Shown: one piece after another, positions 1 to 54,011 of the stretch | Numbering within the stretch: the stretch's first letter is position 1 | How the letters are laid out: each line of letters starts with the position of its first letter | DNA from: Amoeboaphelidium occidentale | Taxonomy: Eukaryota | DNA: 54,011 nucleotides | Assembly (NCBI GenBank): GCA_023515795.1 | Contig: JALGPX010000097.1 | Coordinates: 1 to 54,011 of the forward strand | Direction: 5' to 3' | Position numbers and translations under genes: made by a program | The notes under the pieces: model-generated | The model's database searches: none | What the model saw: only the letters and a program-made list of their open reading frames with translations | What the model was told of the DNA's origin: nothing

Positions 1-2
1 TA

Positions 3-1334
3 CCTGGGATCCTCAATGGTGCCAGCAACATAGTCTCCAGCGCGGGATCCATCATCCCTCCAACACAACAAGGTTTCTCCAACATAATCAATGGTCGATC
101 TTCATTCCCAAATACCACCGCTGAAGGAACAAGTTTTGCATCGAATGTTAGTGAAATCAAGAGATTGTGCTACGACTTGAATGCAAACTGTCTTGTTTTG
201 TTTGGTGAAACCGTTGAGAACTGCAGCAACAAGTACTATCGGTGTTTGGAAGAATGTGCTGTTGAGAATGCTCCGTTCAATACCACACAGAGAGCATATC
301 AAATCTTTGGCATACCAGATTCTTTACCGCTGATCACACAACGTCCAGCAACCAACGAAACAGAACCAATGGTACCTGGGTTTAACACAACGTTTGTACC
401 AGCTCCAACAATTGATTTCATTAATGCTTCTCAAACTATTGTACAGCAGACTACTGAAGCACTACCTTCTGTTGTTGTTGCGTCTCCATCGATAACTGTA
501 CAAACTGCATTGGTGGTACCAACTTCAGCAGCAAGCTCATTGATTCCTCCTGCTCCAGCTACCACAACAACATCATCACTTACTTCAACAACCACGATTG
601 TCACACAAACACCAACTGTTCCACCTCCACCTCCACCTCCACCAGTTCAGAGGAATCTGCCATCGTTTGATTACCAAAAGAAGAATATCAGGGCAAGGAG
701 TGTTGACTATTTGTTCGTTGACCCACAGTCGTTTGATTCACCACTTAGCGTTGAAAACAGAACTAACGTGTTCTGCTATTATGACATGGTTACCATTGCA
801 ATGACTGACAAAGATCAAGACAAATTCAATGCCATGGGACTGTCCGTGTACGATGGTAAATCCGCAAACTTTATCAAATTCACCGAGTATGACTTGTTGA
901 AACCATTCATTGACGCCAGATTCGCGAGAGCAAAGAGACTTGGTTGCACTGGAATACTGTGGGACATTCAAGATATCAGACTGATTGCCGCTCTGGTCGA
1001 CTTCTCCATCACTGACGAGATTGTTGTGGACTATGTGAGGAAACTCTCTGAAGCTGCCAAAGCTGCTGGTTTCAAAGTAGGTTTGCAGAGTCCAGGCTAT
1101 TATACCAGCGTCGTGAAGGACACGCTTGATGTGATTCTGAGTATATCCTGTGATTCTGCTGGTACTTGTGCATTCACCAAGGAATTCTCCGATAGTGGCA
1201 AGCCTGTGTTTGACGTCGAAATCGGTAGGACATCAGCGCCTATTTGCAACGGATGGAACAGATACTCCATCTCAGGTGTTTTCAAATCAGCGGCCCTTGA
1301 TGGTAATGAGGGACCGCAGACATGCGCCGCCTAA
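3..1334 (+). CDS. Ser/Thr/Pro-rich surface or secreted protein with C-terminal GH114-like TIM barrel (5'-partial)
   Basis: Frame is open from base 3, so the start lies outside the window. Thr/Pro stalk (TTTTSS, PPPPPPPP). C-terminal motifs ARFARAKRLGCTGILWD, GFKVGLQ and KPVFDVE resemble GH114 motifs (ARL..AK.KGCDGVDPD, GL.IGLKN, KPVF.IEY). Confidence 0.6.
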   Translation, partial: PGILNGASNIVSSAGSIIPPTQQGFSNIINGRSSFPNTTAEGTSFASNVSEIKRLCYDLNANCLVLFGETVENCSNKYYRCLEECAVENAPFNTTQRAYQIFGIPDSLPLITQRPATNETEPMVPGFNTTFVPAPTIDFINASQTIVQQTTEALPSVVVASPSITVQTALVVPTSAASSLIPPAPATTTTSSLTSTTTIVTQTPTVPPPPPPPPVQRNLPSFDYQKKNIRARSVDYLFVDPQSFDSPLSVENRTNVFCYYDMVTIAMTDKDQDKFNAMGLSVYDGKSANFIKFTEYDLLKPFIDARFARAKRLGCTGILWDIQDIRLIAALVDFSITDEIVVDYVRKLSEAAKAAGFKVGLQSPGYYTSVVKDTLDVILSISCDSAGTCAFTKEFSDSGKPVFDVEIGRTSAPICNGWNRYSISGVFKSAALDGNEGPQTCAA

Positions 1335-1389
1335 GTTAAATAATATATCGTTTTGTTCGAATTGCTCTATTGACATTTCTGATCAATCT

Positions 1390-3087
1390 ATGGATACCAT
1401 CGAAAATGACTCCAGGGATATCCCACGAACTGGATACGCGCCAATTAAAGCAGAGTATATTATCCAACGACAGCAGCACACGATAGAAGCAACAGAGGAT
1501 GGCACAGAAAGCAAAGAGAAACGCGAAAAGGGAATGAACAAGAAGAGAAACTTCAGCACTTTAACAAAATCTGAGGTGCGTGCTAGAGATCTTTGCTTTT
1601 ACACGGCCCAAGGTGGAGAATGCCCCAACATAGCGGGAGACAAGTGTAAGAAGGAACACGATGTGAAGGAGTATTTGCAGAATAAGGAACCTGATTTAGA
1701 GAACGTCAAATGTCCCTTGTACTCTTTACACGGTTCCTGCCGTTACGGGCTTAAATGTCGCATGCACCGCGACCATTGCGTTTATGATCTGTCAAGTCTG
1801 GACGATGGTTTTGTTATCCTTAAGAAGGATGTTGTTGAGGAGATGAAAACAGAATTCAATTTAATCTCGAAAGAAGTTATAAGTTCCCTGAGGGCCAAGA
1901 AATACGCATTTGACAAGACTAACGGCTTATTGTCTCCGGAAAAGAATGAAGACCAAGTGGGCGCAGTTGTTACAGATGACGATAAAGACAAGGCTGCGAG
2001 AAAAGATCGTTTCAAGAATGTCTTTAAAGATAAGACCTACTTGGCTCCATTAACTACCGTCGGCAATTTGCCTTTCAGAAGATTATGTAAAGAAATGGGT
2101 GTTGATATCACGTGTTCTGAAATGGCATTAGCTGAGAATATCGTTTACAAACCGTCTGGTCAAGAAATGGCACTGCTTAAGAGGCACAAGTCAGAAGATA
2201 TTTTTGGTATTCAAGTATGCGGTGCTCATAAAGATTTGCTCATGAAAACTGTTGAATTTATAGAAAACGAATGTTCAGTGGACTTTGTTGATTTGAATGT
2301 TGGTTGTCCCATAGATTTAGTTTACAAGCGTGGCATGGGCAGTGCATTACTTGGCAGAGGACATAAACTAGCTGATATTGTATCTGGAATGTCTAGTGTC
2401 GCTCAAAATATTGGGATTACTGTAAAGTTGAGGACTGGCATAAATAAGGGAAAGTATCTAGCTCAAGCACTTTTGCCATCATTAAAGTCTGCTGGTGCCG
2501 ACTTGGTTACTTTACATGGTCGCACCAGGGAACAAAGATACACAAAATTACCGGACTATCAGTACATTGATCAATGCGGACAGACTGCCTCTAGAATAGG
2601 TCTCCCATTTTACGGAAATGGAGACATCATGTCTTATACAGACTACTTTGACAGACTAGAGAATAACCACATTGATGGTCTTATGCTCGGAAGAGGCGCA
2701 TTAATTAAGCCGTGGGTTTTTACGGAAATTAAGGAGCGAAGACACTACGACATTTCTGCGAATGAACGTTTTGACTTGATGAAGAAGTTCTGCGAGTTTG
2801 GTTTGGAGCATTGGGGCACAGATAACGAAGGAATCAACAAAACACGAAGATTTCTACTGGAGTGGCATTCTTTTCACTGTAGATACATTCCTGTTGGTTT
2901 ACTTGAAGTTCTGCCGCAAAAGCTCAACGAGAGACCTCCTCCATTTCGCGGCAGAAATGAATTGGAGACATTGCTTGCTTCTGATAATTCTGCAGACTGG
3001 ATAAAACTATCTGAAATGATACTCGGTAAAGCAGATTCTTCATTTGCATTTACGCCGAAGCACAAGTCAAACAGCTACGAAGGTTGA
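1390..3087 (+). CDS. DUS3: tRNA-dihydrouridine(47) synthase
   Basis: Two CCCH zinc fingers, then LAPLTTVGNLPFRR, DLNVGCP, HGRTREQRY, ALIKPWVF and C-terminal FTPKHKSNSY. ATG at 1390. Confidence 0.95.
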   Translation: MDTIENDSRDIPRTGYAPIKAEYIIQRQQHTIEATEDGTESKEKREKGMNKKRNFSTLTKSEVRARDLCFYTAQGGECPNIAGDKCKKEHDVKEYLQNKEPDLENVKCPLYSLHGSCRYGLKCRMHRDHCVYDLSSLDDGFVILKKDVVEEMKTEFNLISKEVISSLRAKKYAFDKTNGLLSPEKNEDQVGAVVTDDDKDKAARKDRFKNVFKDKTYLAPLTTVGNLPFRRLCKEMGVDITCSEMALAENIVYKPSGQEMALLKRHKSEDIFGIQVCGAHKDLLMKTVEFIENECSVDFVDLNVGCPIDLVYKRGMGSALLGRGHKLADIVSGMSSVAQNIGITVKLRTGINKGKYLAQALLPSLKSAGADLVTLHGRTREQRYTKLPDYQYIDQCGQTASRIGLPFYGNGDIMSYTDYFDRLENNHIDGLMLGRGALIKPWVFTEIKERRHYDISANERFDLMKKFCEFGLEHWGTDNEGINKTRRFLLEWHSFHCRYIPVGLLEVLPQKLNERPPPFRGRNELETLLASDNSADWIKLSEMILGKADSSFAFTPKHKSNSYEG

Positions 3088-3227
3088 TACAGAAATAGAA
3101 GCACTATTAGAGAATGTGTAGTTTTGAGAAGTGGATCTTGTGCCTATGTGGTAATTTACTATTAAGTCGCAACTTTCGCTACAGATTTTGAACATCACAA
3201 TTTTTGTTGCAATCAAGCACATCGGAG

Positions 3228-6200
3228 ATGTGGTCCATTCCAGCCAAAGTAGAATTAACGCCGCTTTGGGACACCATCAGAAGCGACAATTTATTCACAA
3301 TTCAGAAGTCAAAATCATCGCAGGGGATCATCTGGAAGTCGCTGGTTGATACGATCCAGAACGTTTTAGATACAAAGCAGTTACCGTTTCGAATAGTCTT
3401 CTCGCCGTACTTTTACACATCTCAGAAGGAGCAGAATGGATCGAATTCTTTACAGTCTACTGAAGCCTCAGTGTATATCATCGCAGTGTCTCAGAGCTTA
3501 CAGGGTCTTGAGGAGGAATGGAAGCAGTGCGAGCGATGGACTACAGAAGTTGCAACGCTGACTGAGAGTTCAGACATTGAGTCGTTCGTTCTGACGAAAA
3601 TCCATTCTTTGGTTGCATCGTCTTCCGCTGGAGAGCAGCTGGATGAGTTCAATACGTCTCAAGATGAAAAGTTTAGAAATGCTTCAAGATCGTTTCGATT
3701 ACTGTTTCAGCAACAGTTTCCCTCAGCCACAGGCGAAGAACGACTGGTCAATTTCTATCCTTGTGCTTATCAAAGGTTCCAGAATCAGGGCTGGCTTTAC
3801 ATCTCTCAGAACTACTTGACATTTTACTCTTATGTCTTGGGTGTCGAGACGAAATTGTTCATTCAGATGAAAGATATACTGGAGGTTAAGAAGGAACGCA
3901 CTAAGCGTGGTCTATTAGACGATGGTCTTAAAGTTGTCACAACTGACAAGAAGGATCATCTTTTTCTGAATTTAGTGTTTCATAGGGATGAAGCGTATGA
4001 TTTGATTGAGAATCTAGGCAATGAAGCAGTCACGGCTCTCTTAAAACAGAGTGTCCAAGATGCTCCTGGTGCTGATATAAGTGGTTCCGCTGCTGGTATC
4101 AGCAAGACCGCTGCGTTTTCTTCGTCTACACCATCTGCAGACTCAACTTCTTCAGACATAAGTGGTTCAGTTTCAAAAAGGAAGAATGCAAATGCGACCA
4201 TCACAAAGACTTCTTTGAAGGAGAACCTGGAGGAGCAGAAGAAGAATTCACTGTTCCAAGATCTATTTCATGTTCCTCCCACAGAAAGGCTTTTGATTGA
4301 AATAAGAGCGGTACTGTTTCTTCCAGATGATGCAACTTTTCCTAAACAGTTTGGGCGCTTCTTTTTATCGGAAAACTTTTGTTGCTTTACAGCGTACAAG
4401 AGGACTGAATGTATGTTAACCCTTCCTTATTTCGCTATAAGGCGTCTGGAAAAGATAAACACGTCATCGCAGATTATCGCAATTACCATAACTACTTGTC
4501 ATAATCTTAAATATTGTTTTCAGTTAGGTACAGAACTCAAGAAGATTGATGAAGTATGCGGTGCTTTGACGGATAAGCTGAGGAAGAATGCCGTTCTTGC
4601 CAAGAAACTAAAGGGGTTTGGTGAAAATCTAACTTCAGAAATGCTATTTGAAGGAAAGACGCAAGGATTTGTTGGCGGGCTTGGCTTAGAATACGGATTT
4701 CCAGGTGACGCTAAAAAGAACAAAGAAAAGGCAAAGTTGAAGTTTTGGATGACTTACTTCAGAGAATGTGGAAGAAACTTGTCGTTGATAAAGACTGAGA
4801 AATTCTTTAGACTTATCAGAATTGGACTACCAAGCGTGCTAAGAGGCGAATTATGGGAACTCAGCTCTGGAAGTATATGGGAGCGTTACATGAACGATGG
4901 TTACTATCAGAATCTTTTAGAAACCAACAAGAATAGGAAAAGTATGAGCATGGACGAGATCGAGAAAGATTTGAATCGAAGTTTACCAGAGTATCCGGCA
5001 TATCAGACAACAGCTGGAATCGATGCATTGCGAAGGCTTTTAGTTGCCTATTCTTTCAGAAATCCTGAATTAGGATATTGTCAAGCGATGAACATTGTCG
5101 GTTCCATTTTGTTGATATATCAGACCGAAGAACAGGCTTTCTTCACACTGGCTACAATGTGCGAGCGACTTCTTCCTGGATACTATTCAACTACAATGTA
5201 TGGTGCCATGAATGATCAACAGGTGTTTGAAACACTTGTCACAAAAACAATGCCAGTCGTAAGTTCTCTTTGCATTCTTCATAATCTGTTCTAGCTCGTC
5301 AAGCATTTTCAAGATAATGATATTCAGCTGAGCGTTGTCAGCTTGCCGTGGTTCCTCACACTTTTTATTAGCTCTATGCCACTTGTATATGCAGTTCGTA
5401 TACTCGATTGGTTCTTCGTTGATGGACCAAAGGTTTTGTTTCAAATTGCTCTTGCAATTCTAAAAATGAACGGAGAAGATTTATTAGAAGTAAAAGATGA
5501 CGGAGAGCTAATGAATGTTTTGAAAAAGTCATTTCAGCAGCTTGATGATCTGGTATTGACACCTCTAAGTCCTGGAAAGCAGTTAACAAAGTTCAATCAT
5601 CTCATTTTGTTGGCTTCAAGAGAATTTAGAAACATCACTCACGAGATGATTCTTGACATGAGAAAGAGCCATCAAATGAAAGTTGCTCATGGCATTGAAT
5701 CTTTTGCGAAAAGAACTGTAATAAGAAATATTTCAGATAAATGCAAACTGACAAAGGATGAACTGAACGATTTGTATGAAAGATTCTATTCAGTTCAATA
5801 TTACGCCCAAAAACAGATCCAGGAAGGGTCGCCTTTTGATCCTTCAAGAATGGACTATGATTGCTTCTGTAAACTTCTTAGTGAAGTCTGTTTATTTGCT
5901 CGGTCAAAATCACCTACTGCACAGAGCCCGAAAGCTGCAAATTTTGAGAAGAATTTTAACCGTAAAGATCCCGGGGATGAATTCAACAAGAAACTATTTG
6001 CCTTCATGGACAAAAATAAGAAGAGTGTTCTCCGACTGGACGACGTAGCTGTAGGTCTTGGTTCAATTGTTAAAGGAGATTTGTTGGCTAGAATTGAATG
6101 GCTATTCTCATTATACGACTCCGATAAAGATGGTCATCTGATTAACGATGAAATAATATCTTTGTCTGAAGGACTATTTTACTTGCTAAATAACTACGGG

Positions 6201-7010
6201 CTAGAGCCGGTGCAACAAGCTGTCGACGAAGAAGATCTTATTGATGTCAGCAATCCAGGGGATGACGAGAAATTGAAATCTATGAGTACATTTTTGAACA
6301 AGTGCTACGAGTTTTGTGATATCATCAGAGATTCTGAAAATCAATCTTCCGTTTTTACTTCAGAGGCAGAACAGGGCGCGGTTATAACTAAGCGGAAACT
6401 GTCTGTCGCGGCCTTTAGAGCTGTCGTACTGGCTGATAGTTTTCTGGAGAGGTTCTTCGATAAGGGACTGGTGGAAGTGTTTACGGCTCATCTAAAACAC
6501 CCATTCATTCATCAAACTCAAGAGGTTGTAAAAAATGAAAGACAACAAATACTAAGCTCCTTGTGGGATAGTAGCAAGAGCTTTTTGAGTTTGCGTAAAG
6601 GGATGCTTGGGAAGGCTTCATCAAAGAAAGATTACGCTGCTATTGAAGGCGGAGATGATGAGTTGATAAGTTTAGCTGGAGCTGAATCGCCAAGAGTTTC
6701 AGTATCGTCTCAACAACAAAAGTACCCCGTAGTTCCTTCAATGACTCCTCCTATGCTTTCATTGATGGCTGATATTCAAGGCTCCATAATTGACAATGAA
6801 AGACCGGCCATGGAAGTACAAAGTAATCAACCTGCTGACATTCTTTCTGAAGTCGACAAGCTTCTTAATGATCTTGATGTTGATATTACTGGCAATGCTG
6901 CTGCTGATGAGTCCATGGATGGTGAGCTGGAAATTCCCAAAACGAAGAATACCAAGAACGTCTCAGACACAGATATTGACAAATTCTTTTCAGAACTCGA
7001 AATAAAGTAA
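3228..7010 (+). CDS. Rab-GAP with two GRAM domains, TBC domain and EF-hand (Mdr1/Gyp2, TBC1D8/9-like)
   Basis: GRAM repeats (GWLYISQNYLTF, GRFFLSENFCCF), intact TBC fingers IEKDLNRS and GYCQAMN, EF-hand DSDKDGHL. A 36-nt GT-AG intron at 5259-5294 joins the two ORFs in frame. Confidence 0.9.
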
Positions 7011-7135
7011 ATTCACTTAAAACGCAAATGGTCCTCATCTTTTTTCGCGGTATTCGCGACGAATGCTTTCTGTTTCAACTTTATTTTTAGATTTTTTGAT
7101 AAGGAGCTTCAAGAACGACTTTCCGGCTTGCCTTC

Positions 7136-8338
7136 ATGGAACAAATAAGACGTAATGATCTCTTTATAAACACTAAATTATTGGATAAACCAGAAGAATT
7201 GGATGATGACTTTATAACAGCAGCGGATGCCTTGTTACAGCGTCAGCGCGAAGTTCGGCAAGCAATCGCAGAGCTCAGACTATCTGGTTACACAATTGGC
7301 AACAGAAATAGGCCGTATGCTGCTTCAGATACCCAGAAGACAACGAAAGATATGCTGAATAGCCCTGATATAAATGGAAAAGATCAAAATCGTAATCATT
7401 ACGCCAGAAGATGCTTAGAGGAATACCTGGCTCAACGAAAAGCAAAAGAAGAGGAAGAGCTCATTAGAGATTTTAAGGCACGACCTGCTCCTGCTACGTT
7501 TCGAGTACCCATCCTTCAGAAAGTCACAGAAAAGCAGAAGGATCATCACCGCATAATGATGGAAAGGGAAAAGCTGACACGAGAAACACTCAAGAAGCGA
7601 CTTAACGAAGCACAGAAGAGGGTTATTCCAAACCCACAGTTTAAGGCACGCCCGCTACCGAAATATCTTGAATCGAGGCCGAAACTTTCACCAGAGATAA
7701 AAGCACAGAAAGCGTACAAGGACGACTTTGAATTTGTGCCCAAGAAAAGAAAGGAAGTTCCTGATTTTAGAGCGCTTCAATATGATTTCCAGGTGCAATT
7801 GGAGATGGGGAGACTCAAATATTACGAGGATATGGGCAAGATCCCTGTCGACAGAGGACACAAAAGGCAACAGACAACAAAGAAAGAGTCTAATCTGACA
7901 CAAGAGAGCAAAATAGCTCGTAATATGACATTGAGAAAGCCGAGAGTCACACGATCTTTCACGTTAATGAAACAAGCAACTGAGAAGAAAATAGCCGAGT
8001 TCAACCGAAGAGACAGAGAGGCGAAAGCCAAATTAGCACGCAATACTGCTCGAAAATCATTATTAGGAGCAAAAATCCGTCACGCTCTAAGATACACCGA
8101 CAAGCTTCCTTCAGACAAGCGTTCTCATAATTCAAACGTGTCAAGTGAAGCGAAATTTGCACAAAACAGTCAATACAGACAGCATCTTGATGATGTTTAT
8201 AAAAACTTGGGCGAAAGGCCATGCATGTTTGAACGCATAAGTATTGAGCGCGCCATCAAGAAAGCAAACCAATATTATGAAGATATCATTTCACATCACG
8301 GTCTCGACAAGGGTAAATACTCGCAGAATCGAAGATGA
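7136..8338 (+). CDS. FAM161/UPF0564-like centriolar or ciliary microtubule-binding protein
   Basis: Basic coiled-coil protein with repeated FKARP(A/L)P, VPDF.ALQ..F and C-terminal RP.MFER motifs typical of FAM161. Confidence 0.7.
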   Translation: MEQIRRNDLFINTKLLDKPEELDDDFITAADALLQRQREVRQAIAELRLSGYTIGNRNRPYAASDTQKTTKDMLNSPDINGKDQNRNHYARRCLEEYLAQRKAKEEEELIRDFKARPAPATFRVPILQKVTEKQKDHHRIMMEREKLTRETLKKRLNEAQKRVIPNPQFKARPLPKYLESRPKLSPEIKAQKAYKDDFEFVPKKRKEVPDFRALQYDFQVQLEMGRLKYYEDMGKIPVDRGHKRQQTTKKESNLTQESKIARNMTLRKPRVTRSFTLMKQATEKKIAEFNRRDREAKAKLARNTARKSLLGAKIRHALRYTDKLPSDKRSHNSNVSSEAKFAQNSQYRQHLDDVYKNLGERPCMFERISIERAIKKANQYYEDIISHHGLDKGKYSQNRR

Positions 8339-8420
8339 TTGAATCATATATCGAAATCAGGGGCTAAAACAACTTGTCACATGTAAAGGGGCTGCTTGAA
8401 TATATTTTTGATATTGAAAA

Positions 8421-8978
8421 ATGAAATACGCGGCACTTTTAACAATTATCTTTGTCTCTCAAGCTCTTGGAGCACCAACTTTGAATGGCGAACAACAGCT
8501 GAAACAAGCTCCTCAAAGCGAAGCAATCGCTCCTTCTTCAGATAAAGCGCCAACGGTTGCAAAACCTCAAATGTCTGCTCCAGACGTACCAAGGTCCACT
8601 GGGCCGGCACCTCTGGACGGTTCTAAGGCTCCTTCTTCCGACGCGAAAACACCAAAGGATCCTGTTTCACGTGCTGGTTCTACAAAACCTGCAAAATCAG
8701 TCCCAGCTTCAGCAAGTTCCGCTAAAAGCTCTCCCGCTAAAGCAGCAAAAGGCAAGATCAATGTTCCTATTTTGGCAGCAGCTGGAGTTGCAGGTGCAGC
8801 GGGAATCGCGGTCGGTTACGCTTTAGGCGACGATGTTGATGAAGAACAAATCAAGGGCGCAGTCAAGCACATCAAAGAACTAAGCCAAACACCTGAAAAC
8901 GACAGTGAACCTCAGACTGATGCGTTCTTAGACAATGATGAAGCCGATGAACTAAATGATGACGTCTATGAAATTTGA
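8421..8978 (+). CDS. Secreted or membrane low-complexity protein
   Basis: Signal peptide MKYAALLTIIFVSQALG, P/S/A/K-rich body, Gly/Ala hydrophobic segment and acidic tail. Confidence 0.7.
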   Translation: MKYAALLTIIFVSQALGAPTLNGEQQLKQAPQSEAIAPSSDKAPTVAKPQMSAPDVPRSTGPAPLDGSKAPSSDAKTPKDPVSRAGSTKPAKSVPASASSAKSSPAKAAKGKINVPILAAAGVAGAAGIAVGYALGDDVDEEQIKGAVKHIKELSQTPENDSEPQTDAFLDNDEADELNDDVYEI

Positions 8979-9167
8979 TTAAATAGATACGTTAAAGGAA
9001 ATCTTCACATAAACTAAGCTTGTTCCATTGTCCCAACATGTAATTAATGCGTCTTAATGACTTGAAACGCTTTCTTGAATGCCACACGAGACAAGATAGA
9101 CACGCGATTCAGGATTGGCTACTTTTAGGACACAAAGAAGACTGTATTCGTCTAACTTCTTAACGTG

Positions 9168-10967
9168 ATGATGATGAAAACGCCCAAAGAAAAGCAGCGG
9201 GACCAATACGGGTTTATGAGAGTTATTGACGAGGAGCAAGCAGCTTTTGAAGAAAAGTACAAGAAGCTTAAAGCAGATCGTGAGATGGTTTGGTCTCAAA
9301 TGATTGTGAAGTCTCAACAAGAACTTCCACCAAGATCAAATTCGCTTAAGAAACTCATACGGAAAGGCGTTCCAGCCAACATAAGAGGTCTCGTTTGGCT
9401 GCGATATAGCGGCGCAGAAGAAAAGATGAAACAATCTCCAAGTATTTATGGACGAGTTTTAGAGAAAGCTATGGAGTTGCAATACTTTGAAGATGAAATC
9501 GACAGAGCACTGACAAATACCTTTCCTGATAACTTGTACTTCACGCAACAGAGAGATTCGATGCAATCCACGGACAGCGCGCATTCAGACCAACCAAACT
9601 CAATATTACAAAAGTTGAAACGTGTTCTTATGGCCTACGCGATGTATAATCCTTCTGTTGGATTTGTAACTCCATTGAATAAGATTGTTGGAATGTTTTT
9701 GCTCTTTCTGGATAACGAAGAACAAGCATTTTGGCTCCTGGTTGCTCTGGTTCAAGATATTTTACCGCCCAATTACTGGAATGCAGAATTAAATATGGAA
9801 GGTTTACGTGTTGATCAAGAAGTACTTTGGTCTCTTCTTCACGAAAAGCATTCCAAAATATTTCACAAGTTGGTTTCTACCGAGGAGAATGATGGCAGAA
9901 GTTCTCTAAAAATCATAACTGTCGAATGGTTCCTGAAACTGTTTGTTGATATCCTTCCCACTGAAACTTATCTCAGAATATGGGACTGCTTGTTTTATGA
10001 GGGCAACAAAATATTGTTCAGGGCCGCATTGACACTCCTAAAAATGCACCAGTTCGAGATTATGCGTTCTCAAGCACACGAAGATCTCTACAACATTTTG
10101 AAATCATTCCCGCTAGTGGTTTACGATTGCGAAAGATTTACCAAGATGATGTTCAAACGTCTTATGGGCCCTTGTGGTTACTTGCCCAAGAAGGGTATTG
10201 TAGAGCGGAGAAAATGCACTGTTGTTAATTGGAGTTTTATCAAGTCGAGTATTAAAGGTGATGCAACACCTGTAGATGATAGCGGTTTAAAGAAGAGATT
10301 TAGCGCGAAGCCTGCAGCAGGTGGCAGAACTCCTACTATGGCAATGCCGAAGAAATTGCAAAAAATGACAGATTTTCTCATTGAGGATAACGCAACCGAG
10401 GGAGCGTCCGCTCATAGTCCGGGAAGAGACTCCTTCAAAAGCTTTATGGTTTGGAAAGACCTTCCATCCAATGATGATGAAGTTGAGCAAGACATTCTCC
10501 CTCGACCAAGAAGCAGAAGGAAATCAAGAAATCCAAACAGTTTGAGAGTCAAAACTAGAATATCCAGTGCCTTTGTTCCCGATACGAGCTCACCAATGGA
10601 CTATTCACCTTCTACGTATGGCGTTGAATCGATTTACTCGTTGTCTCAGTCAAGATGCAACACGATTGCATTATCTCCAGTATCAAGAAAGTCTCTTTAC
10701 TCCGGAGCAAGACATACCTTCAGAACTTCAAATGGAGATATGGAGTTTGATTTTGTAAAGTACTATGAGAAGGAACTTCTATTAGAGTCAAAGAAGAGGA
10801 AGAGCAGAGTAAATACGATAAAGAATGAAAATCGAAAATCTTCAGCCAGGAACGATACCCTTGGCCTATCGGATTTAAAGTCTCCAATTCTTTATTCTCC
10901 TTTGAGTGAAAATCATGTTGGTGGCTATGAGTTTCAAAGAATATCAATGTCGCCTCGGTACAAATAA
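9168..10967 (+). CDS. TBC-domain Rab-GAP-like protein (Msb3/Msb4/GRTP1-like), catalytic fingers degenerate
   Basis: DQYGF, LKKLIRKGVP..IRG.VW, WFLKLF, LRIWDCLFYEG.KILFR. The R-finger region reads IDRALTNTF and the Q-finger region FVTPLN. Confidence 0.85.
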   Translation: MMMKTPKEKQRDQYGFMRVIDEEQAAFEEKYKKLKADREMVWSQMIVKSQQELPPRSNSLKKLIRKGVPANIRGLVWLRYSGAEEKMKQSPSIYGRVLEKAMELQYFEDEIDRALTNTFPDNLYFTQQRDSMQSTDSAHSDQPNSILQKLKRVLMAYAMYNPSVGFVTPLNKIVGMFLLFLDNEEQAFWLLVALVQDILPPNYWNAELNMEGLRVDQEVLWSLLHEKHSKIFHKLVSTEENDGRSSLKIITVEWFLKLFVDILPTETYLRIWDCLFYEGNKILFRAALTLLKMHQFEIMRSQAHEDLYNILKSFPLVVYDCERFTKMMFKRLMGPCGYLPKKGIVERRKCTVVNWSFIKSSIKGDATPVDDSGLKKRFSAKPAAGGRTPTMAMPKKLQKMTDFLIEDNATEGASAHSPGRDSFKSFMVWKDLPSNDDEVEQDILPRPRSRRKSRNPNSLRVKTRISSAFVPDTSSPMDYSPSTYGVESIYSLSQSRCNTIALSPVSRKSLYSGARHTFRTSNGDMEFDFVKYYEKELLLESKKRKSRVNTIKNENRKSSARNDTLGLSDLKSPILYSPLSENHVGGYEFQRISMSPRYK

Positions 10968-10978
10968 AAGATGTATTT

Positions 10979-11749
10979 CTATTTACAGCGAGCATGCACT
11001 TTGACAGAGTAATACCCAGAACTGTGCCACAACACTATTCCAACTGTTGCGCAGTATGCAACAGAAAATACAGATAGTAATGCACCAGCCCAGAATCTTA
11101 TATCAACTTCATGATAAAAGAAGAATATACTCTTTATCAGTAGGTGTTTTTCAATGTTGGGTTCGTCAGCATATTCCAGTAGGAATCTGTTGGACCTAAG
11201 AATGATCTCTACGCAAGCCCATGTCAAAACCATCATTGATAAAGTCATAAGGAACACTAGAGCTCTTAATACCTTATCATGCATTAGAACGAAAGGAGCT
11301 GAAACCTTTTGTGCAACAATATCATACTCATCAAGACAACGTGTGCATTTGATATCCATAAAGTTCAACGAAACATTTCCATCAACAGCACGAAATGGCT
11401 TGAGAATTTGGATCTTCTCTAACCATTCTGAGCAATTCACGCCTGTGCATCTTTGCCATGCTGCATTAATCTTCTCTTGATGTTGTTTCAAGAGAGCATT
11501 GATCGTATCCTCAGCCACGAATGGCACAGGCTCTTCGATATAGCCACGAGGATTCTTTGAGTTCACAATGTTCTTGATGTACGTGTTTATGCAGTTCTCG
11601 TGGATATACTGTAAATCTTTGTCTTTGCAGCCGTGGCATGCTCTTATCAAACGGTTTTCTGGCGACTCTCTCGTTTCCCAACACGCCCAACACATTGGCT
11701 GGTTCATTTCTTGCTTTGCTACAGGCTCATATTCAATTTTCGTATGCAT
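10979..11749 (-). CDS. RING-CH (MARCH-like) membrane E3 ligase-like protein
   Basis: CWAC...C.GC...YIH..C followed later by CTRC, then two TM helices. ATG at 11749 avoids overlap with the LysM gene. Confidence 0.65.
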   Translation of the reverse strand: MHTKIEYEPVAKQEMNQPMCWACWETRESPENRLIRACHGCKDKDLQYIHENCINTYIKNIVNSKNPRGYIEEPVPFVAEDTINALLKQHQEKINAAWQRCTGVNCSEWLEKIQILKPFRAVDGNVSLNFMDIKCTRCLDEYDIVAQKVSAPFVLMHDKVLRALVFLMTLSMMVLTWACVEIILRSNRFLLEYADEPNIEKHLLIKSIFFFYHEVDIRFWAGALLSVFSVAYCATVGIVLWHSSGYYSVKVHARCK

Positions 11750-11912
11750 TAAGCTGAAAAGGGATTTGCTCCATTGTGAACCTCTCGGCCGCCAATCTTG
11801 TGAAACCGCGATTTCCTTGGCCCAATATGATTGAGTGATCTGGAATGTTACGTGAATATCATGCAGCAAAACATCGAAAACAAAGTTTTTGGAAACTCGG
11901 ATTTTATTCGTT

Positions 11913-12284
11913 TTAGTAATTTGGAACGCGGATTGTCTGGCCAATAGAAATTTGATTAGGATCAGCCAAATCCCAATTGCAGTCCAGCATGCAATCTAGG
12001 CCACGATTGTAACGTGCTCCAATTGAAGTGAGTGTTTCGCCTGGTTGGACAACGTATGGGAAATAACCCTTGCATTGAGGAAACTTGATCTCTTGACCGA
12101 TCTGCAACTTGGTAGGATCTTGACCTTTATTGCAGAGCAGTAAGACGTTCACGGAAATACCACTCTTAGTTCCGAGACCCCAGAAAGTGTCACCAGCTTG
12201 AATATTGTATCTTCCTGAACACGCTTCAGTTCCGGTGGAGAATAGTGCGATTGCGGTTGTGGCGATTAAAGCTAAAACTCTCAT
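11913..12284 (-). CDS. Secreted tandem LysM protein
   Basis: Signal peptide plus two LysM motifs (YNIQAGDTFWGL...LQIGQEIKFP; YVVQPGETLTSIG...ISIGQTIRVP) with cysteines. Confidence 0.9.
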   Translation of the reverse strand: MRVLALIATTAIALFSTGTEACSGRYNIQAGDTFWGLGTKSGISVNVLLLCNKGQDPTKLQIGQEIKFPQCKGYFPYVVQPGETLTSIGARYNRGLDCMLDCNWDLADPNQISIGQTIRVPNY

Positions 12285-12530
12285 TGTTATTTCTTGGAAT
12301 ATTATTTCGAGCTCAGTGCTGTCCTTTTATCTTGATATTCTGTATCGTTACATTGTTGCATTTGTAACGTTACATTGAATCATGATCCTATCCGTGTGAT
12401 ATCGACGGCAAGTTTCAAGATTCAACTACTCACATCGAGAAACATCATACTCAGGAGCCCAAAACTTAAGAATTTACTGCAAATAATTCGAAATTTATTT
12501 AAAAGATAACTTGATTCGGAGCGTTCCTAT

Positions 12531-12953
12531 TCAAGCCATATGTGAATACTGACGCGATAGAGGTTCGCTAGACAGCGTATTTGGATCAGCGGGAACTTGA
12601 ATTTCTTGGCCTGGCACTAAACTGTCTGGTCTTGGTAATCTGTAGTTACAGTCAAGAATGTCGCCAACATTAGCATCGAACATCTTCGCGACAGTTTCAA
12701 GAGTTTCACCCTCGCCAACAACATAAGGTCGCGATACTTTGCATTCAGGGTACTTGATAACTTGACCAGCTTTCAGATTAAATATATCCACATCTTGGTT
12801 GCACATTTTCAAAACATTCAAAGAGATGAAGTTTCTGGCTGCGACAGCAAAAGGTGTTTCACCCTTCTTGAGAGTGTAACTGCCGGAACACGCTTCAGCA
12901 TTCCAAAAGAAAGTAGTAAATAACAATGCTGCGGAAATTCTTGGAAAAATCAT
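12531..12953 (-). CDS. Secreted tandem LysM protein (paralog)
   Basis: Signal peptide and the same EACSG.Y start, two LysM motifs and matching cysteine spacing as the 11913-12284 gene. Confidence 0.9.
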   Translation of the reverse strand: MIFPRISAALLFTTFFWNAEACSGSYTLKKGETPFAVAARNFISLNVLKMCNQDVDIFNLKAGQVIKYPECKVSRPYVVGEGETLETVAKMFDANVGDILDCNYRLPRPDSLVPGQEIQVPADPNTLSSEPLSRQYSHMA

Positions 12954-13159
12954 TTGATACTTTCAAAAGATTTCGCGATTCCGGGTTTAAGTATCATTAT
13001 TGCATCGTGTATCCTGGCGAGGTTGTTTCATGATCCACTGAATCAAGGTTGAATCAGCTCGAGTTCAGGTAGGTTCGAACTTAGGAGAAAATGTCGAGTA
13101 GATGATAACTCAGAGCAGGCATTTATTGAAGCTCAATCTTTAGAGCACTCTGAAAGAAT

Positions 13160-14920
13160 TCATTTAAATTGAATATCCCATTTTTCCTGCTGATCTTTCG
13201 TCACAAGGAGATGAGTGCCGTCGTGCTTCAGGAAAAATTTCCCAACGCGGCTTTCTATAACTCCGTCTTTTCTTAAAATCCACCTTTGATTTTCATTATT
13301 ATTGGCTTTCTTGGAGTACAAGATAACTGAAAACTTTGCTTGCACCATTGCCTTTAGTTTGGAGTACTCGCAAATGTCCAAGACTTTTGAAGTTTCCAAG
13401 TTCTCTATGAAACCATCGGTCTCGCGCCACAGAATGCTTTTGCTTTGATCAGAATCATTTGTCAAAGTAAGATCCTTTGTCAAAAATTTTCCCTTCTGAG
13501 TAATAAGAAAGCAACCTTCTGGATATCGTCTCTGATCAACATTTGAAATTGGACTTGAAGGCACAACCGCATTTATACTCGACTGAGCTGAAAATTCTTG
13601 AGTCGATTCTTGACTGAAATTTGATTCATTGTCTTTACTTGCGGCCTTCATCTGCTCCGCAACACTCAGATCATTCACTTGAGAATCTAAAGGCTCCGTT
13701 TTCTTGATATGGCCAGAGTTAATCGGAGACTCAAGTACACGAGCATCATCAGGATTTTGCTTTTCATTCAAAGAATTGCTGAATGTTTTCAGAAAACAAA
13801 CTAATTCATCTGCAGCTACTGGCGAAATGACCCAAAAAGTGTAAGGTTGACTTGAAGACGCATGTACAGTCTCACTTTCCTCCTTTAAAAAAAATCCCCT
13901 CGCCTTACTCTCAATTAGACCGTTCGAGCCAATTATCCATTGCTGATTTACGTTGTCTGAAGACTTCTTTGGGTGCATTATTACATCCATTCTCGAGGAA
14001 AAAAATGCTTTGGCAGAAGAGAAACCAGAAATATCCAAAACAGCGGAACGATCATTGTTGAAAATAAACCCGTCCTGCTCGAACCATAGCACATCAAAGC
14101 CAAAGACATTTTCAACAAAGTGCAGATTATTATTTAAGGCTTTACCAGATGCCTTGCTTATGATCCTAAAGGGAACAGATTCTTTTCGATTGCTCGCATT
14201 ATTCTTGCGCGGATCTGTCGTTGCAGTCATTGTTTTGAATCTTAAGTAGTTTCGTATATTCTCCAAAAACTCGGTTTGAGTTTCTCTTGCCATGTCAGGC
14301 CTACCTTTAACTACCTCAACCAGAGACCTTGCTTGAGAAACTACCGGAAATCTCTTAGAAAATTTTTCCTGAGTTTCACGAGCTTCTGCTGTGTTTCCTT
14401 TGATAGCATACACTGCGGATTTAACCTGAGAAACAAAGGGAATAATTGTAGTTGCATCGTGTAATTCCTGCTTTATTTCCCCCAAGCCCTCAGCGATATT
14501 TGTTTCATCGAGAAAATCACAATACAAGTTGTACATCATATTGGATAGCAACGGCAGAGTGCATGGAATAATAGACGGTACGATGTAGGAATTTCCTGTG
14601 AGTACAACAGCTATCGCACCAACCAAAGAGGCTTGTGCATGTAAAGATCGTTTGATCATATTGGCCGATCGTTCAGATCCATTAAGTAAATATACCCCAA
14701 TGAACAAAAGTACATGTGCTCCTGTCAAGAGATTCACGCTTAAGGAAGATACTGATGCCATAAAATACCAAAATGAGAGAAGTACCATAGCTAATCCAAG
14801 CACTAAATCAAATTAGAGTTTTGTAACAAGAATAGAATTACGCTTATCAGCTCTGTTTAGTCTCCGCACGAAGAACTGAGCAATAACGTTGAGATAATTA
14901 AGCAGCTGCAATACTATCAT
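13160..14920 (-). CDS. Membrane-anchored protein with two ricin-B-like lectin domains
   Basis: Hydrophobic N-terminus, two VSQ..S.V..(I/V)KG....ARETQ..F repeats, two domains with VLDI...NQ(Q/R)W. A predicted 39-nt intron at 14803-14841 keeps the frame from ATG 14920. Confidence 0.6.
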
Positions 14921-15102
14921 ATGCCTGTTGACGGTGAGAAATGTGCTGCTTGAATGACTTATTCTGCTACCATCATGAAACACCCAATCATTTTGAACCG
15001 AGGGAAGCAATTCTGCTGCAATACATTAACTCAATAATTTTCGACAAGTAGAAAGCTCCAAAAATCGTTTTATTGACTAAGGCGCAAGTCAGCCCTTCAT
15101 CA

Positions 15103-17479
15103 TTATGGGAACTCGCGTTTCCATAAATTGCATTTATCCTTTGCATTCATTCTGGAGTCAGCAGAACACTGGAACGCTTTCAAGAACGCTGAAGATTGAG
15201 ACATCATAGCATTTACTCTTATTGGGTCGATAGTATGGGCAGATAAACCAGACTTGTTTCTTTCCAATTCCTCTTTGATTGTTAGAACCGAATACCTGCT
15301 GCACCAAGTTTGCCCTGCAGCAACAAAGAAAATCTGATCACCAGTTAAATCAGATAATCCAGGAAGTTTGGTCTCTTTTACAGTTCCAGACATAGCTTCG
15401 TGAGCCATCTTAATTCCGATCTTATCAGCGACGTTTTCTCCCAAAGTCTTGTTTCCTTCGTTAATTTCTCCAACCAGAGTATAATTGCTGTAATGTCTGA
15501 CCAAGCATCTATATTCTTCAATAAATTCATCGCGATCCTCATCAGCCAGCCAACTTTCTTCAATACGATCACTGTCGAAAGCGTGTCCGATTTCATGTCC
15601 TAAAATGTAACCAAGAGATCCATAGTAAACAGACGCTGGATAATCTGTTGAAAACCAAGGTGGAGTCAAAGTAGAAATCTGGATTACTATTGAATTGTAA
15701 AATGGTTGGTAGAAAGCATTAGGTTCCGTTAGCCAGTCAGTGGAGCTTAAAACATTTCTATACATCGAAAATCTATCGGAAAACCGAGCTGCCTGGAACT
15801 TTCTTAAAAACATCCACTTCGGAATATTTCTTCTCCAAGTGTCTCCGTAAGCAATAGACCCGTCTTCCTCATCTGATAAAGTAAACTCTCGAAAGAATGC
15901 TTCGAAGAAACGATCATCCAGAAATGTTTGAGGATAGCCATAAATTACTTCGATGGCATCTAGTTTTGAGACCATACCGGCTTTAGTGTCAGAACTCAGC
16001 CTTTCGCTGTTCTGAATCTGTTTTTTAAAGCTGCTTTTCAGGTTCTCAAACATGTTTTTGACGATATCGATCGAAGCATCGACTACTTCTTTTTACGCCA
16101 CCGAGTACCACCTTACGAAAGCTACTTGAAACGTACTAATGACTTCTTGGAGACAAATTTCTTCCAGGACACCAGCATCATTCAAACGGTTGTCGAGTAA
16201 ATAAGGGGATTTCCATGGAATATCACTTTCCAAGTAAACTCGAGTAGCTGCAGAGTAAGCAAGCATGGTTATTGGCTCAGCGTTCGAAAAGATAACGTTC
16301 AGCCTTGATAAAAACCCAGGGTTTAAAACCTTAACTGTAGTTTCCAATGAATAATGAAAACTATCAGCAAGAAGTGTCCAGTTGAAGACACCAGGATAAT
16401 TAGAGTTTAGCTGACTGAATTTCATCATCAATGGTTCATCCTCCTCGTTTTCGTCAAAAGCATCAAGCACCGAATCATGAAGAGCCAACAAATGTGTCAT
16501 GATTTCATTACCGTGTGAGGAGCCATTGAAAGAAGTAGCTACAAGTGCTAAAGCTATAATAAACTCCTCATTTTCATAGAATTCCTTGTTTGCTTGACCA
16601 AGTACCACCAATGGATCACAGGTATCCCGACCACTGCATTCAATGTCAGGAACCACAAACCATGCACCGCTTACCATAAATGATTCGTAAATGAGCTGCT
16701 GAATCTCTGATTTCAGTTCTGCGTCGCTCATCAGGAAGATTTCATCAGGAATAAACCAACTCTGTTCTTCCTCGTCAGAGCCTTCAATAATGATAACTGG
16801 ATCTTCTTGAGATACAGAGAAGGTCCCGCATTGGCGATAAAACTTTTTCATTTTTTCGAATACTTCCTGGTCGATCTTGCTATTGTTCAAAAATTCGTGA
16901 AACCCAACCAAATTCTCGTCAAGGGCCACGATAGCACGAACTCTATCAGAATTTCGTAATTTGATCATATCGCTGATCTGCTTTTCTGGACGATTATCTT
17001 CTTGCCATGAGCCACAGGAGTATTTGTAGAAGTCATCACAAGGATCAANNNNNNNNNNNNNNNNNNNNNTTCAAAAATTCGTGAAACCCAACCAAATTCT
17101 CGTCAAGGTCCATGATAGCACGAACTCTATCAGAATTTCGTAATCTGATCATATCTCTGATCTGCTTTTCTGGACGATTATCTTCTTGCCATGAGCCACA
17201 GGAGTATTTGTAGAAGTCATCACAAGGATCAACATCAAAGTCCATGCGAGAAATCATGGCACCAGCGGTTTCAGCACAATCGGGAGTTAGACAAACATCA
17301 TTAACCTTACAAGACTCTTGAGACTGTAAAGCATCAACTTGAGCCTTAGTAACAAAGAACAGTGCCATGAAGGTTGCTGCAGTTACCAAAGTTAGCAGGA
17401 GCATGACACACATGATCTTGACATAGGATTTGCGTTCAGCAACGGTAGAGAGATCGATTAAGCCTTTTAACTTACTCAT
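15103..17479 (-). CDS. M13 family (neprilysin/ECE-like) type II membrane metallopeptidase, with an in-frame TAA and an assembly gap
   Basis: N-terminal TM, C.T..C...VDPCDDFYKYSCG.W, NAFY, HEIGH, GENVAD, AF.C...S.MN...KC.LW. In-frame TAA at 16093-16095. N gap near 17049-17068 with duplicated flanks. Confidence 0.85.
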
Positions 17480-18051
17480 TATCTACACTGTAGAGATATT
17501 ATTTTTAGAACTACCCCTGTGAACCAGGGTCATATCGCACTCCATTGGTTTGATATTAATAGATTCTCAAGAAATTACTGCAAGAAATCCTCCAATAAGT
17601 GAAGCCATTAAATAAAAGGCTTGAATATCAACAGGTCTCGAATAATTCATCCCAATTGAAGCAGTGAAATAGCTTAAATCAGGTGCAATGTTATGATCAG
17701 CGGATATCTACAACCGTGCTGACAATCTCGGCGCTCTGCATGAACTTAGCAATAAATGCAAACGAACCACTATGATCTCTCCCTTTGACTTTTTAAATCA
17801 CTTTCATGCTAGCCTGTTGAACTCTTTCCGCCTTTAGTTCGTAAACGCTCAGATCTAGTAAAAGACTTGAAACCAAGCAAGTATCCAAATCAGATGTTTT
17901 GTAGTTTAATATCTTTCCTTCAGAGACTGCCTCGACAGCTTATTCCGTAAATCATAATAAGGTAGAAGAGTTGAAACATGGTGGCGCAGCTTGTTGACCA
18001 GCAATCGGATCTGCCGATACATCTCATCAGTTTTTCAACTCGACGCTCAAA

Positions 18052-19563
18052 ATGATGAAGAACCACACCATCGGCTACAAAAGGTTTCTGTTGTTTTGTG
18101 CAATTTTGTTCTGGTCCAGTTTGCTGTTGTTGAGGTTCAGCGAGCCTAATGCAGAGGCAAATAGTTCAATCTATGACACTGAGGATATACGCACACCATC
18201 AAACAAATTAAACTTGAGCCAAATTGAGACTTTCAACCGGTCGTTGGTATACTTCAATATGACCCCTGAATTGCATGAGAAACTTGAATACGCTGCACCT
18301 GGTAAAATGTTGGAACATTGCGAGAACAGAATTAACATTTGGTTACCGTCCTCGAAAGATTATCAAAGATTTGCCTATCTCAAAGATATCGTAAGTTATA
18401 GAGATCCCAGTGTTGAAGGCGGTGTTGGTACTTGTTTGGTCGCAAGGCGTCGTGATGTTGACAGCAGTACGAGACAAAACGTTATGAAACAGCTTTACAT
18501 ACCGCGAGTACACGGAACAAGGGCATGCGAGAAACTCCACAACTTTCAGAAAGTTAACCCAACATATCAGCTTTCCATAGAATGTTCTGAAACAGAAGAT
18601 ATCATTGAACCGGAAGTTAAGATTGAAGTGTATAATCCGTTCCTTATTACAGTTAATGATGCAATAATTAATCAAGTTGGCACTGTCATAAAAGGCATGT
18701 CAGTAATTGGTCTAATTAGTCCCTGTGCGGCTGCTTACAATGATAAATTCGATCCACCAGTCAAACTGGGACCACTAAAGTTTAGGAATGTCAGCATGTT
18801 GACTGAACACGATAAAGTGTTTGTGGTGTCGCAGATATGGGGAGACAACCATTATCATGCTTTAGTGGAAGATTTGCCTCGTATTGCATTTCATATTGAT
18901 GAACTTTTATCAATGTCAGATGTGAAGATTCATGTGACACAAGGTACGCAAGCGATGCTCAACTATTTAAATCTTTTGGGATTCCCTAAGGAGAGAATAA
19001 TTCAGGGTCCTGTTAATGCATCAACTGTCTTTTTACCTGAAACATCATTGCGTTGTGGCAGAGCTGGAGCAGAGCAGTTGTCCGAGCTAAGAAGAAGATT
19101 GAGGTTGGGATACGCTGAGAGGTTTGGCCAGACCACCGATAATGCTAAAAATAAGCTTCAAGGAGTTATTGTCAAACGCAAATCGGCAAGGTCAATTAAG
19201 AATTTTGAAGGTTTTCAGAAGCTTGTTGAACGATATTTTCCAGAGGTCGAATTCCATCTTTACGATGATAAGAATTTACCCACTTGGAATGAAACTTTTC
19301 GAATGTGGTACAATGCTGACATTGTTATTGCGCCTCATGGAGCTGGTCTATCTAATTCAGTACTGTGCAAAGAGGGAACTGTTATTATCGAGTTTATCAC
19401 GCAAGACACAAATTTATGCTTCATGCAAATGAGTTTAGATTTGAACTTTAAATATCATACAATGCTCCCTGAAGTTTCTAGCCATGGCGGTCCGATGATT
19501 GTTGAACTGGACGAGTTGGAGTTTTTGCTAATGGAGATAAGAAATGATATGTTTCAAGCATAA
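18052..19563 (+). CDS. Glycosyltransferase family 61 (DUF563) type II membrane protein
   Basis: N-terminal TM, N.YH...E.LPR, R.I.N and ADIVIAPHGAGLSN.....GT.IIE motifs. Confidence 0.85.
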   Translation: MMKNHTIGYKRFLLFCAILFWSSLLLLRFSEPNAEANSSIYDTEDIRTPSNKLNLSQIETFNRSLVYFNMTPELHEKLEYAAPGKMLEHCENRINIWLPSSKDYQRFAYLKDIVSYRDPSVEGGVGTCLVARRRDVDSSTRQNVMKQLYIPRVHGTRACEKLHNFQKVNPTYQLSIECSETEDIIEPEVKIEVYNPFLITVNDAIINQVGTVIKGMSVIGLISPCAAAYNDKFDPPVKLGPLKFRNVSMLTEHDKVFVVSQIWGDNHYHALVEDLPRIAFHIDELLSMSDVKIHVTQGTQAMLNYLNLLGFPKERIIQGPVNASTVFLPETSLRCGRAGAEQLSELRRRLRLGYAERFGQTTDNAKNKLQGVIVKRKSARSIKNFEGFQKLVERYFPEVEFHLYDDKNLPTWNETFRMWYNADIVIAPHGAGLSNSVLCKEGTVIIEFITQDTNLCFMQMSLDLNFKYHTMLPEVSSHGGPMIVELDELEFLLMEIRNDMFQA

Positions 19564-19732
19564 CTATGGTTTACTCATTCCTTCAGAAATAGTAACGAGC
19601 GTAAACATTTCAAACATACAACTTTTGAGAAGGCTTTATCAATAAAGTCTTTATTTTGAGCCTTTGCTTTAACTCGCGTAGCTGAAACAACATCACAGCG
19701 CATCGTTTCTGGCGAGCGAGACAACAATCAGA

Positions 19733-20692
19733 ATGGTCGCTGTCAAACCGGAAATTTGGACTGAAAAGTACCGCCCAAAAACATTAACGGAAGTCACTTC
19801 ACACTCCGAAATCACTTCGACTTTACGTAAAACTTCTAATCTGCCTCATTTGTTGTTTTACGGACCAGCGGTAAGTTCATTTACCCGAAAACATGCTGAA
19901 TTCTTAAAGGGCACCGGTAAAACGTCGACTGCTTTGGCGCTGTGCAGGGACCTCTTTAAGAATGAGAAGAGAGTTTTGGAATTGAATGCATCCGATGAGC
20001 GTGGCATTTCTGTTATTCGAGAAAAGATTAAAGCATTTGCAAAGTTGACTGTTGCGCAGAAGGAAGGCATGCCACAGTTTAAAGTTGTGATTTTGGACGA
20101 ATGCGACTCTTTGACTTCTGAAGCGCAGGCTGCTTTGCGTAGAACAATGGAAGTGTTCTCCAGGCACACACGATTCATTCTGATTTGTAATTACATTTCC
20201 AGAATTATTGAGCCTTTAAGTTCCCGTTGCGCAAAGTTTCGCTTTAAGCCTCTGCCAAGGGAAGTCTGTGTTGGAAAGCTGAAGCAGATTTGCGACTCTG
20301 AGAAATTATCAATTGAAACCGCGATTCTGGAGAAAATATGCGACGGCTGTGATGGTGATTTGCGAAGATGCATAACGCTGTTACAGACTTTGAAGGGAAA
20401 CTACGATTTAATTGATGATTGCTTGGGTGTTGTTCCTGAGAACGTCGTTGTTGATGTTTACTTGAAACAGGGAAATATCGATCATGTGCTGATGAATGGA
20501 TACTCACCATTTCAGCTTGTACTTCAAGTCTTTGATTATATTCAAATGGAACCAACAATGAGCAACAAGCAAAAGAGTTTGATCGCAGCAAAGTTGGCTG
20601 TAGTGGAAAAGTGTTTAATTGATGGTGCCTCTTCAAGACTTCAATTGCTGGATCTATTTTATTTCTGTAAATCTATCATGGCCTCGGCTTAA
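19733..20692 (+). CDS. RFC2: Replication factor C small subunit (yeast Rfc2 / human RFC4-like)
   Basis: [21 protein letters not shown] and SRC motifs. Walker A (GPAGTGKT) is restored by removing the 39-nt intron at 19871-19909. Confidence 0.9.
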
Positions 20693-20762
20693 AGGAAATA
20701 AATGCCAGCTTGCTAAATTGTCTCGCTTGCTTGGGTGATTTCAAACTTGTTTCAAATTCATA

Positions 20763-23700
20763 ATGAGAACCACTCTATTGATACTTTTCATCTTTCATCT
20801 GCTTTTCCTTCATGTTGCATGCCTTGATCATATTAAAAGCTTCTTGTTACAGATCGACTTCACTGTAGTTCAGGCTATTATTGTTCAGAATGGATCGTTG
20901 TTCCACACAACTGGTATTGATATTGTACAGAAGGACACTGATACTGGACTCATAAGAAGAACATTGAGAGCACACAGTCAAGCTGTTCAGAATATGGTTC
21001 TGGTAGACAGGCAGACATTGGTTAGTGTTGCTTGGGATGATCTTCTAGTCGTGTGGGATCTGCCCACAGGATCGATCATCCGGAGAATAAATCTGACACC
21101 AAGGAATTTGTATCCGCAAAAGCTTTCATTCACTGATAGTCGTATAATTGTTGGAAATGCAGAAAATTCACTTACAATTGCGAACTATCAAACAGGGAGG
21201 ATTCTGAACACCCTTCAAACTGGCTCTGGAGTCTTGTCCATATTGGTTCACGATAATCTGATCTATATTGCAAAGAATGGTCCGGCTTATGTTGTAACAG
21301 TTTCTGCATTGAATGGTCTTCTTGAAGGCAGCTATGATGGTAACAGTCGACGCAGTTTGGACTCACATTTGTAGCACTTAATGCTCAGGTTAATCATATG
21401 ATCATATACAAGGATGTCCTTTATACTGGTGGTGACGGAAAAGTTGTGGTAGCTTGGAACGTTGATGATATAGCCATAATAAGGATGTTCAACGGTCATC
21501 AATTCAGCATTCAGTCATTGGTTGCTCAAAATGGGTACTTGTTCAGCGGAGACGCAAATTCCTTTATTTTCAAGTGGAATATTGAAACAGGCGAGTTAGT
21601 GAAAAGGTTTGTTCCGATTATGGAAGGTTTTCTATTGACGATGGCTATCGATGATGCCTTGTATTCCGGCTCAAGTGGTGCCATTGTCGTCAAAAGAGAT
21701 GTCGAGACTGGTGATATTCTAGATGTATTCTCTGGCTTTAACAAGAAACTTCGGGCAATAGCTCGCTGGAAGAATGTTTTAATAAGTGGGGGAGAAGATG
21801 GTAGAGCGCTGTTCTGGGATACAGATAAGAGTGTCGATGAGCCCTTTTGGGTATTATATCCTAACTATGGTTCAGTTTATGCGCTCATGGTACGAGATGA
21901 CAATCTTTACTCTGGAGGAATCAATGCTATTGTAGTGCAGTTTGACTTGATAAGTTTTCAAATGCAATTAAACTTTGTTGGGCACAACGATACTGTCCTT
22001 TCACTTGATGCAGATGATAAATACTTGTTTTCGGCAGGAAAGGATTTAGATATAAGAGAGTGGAACATAACTACTGGCGCTTCATTAAGACAATTTCTAA
22101 ATCATAACAGCGATATCAGTTCAATTCAGAAGCAATCAAATTTCCTTCTCTCTAGCAGCTGGGATACTACGGCTGTATTATGGGATTTAAATGGTGGAAC
22201 AATTTTCAAAGTATATCAAATCAAGGAAACTGTCTACACAGCTATCATGATCGGCGACATCCTGTACGTTGGTTGCTCTACTCTCGTAATGTTTGAAAAA
22301 CAATCCGGCTCAATGATCTTTACTGCTAACGGTGTTTCTGCTGTGTATGACGTTACTGCAGACTCTTTGTTTTTATACACAGCAGGTCTCGACCCAAATA
22401 TTTATGCTTTGCGACAAGATACACTTGAACTTGTAGCAGCGTTCAGAGGCCATTCAGACAGTGTGTTATCATTAGTGTTAGACAATACTGGGGTACTCTA
22501 TTCAGCAGCTTACGATGGAAGTATGAAGAAGTGGGATATGATATCAAAGAGAGTAGCATACTCTTTTGAACTTGTGTATCGAGGTGTGACTAGATTGCAC
22601 CAATTAGATGGACTATTAGTTGTTGGTCTAAGAAACGGAAGAATTAATGTTTACAACATTGACGATGGAATTGCTCAATATCTTATTCCTGGACACCCAA
22701 GAGCGATTACCTCTTTGATAACGTTTAACGGATCATTGTATTCCACGGGACTTGACGGCGCATTCAGAAAGTTTTCAGATTTGTCAAAACAACCGAGTAT
22801 TCTATTGAATACAACTTCGACTCCTTTGCTTTCTCTATCAAAAAATTCAAGGATGATGTTTCTTCTTGTTGGAGAGTCGGATATTATTTCATACGATCCC
22901 AAGATTTTTATGTTCACTAATTTTTCGTTCTCTATAGCAGTTCCACTTACATGTCTGGCTTCCACAGAGTCAATGATCTTTGCAGGCTCTCGATCTGGAA
23001 ACTTAATAGGCTGGGACATCTCATCACAAAATTTGCAATTCAATTACGCAGGGCATAACGGCCGTCTCAACGCCTTAGCTATAACTGATAAGAATATTTT
23101 TTCATCTTCTGACGATCAGACAATAATTCAATGGTCTATCGATAAAGTTGAGATCAAGCGAAAGTTTGTGAAATCATCTTCGAACCTTGGTCACTTAGGT
23201 CCAGTTAATGACGTATCTGTTTGTAACAACGTCTTGTTTTCTGCGGGATCAGATCTTGTTACTAGGCGATGGAATCTAGAGACTGGAAAGCATGAAGATA
23301 TTTACATTGGGCATTCAAAACCCGTTATTGCACTTCTCTGCTACAACGGATCTGTTTTCTCAGGAAGCCAAGATTTTTCAGTTCTGATGTATAGGCCATC
23401 ATTTCCACCGGCTGGATCATTTCCAACCACAACTTCCAGCTCTCTACAACGACCAACCAGGAGAGATCGCCAAGTAAGACTTTCTCAAAACGAAAGCACA
23501 GGAAACTCTTTTTCTGTGCTTCTGAGTGTTGTTTATGTTGTTATTTCTATTCTTGTGGGATGTGTATTGCTGATTTATGTATCGAACAGACTGCGCAAGA
23601 AAGAAATAAGTGAGCCGAAAAGTCCTGGAACCGATGATCAAAGTGGAAGAACTGACAGTTCCATCACAGATCTTGAGACCTTGATGAACACTTCTTTGGG

Positions 23701-24397
23701 ACTATCTAAGCACGCCGCATTAGAGTTTGATTCCAAAATGTTTCGACCTTCAAAAAAGATTGCTTCGGGAGGTGGAGGGGAGCTTTACATCTCTCAGGTT
23801 TTGAGTCCTTTACTAGCGAAAACATCTGGAAATGAGGTTATCCAGAAAATTGTTCATGTTAGGTCAAAGCAAGCAGAAGAAATTTTTCACAACGAGGTTG
23901 CAATCATGGTTATGCTGGGTGTATATCCATATTTTTGTAAGATATATGGCTACACTCTTCAACCTTTGTCGATGATTCTGAAGTTTTATACTGGCGGATC
24001 TCTCTCCGATTTTATAAAGAAAACATCTTTCACAGCTAGAGTTGATGTCAAGATATTAAGGGAGATAGCATCTGGGTTATCTGTAATGCATTCACATTAT
24101 CTTGCGCACTGTGATATGAAACCACAGAATGTTCTCGTGGAGATTATTGATAATGTTCCCTGTATAGCTATTACTGATTTCGGTATCACAAGGATTCTGT
24201 CTGATAAGATATTGGCTTCAAAAAAATTCAATGTGCTGAGTACTAAAGGTCTTAGTGTTCATTACGCGGCTCCTGAAGCATTTACAATTTTTAGGAGTAA
24301 AGTTTACGTGAAAGCAGATTTCAAAAAGTGCGACATTTATTCTTTTTCTTGTATTTTATATGAAATGTTGGGCAGAAGATTAACATGGAATCAATAG
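20763..24397 (+). CDS. WD40-ectodomain receptor-like kinase 1
   Basis: Signal peptide, many GH..WD/WN repeats, TM helix (VLLSVVYVVISILVGCVLLIYV), kinase GGGGELY / HCDMKPQN / DFG / APE. One 35-nt intron at 21340-21374. Confidence 0.9.
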
Positions 24398-24401
24398 ATC
24401 T

Positions 24402-25193
24402 CTAGCATGTTTTTGGCGTCTCCAAACCGCTCATTGTTGATCTAAATATTCCATGAATGCCATTCTCCTTCCAAACTTCACACGCTCTATAATTTTCTTT
24501 AGTTTCAACATTGAAAACTCTCTTGTTATCGCCCGATAATTGCTTGAATGCGTTACACTTGCCATGTCTGAAGCAATCCGAAGTCACAAAGACATCAAAC
24601 AAGACCTTTGATTCTGGTAGAACAAAGACAGACTGCAACCCAGTTTTAAAACCAGCGAAACGTGTATGACCAGACAGAAACTTCATGTATCTCAAGATCG
24701 TTTGTTCATCAATCTTGTAATCTAATTTAATTCTACGAATATCATGATGAAAGTTCCATAGAATCCCCGTGCAATTAAATTTTCTAGCTCTTCTGATTCT
24801 TGCCATGACAAACTTTCTCAATATTGCAGTATCATTGATTTTGATATAATTGGCAGAGATCTTGTCCTTGTAAGGAACACTCAGAGCCGAAGAGTCAAAT
24901 GCAGACTGATCCTTGTCCCATGCGTATATCAAAACAGCATGAAACCTGCAAAAGAGATTCTTGGCTTTAACAGGCCCAGCGATAGTCTCAGCAGACGCAA
25001 ACAGATAGTCAACGTGACGAGCATTTGTGATATTAACATTTTGACTATCAAATGTGATATCACACTTTGCAGTTTTGTTCCAATCCTTGGGAACAACAAC
25101 AAAATCACCATCATATGGAGCACATAGACCAACACCAGCCATAACTACGACAGCGACAAGATATATAACTCTAAAAGCACAAGGTTGCATCAT
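24402..25193 (-). CDS. Secreted GH114-like protein (paralog of the 3-1334 domain)
   Basis: Signal peptide. ARHVDYLF, RARKFNCTGILWN, GFKTGLQS and KRVFNVE align with the gene at 3-1334. Confidence 0.65.
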   Translation of the reverse strand: MMQPCAFRVIYLVAVVVMAGVGLCAPYDGDFVVVPKDWNKTAKCDITFDSQNVNITNARHVDYLFASAETIAGPVKAKNLFCRFHAVLIYAWDKDQSAFDSSALSVPYKDKISANYIKINDTAILRKFVMARIRRARKFNCTGILWNFHHDIRRIKLDYKIDEQTILRYMKFLSGHTRFAGFKTGLQSVFVLPESKVLFDVFVTSDCFRHGKCNAFKQLSGDNKRVFNVETKENYRACEVWKENGIHGIFRSTMSGLETPKTC

Positions 25194-25280
25194 TAATCTA
25201 AGATATTGTTACAGAGACGCTCAAACGCTGTGACACAGGGATGACTTGTGCAACCTGAAAACGACGTCGTAAATTTATTC

Positions 25281-25601
25281 CTAGAATCTGTCATCCTTAA
25301 AATCGTCCCACTTGAGCCTCCTTCTGGCCTCTTCCTTTGCCCATGCGCTCATTTCATCTTCAGGCTTGTAATAGTTTAGCACAAAGAACACTAAAGTCGT
25401 CCCACCAAAGAGATATTGCCAAATTATTTCCGGAAAAAGCTTCTTCCTTCTGTACCCTGGCGGTGCAGGCTAAACAGACAAAGTAATAAGACAAATACTT
25501 CAAAGCGAATGAATTACGGGTATATTGAAAAGGTGTCCAGTTGGTTCGTTGTAGCCTTTGTAATGGCCACCGGAAGCGAATCTCTTAAACACGCGGATCA
25601 T
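25281..25601 (-). CDS. NDUFB11: Mitochondrial complex I accessory subunit (ESSS/NDUFB11), absent from the ORF track
   Basis: Spliced reading with a 48-nt intron at 25470-25517: MIRVFKRFASGGHYKGYNEPTGHLFNIP|PAPPGYRRKKLFPEIIW...YYKPEDEMSAWAKEEARRRL. Matches the fungal ESSS pattern. Confidence 0.8.
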
Positions 25602-25687
25602 TCGAAGGAAACGAAGGACTGTGAAATAGAATCAGATTTTTAATTAAAGAATTACACAAAGATAGGACCATCCTCATGATTAACATG

Positions 25688-26345
25688 TCAGAACGTATCA
25701 ATATCAGCAGGAATGCCAAAGTTCTTCTCAAAAGCATCCTGATCCATCATGAACTTGTCTCTACAATAGGACTGCAGCGCAAAGATGTTTTCTGTCCACA
25801 AGTTGACGCTTTCCTTCAGAGTGGAAATCTGTTTCTTTTTTTCTTCGTACGCTTCCGGATCGTTAACTTCGTACTTTTTCAGTTCAGCTGAAACCTTTGC
25901 AACTTCGGATTCTAAGCGGGACAATTCCTTCAGCTTTTCGTCCCTTTCAGCGCTCTCAACTCTCAGCTCACTTTCCTTAGTAATTCTTTCTTCAACTTTT
26001 AAAAGTTCCTGTTCAACTTCTTCCAATTCATTCGTAAACTTTTCCAATTTGTTCTGTCTGGTGATTTTCAGTGTGGATGGGAATGACCAGAAGTAATTCG
26101 AAGTTCCGATTTTCTCCATTTGGATTTCACCATCAGCCACGAGCATCTCCAGAACTTCCTTGACACTCTGCACGACGATGCCCTTTTGCTTCGGTGCAAT
26201 TTTCTACATACCGAAATCGCAGTTAGCCTCGCCCTGAGGAATGTACCTCGAGTTCCTTAAGAGTGTAAAAGTCCTGAGACTCATGGAATATTTCCAACAT
26301 CTTCTTTGACTTTTCCTCAAATGATAATCCCTTCTTTTTTGTCAT
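25688..26345 (-). CDS. MND1: Meiotic recombination protein Mnd1
   Basis: MTKKKGLSFEEK...FYTLKELE|KIAPKQKGIV.QSVKEVL...EKIGTSNYFWSFPS...WTENIF. 43-nt intron at 26204-26246. Confidence 0.95.
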
Positions 26346-26428
26346 GTTTCGGAAACAGAAAAGAGTTGAAACAAAGCAAGCTGCGCGATCGCTTCAACGA
26401 GGTGTTCTGCTGTGAAGGCGTTTATTTT

Positions 26429-26896
26429 CTATTCAGGCTGTTGTTCCAGTTGCGCTTTCAAAGATTTGATCTCCATGTACGCTTGTGATAGTTCCGACAA
26501 GGCTTTCATGCATACCTTTTTACCCTTCTGAACTTCTTGTCTCAACTGAGATATTTCGTCTGATGTACTGGTTTGACTCATAATGATGTTGTATAAGTGA
26601 CCCCGTAATGTTCTTATGACAGTATCCTTCTTGATCAGCTGTGCTTTCAGTTGATACTTCTCTTTGATAAAATCTTCCATATCAGTACTTCGACGCTCGA
26701 TCATTTCTAGTCTTCTTTCAATGTCTGTTAGGGTACTATTAGCTTTGATATCACTATGTTGCTCAAGCTCATTCTGTAAGTGTTCCAACTTCTTCCGAAC
26801 TTGATCAGATTGTTCCTTGATCTTTTGTGTGCTCCACTTTGTGGTATAATCAATAACGGAGTTGGTATCACTTGTTTCAGAAGATGTATCATCCAT
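26429..26896 (-). CDS. Coiled-coil hypothetical protein
   Basis: 155-aa ATG-initiated ORF with heptad-like E/Q/K/L composition. Confidence 0.6.
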   Translation of the reverse strand: MDDTSSETSDTNSVIDYTTKWSTQKIKEQSDQVRKKLEHLQNELEQHSDIKANSTLTDIERRLEMIERRSTDMEDFIKEKYQLKAQLIKKDTVIRTLRGHLYNIIMSQTSTSDEISQLRQEVQKGKKVCMKALSELSQAYMEIKSLKAQLEQQPE

Positions 26897-26914
26897 TTTA
26901 AGAGAGAAAAAAGT

Positions 26915-27442
26915 TTATTGTATTCTTGTTATACTTGCAAACTGTATTGATGGATTAGAAACAAGACTGTAATCGTCTACAATAGTGAGCTTGATCGCAG
27001 TATAGTAATTTACACCTTCAAGTCTGAGCATTCTTAGAAAAGTGCCTCTTTTTGATTTCAGTAGAATACCATTAAAGTTTTTGTCTATAATCAATTCCAA
27101 AGCATTGGTACAATCAGCTGATAGAGCCAAAGTGTATGCATTGTTCCGAAGGACTTGAGGAAATCCTTCTGGTAATGTATTTAGAACCAAACATACTTTC
27201 TCTCCTGATAGTAATTCTAATGTCGTAACAGGTTCATAAAACTGCGTCGTGAATACCAAAGTGAATTTATCGTTTACACAATCAGAGGTATGTGAAACAA
27301 GTGACATATTAGACATTGACGTAAACTTGAATGCAGCACAAGACGTCGCATTATTATAATCGTTTATAGTAAACAGGGCTAGAGGTTCATCAACTTGCGC
27401 TTTGAGCAAATTTATGAAGAGTATCAGCAGAATCAATATCAT
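26915..27442 (-). CDS. Secreted hypothetical protein
   Basis: Hydrophobic signal-like MILILLILFINLLKA, then a beta-rich domain with four cysteines. Confidence 0.55.
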   Translation of the reverse strand: MILILLILFINLLKAQVDEPLALFTINDYNNATSCAAFKFTSMSNMSLVSHTSDCVNDKFTLVFTTQFYEPVTTLELLSGEKVCLVLNTLPEGFPQVLRNNAYTLALSADCTNALELIIDKNFNGILLKSKRGTFLRMLRLEGVNYYTAIKLTIVDDYSLVSNPSIQFASITRIQ

Positions 27443-27521
27443 CCCAATAACAAGATTCAACACAGAGATGGCCAATCGAGACACAGAATTGTAACATTGA
27501 ATAGGAATTCTTGTTATACAA

Positions 27522-28187
27522 ATGTTAAGAATAGCTTCTGCAGCAATTCTGTTATTGTTTCAACTTATAAACTGTCAACAGATCATCATAAAGACGCCTT
27601 ATGATGCCAAGACTGCACTGGCAGACGCTGCTGAACTAAGACCAGGTATCGCACCAGCAAACTTTTATCAATGGAGCGAAGACCCACTAGACCCAGAGAA
27701 TCACTTTCACGATCTGGATAATTCCCATCAAACTGTGATCAGTACATTGTTCAAAGATGGCATGATAAGTTTGAAGTTGCTGAATTTTTGGTATGTGAAC
27801 AAAGTAATAGGAGAGAATGTATTTGTAAATGCTACACAGGGTATCCAAGGAAATGTACATTTTGCGTGTCAGAAAATGGGTTCTTACTGCGCTGAAACCA
27901 TCAAAGAAGTGTTATCATCACGAAATGGAACTGCATTAGTATCTAACGACGTCTTGGAGGATCATTTGGGCGCATACACTAAACTGTTTGTAGAGATTAA
28001 GGTTTATTCTGATAAGATTATGAATGATGTTCAAGTCGAGCAGCATGAACAACTTATTGACATGATCGATTTGTATAGTCACAATATCTTGAACGAAGCA
28101 TACAGAAGAGGAATTCCGCTTGCAACATTGACTGCCTGGTTAGATGAGCAGAATGCTGCTGCAAATGCTACAGCTCCAAACTCTTAG
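27522..28187 (+). CDS. Secreted hypothetical protein
   Basis: Signal peptide MLRIASAAILLLFQLINC in a 221-aa ORF. Confidence 0.65.
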   Translation: MLRIASAAILLLFQLINCQQIIIKTPYDAKTALADAAELRPGIAPANFYQWSEDPLDPENHFHDLDNSHQTVISTLFKDGMISLKLLNFWYVNKVIGENVFVNATQGIQGNVHFACQKMGSYCAETIKEVLSSRNGTALVSNDVLEDHLGAYTKLFVEIKVYSDKIMNDVQVEQHEQLIDMIDLYSHNILNEAYRRGIPLATLTAWLDEQNAAANATAPNS

Positions 28188-28338
28188 ATACCTTCGAGGA
28201 GCATTGTTCTTGAATGGAAACTGTCGTGATGTATGATTCGATCCCTTGTTGCTAATCCAACGATCATGTTGCCTTTAGAAAAAGAATATAAACAATGCTC
28301 TCCAAACTTCTCATTTAATTCCAGAAAAGTATCCTAGA

Positions 28339-28668
28339 ATGAGCTTTAACTCAAGTACGCCTGCACAAATCCACCTATCTCGCACAGAAGAGAAGCTTGT
28401 CAAAGCAGAACAGTCACTAGAGAGAAAGATCAAGAGGTTATTCATGCCAAAAACAAGAACAGATAATATCACATTGATGGAGAACTATGATGATTATGAC
28501 CCAACAGCTGAAAATCTACGTGTTAAAGTTACGAAACCAAAGTCAGGAAAGATGTCTAAGTTTGTTTCATCAGATTCGCTTTCAAGCACGTCTTCATCAT
28601 CCTCTAATGAGGAACATACCAAAAGGATTAATCCTGTCGCTAGTTTCCTTGCTGGCAGAAAAGTCTAA
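28339..28668 (+). CDS. Small Ser-rich hypothetical protein
   Basis: 109-aa ATG ORF followed by AATAAA at 28681. Confidence 0.5.
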   Translation: MSFNSSTPAQIHLSRTEEKLVKAEQSLERKIKRLFMPKTRTDNITLMENYDDYDPTAENLRVKVTKPKSGKMSKFVSSDSLSSTSSSSSNEEHTKRINPVASFLAGRKV

Positions 28669-28771
28669 CATACTATTCTTAATAAAACAATTTGCATATT
28701 ATGAATCGTGATTAGGACGTTTGTTTCATCTAGCAGGATTCAGCAGAATTTCTTATTTAGAATCACTTGAT

Positions 28772-29332
28772 ATGCGACTTTACGCTCTAATTGCACTGAT
28801 ATCATGTACATATTGTTATTTTGGAAACAGAGTGGCGTTTGTAACAGACAGCGATCTTTCAACTTGTGCTGCAAGAAGACCTATGCCGTATCCAGGATCT
28901 GGTTCTGTGTATCCATTGGGTTTTGACGATCCAGACGCATGTTCTTCAAAACAAGCTGATACAGGATTCTTTCATGAGCTTCGCGATAAGCCTGCGCTAG
29001 CTTTCAATTATCGTTACAACTCAGATTCTTTCATATGGCAGTTCACATGTCTTGTTCAGATTGATATTGGAAATCCAAGTACCAGCATTGTTGGTGCTAC
29101 AGATAACTGCGACGTACGCGATCCTAAAGTTTTAAAGTTTTCTCTGAACAATGAGAATGGTCTTGTTACAGCAACTGGAGCTGGAGGTAAACAATACAGA
29201 ATAATGAAAGACAAAAGCTCAAAGTTAATGATTGCAAAACTCATAAGTCAAGACGTATCTGATGCTGCAATATTGGCGAATGATCAACTAGAAAAGGTTA
29301 TATTCATTAATCACACACCGATAGAAGCGTAA
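28772..29332 (+). CDS. Secreted hypothetical protein
   Basis: Signal peptide MRLYALIALISCTYC and four mature cysteines. Loosely similar layout to the 26915-27442 protein. Confidence 0.6.
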   Translation: MRLYALIALISCTYCYFGNRVAFVTDSDLSTCAARRPMPYPGSGSVYPLGFDDPDACSSKQADTGFFHELRDKPALAFNYRYNSDSFIWQFTCLVQIDIGNPSTSIVGATDNCDVRDPKVLKFSLNNENGLVTATGAGGKQYRIMKDKSSKLMIAKLISQDVSDAAILANDQLEKVIFINHTPIEA

Positions 29333-29335
29333 ATC

Positions 29336-30004
29336 TTAATAGTGACCACTCTGCATGAATTCTTCAACTGAAATAAAGCCATCATTGTCAATATCGTCTT
29401 CTTTTAGAACGTGGTCAACCATGTCTTCCATCGCAATCAATAATTTTCGTCTGGAATGGTGACCAACGTTTTGTCTCACTTGTTCGTCTTCAGGCGTAAA
29501 CTCTTCGTTCCAATGCGAAAATGCGTGTAACAGTTCACTGCCGTCAAGATAACCGTTATTATCTTCATCGTGTAAAGAGAACCAGTAGTACAGCATATCA
29601 AGATCTTCATCTTCTGAGCTGAAGTCAACAATATCATTCTTGATGGACTCAATCTTTTGAGCAATTAATGGATCATCATGAACTACATCAGCTTCTTTCA
29701 ATTCTTGTTCTATATCCTTCTTGATCATGTTTACTACTTCTTTTTCTGGCACGACACCATGTTTAAGTTCTTGCAGGTGCATTTCAACTGGATCTGCAAC
29801 ACCGTCCATTGTAGGATCTTGATCTTGCACTACTTTTCTCATAAAGTCTTCAGCATGTAGAAGATAATGACTTGCTAGGCCCACACTGCCTGGTGGCCTG
29901 TTTAATCGATGAGGATAACCTGATCCGTGAGCGTAAGGCCTAGACTGAATTGCAAAAGTTAGAGCTGTAATGATAAGAGCAAAATTGAGTGCAAATGAAG
30001 ACAT
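29336..30004 (-). CDS. MCFD2-like secreted EF-hand protein
   Basis: Signal peptide, YYWFSLHDEDNNGYLDGSEL and VL.EDDIDNDGFISVEEF EF-hands. Confidence 0.8.
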   Translation of the reverse strand: MSSFALNFALIITALTFAIQSRPYAHGSGYPHRLNRPPGSVGLASHYLLHAEDFMRKVVQDQDPTMDGVADPVEMHLQELKHGVVPEKEVVNMIKKDIEQELKEADVVHDDPLIAQKIESIKNDIVDFSSEDEDLDMLYYWFSLHDEDNNGYLDGSELLHAFSHWNEEFTPEDEQVRQNVGHHSRRKLLIAMEDMVDHVLKEDDIDNDGFISVEEFMQSGHY

Positions 30005-30324
30005 TGATATTATTGAAATTAAAAAAGATATTGTTCATGTTGTTGTTTAAAAGCACGGCCAGCATGAAACAACGCGAGCGTGGCACACTGATCAAACGCA
30101 AGCTGAGGATAAACAAAAAATGGAGTAAGAATCGGGATAATGTTATGTCTTTATCAGCAGGAATGCATGAATGCTCTGCAAGGCTCATGTCGATAGCTCC
30201 TTCTTATCTGATATTTACGGAATCATCAGAGAATCGGTTGTGTTGGTTGTGATCAAGCATCAGAGATTCTAAAACAACAACACAGATGCGCTTGTTTTTA
30301 GCTTGAGGCGCCTGTTTCAACGAA

Positions 30325-31470
30325 ATGTCAGACAGTGAATCCTCCTCAGCTGATGATACTGAGGTAGACTGGTCTTTTATGCCATGGGTACAAGTTCCTG
30401 TTGATCAAGATATGATACAGAACCAGAACATGGTTAAAACAAGACCTTCAACTCATACGAGCGAAGATAGAGCAACTAAAAGAGCTTCTCCTACTTCGTT
30501 TTGTTCTACTCCCACACCGTTTAGTCCTTCCGGAGCATTATCACTTAAGAACAAGACAGATTTTGAAAACTCTAGTGGAGTCAAGATCATTATTCCAAGC
30601 AAGGCTGTTCTAAAAGATACTGATGATAACACTGAACAGATCGAATTGAAGGAGTTAAAGAACAAATTTATAGGCTTTCAAACCAAATGGTCAAGTTTTG
30701 ATGGCGGCACTCTGTTATGGGATGTTATCCGTTTGTGGACATCTGATCGTCCTGATGGTTACATGAATTGTTCAAGCGCTAGATTATGGAGATTCTTGAT
30801 ATCACAGCTTGGGTTGTTTTTGTTTGTTGGTTTGTCTTTGTATTTGGTGTCTACTGAGATGAACTTGAGACTGCTATTTGCTGGTTTGTTACAATCCACT
30901 GATGATACTATTAGAGGAGTTATGCTGATCGTTGTTCCTGTGATTTTTATACTTGCGTGGTATGTTTTTGCGTTGATGCAGGAAGCGAGATGGGTCTTGA
31001 TGATTCGATTTAATTATGTTCTGGCTGTTCAGTTTGCGTTGTTTTGCGTATGTTTCTCTGCATTGATGGCAAAGTATTATCAATGTGAAAATCCAATATT
31101 CTGTTCAATGTTCTCTTTATCTCTTGCTATATGTCAGACTGTGTTTCATTTTGTTTCTGTTTATACTTCCATGTCAGAGATTCAGATGATATTGTTTTGG
31201 ATGATTTATTTAGTTTATGCGATATTTTTGGCTCTGTTATCAATTGCTTCCTATTCTTCTTTGATCATGACATCCCTTGCTACTTTTGCAGTGTTCTATT
31301 TTTATCACAGTGCAGTAATTGCATTTCATTGTTATGCTAAACTTGGATGGCTTGGGTATGATTGGACAAATCCTTTCATTATTCCTTATGCTGCTGTTTG
31401 GTATATGGATGGTCTAGACCCAAAGAGGTTCTACAAGAAGACTAGTCTGATGAATGATCAAAATGTCTAG
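30325..31470 (+). CDS. Multi-pass membrane protein of unknown function
   Basis: Hydrophilic N-terminus followed by about 6-7 hydrophobic helices. Confidence 0.7.
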   Translation: MSDSESSSADDTEVDWSFMPWVQVPVDQDMIQNQNMVKTRPSTHTSEDRATKRASPTSFCSTPTPFSPSGALSLKNKTDFENSSGVKIIIPSKAVLKDTDDNTEQIELKELKNKFIGFQTKWSSFDGGTLLWDVIRLWTSDRPDGYMNCSSARLWRFLISQLGLFLFVGLSLYLVSTEMNLRLLFAGLLQSTDDTIRGVMLIVVPVIFILAWYVFALMQEARWVLMIRFNYVLAVQFALFCVCFSALMAKYYQCENPIFCSMFSLSLAICQTVFHFVSVYTSMSEIQMILFWMIYLVYAIFLALLSIASYSSLIMTSLATFAVFYFYHSAVIAFHCYAKLGWLGYDWTNPFIIPYAAVWYMDGLDPKRFYKKTSLMNDQNV

Positions 31471-31583
31471 ATAATCGAGTATCTAGTGAAATTAATTAAC
31501 TAAATGACAATTTTTGAATTCGAAACAGTTTCGCTTGACTGTTTGCTCCTCAAGCTTTTTTCAAAGCGACGACATCGAATAAA

Positions 31584-32625
31584 ATGAAAATTACAGTTAA
31601 AACTTTAACACAGGCGGTTATCCCGCTTACCGTTGAACCTTCAGAAAAAGTACGTTCCATAGCGCAGCAGCAAAACTTAATTTGAAGATTTCCAGCGTTA
31701 AGCAAAAGATTGCAGCACAAACCAAAGGAGAAACAGACAAAATGAAGCTGATTTGCAAAGGAAAAGTTTTAACAGATGAACAGACCATTGAAGACTTTGG
31801 AATCGTTGAAGGGGACTTTTTGGTTTTGATGGTTGTGAAGGCAAAAGCCGGTGGATCATCTTCAGCCGCTGCACCTGCGCCGACTTCAACTGTAGCGCCT
31901 AAAGCAGAGGAAAAACCAAAAGCTGCTCCAGCCCCACAAGCAGCACCTGCTCCATCATCAACATCCTCGTCTACCGGAGCTCCAGCAGAGTCACTTTTAA
32001 AGGGAAAAGAATTGGAAGATTCTGTGCAATCGCTAGTTGAAATGGGATACTCCAAAGAAGAAGTTCTGTCTGCTATGCGCAAAGCTTACAATAATCCTCA
32101 CAGGGCATTTGAGTATTTGGCGTCTGGTATGGCTGGTGGTGTTGAAGAAACAGCTGAAACGCAAGGAATTTTTCCAAGCGAGGTACCTTTAGGCGAGGAA
32201 GATCATGCAGAAATTGCTGGCATGGAAGGTCTTCCAAACTTGGACGAAATAAGACAATTAGTTCAACAACAACCACAATTACTCGAACCACTGCTGCAAC
32301 AATTGGCACAAACAAATCCTGATATTGTTAGAGCTATCCAACAAAATCCAGAAGCATTCTTGCAATACCTCAGTGGTGCAGCAGGAGCAGGAGGTCCAGG
32401 TCCTGAAGGCGCAGGTCAAGGTAAAAGTTTCGCGCTGTGAGTTTGAACTTTTCTTATTTATTAGTTACTGTGACTTTGACACCAGAAGATGTTGAGGCTG
32501 TTGAAAGGCTATGTGCATTAGGATTTGACAGGAACATGGCCATTGAAGCGTACATTGCATGTGATAAGAATGAGATGATGGCTGCTAATTACTTGTTTGA
32601 GAGCAACGATGATGATTACAATTAA
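31584..32625 (+). CDS. RAD23: UV excision repair and proteasome shuttle protein Rad23
   Basis: UBL (MKITVKTL...KLICKGKVL), UBA, XPC-binding (LLEPLLQQLAQTNP) and second UBA (AYIACDKNE..AANYLF). Introns at 31650-31687 and 32421-32464. Confidence 0.95.
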
Positions 32626-32708
32626 CTATAAAAGAAACCTCATTCAGTTTCATTTCGATTTTTCCATCGTGTGGTGAATTTCCATGTGAAACAAATTTCC
32701 ACAGCGAA

Positions 32709-33672
32709 ATGATCGACGTTGCTTTGAAATCAGCTTGGACTGCATACACTGATGGAGTTGAGGTTTTGCACAACTCCGTATCATCATCTGGTGGTCCTAA
32801 TGAATGGCCTGAAACTATTTCGGCCGTCTTCATTTTCGTAGTCTTCAGCTATTTGGCTCAATTTGCATATGCCGCAAGTTTCTTCCCGTAAGAACTTTGA
32901 TTGATCAGCTTTCTAACTTTTAAGGTTAATTTCCTCTATCTGGGAGACCGGAGAATACAGAGGCGTTTCTGTGTGGTTCGTGTTGGTTGGAATTTTGCGC
33001 GCTTTGAGCGTTTATGTGTTCTTTGATGATTACAAACTTTGGGAGATTCTTCTTGATTGTGTCCCAGTTGCTGTTCTGGTAGTTGTGCTCGTAATTGCGT
33101 GGTTCAAAGGACTTTTCAAGAGAAAGTTGGATGCGCAAAGTGAAATGGTCTCTGAAAAGCGTGGAATTGTTTTGGAGGAACTTTCAAACTGGAAATCTGC
33201 CGGTTTAAAGTTTTTGGCTCTCGTTTTGTCTACAGTTGTGACTTTGCGTGATAACTCTGAGAATTGGAAGGCTTTGTTCTTGTTCTTGGGTCCGCTATTG
33301 AGACCTGTTCAGTATTACGTTCAGTGTGATCATTTACAAAAGAGAAAGTCTGTCAAGGGATTTCCTTTTAAAACAGCCTTCTTGTTGTTCCTAGATGGCG
33401 TTTTTGAGTGTGTTGGATATATCGCGTTGTGGTCTCGCCCTGACCAAATTGAAGCATTTTTGAAATGGAACTTATTGTTGAACCATTTGCCTTCCATTAT
33501 CATATGCTGCATGATAGTAAGTTCCCTTACAGAGGTTTCTAACGATTTAGATGGGTTGTTTCTTTTCATTCAGAGAGCCAAAAGCACCCAAAGAGAACGA
33601 ACAAGAGCAGGCTTAATTTGTAGTTATGACATAAGTAACGGAATAAATCAGAAATTTTGGGGTATCACTTAA
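32709..33672 (+). CDS. Multi-pass membrane protein, possibly a degenerate PQ-loop family member
   Basis: Intron near 32888-32924. Two segments resemble PQ-loop repeats (FFP.ISSIWETGEYRGVSVWF; YYVQ..HLQKRKSVKGFPF). Confidence 0.45.
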
Positions 33673-33764
33673 TGACAGGGTTTGTAATCTGCGCGAGGAC
33701 AGATTGCTGCCAAGTTTGCTAGCGATCTGTTAGTTTTCTCTTGTTTCAACTCTAACTACTCATC

Positions 33765-36700
33765 ATGAAACAACATGAACTATTCAAAGCCTGTGTAGTA
33801 GTATCATTCAGCTACTTCGTATCTGGTCTTGAGCATGACAAAAGCTTTCTAGTTCAAGATAGTTTTGGAAGCGTGGCCTGCTTAGCTGCTTACAACGATT
33901 CTGTGTATATCGCAAATTCAAACGATGTAGTTCAAAGGGATACTGAAACAGGAGATATACAGAGGACATTCAGAGCTCATCAGAACTCCATTGTATCGTT
34001 TATTATTTCTGAAGACTCTAGGATGATTACATCGGCGTACGATGATTTGATAATTATTTGGAACCTTCATACTGGTTCGATCTTGAAAAGGATTTTTGTC
34101 GGAGCATCCAATACCCAGATCCAGAGCATTTCATATCAGAACGGAAAGATTATAATGGGAGGAGCTGATCGCAAAGTAAGGCAGCTTGATTTGGCCACTG
34201 GTCGAGTATTGAAAACTTTTGGTAAGAGAAATGCCTTGAACGCACACTAAAATTCCTCTAGATCTCAATGAATTTATCATGAAAGTTTTAGCACAAGATG
34301 ATCATGTATTCGTTGCAAAGACAATGGCGCCCTTTGTCATCAAAATGTCGATTTTGGATGGTAGACCTTTGATGTTTTACACAGGCCACTCTGAGTCGTC
34401 GGCTTCTATCCACTTGTATGAGAATATTTTGTTTTCTGGGTCAGTAGATTCATCTATACTGAGTTGGGATGAGAGCAGCGGGGTATTGATTCGATCATAT
34501 CAAGCGCATTTCGGCTTATTGTACGTGGTCGTTGTCTACGACGGACTTCTTTACTCCGCGGGCCTAGACAGAAGAGTGATTCAGTGGAATATTGAAACAG
34601 GCCAAATAATCAAAACATTTTCCTCATCGTCATTTACACAAGCAATAATGTCTTTGGCATATTTACCCCAGACGTTGTTTTCTGGATCTGCTGATGCTAC
34701 AGTAGTGAAATGGAATACTACTACTGGTGATGCTTTGATATCATACAAACGGAACTTTAGGAAACAGATAGTTGTTGGTGCATGGAGAAATTTGGTTTTT
34801 AGCGGCGGAGAAGACGTTACAATCAGGATCTGGGACTCATCTATTGATAGTTTGGATTCTTTCTCAGTGCTCTTTACCGATACAGAGTTTGTCTTTGTCT
34901 TGCACGTTTACAAAGATTTCCTTTTTTCTGGTGGACCAAGCAATTTATTACGCCAGTGGGATCTAGTGGAGTTAGAGTTGACGGCAAAGCTTGAAAGTTA
35001 GTTTTGCGCATAATGGAAATTAAGATTTAGGTCCCACATCAGGCTTCTCTGCCATTGATTCAGATCAGTCGTTTGTTTATGCTGGAGGGCCTCGTGCGGT
35101 TATTTATCGATGGAATATTTCATCTGGAGCTTTGACAAAGTCTTACGTGGGACATGCCGCTGCAATTCAATCAGTGATTATTAATCCTGCATCAATGTAT
35201 TCAGGGTCTATGGATAGTACAATGCGAATCTGGAATATTGAGTCTGGTGAAGTTGTCCGAACTTTCAACAGTAATTTCCGTTTCGATTCAAATAACATTC
35301 TAGGTTTTTACGTTGTTTATGATGTGTTGCTTTCTGAAGATCTTCTCATCGCATGCGCGTTGTCAAGCATGGAGGCGTTTTCATTGACGTCTGGCCAGAA
35401 GACAATCTTTTTGGAAGGTCGGTCCTATCAATCGATTTTATAATTTTTAGAGACTTTTGCATGCACTTGTATTGTGTCAAACGGAAACCGTGCATTCACG
35501 GCTCAAAGCGATGCTTCAATAAGAGTGAGGGATTTGTTTACTTTGAGTATCCTTGAGACGTTCCTAGGGCACTTAGATTCTGTGATTTCCCTCTGCTTTG
35601 ACGACTCATACAATCTGTACTCGACTGGATTCGACGGATCAATTAAGAAATGGAACATGGCCACAAGAAGAGTAGCTTTTTCCTTCGAAGACAGGAATAA
35701 TTCAGTGACAAGTTTATATGCAAACGAAATTAACTTGTTCGTCGGGTTGAGAAAAGGCTCTATCGTTCAGTACAACGTTGATAATAGTTACTTTATGCAA
35801 GCAGCAAATATTCACACTGGTGTGGTTTCTTTACTTCTCGCTGATGACGATTTCATTTATTCCTCTGGGATAGATGGTTTGATCATCCGTCACTCGGCTA
35901 TTGAAATTCAGAATCATACGATAATGCACAATACAGAGGGCAAAAATCTAAGGGGTCTTGCATTTACTAAGTTCCTTATAATTTCGATTGAAGAGGATAC
36001 AAAGATATTGATCTTACCTAAGAACAATACCGGTCTAGTAAGAAAGACAGACGTTCAAATTCCTTTAGTTTGCATTACCGCAAGAGATTCAGAGTTAATT
36101 GCTGGTTCCAGATCAGGAGGTATATATGCTTGGGACATCGAGACTCTGAAATTAAGCTTCGAATTGAAAGGTCATTATTCTCAGGTTAACAGCCTTTTGC
36201 TCGTTGAAAATTGGCTGTTTTCTGCTTCTAGTGACAAAAGTATTATAATGTGGTCATTGCAAGATAAAAATGTGATTTACATTTTCCAAAGAAGATCTGC
36301 CACCGCTTTGGGTCATTTAGGTCGAGTCAATGATGTCACATTTTGTTCAAGTACATTGTTCTCTGCTGGAGCAGACCTATCTGTGCGCCGATGGAACGTT
36401 CAGTCAGGACGTCACGAAGGTGTTTACTTTGGTTTCTCAAAGCCTGTAACAAATGTTCTTTGCTACAATTCCTCACTATTCGCAGGAAGTGAAGATTTTT
36501 CTGTTTTGATGTTCAATCCCAGTCTTCCTCGACAAACAATTTCTTCAATATCAAGCTCAAGGTCTTCAAGATCAGCAAGTACTGAAAGACGTCGAATGGT
36601 CGTGAAGGGAGCGCCTCTTGAAAATTCTAGGGCGATCAACGGTCAAATCCTTCCATATGCCGTTATTTCTGTTATTGTTGTGTTACTGGTCGTAATTTCA

Positions 36701-37516
36701 GTATTCTTATTATACAGAAGAGCGAAAGTAAAGAGCTTTTCGCCATATTCATTAACGACGACTTCCATGACCGCTAGTCAGACTGTTACAGATTTGGAAA
36801 CTGTCGTCAACTCTGTCTTGGGTATCTCAAAACATGCCGCGTATCTCTGGGAAAGTTCCGTTGTTGCTAAAAGTAAGAAACTAGCTACAGGAGGCGGTGG
36901 TGAATTGTTTCTTGCAAAGTTGATGGATTCGAATCTAAGAAGGAGATACGGCGATCAAGTGGTTCAGAAAATTACGTTTGTCAAGAGTAATCTTACGGAA
37001 GATGCTTTTTATCAAGAAGTCGGAATAATGATCATGTTGAATTCTTTTCCCCGCTTCTGTAAAATACTTGGTTACACAGAGAACCCTCTCTCAATGATTT
37101 TGAAGTATTATTCGGATGGTTCACTTCATGAATGGCTTATGAAGAATCGTTACAGCTCCGCAATTTTGTTGAAAATCACGAAAGAAGTGTCTGAAGCATT
37201 ACAGACAATGCATTCATACTATTTGGCACATTGCGATTTAAAGCCTCAGAATGTTTTAGTACAAGTTGAAAAAGGTATTCCTTCTTGCTCTTTGACCGAC
37301 TTTGGTATTGCCCAAATTCTTTCGGATACCATCATTGCGGCGAAGGCATTCAATTTAATCAGCCTAAGAGGTCTTTCAATTCCTTTTGCTGCACCAGAAG
37401 CTTTCAGTCATTTCAGATCAAAAAAATATAGTGGGGCTGATTTCAAGAAATTTGACGTGTACTCTTTGGCATGTGTTATGTACGAAGTAATCAGTAGAAA
37501 AACGCCATGGTCTTGA
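33765..37516 (+). CDS. WD40-ectodomain receptor-like kinase 2
   Basis: Signal peptide, WD40 repeats, TM, kinase HCDLKPQN/DFG/APE ending RKTPWS*. Introns 34222-34261, 34997-35030, 35271-35303 and 35418-35450. Confidence 0.9.
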
Positions 37517-37749
37517 AACTGTTCACTTGCGATTGCAATAAAAGCTATGAATTTACCTAAATAAATCCATCGGAGTTCTTAATACGGTTGGTATCTGACT
37601 AATTATTACCCTAGATAGTCTGATCGAACTTCAAAGTGATCTGTTTCATTCTTGAATGGCAGCGGACTGAAGTCAAACATTTGTTGAACGATCGTTTCTG
37701 GTGGTAGATCAAAGACGTCATAAAGAGGCAGTTTCAACTTATTTCAGCC

Positions 37750-40700
37750 ATGTTCAGCTTACTTATTTGGATATTTGCTACTCTAACATTGAGCACTTCA
37801 CTTCAACATGAAAAGAGTTTCTTGGTGCAGGACGGTGCTTCAGTGATCACTACAATAGCTATTTACCAGAACTCTATACTACTGACGTCTTCCAATGATA
37901 TCATACAGAAGGATATTGGAACAGGTCTGCAACAAAGAGTATTTAGAGCTCATACAAATCAAATTCTGTCGTTTGGGCTGACCAATGATTCCAGAATGAT
38001 AACGGCTGGTTGGGATGACATGATCATCGTTTGGGATTTGAAATCTGGATCAATAATGAAGAGGATATGGTTGGGATCATCTGACACAAATGTCCAGAGT
38101 GTATCATTCTGGAATGAACAGGTTATAACTGGAGGTGATGATGAGAAGATCAGAAGAGTTGATTTAACAACCGGAAGGGTGAGCAGGACCGTGGGTAAGT
38201 TATAAGTACAATTTTGCTGAGTCCCGTAGATTTAGGAGAACAAATCTTTTGTGTTCTTGCATATGGTGATTTTGTGTTTTTGGGCAGAAAGAGCTTTGAT
38301 GCTGAGATTGCGAAAATCCGTCTTCTGAACCTGAACTTCGAAATTGGATTAGATGGGCATTCTAATACTGTCATCTCATTACATCTTGATAACAACATCT
38401 TATTTTCAGGATCAGTTGATACTACAATTATAGCATGGAATCCGGACACAGGACAGCAACTACGAAAATACTTTGGGCACGTTTCGTATGTTTGGGCTTT
38501 AAAAACAGTCGGGGAACAGCTTTATTCTGCTGGAAATGATCAGGTCATATTCAAATGGAATATCAATGATGGCACTTTGATCCAAAAGTTTCCTCGGTAT
38601 CATATCAATAAGATCACGAGTTTGGCCATAAAAGATGATTCAATCTTTAGTGGAGCATTTGATACAGAAATCGTAAGATGGAACTTAACCACATATCAGT
38701 TCATACAAGTGTACAAAACCAGCCGATTAATGCTAAGGTCTGTCGTTGTCTGGAATGATTTTGTTCTAAGTGGAGGTGACGAGTCTGTGGTTGCAATATG
38801 GGATAAGTCAACAGATAGCATAGAGCCATTATCAATTTTAAGTGGCCATCTCAAACCTATTAATACCATGTTTATTTCTGGAGACTGGCTTTTTACAGGA
38901 AGCAGTGATGCCACGGTAAAACAATGGGAGTTGATAGACCTAACACAAATTGGCGAGTTTATCGGTAATTTCCAGCTCTATTTGCTAACATTCAGGACAT
39001 TTCGATACTGTTTCGGCCTTGACAGTTAGCGAAAATATCCTTTACTCCGGAGGAAACGACTTGGAGATAATCTTGTGGAATATCTCATCGAAAGCGAAAA
39101 TTGACGGGTTAAACAGCCACACAGATGAAATAACATGCTTGACAGCAGAAAAAGAGTTACTGTTTTCGACATCGTATGATGAAACTGTAAAAATTTGGAA
39201 TAGGGATACAGGAACTCTAGTTCAAAATTTTCAAGGTGATTTTCGGCGGTAAGAGACTGATTTTTTTAGCCACAAACTTTGTTAAAGCAGTTGTTGTACA
39301 GGAAGATCAAATGGTCATTGGCACTTACGGCGGATTATTCAAAATTCAGATTTCAACGCTTTCAAATATAGCGGAACAACTTGGTAAGATCTTTATAGCA
39401 CATTTAACACATTTAGAGAATTTTGCATGTACTAGTATAGTCTGGAGAAACCCTCGTATTTACAGCGCATACGTTAACGGCGTGATAAAAGTAAGCGATT
39501 CCGAAAATCTGAACGTTTTGGGATTCTTTTATGGCCATCAAAATATTGCTTCTTCTCTGTGCTTTGATACCTTCGGAACATTATTTTCGGCAAGTTTCGA
39601 TGGATCTACCAAGAAGTGGGATTTGGTAACAAGAAAAGTCGCATTTTCATTTGAGAATAGGCGAAACTCTGTCACTTCCCTTGCCGCTTCTGGAAACTTT
39701 CTTTACACGGGATTACGGAATGGCTTAGTCAACAAGTATGTCACAGACAATGCGATGCTGTTAGTATCCAGCAAGTTTCACGAAAAAGATGTTACATCAT
39801 TGATTATTGGGGGAGGTNNNNNNNNNNNNNNNNNNNNNAACTTTCTTTACACGGGATTACGGAATGGCTTAGTCAACAAGTATGACACAGACAATGCGAT
39901 GCTGTTAGTATCCAGCAAGTTTCACGAAAAAGATGTTACATCATTGATTATTGGGGGAGGTCGGCTGTATTCTACAGGTCTTGATGGACTGTTAATCAGT
40001 TCAAATTTTAGTTTTGATCAAGAACCTTCAAGAGTCTTCATTTCTCCCAACGCAACACTGAAGAGTATTATATTTCATTTAAACTCATTGGTCTTCATTG
40101 AGAATGATAGACTGATACTTCAGTATCCATTTAATGGCACCATGTCTACAACTATTTTTGTTGAGTCCAATGTTCCGATTACTTGTTTGGCGGCCGATGA
40201 TGAAAGGATTTATGCAGGATCCATATCTGGCGCCGTACTTTCTTGGAATGCTAATAATTCTTTATTCCAATATGAACTTAAAGGTCATACATCGAAAGTT
40301 AATTACATTCTTCTGAATTCAAATCACCTCTTCTCCGCTTCTGATGACCAGAAAATAATTAAGTGGTCATTAATTGATAGAGTTACGACCTTAGAACTAA
40401 AGCGAAATTCACCTAACACACTCGGACATTTGGGTCCAGTTAACGCATTGTCGTCATGCAAAGAATATTTGTTTTCAGGAGGTTCAGACCTTACTGTGAG
40501 GCGATGGGACGTTGAAACAGGAAAACATATCGATGTCTATTTTGGCTTTTCCAAAGTTGTAACAAGCGTTCTGTGTTTTAACAATTCGGTGTTTGGTGGT
40601 AGCGAAGACTATTCTGTGCTGCAATTCAGACCGGGGTTTAAGAAAGATGAATCGACATTCTCCACCCCAGAATCTACTAAAGCTTTTGATAACAGAAAAA

Positions 40701-41626
40701 GAACAAAAGCTGTCGCAGCACCTGCAAAACAATCTTCTTCAAGAACTGAATCCCTCCCCTTAATCATATCTTTTTCAGGTGTCGCTTTCTTGATATTTCT
40801 TGTAGCGACGATCTTTGTTTATTTGAAGAAGTTTGCTAGCAGAAAATCACCTTTAGAATCCAAAAAGACTGAGACTGACGATTGTGGCTTCACGGTTACA
40901 GATTTACAAACTGTAGTCAACACCGTTTTGGGAATATCTAAACATGCTGCATTCGTTATCCCAAATTCAGCATTAGCCAAGCAAAAGAAGATTGCTACTG
41001 GAGGAGGAGGCGAAGTTTATTTGGCAAGAATAATGGAACCTGACTTGAGGACAAAGCACGGTGATGTTGTGATCCAGAAGTTTGTTTTCATTAAGAACAG
41101 CGCCAGCGAGGATTCATTCTACCTGGAAGTAGGCATTATGATCATGTTATTGGCATATCCTCATTTCTGTCAGATAATCGGCTACACTGAAAATCCTTTA
41201 TCTATGATTTTGAAATTCTATCCCGATGGATCTTTGGAAAGCTGGCTACGTAAAAATTCCTGCAACAAGAATGTCATTGGTAAGGTTTGCAAAGATATTG
41301 CAGGAGCTTTACGTATCATGCATAGCCTTCATTTGGCTCATTGTGATATTAAGCCTCAGAATGTTCTCATTGAAGTTATGAACGGCGTTCCTTCATGCTT
41401 CTTGACCGACTTTGGTATTACGCAAGTTCTTTCTACTGAAATAATTGCAGTCAGATCATTCAATGCGATTAATTTGAAAGGTCTATCGATTCCTTATGCC
41501 TCACCAGAAGCTTTCAGTCATTTTAGGTCAAAAGCTTACACAAGAGTCGATTTCAAGAAGTATGATGTTTTCTCGTTGGCTTGTATTATGTATGAAGTAG
41601 TAACGCACAAAGCACCATGGTCTTGA
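37750..41626 (+). CDS. WD40-ectodomain receptor-like kinase 3
   Basis: Same architecture, ending HKAPWS*. Introns 38195-38229, 38965-38995, 39236-39269 and 39384-39416. N gap at 39818-39838 with a duplicated flank. Confidence 0.9.
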
Positions 41627-41822
41627 AACTGGTTTAGTTCGCGCATAAACCATGAAATAGAGTATCATCAATGATTAGGATCATAATGGCTACCATGAAA
41701 CTTCAGCCTAGATAAATCAGAGACGCTTTGCTTCAAAGGCGCTGTAAAACTCCGTGTGTGCAGTCTAAACTTACACACTTCAAACGCTTGCCGTCAAACA
41801 ACTTTATTTCACACTTATTAAC

Positions 41823-44800
41823 ATGTTGCTCTCGTTGTTGACAATATTAGCCTTTATCCCACTGGCTTCATTACTGCAGCATGAGAAGAGCTTCAAGTTT
41901 GATAACGCTGCCTCTTCTGTATTTGCTCTAGTATTGTACAATCGATCATTGCTGATAACATCCTCGAATGATGTAGCACAGATTGATATTGAAACAGGAA
42001 TCTTACAGAGAAAGTTCATTGCACACACAGCTCGTTTAAGCAGTATCTTGGTTGTCAACGGCTCCAGAATGATCACATCAGGGTCAGATGACATGATCAT
42101 CGTTTGGGACTTGGTAACTGGTTCAGTGTTGAAAAGAATCTGGCTACAATCTTCAAGAACATCTCCTTCAGATTTCTCATTAGATGGCAATAATTTGTTT
42201 GTAAGTGGTACCGATAGTTGGGTGAGGATCGTAAACATGGTCTCTGCGAAAGTTGTGCAGAGCTTCAGTAATTTCGTTCTTTGCCGCTGATCATTATTTT
42301 AGATGTTAATGCAGCTGCAAATGTGATTGTTGCACAAGATAACTACTTTTATGTTGGCAAGGAAGAAGTAAGCTCTCAGCTGGAAAAGTATTTTGTCACC
42401 GGATCGTTGATCTTGGACTATATGGGCCATACCAATTCTGTATTCTCTTTACTTCTCTGGGAGGAGACGCTATTTTCTGGATCGTCTGACAGCAAAATTA
42501 TCTGCTGGGATAAAGCCAATGGCCAAATGATCAGAACTTATCTCGGAAGCACTGATGCAACCTTTGTTTTATCTATATATGATGATTATCTATACTCTGC
42601 CGGTCAAGATCGTTTCATTATGAAGTGGAATATTGAATCGGGAAGTATTGTTGAAACTTTTCCGAAACCTCACACTGGTTTCATCTGGTGTTTTGCCTTC
42701 GAGCCAGGTAGTTTATTCTCTGGTTCTAGTGACACGACTGTCATCAGATGGGACCTTAATACTTCTTCAAGAGTATTTACATACACTGGCCGTAATATAC
42801 AGCTGAGATCCGTTGTATTGTGGAGAAACTTGGTTATAGCAGGTGGTGATAATCTGGCCTTGACAATTCAAGATACGACCCGCAATTCCATCTTCCCAAT
42901 TGAGGTGGCTTCAGGCCATTCAAAAGACGGAATAGTTTGTATGATTTTACTGGATGATGTTCTTTTTTCAGGAGGTGTCGATGCAACTATCAGAAGTCGA
43001 AATTTAATCGATTTCACTGACCTTAACATTTACTATGGTACTTTGGTTAAATATGGGTTCTAACCTTTAAGGCCATTATTACACTGTGACCTCGCTTGTT
43101 TCAGACCTTCTGTACCTGTATTCTGGCTCTGTAGATACTACCGTTATCCGATGGAATATCTCCTCAGGGTTAATCGACAAAGAATACATTGGACATGATG
43201 CAATGATACGAACAATTAAAACTAGAGAGAATTTGCTTTATTCTGGAGCTTCTAATTCTAAAGTGTTTGTGTGGGAAAAAGAAAAAGAAAACACTTTTAC
43301 TATTCTCTATTGTAAGTGTTGACTGAATTTTAACAGTTTAGCTTCCACTGACATCAGCTCAATTTTCATTTATGGCGATGCTCTTCTGATCGGCGCTAGG
43401 GGCATATCCTCCGTGTCTGTTATTACTTACGAGATTTTAGCTTGGCAACAAGGTGGTTTCTTATCTATGTTAATTAACTTTGGGTAGAACCTCATCAATG
43501 TATGGAAATAGTTGCGACTGTAAATCGGATCTATACAGCACACAGTGATGGTCTTATAAGAGGAAGGGATATTGGATCGCTTACTATTATAGAGTTTTTT
43601 CAAGGGCACACTGATACGGTGGTTTCAATAAGCTTAGATAATGCGAACGTTTTATTTTCAACTTCATTCGATGGCTCGGTAAAGAAATGGAATATGGCAA
43701 CTAGAAAAGTTTCATTTTCTTATGAGAATCGAAATGGTTCCGTTACAGCATTGACTGCGTCTAATGGTATCTTGTTCGTAGGTACAAGAGAAGGTATTAT
43801 CAATTCTTTTATCATTTCAACTTCTTACATCATCAAATCTACCAATTTCCATAAAAGTTCTGTGACATCGTTAGCGCAATCTGATGATTCAATTTTCTCT
43901 TCTGGGATGGATGGTAGGATCATTGGGCTCGATAAGGTAGACTATTCGAGCTCAATTGAATTGTATAATGCTGAATCCTTTCCTATCACAACTATGACCT
44001 TGAATGCAATGAATTTGATTTTGGTTAAAGATGAAAACGAGATCATTATTCTTCCCAGATTGAACTTTAGCTTTGATGCCAGAAGTATTGAGTCTAATCT
44101 GCCGCTTGTCAGTATTGTAGCCAATGGAGATATGATGTTTGCTGGCTCAAGAACAGGTTCAATTATTGCATGGGATGTAAAGTTTTTGGAAACTTCATTC
44201 ACCCTTGAAGAACACAACTCTCAAGTTAATTTCCTTTTAATAACAGATTCTTTCCTGTACTCAGCATCAAACGACAAAACCATCATTAAATGGTCTATAG
44301 AACGAAGGCTTCCAACGGTGTCATTCAAGAGGCTCTCTGCTAGTGCACTAGGTCATTTAGGTCCTGTTAATTCCTTATCTTTATGCAAAGGCACTTTGTT
44401 TTCTGCTAGCTCTGATTTGACCACACGCCGATGGAATACACAGACTGGAAGACACGATGATGTATATTTTGGTGCTTTAAAGTCTGTTACAACTGTTGTC
44501 TGTTACAATGGATCTGTTTTTGCTGGCAGTGAGGATTTTTCTGTACTTATGTATGTACCGATTCTACCGGTAAATGCGGATACAAAGATCGCATTGAAAA
44601 CTTCAAGAAACAACCTACGCAGCGTGAGAACTAAGATTGCTATTAGATCAACCTCTTTGAGCTCAGAAACATCACAGACTGCTCTTATTTCCGGTGGAAT
44701 ATTTGGCGCCGTCATACTTGCAGCAGCTGTTATGGCTTATTTCTTCCTTTTATCAAAACGAAAGATGAGAAAAACTGGTAAAAATTCATCAACCGAACAA

Positions 44801-45547
44801 GAATTCTCAGAATTCACTACCGATTTAGATACAGTTGTGAATACAGTGATCGGAATATCTAAACATGCTGCTTACTTAGTTGAGAACTCCAGCATCGGTA
44901 CTGTCAAGAAAATTGCAAGTGGCGGCGGAGGGGAAGTTTATTTAGCTCGTGTTATGAAATCTTTTTCGAAAGAAAAAACCGGAGTTTTGGTTATCCAAAA
45001 GAAAATATTCGTGAAGGATCGCATAACTGAAGAAGCTTTTTATCAAGAAGTTGGAATTATGATAATGTTATCACCATTTCCAAACTTCTGCCGTATTATT
45101 GGTTACACAGAGAACCCTTCTTCAATGATCTTGCAATACTATCATGGTGGTACTTTGCAGAGCTGGATCCAAGGCAACAAGATTGGTCAGGCTGTTATAA
45201 TGAAGATCTCGAAAGAAATTTCATCAGCTTTAAATGTGATGCATTCCCATTATTTGGCTCACTGTGATCTTAAACCTCAGAATGTGCTAATTGAAGTTTT
45301 TGATGGAATTCCCACTTGCTATTTAACCGATTTTGGTATAACGCAAGTTCTGTCAGAAAAGATTTTAGCGTCTCGTGCGTTCAAAGTTATCAATCTTCGG
45401 GGATTATCTGTATGGTATGCTGCTCCAGAGGCTTTCAGATGGTTCAGGACCAAAGTATACAATGGAGTAGACTTTAAGAAGTTTGATGTCTATTCTTTTG
45501 CGTGCATTGTCTTGGAGCTTGTGACCAGAAAAACTCCATGGAGCTGA
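41823..45547 (+). CDS. WD40-ectodomain receptor-like kinase 4
   Basis: Same architecture, ending RKTPWS*. Introns 42268-42302, 43038-43071, 43312-43341 and 43453-43487. Confidence 0.9.
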
Positions 45548-45893
45548 GCAAACCTTTAATGCGGAATTAAATTTTTTGAAACCTTTGAAATAAATTTTTT
45601 AATTGGGAGAGCTTGTGGTTTTTAGCGGTTACTCATACTTCGTCATTTCTTTTGGGAAACTTCACGCGTTTTTACAACACCAGACAGTCATGTGGTAAGA
45701 AATAACTACAATTGATAACTCATCATCTCTAAGAAAGGAGTTGAGTCGTCGTTTGTATCATTTTTTGCACGTGATCCTCTCCCGTAAAACTCGAAAATCA
45801 CGAAAAATGCTACAATTTAGCCCCTTTCTTTTCTCTAAGTTCTTCTGCCTCTTGAAACTCAATTCTGACAAGATTTTTATCAAAGTATTAATC

Positions 45894-46588
45894 ATGCTTC
45901 TAATTTTGCTTTTTGTCGAAGGAAATCCCGCCTGTTCGTCTTCGCTCTCGCAAATCTCTTACCACCAATGCATGAGAGCTCGTGCATCTTTCATGAAGAG
46001 CTTGAAAGAGAACGGTTTCTCCTTTATCAAGCTTAAACAAAGTCCTGAAATGATTGAAAAATGAAACCCATATTGGTTGATGTGGAAAAAACTCCTAATA
46101 TGCCATATTTCTCCTTCTACGCGCCATCTTATCTACAAGATGGCGGCTCAGCTTTCTTTGGGATTTCCGGCCGTTCTGAAACTCCTAATTATGAGCAAGA
46201 AGGCCCTGAAGAGCAACTTGTAGGATCTACAGCATCAGAAGTCCAAAGGAACTTGAGACAACTTTGCAAACAGATTGGCTTGGAGTTTGATGGTGCAAAT
46301 ATGTATGTTAATATGAATAATGCATCACCAGAGTAACCATATGAATTTAAGGCACATATCGACAGAGGATGTTCTCTGGCTTTCCTTTCTTTTTTAGAAG
46401 AGGAGACAGATAATACGGGATTATTTATCATTCAGTCAGGTGTTAAAAGGTACGTAAAACTTCCAGATGATGGTTACTTCATCGCTTTTTCCGGGAACGA
46501 GTTTCCTAAAGATCTTGGTGCTAAGCCTTTAGTACACGGGGTTGATGGTGTAACAAAGCAGCGCACATCTATTCTTTTCAGGCAATAA
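45894..46588 (+). pseudogene. 2-oxoglutarate/Fe(II) dioxygenase (IPNS-like) pseudogene
   Basis: SLKENGFSFIK N-terminal motif. After the TAA at 46334-46336 the same frame reads AHIDRG...GLFI...FSG...VHGV...RTSI, i.e. HxD...H...RxS. Frameshift near 46060. Confidence 0.65.
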
Positions 46589-46757
46589 AAGCTTGATTTT
46601 TCCCTTTTACAGACTCTTACACAAGATTTTATCACAGAGCGTTTTCAAATAAATAGCCATAGAAAATACTTCTGGTGATTTCACTGGTAATACAACTCAC
46701 CCCCTTCTTTGTTCTCCGAATCAAAAAGCGCAAAGATCTTGCCTTCGAAGATAAGGA

Positions 46758-47216
46758 ATGTCGCTTCAGAGCCTACCACCAGAGTTGCTAGTAATGATCG
46801 CGATGGACCTTCAATTCGAGGATCTTGTCAACTTTCAGAGATCGAGCGCGATTGCTTTAGCTGCAACATGTGATGTTTCTTTTTACTGCCATTACTTAAC
46901 AAAAATTTCTACCTATGATACTATAAATATGGCCTACTTTTATAAAGAAAGGATACCGAATTTTAAGGAGGTTTTGGAGCGGCTAATGGAAAACAAATAC
47001 GAATTTTCTGCATTCTTTTACACCAATTCGTACAAGAAGCTGGATGATGATGATGTATGGATCGCGGAGAGTGAGAATGAGACTGAACTTGAACGCATAG
47101 GCCGTGAAATTGGTGACGCTTTTGCATCTTCTGCTTATGATCTTACGTCCTTTTCAGACATAATTAACGATGTATTGCAAGAGGCAGTTAGGGGCGTAAG
47201 GTTGTTTATTGAATAA
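46758..47216 (+). pseudogene. F-box protein truncated by the telomere-seeded element
   Basis: F-box motif SLQSLPPELLVMIAMDL..EDLVNF. The last ~10 codons (VRGVRLFIE*) come from GTTAGGG plus element sequence. Confidence 0.65.
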
Positions 47217-48960
47217 ATATGCTTGTACATAAGTAACAATTCCAACAGGCTGCGAACACAGAAACCAGATGTTTGATCTGATCACTATATCGGGCCTGGA
47301 GTAAAAAAACTTAAATTGTCCGAGTGAGAAACTTCTTGTAACAACCTGAAACATCTCCAGCTTTACCTCAGTAACCTTCCAGCGCGACTACTGTGAAGAC
47401 ACAGTATAGAACCTCGATTGGAGGAGGGAGATAAATATGGAAAAACTCCCCTATCTGTGTGGTGCCATATTGGCGTCCATTGAGGATTAAAGGGTATAGT
47501 GAAAAATCAGTGTATCTCTTGAGATCACCGCATTAAAAACTATGAGTGAGCAGTGTATCACGGTACCTCTTCCGATCAATTGGATCATGGAGGATGAAAG
47601 GAAAGAACAGTAGCGTAACAAACCTCCCCGTGAACTGCTTGTATCTTTGCTGCTTCAGTGAAAAGGTTTCTAGGTAGGAGAGTTGCTCTTACTTCAGAAT
47701 CCCGAACTAATTGAAGTTCTGGCGTGACAAGTCTTAAGGATAGATGTGATGAAACAGACTCATCGGAGTCATAGATATCACAGGCTCGTTGGAACTAAGT
47801 GGTGTGTTGTGTCTTACAGATAGAGAAACCTATTTAATAGCACTTGGAATAAATTGGCTTCAAAGGACTGGTGTTTTACTTCATCGCTCAATAAATTGGT
47901 AATCTCGCGAGTCAGATCACCTTCAGTCGCATAAACTTAAGACAATATCATGATAACTGACTTCTAGGTGTTACTTCACAAGGTGATATTGAGGGACATT
48001 GGCCCTTAGAAGTGAAATCTAGAGTTGTTATGATCATTCCATCCTTTGAGACAGAAAGTCACAGGTTACTGTGATAATTCGAGACATTTGACTTTGAATC
48101 GTTCTACCATTGAGTAGAGACTTCACTTCACCTTAACAATGAATGCTGATGAGGAACAGTGATTAAGTCTAGTGTTTTACTTTTGCTGAGAGTGATTGAA
48201 TCTCAACCTCTACTTGAATAGCCATCACAGGGAGCAGCTCCGAAATTGTATATATAACATAACCAAAAGTCTAACAGTAGCTGAAACTGTGCCCATTAAC
48301 TATGAATATTTAAGCACAGCTAGAATAAATCACAAATAAGTTTGAATCTCAACAGTTTTGACTGTAGTGCTCGGCGCGAATACAGCTCTTTGATTTAAGG
48401 ATTTGAGCGTCGATTCNAAATTGTATATATAACATAACAAAAAGTCTAACAGTAGCTGAAACTGTGCCCATTAACTATGAATATTTAAGCACAGCTAGAA
48501 TAAATCACAAATAAGTTTGAATCTCAACAGTTTTGACTGTAGTGCTCGGCGCGAATACAGCTCTTTGATTTAAGGATTTGAGCGTCGATTCTTTCGGTGC
48601 TGTTGTAATTACACCATTAATTAAATCTATGAAAGTTAAGTGTTTAGTTTAAATACAAGGATTAAAATGACTTTTATCGAGTTATCATGCCATTTTTTGA
48701 GTGTATGGTAGAGTGCAATTCATACTTGTACTCCACATTTTTAAAACTGAATATATAAACAGCGTTATGGAACGCTTTGTTCAAATTATAATATGTGTTG
48801 TTTTTACTTATGACATGGGTAAGTAAAGCTTATACACTTATCAGCACCATCCACATCAACGAGCATCTCCTCGATAGACTATCTGTCACAATTACTTGAT
48901 ACAGAGCAGCATAACCGAGTAAATTCCGCTCAAACAACCTCTCGATCAGAGATAGTCATA
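47187..48960. mobile_element. Longest copy of the telomere-seeded non-coding element (distal boundary approximate)
   Basis: Starts GTTAGGG-GCGTAAGGTTGTTTATTGAATAAA. Aligns with 53615-54011 up to about 47578, and 48845-48960 aligns with 53212-53330. No ORF of 60 aa or more in 47355-48967. Confidence 0.65.
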
Positions 48961-50079
48961 TGATTATATGAGAAGAAAATCTTCGACATGCAGCTTAAGA
49001 TCATCCTTCTTCTCCTTCTGTAAGTTTTCTATCTCGTTCGAAGTACATTATTTCTGTAATTCTTTGCGTGAAAAATCTAAGCCATTTGCTGACTTTTCTA
49101 TATCTCTAGGGAAAGTTATAACAGTTTTATACTATGCTGATACTCAGAGATGTGGAATGAAATTGTGTTCATCTAGCTACTACTGGAGATATTGGATGGT
49201 TAAGTGATCAAACATGCTGGGACAAGATAAGAAGCAACTTGCGATGTCAAGAGATGTAAGAATCTTAGATGCGCTACAAAAGCCTCGTAACAATGATGAC
49301 TTATACTTACAAAGACATGATTTTGACCCCAGTTTCAGCTTGGATTCACTAATCACACATTATCCTGGCTACAATAAGATAATCAACGCCATGTTTCACT
49401 AGGACAGAATCAAAANCAACCTCTCGATCAGAGATAGTCATATGATTATATGAGAAGAAAATCTTTGACATGCAGCTTAAGATCATCCTTCTTCTCCTTC
49501 TGTAAGTTTTCTATATCGTTCGAACCACAATATTTCTGTAATTCTTTGCGTGAAAAATCTAAGCCATTTGCTGACTTTTCTATATCTCTAGGGAAAGTTA
49601 TAACAGTTTTATACTATGCTGATACTCAGAGATGTGGAATGAAATTGTGTTCATCTAGCTACTACTGGAGATATTGGATGGTTAAGTGATCAAACATGCT
49701 GGGACAAGATAAGAAGCAACTTGCGATGTCAAGAGATGTAAGAATCTTAGATGCGCTACAAAAGCCTCGTAACAATGATGACTTATACTTACAAAGACAT
49801 GATTTTGACCCCAGTTTCAGCTTGGATTCACTAATCACACATTATCCTGGCTACAATAAAATATTCAATGCCATGTTTCACTAGGACAGAATCAAAATGG
49901 CTTGAAACCGGTGGGAAAACCATTAAGATTTCGTGAAAAGAAGAAAGATTCTACTTGGATGTAACCTCGTGATGTGGTTGAATCCAATCAAATTGCGATT
50001 CACTCCTTAAAATGAAACCACGCTCAGATTCAAAAAAATATAAAAAGCAGAGAATTCTGGCCTTTTTTTCTTTATTGAA

Positions 50080-52372
50080 ATGAAATCTTCACTTTTACGC
50101 TTCATAGTGGGCTCGATGATGCTTTCTTATGCTATCGCTGTCCCGATGCCTGGTTCAGCAGTATCAACTTTTAGAAGAGGTTCTGCACAAGAAGCATCAA
50201 ATGAAGTACAATCGGTACCAGATGCTTTAGGCCCAAACTTCAATAATCATAAGAAGGTGAAACAAAAATGTGGTGCTGACAAGTCTGAAATTCTTCGAAG
50301 CCAACAGTTGTCTGCTGATTTCATTGAAGTTCCAAGGTTTGAAATTTTTACTACAAAAGATGCCAAAAATTTACGTGCTTGCTTAGCAGCAACAAAGTCT
50401 TGGGTTGAAACGCTGAGTACAAGCAAGCCCATCAAAATAGGACTGCTAATTAAGAACGCAAATGAAACAGGCGACTTCCTGATGGATGAAGGGCTGTTTA
50501 ATGAGTCCGCGAAAGTGCGTTTTAGCCTTGACCTCAAAGCGACAGGCGTGGGAAACTTGGAGAAAATCGTTGAAGCATTGAAAGTAAACCCGGCAATTAA
50601 GTCATTGAACTTGAAGTCTAATTCTATTGAAGATGAAGGTGCAAAAAACTTGGCTGAAGCATTGAAGAAGAATACTGCACTGCAATCATTGGACCTGGCG
50701 GAGAATTCTATTGGCCCTGAAGGTGCAAAAAACTTGGCTGAAGCATTGAAGAAGAATACTGCACTNCGTGCTTGCTTAGCAGCAACAAAGTCTTGGGTTG
50801 AAACGCTGAGAACAAGTCAGCCCATCAAAATAGGACTGCTAATTAAGAACGCAAATGAAACAGGCGACTTCCTGAATGATGAAAAGTTGTTCAGTGAATC
50901 CGACAAAGTGCGCTTTAGCCTCGTCCTTAAGGCAATAGGCACGGGAAACTTGGAGAAAATTGTTGAAGCATTGAAAATTAACACGGCAATTAAATCGGTG
51001 GACTTGAGGTCTAATTATGTCGGAGATGCAGGTGCGAAACACTTGGCTGAAGCATTGGAGAAGAATGCTGGACTTCAATCATTGGACTTAGCGTTAAATT
51101 CTATTGGCCCTGCAGGTGCAGAATACTTGGCTGAAGCATTGAAGAAGAATACTGGACTTCAATCATTGGACTTGAGGTCTAATTATATTGGCCCTGCTGG
51201 TGCAAAGGACCTGGCTGATGCATTGAAAGTGAACTCGGCAATTAAGTCATTGGACTTGAGTTCTAATTCTATTGGCCCAGAAGGTGCAAAACATTTCGCT
51301 GATGCATTGACGAACAACACTGGACTTCAATCATTGGCCTTGAGGTATAATTCTATTGAAGATGAAGGTGCGAGATACTTGGCTGAAGCATTGGAGACGA
51401 ATCCTGGACTTGAATCATTGGACTTGAGTTCTAATTCTATTGGCCCAGAAGGTGCAAAAAACTTCGCTGATGCATTGAAGAACAACACTGGACTTCAATC
51501 GGTGGACTTGTGGTCTAATTATATTGGAGATGAAGGTGCAAAGGACCTGGCTGAAGCATTGGNACTTGGCTGAAGCATTGAAGAAGAATACTGCACTTCA
51601 ATCATTGGACATGTGGTATAATTCTATTGGCCCTGCAGGTGCGAAACACTTGGCTGAAGCATTGAAGAAGAATACTGCACTGCAATCATTGGACCTGTGG
51701 TATAATTCTATTGAAGATGAAGGTGCAAAATATTTGGCTGAAGCATTGGAGACGAATACTGGACTTCAATCATTGGACTTGTGGTCCAATTCTATTCGCG
51801 CAGAAGGTGCAAAACACTTGGCCAAATCATTGAGGACTAATACTGCACTGCAATCATTGAACTTGGCGGAGAATTCTATTGGCCCTGCAGGTGCGAAACA
51901 CTTGGCTGAAGCATTGAAGAAGAATACTGCACTTCAATCGTTGGACCTGGGTTATAATTCTATTGAAGCTGCAGGTGCGAAACACTTGGCTGAAGCATTG
52001 AAGAAGAATACTGCACTTCAATCGTTGGACCTGGGTTATAATTCTATTGAAGCTGCAGGTGCGAAACACTTGGCTGAAGCATTGAAGAAGAATACTGGAC
52101 TTCAATCATTGGCCTTGAGGTATAATTTTATTGAAGATGAAGGCGCAAAACACTTGGCTGAAGTTTTGAAGAAAAATACTGCGCTTCAATCATTGGGCTT
52201 GAGTTATAATTCTATTGGACCTGCAGGTGCGAAACACTTGGCTGAAGCATTGAAGAAGAATACTGGACTTCAATCATTGGACTTGGGTTCTAATTATTTT
52301 AGTGATGAAGGCGCGAATGCTCTTAGAAAATCAATTAAAGGGAACAGAAAAATTTTAATAAGTGGAATTTAA
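50080..52372 (+). CDS. Secreted RNI-like (28-aa) leucine-rich-repeat protein; likely a composite of paralogs across N joins
   Basis: Signal peptide MKSSLLRFIVGSMMLSYAIA. Repeats L.SLDL..N.IG..GA..LAEAL..NT. N joins at 50766 and 51563. Confidence 0.75.
50950..52320 (+). repeat. 84-bp tandem coding repeat (LRR units)
   Basis: Recurrent units of form gcaggtgcgaaacacttggctgaagcattgaagaagaatactg...cttcaatcattggac, with near-identical adjacent units around 51890-52095. Confidence 0.9.
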
Positions 52373-53354
52373 TGCAAAATTTATGTTAACTGAATTCCAC
52401 AAATAAATTTATTTTTGACCAAAATAACCGAGAAAANTGGACTTCAATCATTGGACTTTAGGGTTAGGGCGTAAGGTTGTTTATTGAATAGGTTAGGGGC
52501 GTAAGGTTGTTTATTGAATAAATATGCTTGTACATAAGTAACAATTCCAACAGGCTGCGAACACAGAAACCAGATGTTTGATCGTNGCGAAACACTTGGC
52601 TGAAGCATTGAAGAAGAATACTGGACTTCAATCATTGGACTTGGGTTCTAATTATTTTAGTGATGAAGGCGCGAATGCTCTTAGAAAATCAATTAAAGGG
52701 AACAGAAAAATTTTAATAAGTGGAATTTAATGCAAAATTTATGTTAACTGAATTCCACAAATAAATTTATTTTTGACCAAAATAACCGAGAAAAATGAAT
52801 AACGGCCGAGCCCCGCCAAGAATTATGAGACTATGTTCAGGGCCGTAAGGTTGTTTATTGAATAAATATGCTTGTACATAAGTAACAATTCCAACAGGCT
52901 GCGAACACAGAAACCAGATGTTTGATCGTGGCCACTATATCGGGCCTGGAGTAAAAAACTTAAATTGTCCGAGTTGAGAAACTTCTTGTAACAACCGTTA
53001 AACATCTCCAGCTTCACCTCAGTANGACCAAAATAACCGAGAAAAATGAATAACGGCCGAGCCCCGCCAAGAATTTTGAGACTATGTTCAGGGCCGTAAG
53101 GTTGTTTATTGAATAAATATGCTTGTACATAAGTAACAATTCCAACAGGCTGCGAACACAGAAACCAGATGTTTGATCGTGGCCACTATATCGGGCCTGG
53201 AGTAAAAAANCAAAACTATCCACATAAACAAAACTCTCCTCGATAGAAGATCTGCAACAATTGCTTGATACAGAGCAGCATAACCGAGTAAATTCTGTTC
53301 AATCGACCTCTCGATCAGAGACAGTCATATTTCTTCCGAGTAAACACCTTTTCA

Positions 53355-53381
53355 TTAGGGTGTTAGGGTCTTGGTTTAGGG
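53355..53381 (+). repeat. Interstitial telomeric repeats (variant TTAGGG)
   Basis: TTAGGG-TG-TTAGGG-TCTTGGT-TTAGGG. Confidence 0.8.
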
Positions 53382-53601
53382 GCGTAAGGTTGTTTATTGA
53401 ATAAATATGCTTGTACATAAGTAACAATTCCAACAGGCTGCGAACACAGAAACCAGATGTTTGATCTGATCACTATATCGGGCCTGGAGTAAAAAAACTT
53501 AAATTGTCCGAGTTGAGTAACTTCTTGTAACAACCGTTAAACATCTCCAGCTTCACCTCAGTAACCGGTCCAGCGCGACTACTGTGAAGACACAGATTGG
53601 A

Positions 53602-53620
53602 TTAGGGTTTAGGGTTAGGG
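53602..53620 (+). repeat. Interstitial telomeric repeats
   Basis: TTAGGG TTTAGGG TTAGGG between two element copies. Confidence 0.85.
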
Positions 53621-54011
53621 GCGTAAGGTTGTTTATTGAATAAATATGCTTGTACATAAGTAACAATTCCAACAGGCTGCGAACACAGAAACCAGATGTT
53701 TGATCATGGCCACTATATCGGGCCTGGAGTAAAAAACTTAAATTGTCCGAGTTGAGAAACTTCTTGTAACAACCGTTAAACATCTCCAGCTTCACCTCAG
53801 TAACCGTCCAGCGCGACTACTGTGAAGACACAGATTGGAACCTCGTTGGAGGAGAGTGTAAAATATCGAAAAGCACTCCCAACTGTGTGGTGCACTAACG
53901 CGTCCTTTTAATAGGATAAGGGTGATAGAAAAAAAACAGATCTTACTCTTTGAGTAGCTGAAATAAATAACTATCGAATAGTAGTATGATACGGTACCTC
54001 TTTTGTGATCA

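Follow-up and report, generated by a model that had tools for sequence, protein, structure and literature searches.

The kinase domains of four predicted receptors (g1–g4), encoded by a 54,011-nucleotide stretch of DNA from Amoeboaphelidium occidentale (hereafter the window), end 19–20 residues past the aspartate of helix F, with helices G, H, and I of subdomains X–XI absent, and the same tail is missing from 219 of the 232 kinase domains of their family that were recovered with a search profile seeded with cut members, the full lobe being present in the other 13. This family-wide loss of helices G–I, which was overlooked in a preliminary description of the locus, is the more surprising feature of these proteins. 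In a typical kinase, helices G–I cover one face of helix F and serve in substrate docking and, along with the salt bridge that links them to the APE motif, they are considered to be hallmarks of the eukaryotic protein kinase fold. The catalytic residues of subdomains II–IX are 95–100% conserved across the 219 cut members.

Gene Models and Organization of the Locus

The models of the four genes were built by joining exons via their coordinates and all of them share one layout, which consists of a predicted signal peptide, WD40 repeats, a stalk, one predicted TM helix and a kinase, with a length of about 1,200 aa each (Table 1). Their introns are all of the GT..AG type, 30–40 nt long and in phase 1, and the only stop in any of the models is the terminal one. 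The intron positions in g2, g3, and g4 are homologous, and pairwise identity among the four proteins is 34–42%.

Contigs from three runs of one study of a related strain (mostly 91–98% alike; library type not on record) skip four of the predicted introns in total, and they are probably transcripts of that strain. In g2 these contigs stop at 34996 and start at 35449, which are the exon edges of the model. In g3 they leave out introns 1–3 (35, 31, and 34 nt) and the match stops at 41626, the stop codon, with none beyond it, whereas in g4, 30 nt at 43312 are skipped in all three runs and contigs start at 42303 and stop at 43038. The ectodomain of g1 is covered by a 92%-identical relative. The g3 product is 1247 aa long in the assembly and about 1199 aa once a duplication of 48 aa is discounted; the region concerned (39686–39839) is absent from the related-strain contigs of all three runs. 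The four receptor-like genes of about 1200 aa that were described previously are confirmed. The joining of the WD40 and kinase exons is also upheld, as the WD40 repeats, TM helix, and kinase are part of the same last exon in all four genes, and overlapping spliced contigs, none of which spans the whole gene, cover g3 from 38008 to its stop.

Table 1. Positions in the window of the four receptor-like genes and of their predicted features
Feature	Position	Strand	Details
g1	20763..24397	+	1199 aa, WD40 x21, cut kinase; 1 intron (21340-21374), based upon frame and GT..AG only
g1 predicted signal peptide	20763..20822	+	20 aa, precedes LDHIKSF; hydropathy and -3/-1 residues
g1 predicted TM helix	23519..23575	+	aa 908-926, Kyte-Doolittle 2.99
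g1 kinase	23750..24397	+	non-RD (HCD), ends 20 residues after helix-F Asp
g2	33765..37516	+	1203 aa; 4 introns (34222-34261, 34997-35030, 35271-35303, 35418-35450)
g2 predicted TM helix	36656..36712	+	aa 918-936, Kyte-Doolittle 3.15
g2 kinase	36869..37516	+	non-RD, ends 19 residues after helix-F Asp
g3	37750..41626	+	4 introns (38195-38229, 38965-38995, 39236-39269, 39384-39416)
Assembly artefact in g3	39687..39838		20-N gap and duplicated flank, net 144 nt, 48 aa
g3 predicted TM helix	40763..40819	+	Kyte-Doolittle 2.65
g3 kinase	40979..41626	+	non-RD, ends 19 residues after helix-F Asp
g4	41823..45547	+	1196 aa; 4 introns (42268-42302, 43038-43071, 43312-43341, 43453-43487)
g4 predicted TM helix	44696..44752	+	aa 914-932, Kyte-Doolittle 2.42
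g4 kinase	44903..45547	+	non-RD, ends 19 residues after helix-F Asp

Membrane Topology and the WD40 Ectodomain

In all four proteins a hydrophobic leader of 17–21 residues, as judged from hydropathy only, is present upstream of the motif L.H.KSF, where a signal peptide had earlier been proposed. By the same measure, a leader of 17–39 residues precedes this motif in 13 of 18 near-full family sequences; one of the others has a 4-residue start and four show no match to the motif. A strong hydrophobic segment is found within aa 908–961 of g1–g4, and the 15 residues on either side of it contain 3–6 K/R after the segment vs. 0–2 before it, in accordance with the previously noted single TM helix followed by basic residues. 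In the AlphaFold model of the paralogue P0002, the TM helix comprises residues 882–904. The predicted signal peptide and TM helix make a type I single-pass receptor topology of g1–g4 very probable. The ectodomains of 16 paralogues show no enrichment of N-glycosylation sequons (100 observed vs. 137 in shuffles) and, hence, an extracellular location gains no support from the sequon count. The identity of the ectodomains between strains (91–92%) is not clearly below that of a kinase (94%) or of neighbouring genes (90.5–98.6%), and thus no sign of an arms race is seen at this level.

Pfam matches to WD40/propeller domains and to Pkinase are significant in all four proteins. The WD40 assignment of the preliminary description holds, but its figure of about 880 aa for the propeller region has to be lowered to about 850 aa. 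The AlphaFold model of P0002 contains 83 ectodomain strands and, since the N-terminal strand is missing from that protein, this corresponds to 21 four-stranded blades, with seven blades in each of three propellers. The whole ectodomain also matches chain A of 6JP6, the yeast Trm7-Trm734 structure (1015 columns, E 6.7e-32, 13% identity, TM-score 0.29), and the predicted organization into three WD40 propellers, which had been suggested earlier from an estimate of roughly 21 blades, is supported by both of these results. The propellers are of the GH..WD type and the ectodomains contain 5–9 cysteines each. A Cys pair in blades 20–21 is invariant (16/16 paralogues); WD40 proteins often carry Cys at that blade position. 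The blades of lowest conservation recur at 4, 11–12, and 17. The loops of the top face are no more variable than those of the bottom face (0.37–0.41 vs. 0.27–0.31), and no binding face is indicated by this comparison.

The Cut Kinase Domain and its Catalytic Residues

The kinase that was reported at the C-terminus of these proteins is present but incomplete; in each of g1–g4 the Pkinase alignment breaks off at position 198 of 263. In comparison with BRAF, the structure model of the kinase ends at BRAF residue 657 (Z 17.2, rmsd 3.0, 183 aligned). Its structural neighbours are TKL-like (TNNI3K, Z 17.5; BRAF, Z 17.2; IRAK1, Z 17.2), and a query of a protein atlas with this domain yielded generic kinase clusters only. 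Most of the cut members (169/219) end 18–22 residues after the helix-F Asp, in contrast to 79 or more residues in the 13 full members. The same end point is observed in three named aphelid species as well as environmental relatives. The stop codons, TAG and TGA, occur at the same position, and the Paraphelidium proteins with full coverage, which are transcriptome-derived, are cut in 9 of 9 cases. When a full-lobe member served as the query, no relative with a name was recovered.

The beta3 Lys, helix-C Glu, His, catalytic Asp, Lys, and DFG Gly are each present in 219/219 cut members, and the remaining core residues are retained in nearly all of them (Asn 218, helix-F Asp 217, DFG Asp 215, and APE Glu 208 of 219). 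Among 137 members with less than 60% mutual identity, the catalytic Asp, the Lys and Asn of the catalytic loop and the DFG Asp are conserved in 98–100%. The residue before the catalytic Asp is Cys in 182 of the 219 and Arg in only 3 (non-RD). The catalytic loop, H-x-D-x-K-x-x-N, is of the Ser/Thr type and does not match HRDLAARN, the catalytic-loop motif of tyrosine kinase receptors, and the glycine loop is atypical (G-G-G-G-E-hydrophobic). In addition, an Arg located six residues after the APE glutamate (APE+6) is found in 157/219 cut but 0/13 full members, or 92/137 and 0/11, respectively, after thinning to 60% identity, a correlation which is not independent of shared ancestry. The APE glutamate normally pairs with a helix H–I arginine, and the APE+6 Arg may replace this lost residue as its partner.

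Family Relationships and Origin of the Cut

In phylogenetic trees, the family kinases formed one side of a branch separating them from 14 outgroup domains, including plant-like kinases (FastTree support of 100, with outgroups that were few and drawn from search matches), and the same branch was recovered with six outgroups (SH-aLRT 99). These trees support the view that the family kinases make up a clade of their own. The named proteins in this clade come exclusively from A. occidentale (26, a lower bound on the paralogue number), A. protococcarum (5), or Paraphelidium (11), isoforms included. A full lobe is present in 0/26 of the named A. occidentale members vs. 3/5 of those from A. protococcarum, and hence a full-lobe co-receptor is not seen in the former species. 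The WD40-type paralogues number at least 22 named proteins plus these four, with 35–45% identity, and the same kinase is also joined to Kelch, NHL, ephrin-receptor-like/TNFR, and EGF ectodomains. Such variety is the pattern expected of a diversified sensor family. With regard to the origin of the cut, free trees require 4–5 changes, but a single origin was not rejected (p-AU 0.43, in a test on 40 of 162 rows with P0329 excluded as a long branch).

Possible Mechanism and Alternative Explanations

The cut kinase probably binds ATP and transfers phosphate and, if it is active, the balance is slightly in favour of its needing a partner. We tentatively propose that g1–g4 are surface receptors whose non-RD cut kinase would work only when its exposed C-lobe is covered by a partner. 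The three-propeller ectodomain would sense at the cell surface, a ligand would drive clustering of the receptors and this would bring the partner onto the C-lobe, thereby giving rise to activity. Candidates for this partner include a second receptor molecule, one of the family members with a full lobe and a protein of the cytoplasm. That kinases with a reduced C-lobe can be active is illustrated by SteC, after phosphorylation, and OspG, upon partner binding (excerpts of PMC13395416). Quite possibly, it is by means of these receptors that the parasite recognises the surfaces of algae, or other cells. A more far-reaching reading, in which a large undescribed class of aphelid receptor kinases without helices G, H, and I is still active, the new post-APE Arg and/or a partner substitutes for them, and A. 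occidentale senses host surfaces mainly through the triple-WD40 members, is in our view rather doubtful as a whole.

The cut kinase might also be self-sufficient, folding and acting without a partner, with the Arg-bearing helix after APE standing in for G–I and clustering serving only to drive trans-autophosphorylation of the Ser/Thr-rich juxtamembrane segment. We regard this as unlikely; from the usual role of G–I, the helix-F face is expected to be uncovered in their absence. In favour of this explanation are the pLDDT of 74–97 that a deeper AlphaFold model without partner shows through the last helix of the cut kinase, although pLDDT is not a demonstration of stability, the restriction of the APE+6 Arg to cut members, the lack of full-lobe members among the 26 named A. 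occidentale proteins, and the reduced kinase SteC, which is reported as monomeric and active after phosphorylation (PMC13395416, in part). Another proposal, which we consider quite improbable, is that of a pseudokinase or nucleotide-binding switch that binds ATP, transfers no phosphate and signals allosterically to a separate full kinase. In most pseudokinases one or more of the catalytic residues has been lost, whereas the catalytic Asp, Lys, Asn, and DFG Asp are kept nearly throughout the 137 diverged members. The roughly 65 missing residues of a conserved fold and the atypical glycine loop would fit this proposal, as would the case of plant non-RD receptors, which act with RD partner kinases (PMC3411088, in the sections considered).

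Since a signal peptide and TM helix do not fix the compartment, the propellers could alternatively reside in the lumen of the ER or a food vacuole, or have a part in the phagocytosis of host cytoplasm, in either adhesion or uptake. The lack of sequon enrichment and the unremarkable divergence of the ectodomains between strains are compatible with this, but the many ectodomain types and the large number of WD40-type paralogues are more easily understood as a repertoire of sensors than as a housekeeping sensor of the lumen, and we consider such a role decidedly improbable. Lastly, that a missed 3' exon, stop read-through, or pseudogene decay makes the kinases look cut is hardly credible, even though the window strain itself has no recorded RNA run and no contig confirms the g1 intron. 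A missed downstream exon or read-through was rejected, as no tail exon for helices G–I was found in a six-frame translation of the window (best E 0.62), nor any kinase tail upon reading through stops (best E 0.54). A downstream exon has neither room nor signal, the next gene being 4 nt (g1), 233 nt (g2), and 196 nt (g3) away; the end point is shared across the three named species and environmental relatives; two different stop codons occur at the same position; the related-strain contigs match g3 to its stop and not past it; and the frames are intact with invariant catalytic residues.

Comparison with Known Systems

Aphelids, which parasitise algae, form the sister group of fungi, and the g1–g4 family provides concrete receptor candidates for their recognition of hosts. 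An expansion of receptor-like kinases in aphelids is already in print (Mikhailov et al., 2022, Curr Biol 32:4607, doi 10.1016/j.cub.2022.08.071, as cited in PMC10608142); it concerns the same organisms and very likely the same gene family, and an expanded TM-kinase clade was found here too. A full-text literature search, the scope of which excluded the text of that paper, found no description of WD40 ectodomains or of the cut kinase in aphelids. A survey of 128 species reports no more than 54 TM kinases from 18 fungi, and aphelids are not mentioned in the portion considered, nor is any aphelid named at the 2 of 13 WD40 places looked at in one of its supplements (PMC10463195).

In plants, CRINKLY4/ACR4 carries an extracellular seven-bladed propeller, referred to as WD40, on a single-pass receptor kinase (bioRxiv 10.1101/2020.08.10.245050, in part). 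Due to this precedent and the published aphelid expansion, the architecture is less new than the preliminary description supposed. According to the same portion of that preprint, CRINKLY4 has one propeller with a disulfide per blade and a cysteine-rich domain, in contrast to the three GH..WD propellers, 5–9 cysteines per ectodomain, and cut kinase of g1–g4. Some Paraphelidium members (P0099, P0116) resemble CRINKLY4 in joining one propeller with TNFR-like cysteine repeats, but the plant kinase domains used as outgroups fall outside the aphelid kinase clade. The kinases of the plant pattern receptors XA21, FLS2, and EFR are complete. These receptors share with g1–g4 the order of signal peptide, repeat ectodomain, TM helix, and non-RD kinase (Cys for Arg), but their ectodomains are LRRs and they belong to the plant RLK/Pelle lineage (PMC3411088, in the sections considered); the non-RD motif is only a parallel.

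Trm7-Trm734, in which Trm734 consists of three propellers, is intracellular and has no TM helix or kinase, unlike g1–g4. Bud32/PRPK and RIO are minimal kinases with reduced C-lobes. A catalytic core with a shrunken C-lobe, activated by a partner or phosphorylation, is likewise reported for SteC of Salmonella and OspG of Shigella (excerpts of PMC13395416). All of these are soluble bacterial effectors or atypical kinases, whereas the aphelid family is TKL-like and membrane-anchored, retains the whole activation segment, APE included, and has close full-lobe relatives. A cut family with near-invariant catalytic residues in more than 130 diverged members, together with these relatives, offers a natural comparison for the role of helices G–I.

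Gene models and other genes in the window

The window is a compact eukaryotic contig (54,011 bases, GC about 40%, introns short), in which four forward-strand genes (g1–g4), encoding proteins with 34–42% identity to one another, share one common layout. Their introns are of the GT..AG type, 30–40 nt long and all in phase 1, and the frames are open after joining; intron positions are homologous among g2–g4. The surplus of 48 residues in g3 is the duplicated flank of a 20-N gap, and both gap and duplication are skipped by contigs of a related strain (three public runs). Among the joints listed from these runs, contigs also skip the first three g3 introns (35, 31, and 34 nt) and the third g4 intron (30 nt), and contig ends or starts coincide with at least four further predicted exon edges. 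These contigs are probable transcripts. The g1 intron was placed by reading frame and splice signals alone.

Features identified in the window
Feature	Position	Strand	Description	Length (aa)
g1	20763-24397	+	exons joined across GT..AG intron	1199
g2	33765-37516	+	exons joined across GT..AG introns	1203
g3	37750-41626	+	exons joined across GT..AG introns	1247 as assembled
g4	41823-45547	+	exons joined across GT..AG introns	1196
LysM protein	11916-12284	-	small, hydrophobic N-terminus, two LysM domains	
LysM protein	12534-12953	-	small, hydrophobic N-terminus, two LysM domains	
M13 (neprilysin-type) peptidase	15103-17482	-	membrane-anchored; near 17070, a gap of N with its flank duplicated	
GH114 glycoside hydrolase	24402-25193	-	predicted secreted	
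Region of several short proteins, given in the next rows	26915-29332		hydrophobic N-termini, no Pfam match	
Short protein	26918-27559	-	hydrophobic N-terminus, no Pfam match	
Short protein	27522-28184	+	hydrophobic N-terminus, no Pfam match	
Short protein	28772-29329	+	hydrophobic N-terminus, no Pfam match	
LRR protein	50044-52372	+	hydrophobic N-terminus, many ribonuclease-inhibitor-type LRR_6 repeats; interrupted by N and frame change	
Ordinary neighbours	1141-10967, 17998-20692, 25688-26203, 29339-30004, 31637-32440		DUS3L, two TBC RabGAPs, GT61 glycosyltransferase, Mnd1, EF-hand protein, Rad23	

The LysM proteins, which lie in tandem, are candidate secreted chitin-binding proteins. As the GH114 and g1 stops are 4 nt apart, each 3' UTR would overlap the opposite coding sequence. 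The gap in the M13 peptidase is an assembly artefact of the same kind as that in g3. A further ordinary neighbour is, judging by motif, presumably an RFC small subunit.

Receptor layout and ectodomain

Each of the four proteins begins with a hydrophobic leader of 17–21 residues (a predicted signal peptide) and the motif L.H.KSF; beyond the WD40 repeats come a Ser/Thr-rich stalk, a single hydrophobic helix with basic residues behind it, and a kinase. The predicted topology is that of a type I membrane protein, the three propellers lying on the outer side of the membrane. The four receptor-like kinases with WD40 repeats claimed in the preliminary description are real and correctly described, although the repeats span about 850 residues after the leader rather than the 880 reported. 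The estimate of about 21 blades is supported by an AlphaFold model of P0002, a paralogue (mean pLDDT 88 and pTM 0.65, from an alignment of 45 sequences): its ectodomain has 83 strands and is followed by a disordered stalk, a helix at 882–904 and then the kinase. As the first strand is absent from P0002, the full count is likely 84, which corresponds to 21 blades. In 16 near-full paralogues, conservation follows a roughly seven-blade period, being highest in blades 1-2, 14, and 19-21 (mean column identity 0.51–0.61) and lowest in blades 4, 11-12, and 17 (0.23–0.26). Foldseek matches to the ectodomain were multi-propeller WD40 proteins, with identity and TM-score both low.

Absence of helices G–I

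In all four kinases the Pfam Pkinase match stops at position 198 of 263, and the proteins end 19–20 residues past the helix-F aspartate; helices G, H, and I are therefore absent, which was overlooked in the preliminary description. A tail profile made from ten full-lobe sequences, which keep these helices, matched nothing when the window was translated in six frames (best E 0.62), nor when translation was carried past the stops for 600 nt (best E 0.54); a missed exon was rejected. The next gene follows after 4 nt for g1, 233 nt for g2, and 196 nt for g3.

The family was gathered from the best 150 matches of a profile search over 1.84 billion representatives and from 112 matches of a word-indexed search. 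The tail is present in 13 of the 243 family domains scoring at least 150 bits, and removal of eleven partial domains left 232, comprising 219 cut and 13 full kinases. By source, cut versus full numbered 23 vs 0 in A. occidentale, 9 vs 0 in Paraphelidium, 2 vs 3 in A. protococcarum, and 181 vs 10 in environmental records, a ratio biased toward window-like sequences because the search profile was seeded with them. Among the cut kinases, 169/219 end 18–22 residues after the helix-F Asp and 203/219 within 30, and six carry long unrelated tails. No full-lobe member was found among the named A. occidentale proteins. Full-lobe members (P0290, P0312, and P0329 from A. protococcarum; P0137, P0144, P0150, P0186, and others, unnamed) share a juxtamembrane Pro motif (13/13), and 8/13 have a catalytic loop with H-N-D; they provide natural controls and candidate co-receptors. 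Free trees need 4–5 changes between cut and full, and a single origin of the cut was not rejected (p-AU 0.43; 40 of 162 rows).

Family relationships

The nearest named proteins are A. occidentale hypothetical proteins, with 39% identity over the long g1 exon and up to 73% in the kinase, which points to this aphelid as the likely source of the window. Among the matches listed, all named family members are aphelid, the remainder being unnamed environmental records; they include at least 26 from A. occidentale (22 with a WD40-type ectodomain), at least five from A. protococcarum, and at least 11 Paraphelidium proteins, isoforms counted. The 59 longer matches scanned carry WD40, Kelch, NHL, ephrin-receptor-like/TNFR, and EGF repeats, among others. 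By length and ends, the public gene models P0214, P0223, P0241, and P0262 look fused to neighbours or rearranged, so that database counts of the family are probably unreliable. A tree built on 148 thinned family domains plus 14 outgroup domains places the family on one side of a branch with support 100. The nearest folds by structure are TKL and tyrosine kinases (TNNI3K, BRAF, IRAK1), and the catalytic loop is of the Ser/Thr type.

Catalytic residues and possible mode of action

The beta3 Lys, helix-C Glu, catalytic-loop His, Asp, and Lys, and DFG Gly are invariant in the cut kinases (219/219), and the Asn (218/219), DFG Asp (215/219), APE Glu (208/219), and helix-F Asp (217/219) are also kept, with the same picture in 137 cut members thinned to below 60% identity. 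Immediately ahead of the catalytic Asp stands Cys in 182/219 and Arg in 3/219; none of the 13 full members is RD either, so the non-RD state is a trait of the family. An Arg at APE Glu +6 occurs in 157/219 cut but 0/13 full kinases. It may stand in for the arginine of helix H-I that was lost; shared ancestry could also account for this split.

We infer that g1–g4 act like receptor kinases. In the reading judged most likely, a ligand, most plausibly on an algal host or another cell, would cluster the receptors, and a second receptor, a relative with the full lobe or a partner from the cytoplasm would cover the exposed face of the C-lobe; the kinase, once covered, would phosphorylate Ser/Thr targets. 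Three results are of no help to this mechanism: the ectodomain sequons (100, fewer than the 137 in shuffles), the divergence of ectodomains between strains, not clearly above that of neighbouring genes, and the failure to find a full-lobe member among the named A. occidentale proteins. That the cut kinase is instead self-sufficient in minimal form is somewhat unlikely. A nucleotide-binding pseudokinase is a poorer prospect, and the strong conservation of catalytic residues speaks against both a decaying domain and a simple pseudokinase. It is improbable that the receptors have an organellar or adhesion role, and, with no tail exon in the window and nothing past the stops, the cut is most improbably an artefact.

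Comparison with known systems

That receptor-like kinases have expanded in aphelids is already published (Mikhailov et al., 2022, as cited in a passage of PMC10608142), and g1–g4, by taxonomy and layout, very likely belong to this expansion. That study may list WD40 ectodomains and mention the cut already, and the novelty is limited chiefly by this; in the other literature searched, no description of the WD40 receptor-kinase architecture or of the cut in aphelids was found. WD40, propellers, and aphelids go unmentioned in the main text of a cross-kingdom TM-kinase survey (PMC10463195), and dual RNA-seq work on A. protococcarum treats host receptors, not receptors of the g1–g4 kind (PMC8657485).

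The g1–g4 kinases lack one of the features that define the canonical kinase domain. OspG and SteC are documented examples of kinases with a reduced lobe whose function depends on a partner or on phosphorylation (passages of PMC13395416), and the non-RD pattern is common to the aphelid kinases and plant pattern-recognition receptors (passages of PMC3411088). The Paraphelidium proteins P0099 and P0116, in which TNFR/ephrin-receptor-like cysteine repeats come after a single WD40 propeller at the N-terminus, resemble CRINKLY4 in layout, which is likely convergence. The CRINKLY4 plant receptor kinases have an extracellular seven-bladed propeller called WD40 (bioRxiv 10.1101/2020.08.10.245050); it is a single disulfide-bonded propeller, whereas g1–g4 have a predicted three.

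What the first reader, a model, noticed from the sequence alone, without database searches (positions are those of the whole stretch)
47187..54011. Non-coding element repeatedly added onto TTAGGG ends: terminal retrotransposition or telomerase-RNA read-through
Seen: seven copies share one fixed end, (G/C)CGTAAGGTTGTTTATTGAATA. Each starts right after a TTAGGG-like seed (47187, 52464, 52492, 52835, 53086, 53376, 53615), and all are in the same orientation with the G-rich strand pointing to the window end. The other end is variably truncated and re-capped with telomeric repeats before the next copy. Examples: a ~21-nt copy at 52470-52490 followed by GGTTAGGG, and a ~220-nt copy ending at 53601 followed by TTAGGGTTTAGGGTTAGGG. 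Read on the minus strand, the putative RNA ends ...AAUAAACAACCUUACGCCCCUAAC, which could anneal to the telomeric 3' overhang. Established: this polarity of fixed 3' end, 5' truncation and telomere capping is seen in telomere-attached retroelements such as endonuclease-deficient Penelope-like Athena/Coprina elements and Magnaporthe MoTeRs. Inference: no RT ORF is visible, so this may be a non-autonomous RNA mobilised in trans, the 3' UTR of a larger element, or telomerase copying past its template boundary into its own RNA.
Basis: partly seen in the sequence, partly recalled or inferred. Interest (0 to 1): 0.88.

Follow-up and report, generated by a model that had tools for sequence, protein, structure and literature searches.

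The report
Non-coding telomere retroelement in an aphelid
In the genome of an algae-parasitising relative of fungi, a high-copy, non-coding DNA element at least 1.6 kb long is joined head-to-tail through one to three telomere repeats and sits on broken genes; it is likely a telomere-seeking retroelement copied from RNA by a reverse transcriptase encoded elsewhere, a known kind of element not found described for this lineage.

Summary
The repeat is real. There are 7 exact copies of the fixed end (0 expected), all on one strand and only in the last 6.8 kb. Eight single-N scaffold joins inflate the picture: the 7 copies give 6 distinct junctions, 5 with TTAGGG seeds. Only 2 copies, plus one distal fragment, show truncation followed by telomere repeats in gap-free sequence. 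The element is non-coding for at least 1.59 kb. One copy cuts an F-box-like gene whose Amoeboaphelidium occidentale paralog runs about 255 aa further; another cuts an LRR repeat. In public run contigs the core is about 45-115 times deeper than unique DNA in two runs. Among the rows shown, 13 of 14 contigs leaving it on the fixed-end side do so within the telomere seed, mostly into unrelated flanks. It works like MoTeR2 or Coprina/Athena telomeric retroelements, but no RT and no hammerhead were found, so it is not filed in either family. Telomerase-RNA read-through is disfavoured: two subfamilies differ 24-34% versus 8-11% between presumed alleles, and known read-through products are only tens of nt. 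Verdict: a new, probably non-autonomous member of a known kind.

The parts
46755..47186 (+). F-box-like ORF cut at the element junction
   Evidence: F-box-like E=0.009, below cutoff; paralog P0121 (336 aa, A. occidentale, 88% over 83 aa) continues about 255 aa past this point
47187..47194 (+). telomere seed GTTAGGGG
47195..48961 (-). copy A: proximal, divergent subfamily; element body at least 1,592 nt after removing a 175-nt assembly overlap; non-coding; no telomere cap seen. Strand is that of the inferred RNA
   Evidence: 48846-48961 matches distal fragment 53215-53330 at 86%; an X1 contig joins 48794 to 53211
48962..50043 (.). unassigned multi-copy segment between copy A and the LRR gene (contains a 482-nt assembly overlap); weak + strand coding signal, no homolog found
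50080..52372 (+). multi-copy LRR_6 gene with a hydrophobic N-terminus, assembled in overlapping pieces; lies between element copies
   Evidence: X1 summed depth about 1,400-3,400 vs 227-476 in unique DNA
52438..52469 (+). 20-nt LRR fragment broken and continued by TTAGGGTTAGGG
   Evidence: the same 20-mer occurs at 5 other places, in LRR sequence, where it continues differently
52470..52490 (-). 21-nt truncated copy followed by GGTTAGGGG
52500..52585 (-). copy ending at a scaffold N
52835..53024 (-). copy after variant seed GTTCAGGGC, downstream of the LRR gene; ends at N
53086..53209 (-). duplicate of the 52835 junction (assembly overlap or allele); ends at N
   Evidence: 1 difference in 184 nt
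53211..53354 (-). distal (5') fragment of another copy, about 1.5-1.6 kb from the fixed end
   Evidence: 86% to 48846-48961
53355..53382 (+). degenerate telomere tract capping the distal fragment and seeding the next copy
53383..53601 (-). 219-nt truncated copy; mosaic of the two subfamily types
53602..53621 (+). three-unit telomere tract TTAGGGTTTAGGGTTAGGGG
53622..54011 (-). terminal copy of the abundant subfamily, running off the window
53673..53726 (-). predicted hairpin near the RNA 3' end
   Evidence: z -2.2 here and -3.6 in copy A on the minus strand, -1.25 and -1.9 on plus; the 2 varying stem columns keep their pairs by one-sided changes, 0 two-sided

Best explanation
This is a high-copy, non-coding element joined head-to-tail through 1-3 telomere repeats, and it is likely the RNA-copied 3' part of a telomere-targeted retroelement that would need a reverse transcriptase encoded elsewhere (a MoTeR2-like dependent element, or the long 3' tail of an autonomous one not assembled here). 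Shown: the fixed end, single polarity, short seeds, many unrelated flanks, placement on broken F-box-like and LRR genes, high copy depth, two subfamilies, and no coding frame for 1.6 kb. Inferred mechanism: (1) a minus-strand RNA ending ...CCUUACG-CCCCUAA(CCCUAA) pairs with a G-rich 3' end, either a short telomere or a break that has gained a few TTAGGG units; (2) an RT primes on that end and copies the RNA, often stopping early, or the new end later erodes; (3) telomerase adds a few repeats; (4) the next copy primes on them, so arrays grow outward and older, more diverged copies lie inward. Recombination among ends probably adds mosaics.
For: Polarity and seeds. The copy at 47195 cuts a gene whose paralog continues about 255 aa; the 52458 seed cuts an LRR repeat. 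In one search (12 of 17 loose-end rows shown), 13 of 14 contigs that leave the element on the fixed-end side do so at 53606-53618, inside the seed (7 in X1, 6 in X3). One of these runs into pure GGGTTA repeats; the rest run into non-telomeric flanks, with agreement 0.57-0.63 where several are pooled. One core contig has depth 11,818 vs 102-167 for unique-DNA contigs in X1, 270 vs 4.4-6.2 in X3, and 16 vs 2-3 in X2. The abundant 69-nt X3 core contig has 0 differences from the window, while X3 unique DNA differs 12-13%, which fits a constrained 3' cis-element. Single-depth contigs joined to unique flanks carry diverged ends (8 in 99 nt, 6 in 92 nt), as expected of old proximal copies. The same architecture is published for MoTeR1/2 (PMC7367193, passages) and EN- PLEs (PMC6431247, PMC8557442, passages; PMC13159263, passages and section 17).
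Against: No RT, endonuclease or any Pfam family at E<0.1 in six frames of 47187-50060 or three minus frames of 53211-54011. No hammerhead. No chromosome end is in the window. None of the 4 distal loose-end rows shown is telomeric (X1 53647 and 53805; X3 53645 and 53833), and one X3 contig enters at 53787 without the fixed end. A depth decline from the 3' end could not be separated from subfamily divergence. X1 may be the window's own source sample, so it is not independent. Depth is only a rough guide to copy number.
Confidence: 0.7

Rival explanations
1. A subtelomeric DNA repeat spread without RNA: a broken end gains 1-2 TTAGGG units from telomerase, invades a TTAGGG-element junction on another chromosome end and copies it by break-induced replication. 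Truncations come from erosion and re-healing.
For: Mosaic copy 53383; the LRR gene and spacer between copies are themselves multi-copy; distal loose ends are non-telomeric. PMC7367193 (passages) lists recombination, BIR or transposition as routes of MoTeR acquisition and reports truncation plus de novo telomere addition.
Against: It does not by itself explain why the first ~85 nt are invariant across subfamilies and strains while distal sequence diverges 24-34%. It also does not explain the 21-nt copy directly re-seeded by the next copy, or the hairpin favouring one strand.
Confidence: 0.17
2. Telomerase (TERT) makes the copies: either it reads past the template boundary into the 5' part of its own RNA, or a non-coding RNA parasitises TERT as an alternative template.
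For: The RNA strand ends in a template-like CCCCUAA(CCCUAA); seeds are short and error-prone (TTTAGGG, TAGG, TTCAGGG); no element-encoded RT is seen. Read-through has a precedent: 4 of 41 vertebrate TERC-ITS loci (PMC8537989, passages).
Against: TERC-like inserts are 25-98 nt and rare (PMC8537989), whereas this element is at least 1.59 kb and tens of copies deep. Copies A and terminal are 100% identical at the end but 66-76% at nt 250-400, far beyond the 8-11% between presumed allelic contigs. Both types also occur in X3. That indicates paralogous master lineages, not one gene. Rfam has no match.
Confidence: 0.1
3. The junctions are chimeras of a short-read assembly in a collapsed repeat.
For: Eight single-N joins in 48417-53210, several with overlapping duplicated ends; one search listed no joint for the tandem junctions.
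Against: The F-box junction lies inside a gap-free contig (39839-48416). Seed-plus-element junctions with unrelated flanks occur in independently assembled contigs of X2 and X3. This explains copy count and order, not the element.
Confidence: 0.03

Closest known systems
MoTeR2 / MoTeR1 of Magnaporthe (Pyricularia) oryzae, and FoTeR of Fusarium oxysporum
   Same: MoTeR2 is about 1.7 kb, lacks the RT, and shares only its termini with MoTeR1. Arrays are head-to-tail, 5' end outward, separated by half to more than 20 TTAGGG units, with 5'-truncated copies and relics (PMC7367193, PMC8381367, PMC12857005; passages).
   Different: No autonomous partner with RT and REL endonuclease was found here; the host is an aphelid, not an ascomycete; sequence similarity to MoTeR was not tested; seeds on unique flanks are only 1-2 units.
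Endonuclease-deficient Penelope-like elements (Coprina, Athena, Terminons)
   Same: [quoted passage not shown]
   Different: No PLE RT within 1.6 kb of the 3' end, and no hammerhead next to the repeats; a plain hairpin is predicted instead.
TERC-ITS type B (telomerase read-through inserts in vertebrates)
   Same: Telomere repeats followed in the same orientation by sequence copied from RNA just 5' of a template, at a repaired break (PMC8537989, passages).
   Different: Those are rare and short (4 of 41 loci; all TERC-like pieces 25-98 nt); this element is kilobase-long, high-copy and has subfamilies.

Membership tests
EN- Penelope-like (Coprina/Athena/Terminon) | PLE-clade reverse transcriptase ORF facing the centromere | tested here: inconclusive
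   No RT hit or coding frame in what is assembled; the distal part of the abundant subfamily is not in the window
EN- Penelope-like (Coprina/Athena/Terminon) | reverse-complement telomere repeats at the RNA 3' end | tested here: met
   The minus strand ends ...CCUUACGCCCCUAAC; seeds at 5 of 6 distinct junctions and in 13 of 14 contigs
EN- Penelope-like (Coprina/Athena/Terminon) | hammerhead ribozyme adjacent to the 3' telomere repeats | tested here: not met
   Rfam at E<=10 gave none; my core descriptor gave 3 implausible hits, none on the minus strand near the fixed end; a highly divergent variant could be missed
EN- Penelope-like (Coprina/Athena/Terminon) | located at chromosome termini, 5' end outward, head-to-tail | tested here: inconclusive
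   One polarity and head-to-tail in the window; the chromosome end itself is not seen
MoTeR/FoTeR telomeric non-LTR elements | RT plus restriction-like endonuclease ORF in an autonomous partner sharing the termini | not testable with these tools
   No whole genome is held; none in the window
MoTeR/FoTeR telomeric non-LTR elements | head-to-tail copies separated by short TTAGGG tracts; 5' truncation with telomere addition | tested here: met
   52470-52499, 53211-53382 and 53383-53621
MoTeR/FoTeR telomeric non-LTR elements | sequence or RT-phylogenetic relationship to MoTeR | not tested
   No MoTeR sequence was available through the tools
Telomerase-RNA read-through (TERC-ITS type B) | copies derive from one single-copy RNA gene | tested here: not met
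   Two types 66-76% identical at nt 250-400 vs 89-92% between presumed alleles; both types in X3
Telomerase-RNA read-through (TERC-ITS type B) | source locus with template followed by a conserved pseudoknot domain | not testable with these tools
   Only 30-nt, partly pooled flank consensuses are returned

The most novel reading that the evidence does not exclude
The copies are made by telomerase itself: a 1.6-kb non-coding RNA ending in a telomere template (the 5' domain of the aphelid telomerase RNA, or a parasite of TERT) is reverse-transcribed onto chromosome ends and healed breaks tens of times per genome, a living intermediate between telomerase and telomeric retroelements.
Probability: 0.1. 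Interest if true: 0.9.

Novelty: new member of a known kind. Interest (0 to 1): 0.42.

Why it matters
It extends telomere-attached retroelement arrays to aphelids, the sister lineage of fungi, where my searches found none described. It appears to heal breaks inside multi-copy F-box-like and LRR genes with only 1-2 telomere units between, so it may drive turnover of subtelomeric gene families in an algal parasite. The open and testable point is which RT copies a kilobase-long non-coding RNA that lacks a hammerhead. A PLE or non-LTR partner would make this ordinary; TERT would be a major result.

Tried and rejected
Whole-genome search: no genome is held. The 21-mer gave 0 hits in metagenome contigs. 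A 19-mer gave 0 hits in viral contigs and 5 in prokaryote genomes, about the chance number by my estimate; none extends beyond 30 nt. No RNA holder was listed among sequencing runs, so expression is untested. Rfam gave 4 matches at E 1.3-9.5, all far below gathering scores. Hammerhead and HDV descriptors gave nothing credible. A sliding fold of 37 windows of 100 nt per strand showed no strand-wide structure; the best z were -2.9 on minus and -3.4 on plus, and the whole 403-nt terminal copy has z -0.16, so only the local hairpin is claimed, weakly. The + strand ORF remnant at 48956-49399 has no homolog. The 16 differences between 48846-48961 and 53215-53330 spread 6/4/6 over codon positions, so no coding frame. 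A loose-end motif has no match in the window within 3 mismatches. A bacterial promoter scan is not applicable. Earlier findings: nothing for this genome or sequence. Gladyshev and Arkhipova 2007 (PMC1890498) is not held and is known here only through papers citing it.

Full report
Observation. The 21-mer occurs 7 times exactly, all on +, none expected by chance. Ten of the window's 11 TTAGGG hexamers lie 6-28 nt upstream of a fixed end, and sensitive searches find no significant copy in 1-47150. The region is a scaffold patchwork: single N at 48417, 49416, 50766, 51563, 52437, 52586, 53025 and 53210, several flanked by overlapping duplicates. The copies at 52844 and 53095 share one flank (1 difference in 184 nt) and a GTTCAGGGC seed, so there are 6 distinct junctions, 5 with TTAGGG. 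Truncation followed by telomere repeats is seen in gap-free sequence for the 21-nt copy, the 219-nt copy and a distal fragment (53211-53354). Three copies end at N, one at the window end, and copy A has no cap.

Host. A Dus3 protein from the window has Paraphelidium (49%) and Amoeboaphelidium protococcarum (48%) as its best named hits. In a one-gene tree of the window protein plus 33 of the 120 hits, it falls in a 7-row clade with them at 99/97 support, on a long branch; no chytrid or rozellid rows were included. The F-box-like ORF next to copy A has a single hit, from Amoeboaphelidium occidentale. The host is therefore that aphelid or a close relative. No whole genome is held.

Anatomy. Copy A starts at 47195 and is colinear with other copies to at least 48961: 48846-48961 matches 53215-53330 at 86%, and an X1 contig joins 48794 to 53211. 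Removing a 175-nt overlap gives at least 1,592 nt. A codon model trained on 16 window ORFs scores no frame above 1.0 in windows starting 47250-48900, against mostly 5-18 in neighbouring genes. Pfam finds nothing at E<0.1 in the element frames, and Rfam finds nothing credible. Identity between copy A and the terminal copy falls from 100% to 66-76% with distance from the fixed end, with 20 gap runs in 400 columns. The 53383 copy is a mosaic of both types, from recombination, template switching or assembly. A hairpin at 53673-53726 folds better on the minus strand (z -2.2, and -3.6 in copy A). Its 2 variable stem columns keep their pairs by one-sided changes, with no two-sided change, among 4 copies. 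This is weak support for the minus strand as RNA.

Targets. Copy A cuts the F-box-like ORF: the paralog is 88% identical over 83 aa up to the junction and continues about 255 residues. The seed at 52458 follows a 20-mer that occurs at 5 other places in LRR sequence, where it continues differently; that contig is only 148 nt. An LRR_6 gene lies between copy A and the 52844 junction. So the element was added to broken ends through 1-2 telomere units. The order of events (break, seed, element) is inferred.

Other sequence data. Three runs hold the region. X1 may be the source sample. X2 (sludge) and X3 (sediment) hold related strains: X3 unique DNA differs at 63 of 474 and 49 of 394 sites, and X2 contigs at about 0-11%. 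Single contigs of the core have depth 11,818, 270 and 16, against 102-167, 4.4-6.2 and 2-3 for unique DNA. These ratios (about 70-115, 45-60 and 5-7) are rough abundance, not counts. The abundant X3 core contig has 0 differences in 69 nt. One search showed 12 of 17 loose-end rows. Of 14 contigs leaving on the fixed-end side, 13 leave within the seed (53606-53618): one into pure GGGTTA repeats, the others into non-telomeric flanks. One enters at 53787 without the fixed end. Long telomere tracts would break such contigs, so short seeds are over-represented. Against general re-capping, the 4 distal rows are non-telomeric and no tandem joint was listed. Single-depth contigs of 2,754 nt (X1) and 706 nt (X3) carry diverged ends (8 in 99, 6 in 92) on unique DNA. 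X3 also holds copy-A-type sequence at single depth (50 differences in 544 nt), so both subfamilies predate the strain split.

Mechanism. Most likely (0.7) an RNA ending in CCCCUAA(CCCUAA) pairs with a G-rich 3' end and is reverse-transcribed by an RT supplied in trans. Truncated ends receive telomere repeats and prime the next copy. The RNA, the RT and the terminal position are inferred. Recombinational spread of a DNA repeat (0.17) can make the same junctions and probably contributes, but it does not explain the invariant 3' tip. TERT-driven copying (0.1) has a precedent in 4 of 41 TERC-ITS loci, but all such pieces are 25-98 nt (PMC8537989, passages). Here the two types differ three times more than presumed alleles do (8-11%: 38 of 363, 18 of 227, 23 of 215), which argues against one source gene. 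Artefact alone (0.03) explains only the copy count and order.

Comparison. It works like MoTeR2, a ~1.7-kb RT-less partner of MoTeR1 in head-to-tail, 5'-outward arrays with half to more than 20 TTAGGG units between copies (PMC7367193, passages). It also works like EN- PLEs (PMC6431247 and PMC8557442, passages; PMC13159263, passages and section 17). It is not filed as a member of either: the hammerhead that those papers give for EN- PLE 3' ends was not found, and no RT is available. FoTeR (PMC12857005), MoTeR relics (PMC8381367) and a survey of telomeric retrotransposons (PMC10088271) were read as passages. No supplements were read.

Novelty. Searches for aphelid with telomere and genome assembly (2 listings), Amoeboaphelidium with retrotransposon or telomer (top 10 of 9,024, none naming the genus), and A. 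occidentale with genome (12 of 13 listed) showed no description of such an element by title or abstract start. PMC10608142 has 0 occurrences of telomer or Penelope. The library lacks most subscription papers, and the original Amoeboaphelidium genome paper was not among the listings. Earlier notes of this scan hold nothing for this genome or sequence, but 143 findings mention telomere retroelements in other genomes (8 shown, unchecked), so the architecture is common. Verdict: a real element, a new member of a known kind, interest 0.42; the identity of the RT is the open question.

Noticed in passing
window 20763-24397, 33765-37516, 37750-41626, 41823-45547: A cluster of about four WD40-repeat, transmembrane, protein-kinase genes (receptor-kinase-like architecture) just inside the subtelomeric repeats. 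Pfam WD40 and Pkinase were confirmed for two; paralogy by self-BLAST is 65-78%.
   Followed up: partly
window 50080-52372: Multi-copy LRR_6 gene with a signal-peptide-like N-terminus and 84-nt repeats; many variants in X1. Possibly a subtelomeric secreted family of the parasite.
   Followed up: partly
window 45500-46928: X1 holds two equally deep versions of unique DNA differing 8-11%, suggesting very high heterozygosity or a hybrid.
   Followed up: no
window 48956-49402: Weak + strand coding signal with one internal stop, starting where homology of copy A to the distal fragment ends; no homolog found.
   Followed up: yes
window 46058-46588: Two in-frame + strand ORFs (92 and 83 aa) separated by one TAA, with a good codon score and no Pfam hit; pseudogene, intron or read-through not resolved.
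   Followed up: partly
window 15103-16968: ORFs that look, from recalled motifs only, like an M13 (neprilysin-type) peptidase gene with an HEXXH motif.
   Followed up: no

Follow-up and report, generated by a model that had tools for sequence, protein, structure and literature searches.

The window, i.e., the whole 54,011-nt stretch of DNA analyzed here, is an intron-poor eukaryotic scaffold end (~40% GC) of Amoeboaphelidium occidentale. This organism is an aphelid, a cultured parasite of algae, and aphelids are the sister group of fungi. The species is filed at NCBI under Aphelidiomycota, and an RFC tree (28 rows, with the aphelid row absent) placed the host as sister to the sampled fungi with weak support. 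The scaffold carries genes for two GH114 glycoside hydrolases (165-1334 and 24402-25193), a GT61 glycosyltransferase (18052-19563), and an M13 peptidase (15103-16053). Furthermore, genes with a WD40-transmembrane-protein kinase arrangement are located on the plus strand at 21398-24397 and 33765-45547, one of them single and three in tandem at ~4-kb spacing; the first has only 2 relatives at E<=1e-40. One or more ribonuclease-inhibitor-type LRR genes with 28-aa repeats (50080-52372, plus strand), comprising pieces joined across Ns, are found inside the telomeric element array described below. Their hydrophobic N-terminus resembles a signal peptide, suggestive of a candidate secreted protein for the algal host, and an LRR fragment at 52438-52457 is itself cut by TTAGGG and the element. 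Eight single Ns are present in the window (48417, 49416, 50766, 51563, 52437, 52586, 53025, and 53210). They are probably assembly or scaffolding joins because near-identical sequence (175, 393, 482 bp, and others) is duplicated on their two sides; therefore, neither the tandem duplications nor the arrangement of the pieces beyond 48417 is reliable. Copy A of the element is continuous with ordinary genes in a stretch free of Ns from 39839 to 48416; copy B is located in the last assembly piece (53211-54011), and the two copies are on different pieces joined by single Ns.

The covarying stems that are the subject of this report belong to a non-coding element that is present in many copies in A. 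occidentale and adjoins telomere-type seeds. The element starts at 47187 in copy A and at 53614 in copy B, and the structured domain is located 210-390 nt inside it. All seven copies in the window begin at the same base (...AGGG(G/C)CGTAAGG) behind a (TT)AGGG seed on five different flanks (Table 1), the copies at 52839 and 53090 having a common flank; contigs from two public sequencing runs (X2 and X4) show this boundary on further flanks, the last bases of which are TTAG, TTAGG, or TA. The distal stops vary: the element ends after ~21 nt in the copy at 52464, after ~227 nt with a TTAGGG cap at 53375-53601, and after ~380 nt with a cap in a contig of run X5, in which the element stops and is followed by GGGTTAGGGTTA, as in the window copy 53375-53601. 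Copies are arranged in head-to-tail arrays, i.e., copy 53375-53601 is followed by the repeats at 53602-53621 and then by copy B, and copy 52464-52490 by one telomere repeat and at once by the next copy. Copy B and the copy at 53375 stand in telomere tracts, and the copies at 47187 and 52839 stand on non-telomeric flanks with seeds of 4-8 nt.

Copy A cuts an F-box-like host ORF, of which the last ~9 codons and the stop codon are element sequence. The paralog P0124 matches this ORF up to DVLQE and then continues with a different 22-aa end; therefore, the element replaced the end of the host gene. The public gene model P0123 (46058-48222, plus strand) apparently combines an upstream ORF with a portion of the F-box ORF and with a few codons past the element, and its splicing out of ~970 nt of the element as an intron is probably a prediction artefact. 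The first element-specific bases, GTAAGG (47196-47201, plus strand), are a good match to a 5′ splice site, which, judging from the motif, might allow the element to be spliced out of host read-through transcripts. A second stretch, present in two copies (48846-48961 and 53215-53330) that are 86% identical with 16 differences, is considered non-coding because of the absence of a codon-position bias, and it folds better on the minus strand (consensus -24.9 vs. -10.8 kcal/mol). This stretch may belong to the element as a more distal portion since its copy at 53215 is followed by a telomere-like cap and then by an element copy.

Table 1. Positions of the element copies, the interrupted host ORF, and the RNA helices within the window
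Feature	Position	Strand	Basis or remark
F-box-like host ORF, 152 aa, cut by the element	46758..47216	+	Pfam F-box-like, E 0.009, below cut-off
Telomere-type seed GTTAGGGG	47187..47194	+	Proximal junction of copy A
Non-coding copy A (subfamily A), extent covered by X1 contigs	47187..48240	- (inferred)	X1 contig cover; six frames without a Pfam family at E<0.05
7-bp helix closing the terminal domain, predicted	47200..47346 (47200-47206 with 47340-47346)	-	Pair probability
Long terminal-domain hairpin, 21 pairs	47246..47298	-	4 G-U on minus in copy A
Alternative hairpin CTGTG-AAGA-CACAG	47391..47404		Competes for the 5′ arm of the outer junction helix
Three-way junction, copy A	47399..47460		10+4+5 bp
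Small hairpin TCC/GGA, copy A	47476..47486		Homologous to covarying 53903-53916
ATAG/CTAT stem around ATCT/AGAT hairpin (47514-47525), copy A	47496..47543		Folding
Very short copy, ~21 nt of element, behind TTAGGG	52464..52490	-	Sequence comparison
Copy ending at an assembly N	52492..52585	-	Sequence comparison
Copy behind a bare AGGG seed, reaching an assembly N	52839..53024	-	Sequence comparison
Copy ending at an assembly N, flank as 52839, probably an assembly duplicate	53090..53209	-	Sequence comparison
Copy cut inside the 5′ arm of the junction, imperfect TTAGGG cap (53602-53621)	53375..53601	-	Sequence comparison
Element copy B, subfamily B, reaching the window end	53614..54011	-	Sequence comparison
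Three-way junction, copy B	53828..53888		Folding and comparison with copy A
Hairpin TCCT/AGGA, copy B	53903..53916		Variants in runs X4, X5, X1, X3
GATAG/CTATC stem around CAG/CTG and TACTC/GAGTA, copy B	53924..53975		Folding

The initial annotation had named a series of stems in copies A and B and claimed that they are kept while their sequence changes; all of them are found at the positions given, and the claim is borne out for the three-way junction. Across 61 ungapped columns, the junctions of copies A and B differ by 13 substitutions, of which the 8 located in stems make up 4 complete compensatory pairs (AU/UA, AU/GC, GC/AU, and AU/UA). All 19 pairs are kept in both copies, with none broken or changed on one side only, and slid registers of the junction yield 0 compensatory pairs. 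When 13 substitutions were placed at random (200,000 trials), at least 4 compensatory pairs arose at a frequency of 6e-5 and no broken pair at 1.8e-4, the random-placement value being somewhat flattering because the structure was derived from copies A and B themselves. A shuffle control on the two-row alignment gave 28/500, below which no value is reachable by construction. The helices ACACAG/CTGTGT and CCTC/GAGG, which had been cited in the same claim, are present in both copies and never vary; hence, they are conserved rather than covarying. Folded alone, the junction is better than shuffled controls in both copies and on both strands, with z values between -2.91 and -3.84 (copy A, -3.35 on plus and -3.21 on minus; copy B, -3.84 on plus and -2.91 on minus). 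In longer contexts, the junction of copy B is predicted with a probability of 0.78-0.98 on the minus and 0.54-0.92 on the plus strand, and that of copy A with 0.00-0.85 on the plus strand and 0.01-0.03 on the minus strand in every context tried, the upstream CTGTG-AAGA-CACAG hairpin winning in silico in this copy (predicted probability of the hairpin in copy A, 0.14-1.0 on plus and 0.97-0.98 on minus; in copy B, 0.00-0.27). The junction is flanked by the invariant blocks GAAGACACAG, CTGTGTGGTGC, and ACGGTAC. The loop of the 4-bp junction helix varies at 3 of 4 places, and also in length, among the public-run contigs.

Parts of the element occur in 24 public runs, all as contigs and none recorded as RNA, of which five (X1-X5) were compared, X1-X4 with copy A and X1, X3, X4, and X5 with copy B; run X1 may be the source of the assembly itself and is not independent. 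The variants listed for the copy B junction in four runs lie at 8 places, which correspond to 0 of 38 paired and 8 of 23 unpaired positions (Fisher p 1.7e-4, serving only as a guide since the copies are related), with 53873, a helix-end U-G in copy B, scored as unpaired among the 8. The listed variants omit differences near contig ends, and a contig of a third subfamily in X1 has 16 differences from copy B, of which 2 are listed, so stem-breaking changes there are possible. The listing for copy A covers 40 of 183 rows, and the 26 of its 40 variant places that are located from 47464 on do not avoid predicted pairs (0.51 vs. 0.54-0.58). Among the A-type rows listed, T>C at 47525 gives A-C on the plus and G-U on the minus strand, G>A at 47475 converts a plus-strand U-G into U-A, and G>T at 47464 breaks a predicted pair unless its partner changes in a row outside this listing.

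The next hairpin distal to the junction also covaries. At 53903-53916, two neighboring pairs are double-compensatory in X4 and X5 (C-G to T-A and T-A to C-G), and a third form, TCCA/TGGA, occurs in the third subfamily (X1 and X3); GATAG/CTATC, CAG/CTG, and TACTC/GAGTA have no breaking variant among those listed in four runs. The hairpin proposed as ATCTC/GAGAT at 47514-47525 is present, but five pairs would need a 2-nt loop, and it comprises 4 bp and a CUUG loop instead. Against shuffled controls, the distal half alone (47461-47575 and 53889-54004) does not share the stability of the junction (z -1.14, -1.13, -0.48, and +0.50), and therefore its support is covariation only. A long-range ACUACU/AGUAGU helix in the minus-strand consensus was dropped at a predicted probability of 0.00-0.29. 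The proposal that selection acts on base pairing is thus supported, in view of the compensatory pairs in separate helices and separate subfamilies and the location of the listed variants only in loops.

At least three subfamilies share a near-identical terminal region of ~215 nt and have only 65-75% identity in the structured domain; between copies A and B, identity is 90-100% over the first 237 nt and 65-75% over the structured domain. Contigs of run X1 cover all 30 bins of copy A with a depth that falls away from 47187, the summed depth decreasing from ~40,000 at 47170-47214 to ~1,500-4,000 beyond 47700. Single-contig depths of 9,500 (B type), 1,810 (A type), and 104 (third type) vs. 114 for a contig identical to the flank suggest roughly 80, 16, and 1 copies, respectively, depth being a poor copy count. 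The third subfamily is found on single-copy-depth contigs in both X1 and X3, one of those in X1 having a length of 2.8 kb.

Because the G-rich telomere strand is the plus strand, a template RNA must be minus, and the RNA of the element is likely the minus strand. On this strand, the predicted 7-bp closing helix of the terminal domain leaves a free tail ending in CCCCUAAC; in copy A, its predicted pair probability is 0.91-0.97 on minus and 0.90-0.96 on plus, and the helix is invariant and therefore provides no covariation. The long hairpin at 47246-47298 has z values of -3.40 on minus vs. -2.17 on plus in copy A and -2.18 vs. -1.66 in copy B, and its two A/B differences (47281 and 47282) preserve pairing on the minus strand alone, as wobbles. 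The covarying domain itself is ambiguous in the folding models. The junction is free of G-U pairs; its unpaired positions are A-rich on plus (46-54% A), as is usual in structured RNAs, several helix-end U-G pairs favor plus, and the consensus energy is -34.6 on plus vs. -29.4 on minus, whereas the distal stems of copy A (47496-47543) favor minus (predicted probability 0.70-0.95 vs. 0.00-0.05). The earlier observation that G-U evidence for the strand is mixed inside the domain is thus upheld. The sequence TTTATTGAATAAA (47205-47217) holds an AATAAA signal on both strands ~20 nt from the presumed RNA 3′ end and is invariant in all copies long enough to contain it.

Pfam searches of 12 frames of 47187-49415 yielded no family at E<0.05, including no reverse transcriptase and no restriction-like endonuclease. 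A 147-aa near-open plus-strand frame had 0 relatives among 1.84 billion proteins, and a 64-aa plus-strand frame (49208-49399) had no usable match in the Atlas; an alternative genetic code was rejected, as each of the six frames of 47187-48242 contains every one of the three stop codons. Rfam searches gave 1 match at E<=5 in 46500-54011 and 3 at E<=10 in 47180-48240, in every case with a score well short of the gathering threshold, and the classes that had been suggested for comparison, i.e., ribozymes, telomerase RNA, and group I introns, had no match at E<10. The hallmark of a group I intron is the P7 helix with its G-C guanosine-binding pair; GACUA and UAGUC, which we take to be a P7 motif, are not paired on one strand in the domain, and this class was also rejected. 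A scan for exact hammerhead cores on both strands of 47187-48240 and 53614-54011 found 2 exact half-cores, neither with stem II and GAAA, a result on which relaxed descriptors (supplements of PMC4209133 and PMC8557442) may bear. A lone CTGATGA half-core without stem II is located at 48146-48152 (plus strand), in a block (48069-48183) common to contigs of X1 and X3 that diverge beyond it. In the JGI metagenomes, a 30-nt terminal pattern had 0 matches and a junction pattern had 4, none with the inner stems or flank similarity; model R1 on 8 loci recovered no metagenome junction match, and its one viral-locus match elsewhere (E 0.03) was taken as chance. Viral contigs gave 105 pattern matches, rejected as chance with a best blastn match of 22-25 nt at E>=0.03, and plasmids gave no match to the element. 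Over the window, the strong matches of model R1 are only its two training copies, with four more at E>=0.86. A literature search of openly accessible papers found no report on telomeres or mobile elements of A. occidentale.

The element is most likely an undescribed telomere-attaching retroelement of an aphelid, and we consider it probable that the covarying stems are a cis-acting RNA domain in its 3′ region. The initial designation as a functional ncRNA domain needs to be narrowed to that of a likely cis-acting domain of a mobile telomeric element; no sign of a stand-alone gene, ribozyme, or telomerase RNA domain was found. By analogy with Athena/Coprina and MoTeR2, the fixed start behind a telomere seed, the varied distal stops, and the TTAGGG caps can be read as the footprint of telomere-primed retroelements. 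Briefly, the minus-strand RNA would end in ...UUACGCCCCUAAC, a tail that the terminal helix would keep unpaired and thereby able to anneal to the G-rich end of a chromosome or, through a few matching bases, to a break. The 3′ end of the DNA would then be extended on this RNA by a reverse transcriptase that is either provided in trans or encoded more distally; a Penelope-like enzyme without endonuclease is the most likely candidate. Truncated copies would arise when the enzyme falls off early or when copies erode later, and telomerase would cap them, so that arrays would accumulate; selection on the RNA during each copying round would keep the helices. The most likely role of the junction and the hairpins, which are 210-390 nt away from the end of the RNA, is that of a protein-binding site, used either to load the enzyme or to protect the RNA. 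As loops vary and the helix lengths and the bases of the junction are preserved, the domain most likely binds the copying protein, which would read helix geometry and not loop sequence.

Alternatively, host telomerase itself might copy the element in full at chromosome ends and at breaks, and the element would then be a protein-free telomere parasite or a telomerase RNA paralog family; the exposed CCCUAA tail with the terminal helix would take the place of a hammerhead, and the junction would recruit TERT. We regard this as unlikely; if true, it would represent a present-day link, at the base of fungi, between telomeres built by retroelements and telomeres built by telomerase, and it would provide the first telomerase-related RNA of an aphelid. 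A related and improbable account regards the element as a reverse-complement copy of the 5′ portion of telomerase RNA, or of the members of a small paralog family, generated by template-boundary read-through, with the stems being telomerase RNA structure. It is consistent with the minus-strand order helix-UUACG-CCCCUAAC, in which the predicted helix ends 5 nt upstream of a possible template, with the copy at 52464-52490 (a 21-nt run, one telomere repeat, and a restart), with the single-copy depth of the third subfamily in X1 and X3, and with the literature search, which found no telomerase RNA from an aphelid. Against this account, CR4/5 of telomerase RNA is located 3′ of the template, whereas the junction is 5′ of the would-be template, and the loop of the 4-bp helix, unlike P6.1, varies freely in length and sequence. 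Furthermore, at least three coexisting subfamilies with compensatory differences would require several functional templates, copies reach 1 kb or more, and Rfam gave no telomerase match; the sequence 3′ of the possible template differs between copies. The position of the helix fits fungal template boundaries as described in the available text of PMC3603654, and vertebrate type-B TERC-ITS loci provide a precedent, but these are rare (41 loci in 30 genomes in the available parts of PMC8537989), whereas copies of the element are abundant.

Spread of a subtelomeric repeat through recombination or break-induced replication, as in yeast Y′ or in the expansion of MoTeR arrays, with the plus-strand structured RNA as a telomere-directed transcript, is distinctly unlikely. 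The A-rich loops, several U-G pairs, and the consensus energy favor the plus strand, the mosaic identity (terminal region 95%, domain 65-75%) shows recombination between subfamilies, and D-loop expansion of telomeric arrays is documented (available text of 10.1101/845669); however, one exact base joined to unrelated flanks by 3-8 matching bases inside coding sequence is hard to obtain homologously, and the terminal hairpin is supported on minus only. There is very little probability that the domain acts in place of the hammerhead as a self-cleaving ribozyme from a class not yet described; such a role would be compatible with a retroelement. Ribozymes close to the 3′ end are a feature of telomeric Penelope-like elements (PMC4209133, in part), invariant blocks flank the junction, and the alternative hairpin could serve as a switch, but cleavage 210-390 nt from the presumed 3′ end would remove the priming tail, and neither an Rfam ribozyme match at E<10 nor a hammerhead core with stem II was found. 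Neutral subtelomeric DNA, in which DNA-level template-switch repair keeps short inverted repeats matched, is hardly credible: both strands also fold as DNA (z -2.3 to -3.4) and the distal half is not thermodynamically special, whereas matched changes occur in three separate helices of 4-5 bp, in different subfamilies, and in a nested three-way geometry with free loops, and the diverged pair 48846-48961 and 53215-53330 has only 0 (plus) or 1 (minus) compensatory pair.

As a probable telomere-attaching retroelement, the element would belong with the closest relatives of telomerase; to our knowledge, the RNA structure needed by such retroelements has been little described apart from hammerheads. 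Through its natural covariation, the element makes a compact domain other than a hammerhead accessible to study in a lineage that is sister to fungi. It visibly heals breaks inside host genes and adjoins secreted-type LRR genes, and therefore it may drive turnover of subtelomeric gene families. The non-LTR elements R2 and SART1 have covarying 3′ UTR stems near the RNA 3′ end that are read by the element protein, and they nick the target with their own endonuclease; unlike in R2 and SART1, no poly(A) tail or ORF is seen here. In type-B TERC-ITS, a telomere repeat continues into a complement of the RNA segment 5′ of the template (available parts of PMC8537989). Similarly, the telomere repeat of the element adjoins a would-be complement of RNA 5′ of a template, but the element is abundant, reaches 1 kb or more, and has several subfamilies, unlike the rare single loci described in the same text.

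MoTeR2 is non-autonomous, shares 77 bp of its 3′ end with MoTeR1, and leaves truncated relics (10.1101/845669 and PMC8381367, in part). As reported for MoTeR1 and MoTeR2 of Pyricularia oryzae in the available text of these sources, the 5′ ends of the element face the tip, with half a unit to many TTAGGG units between copies, and, like the relics, the copies are internalised, 5′-truncated, and without target duplications. Unlike MoTeR, the element showed no reverse transcriptase or restriction-like endonuclease in 47187-49415 and attaches inside genes at seeds of 3-8 nt; no conserved RNA fold is mentioned for MoTeR in the available parts of either source (0 occurrences of “secondary structure” in PMC8381367). 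More generally, Terminons, Coprina, and MoTeR2 form 5′-truncated, telomere-capped, head-to-tail copies with 3′ ends facing the chromosome interior, and their non-autonomous members have shared 3′ termini (available parts of PMC6431247, PMC13159263, 10.1101/845669, and PMC8381367).

Terminons and Athena/Coprina attach to G-rich overhangs through a reverse-complement telomere stretch beside a hammerhead, according to the accessible text of PMC6431247, PMC8557442, PMC13159263, and PMC4209133. The element resembles Coprina, Athena, and Terminons in its telomere location, capped 5′-truncated copies, head-to-tail chains, and 3′-terminal fold by a telomere stretch (PMC6431247, PMC8557442, and PMC13159263, in part). 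Features of EN-deficient Penelope-like elements were found in the 3′ end on telomere repeats with fixed polarity (7 of 7 window copies) and in the capped 5′-truncated head-to-tail copies (53375-53601, the X5 contig, and the depth gradient). Naiad and most Chlamys elements are without hammerheads in the available parts of PMC8557442, and therefore the absence of a hammerhead is compatible with a Penelope-like enzyme. As no hammerhead was found in the exact-core scan and no reverse transcriptase was seen in 47187-49415, the element is filed in neither the Penelope-like nor the MoTeR family. Unlike Coprina and Athena, it showed no hammerhead in the exact-core scan, no reverse transcriptase ORF in 47187-49415, and only about one evident telomere-complementary unit, and it carries instead a covarying three-way junction and hairpins 210-390 nt from its end.
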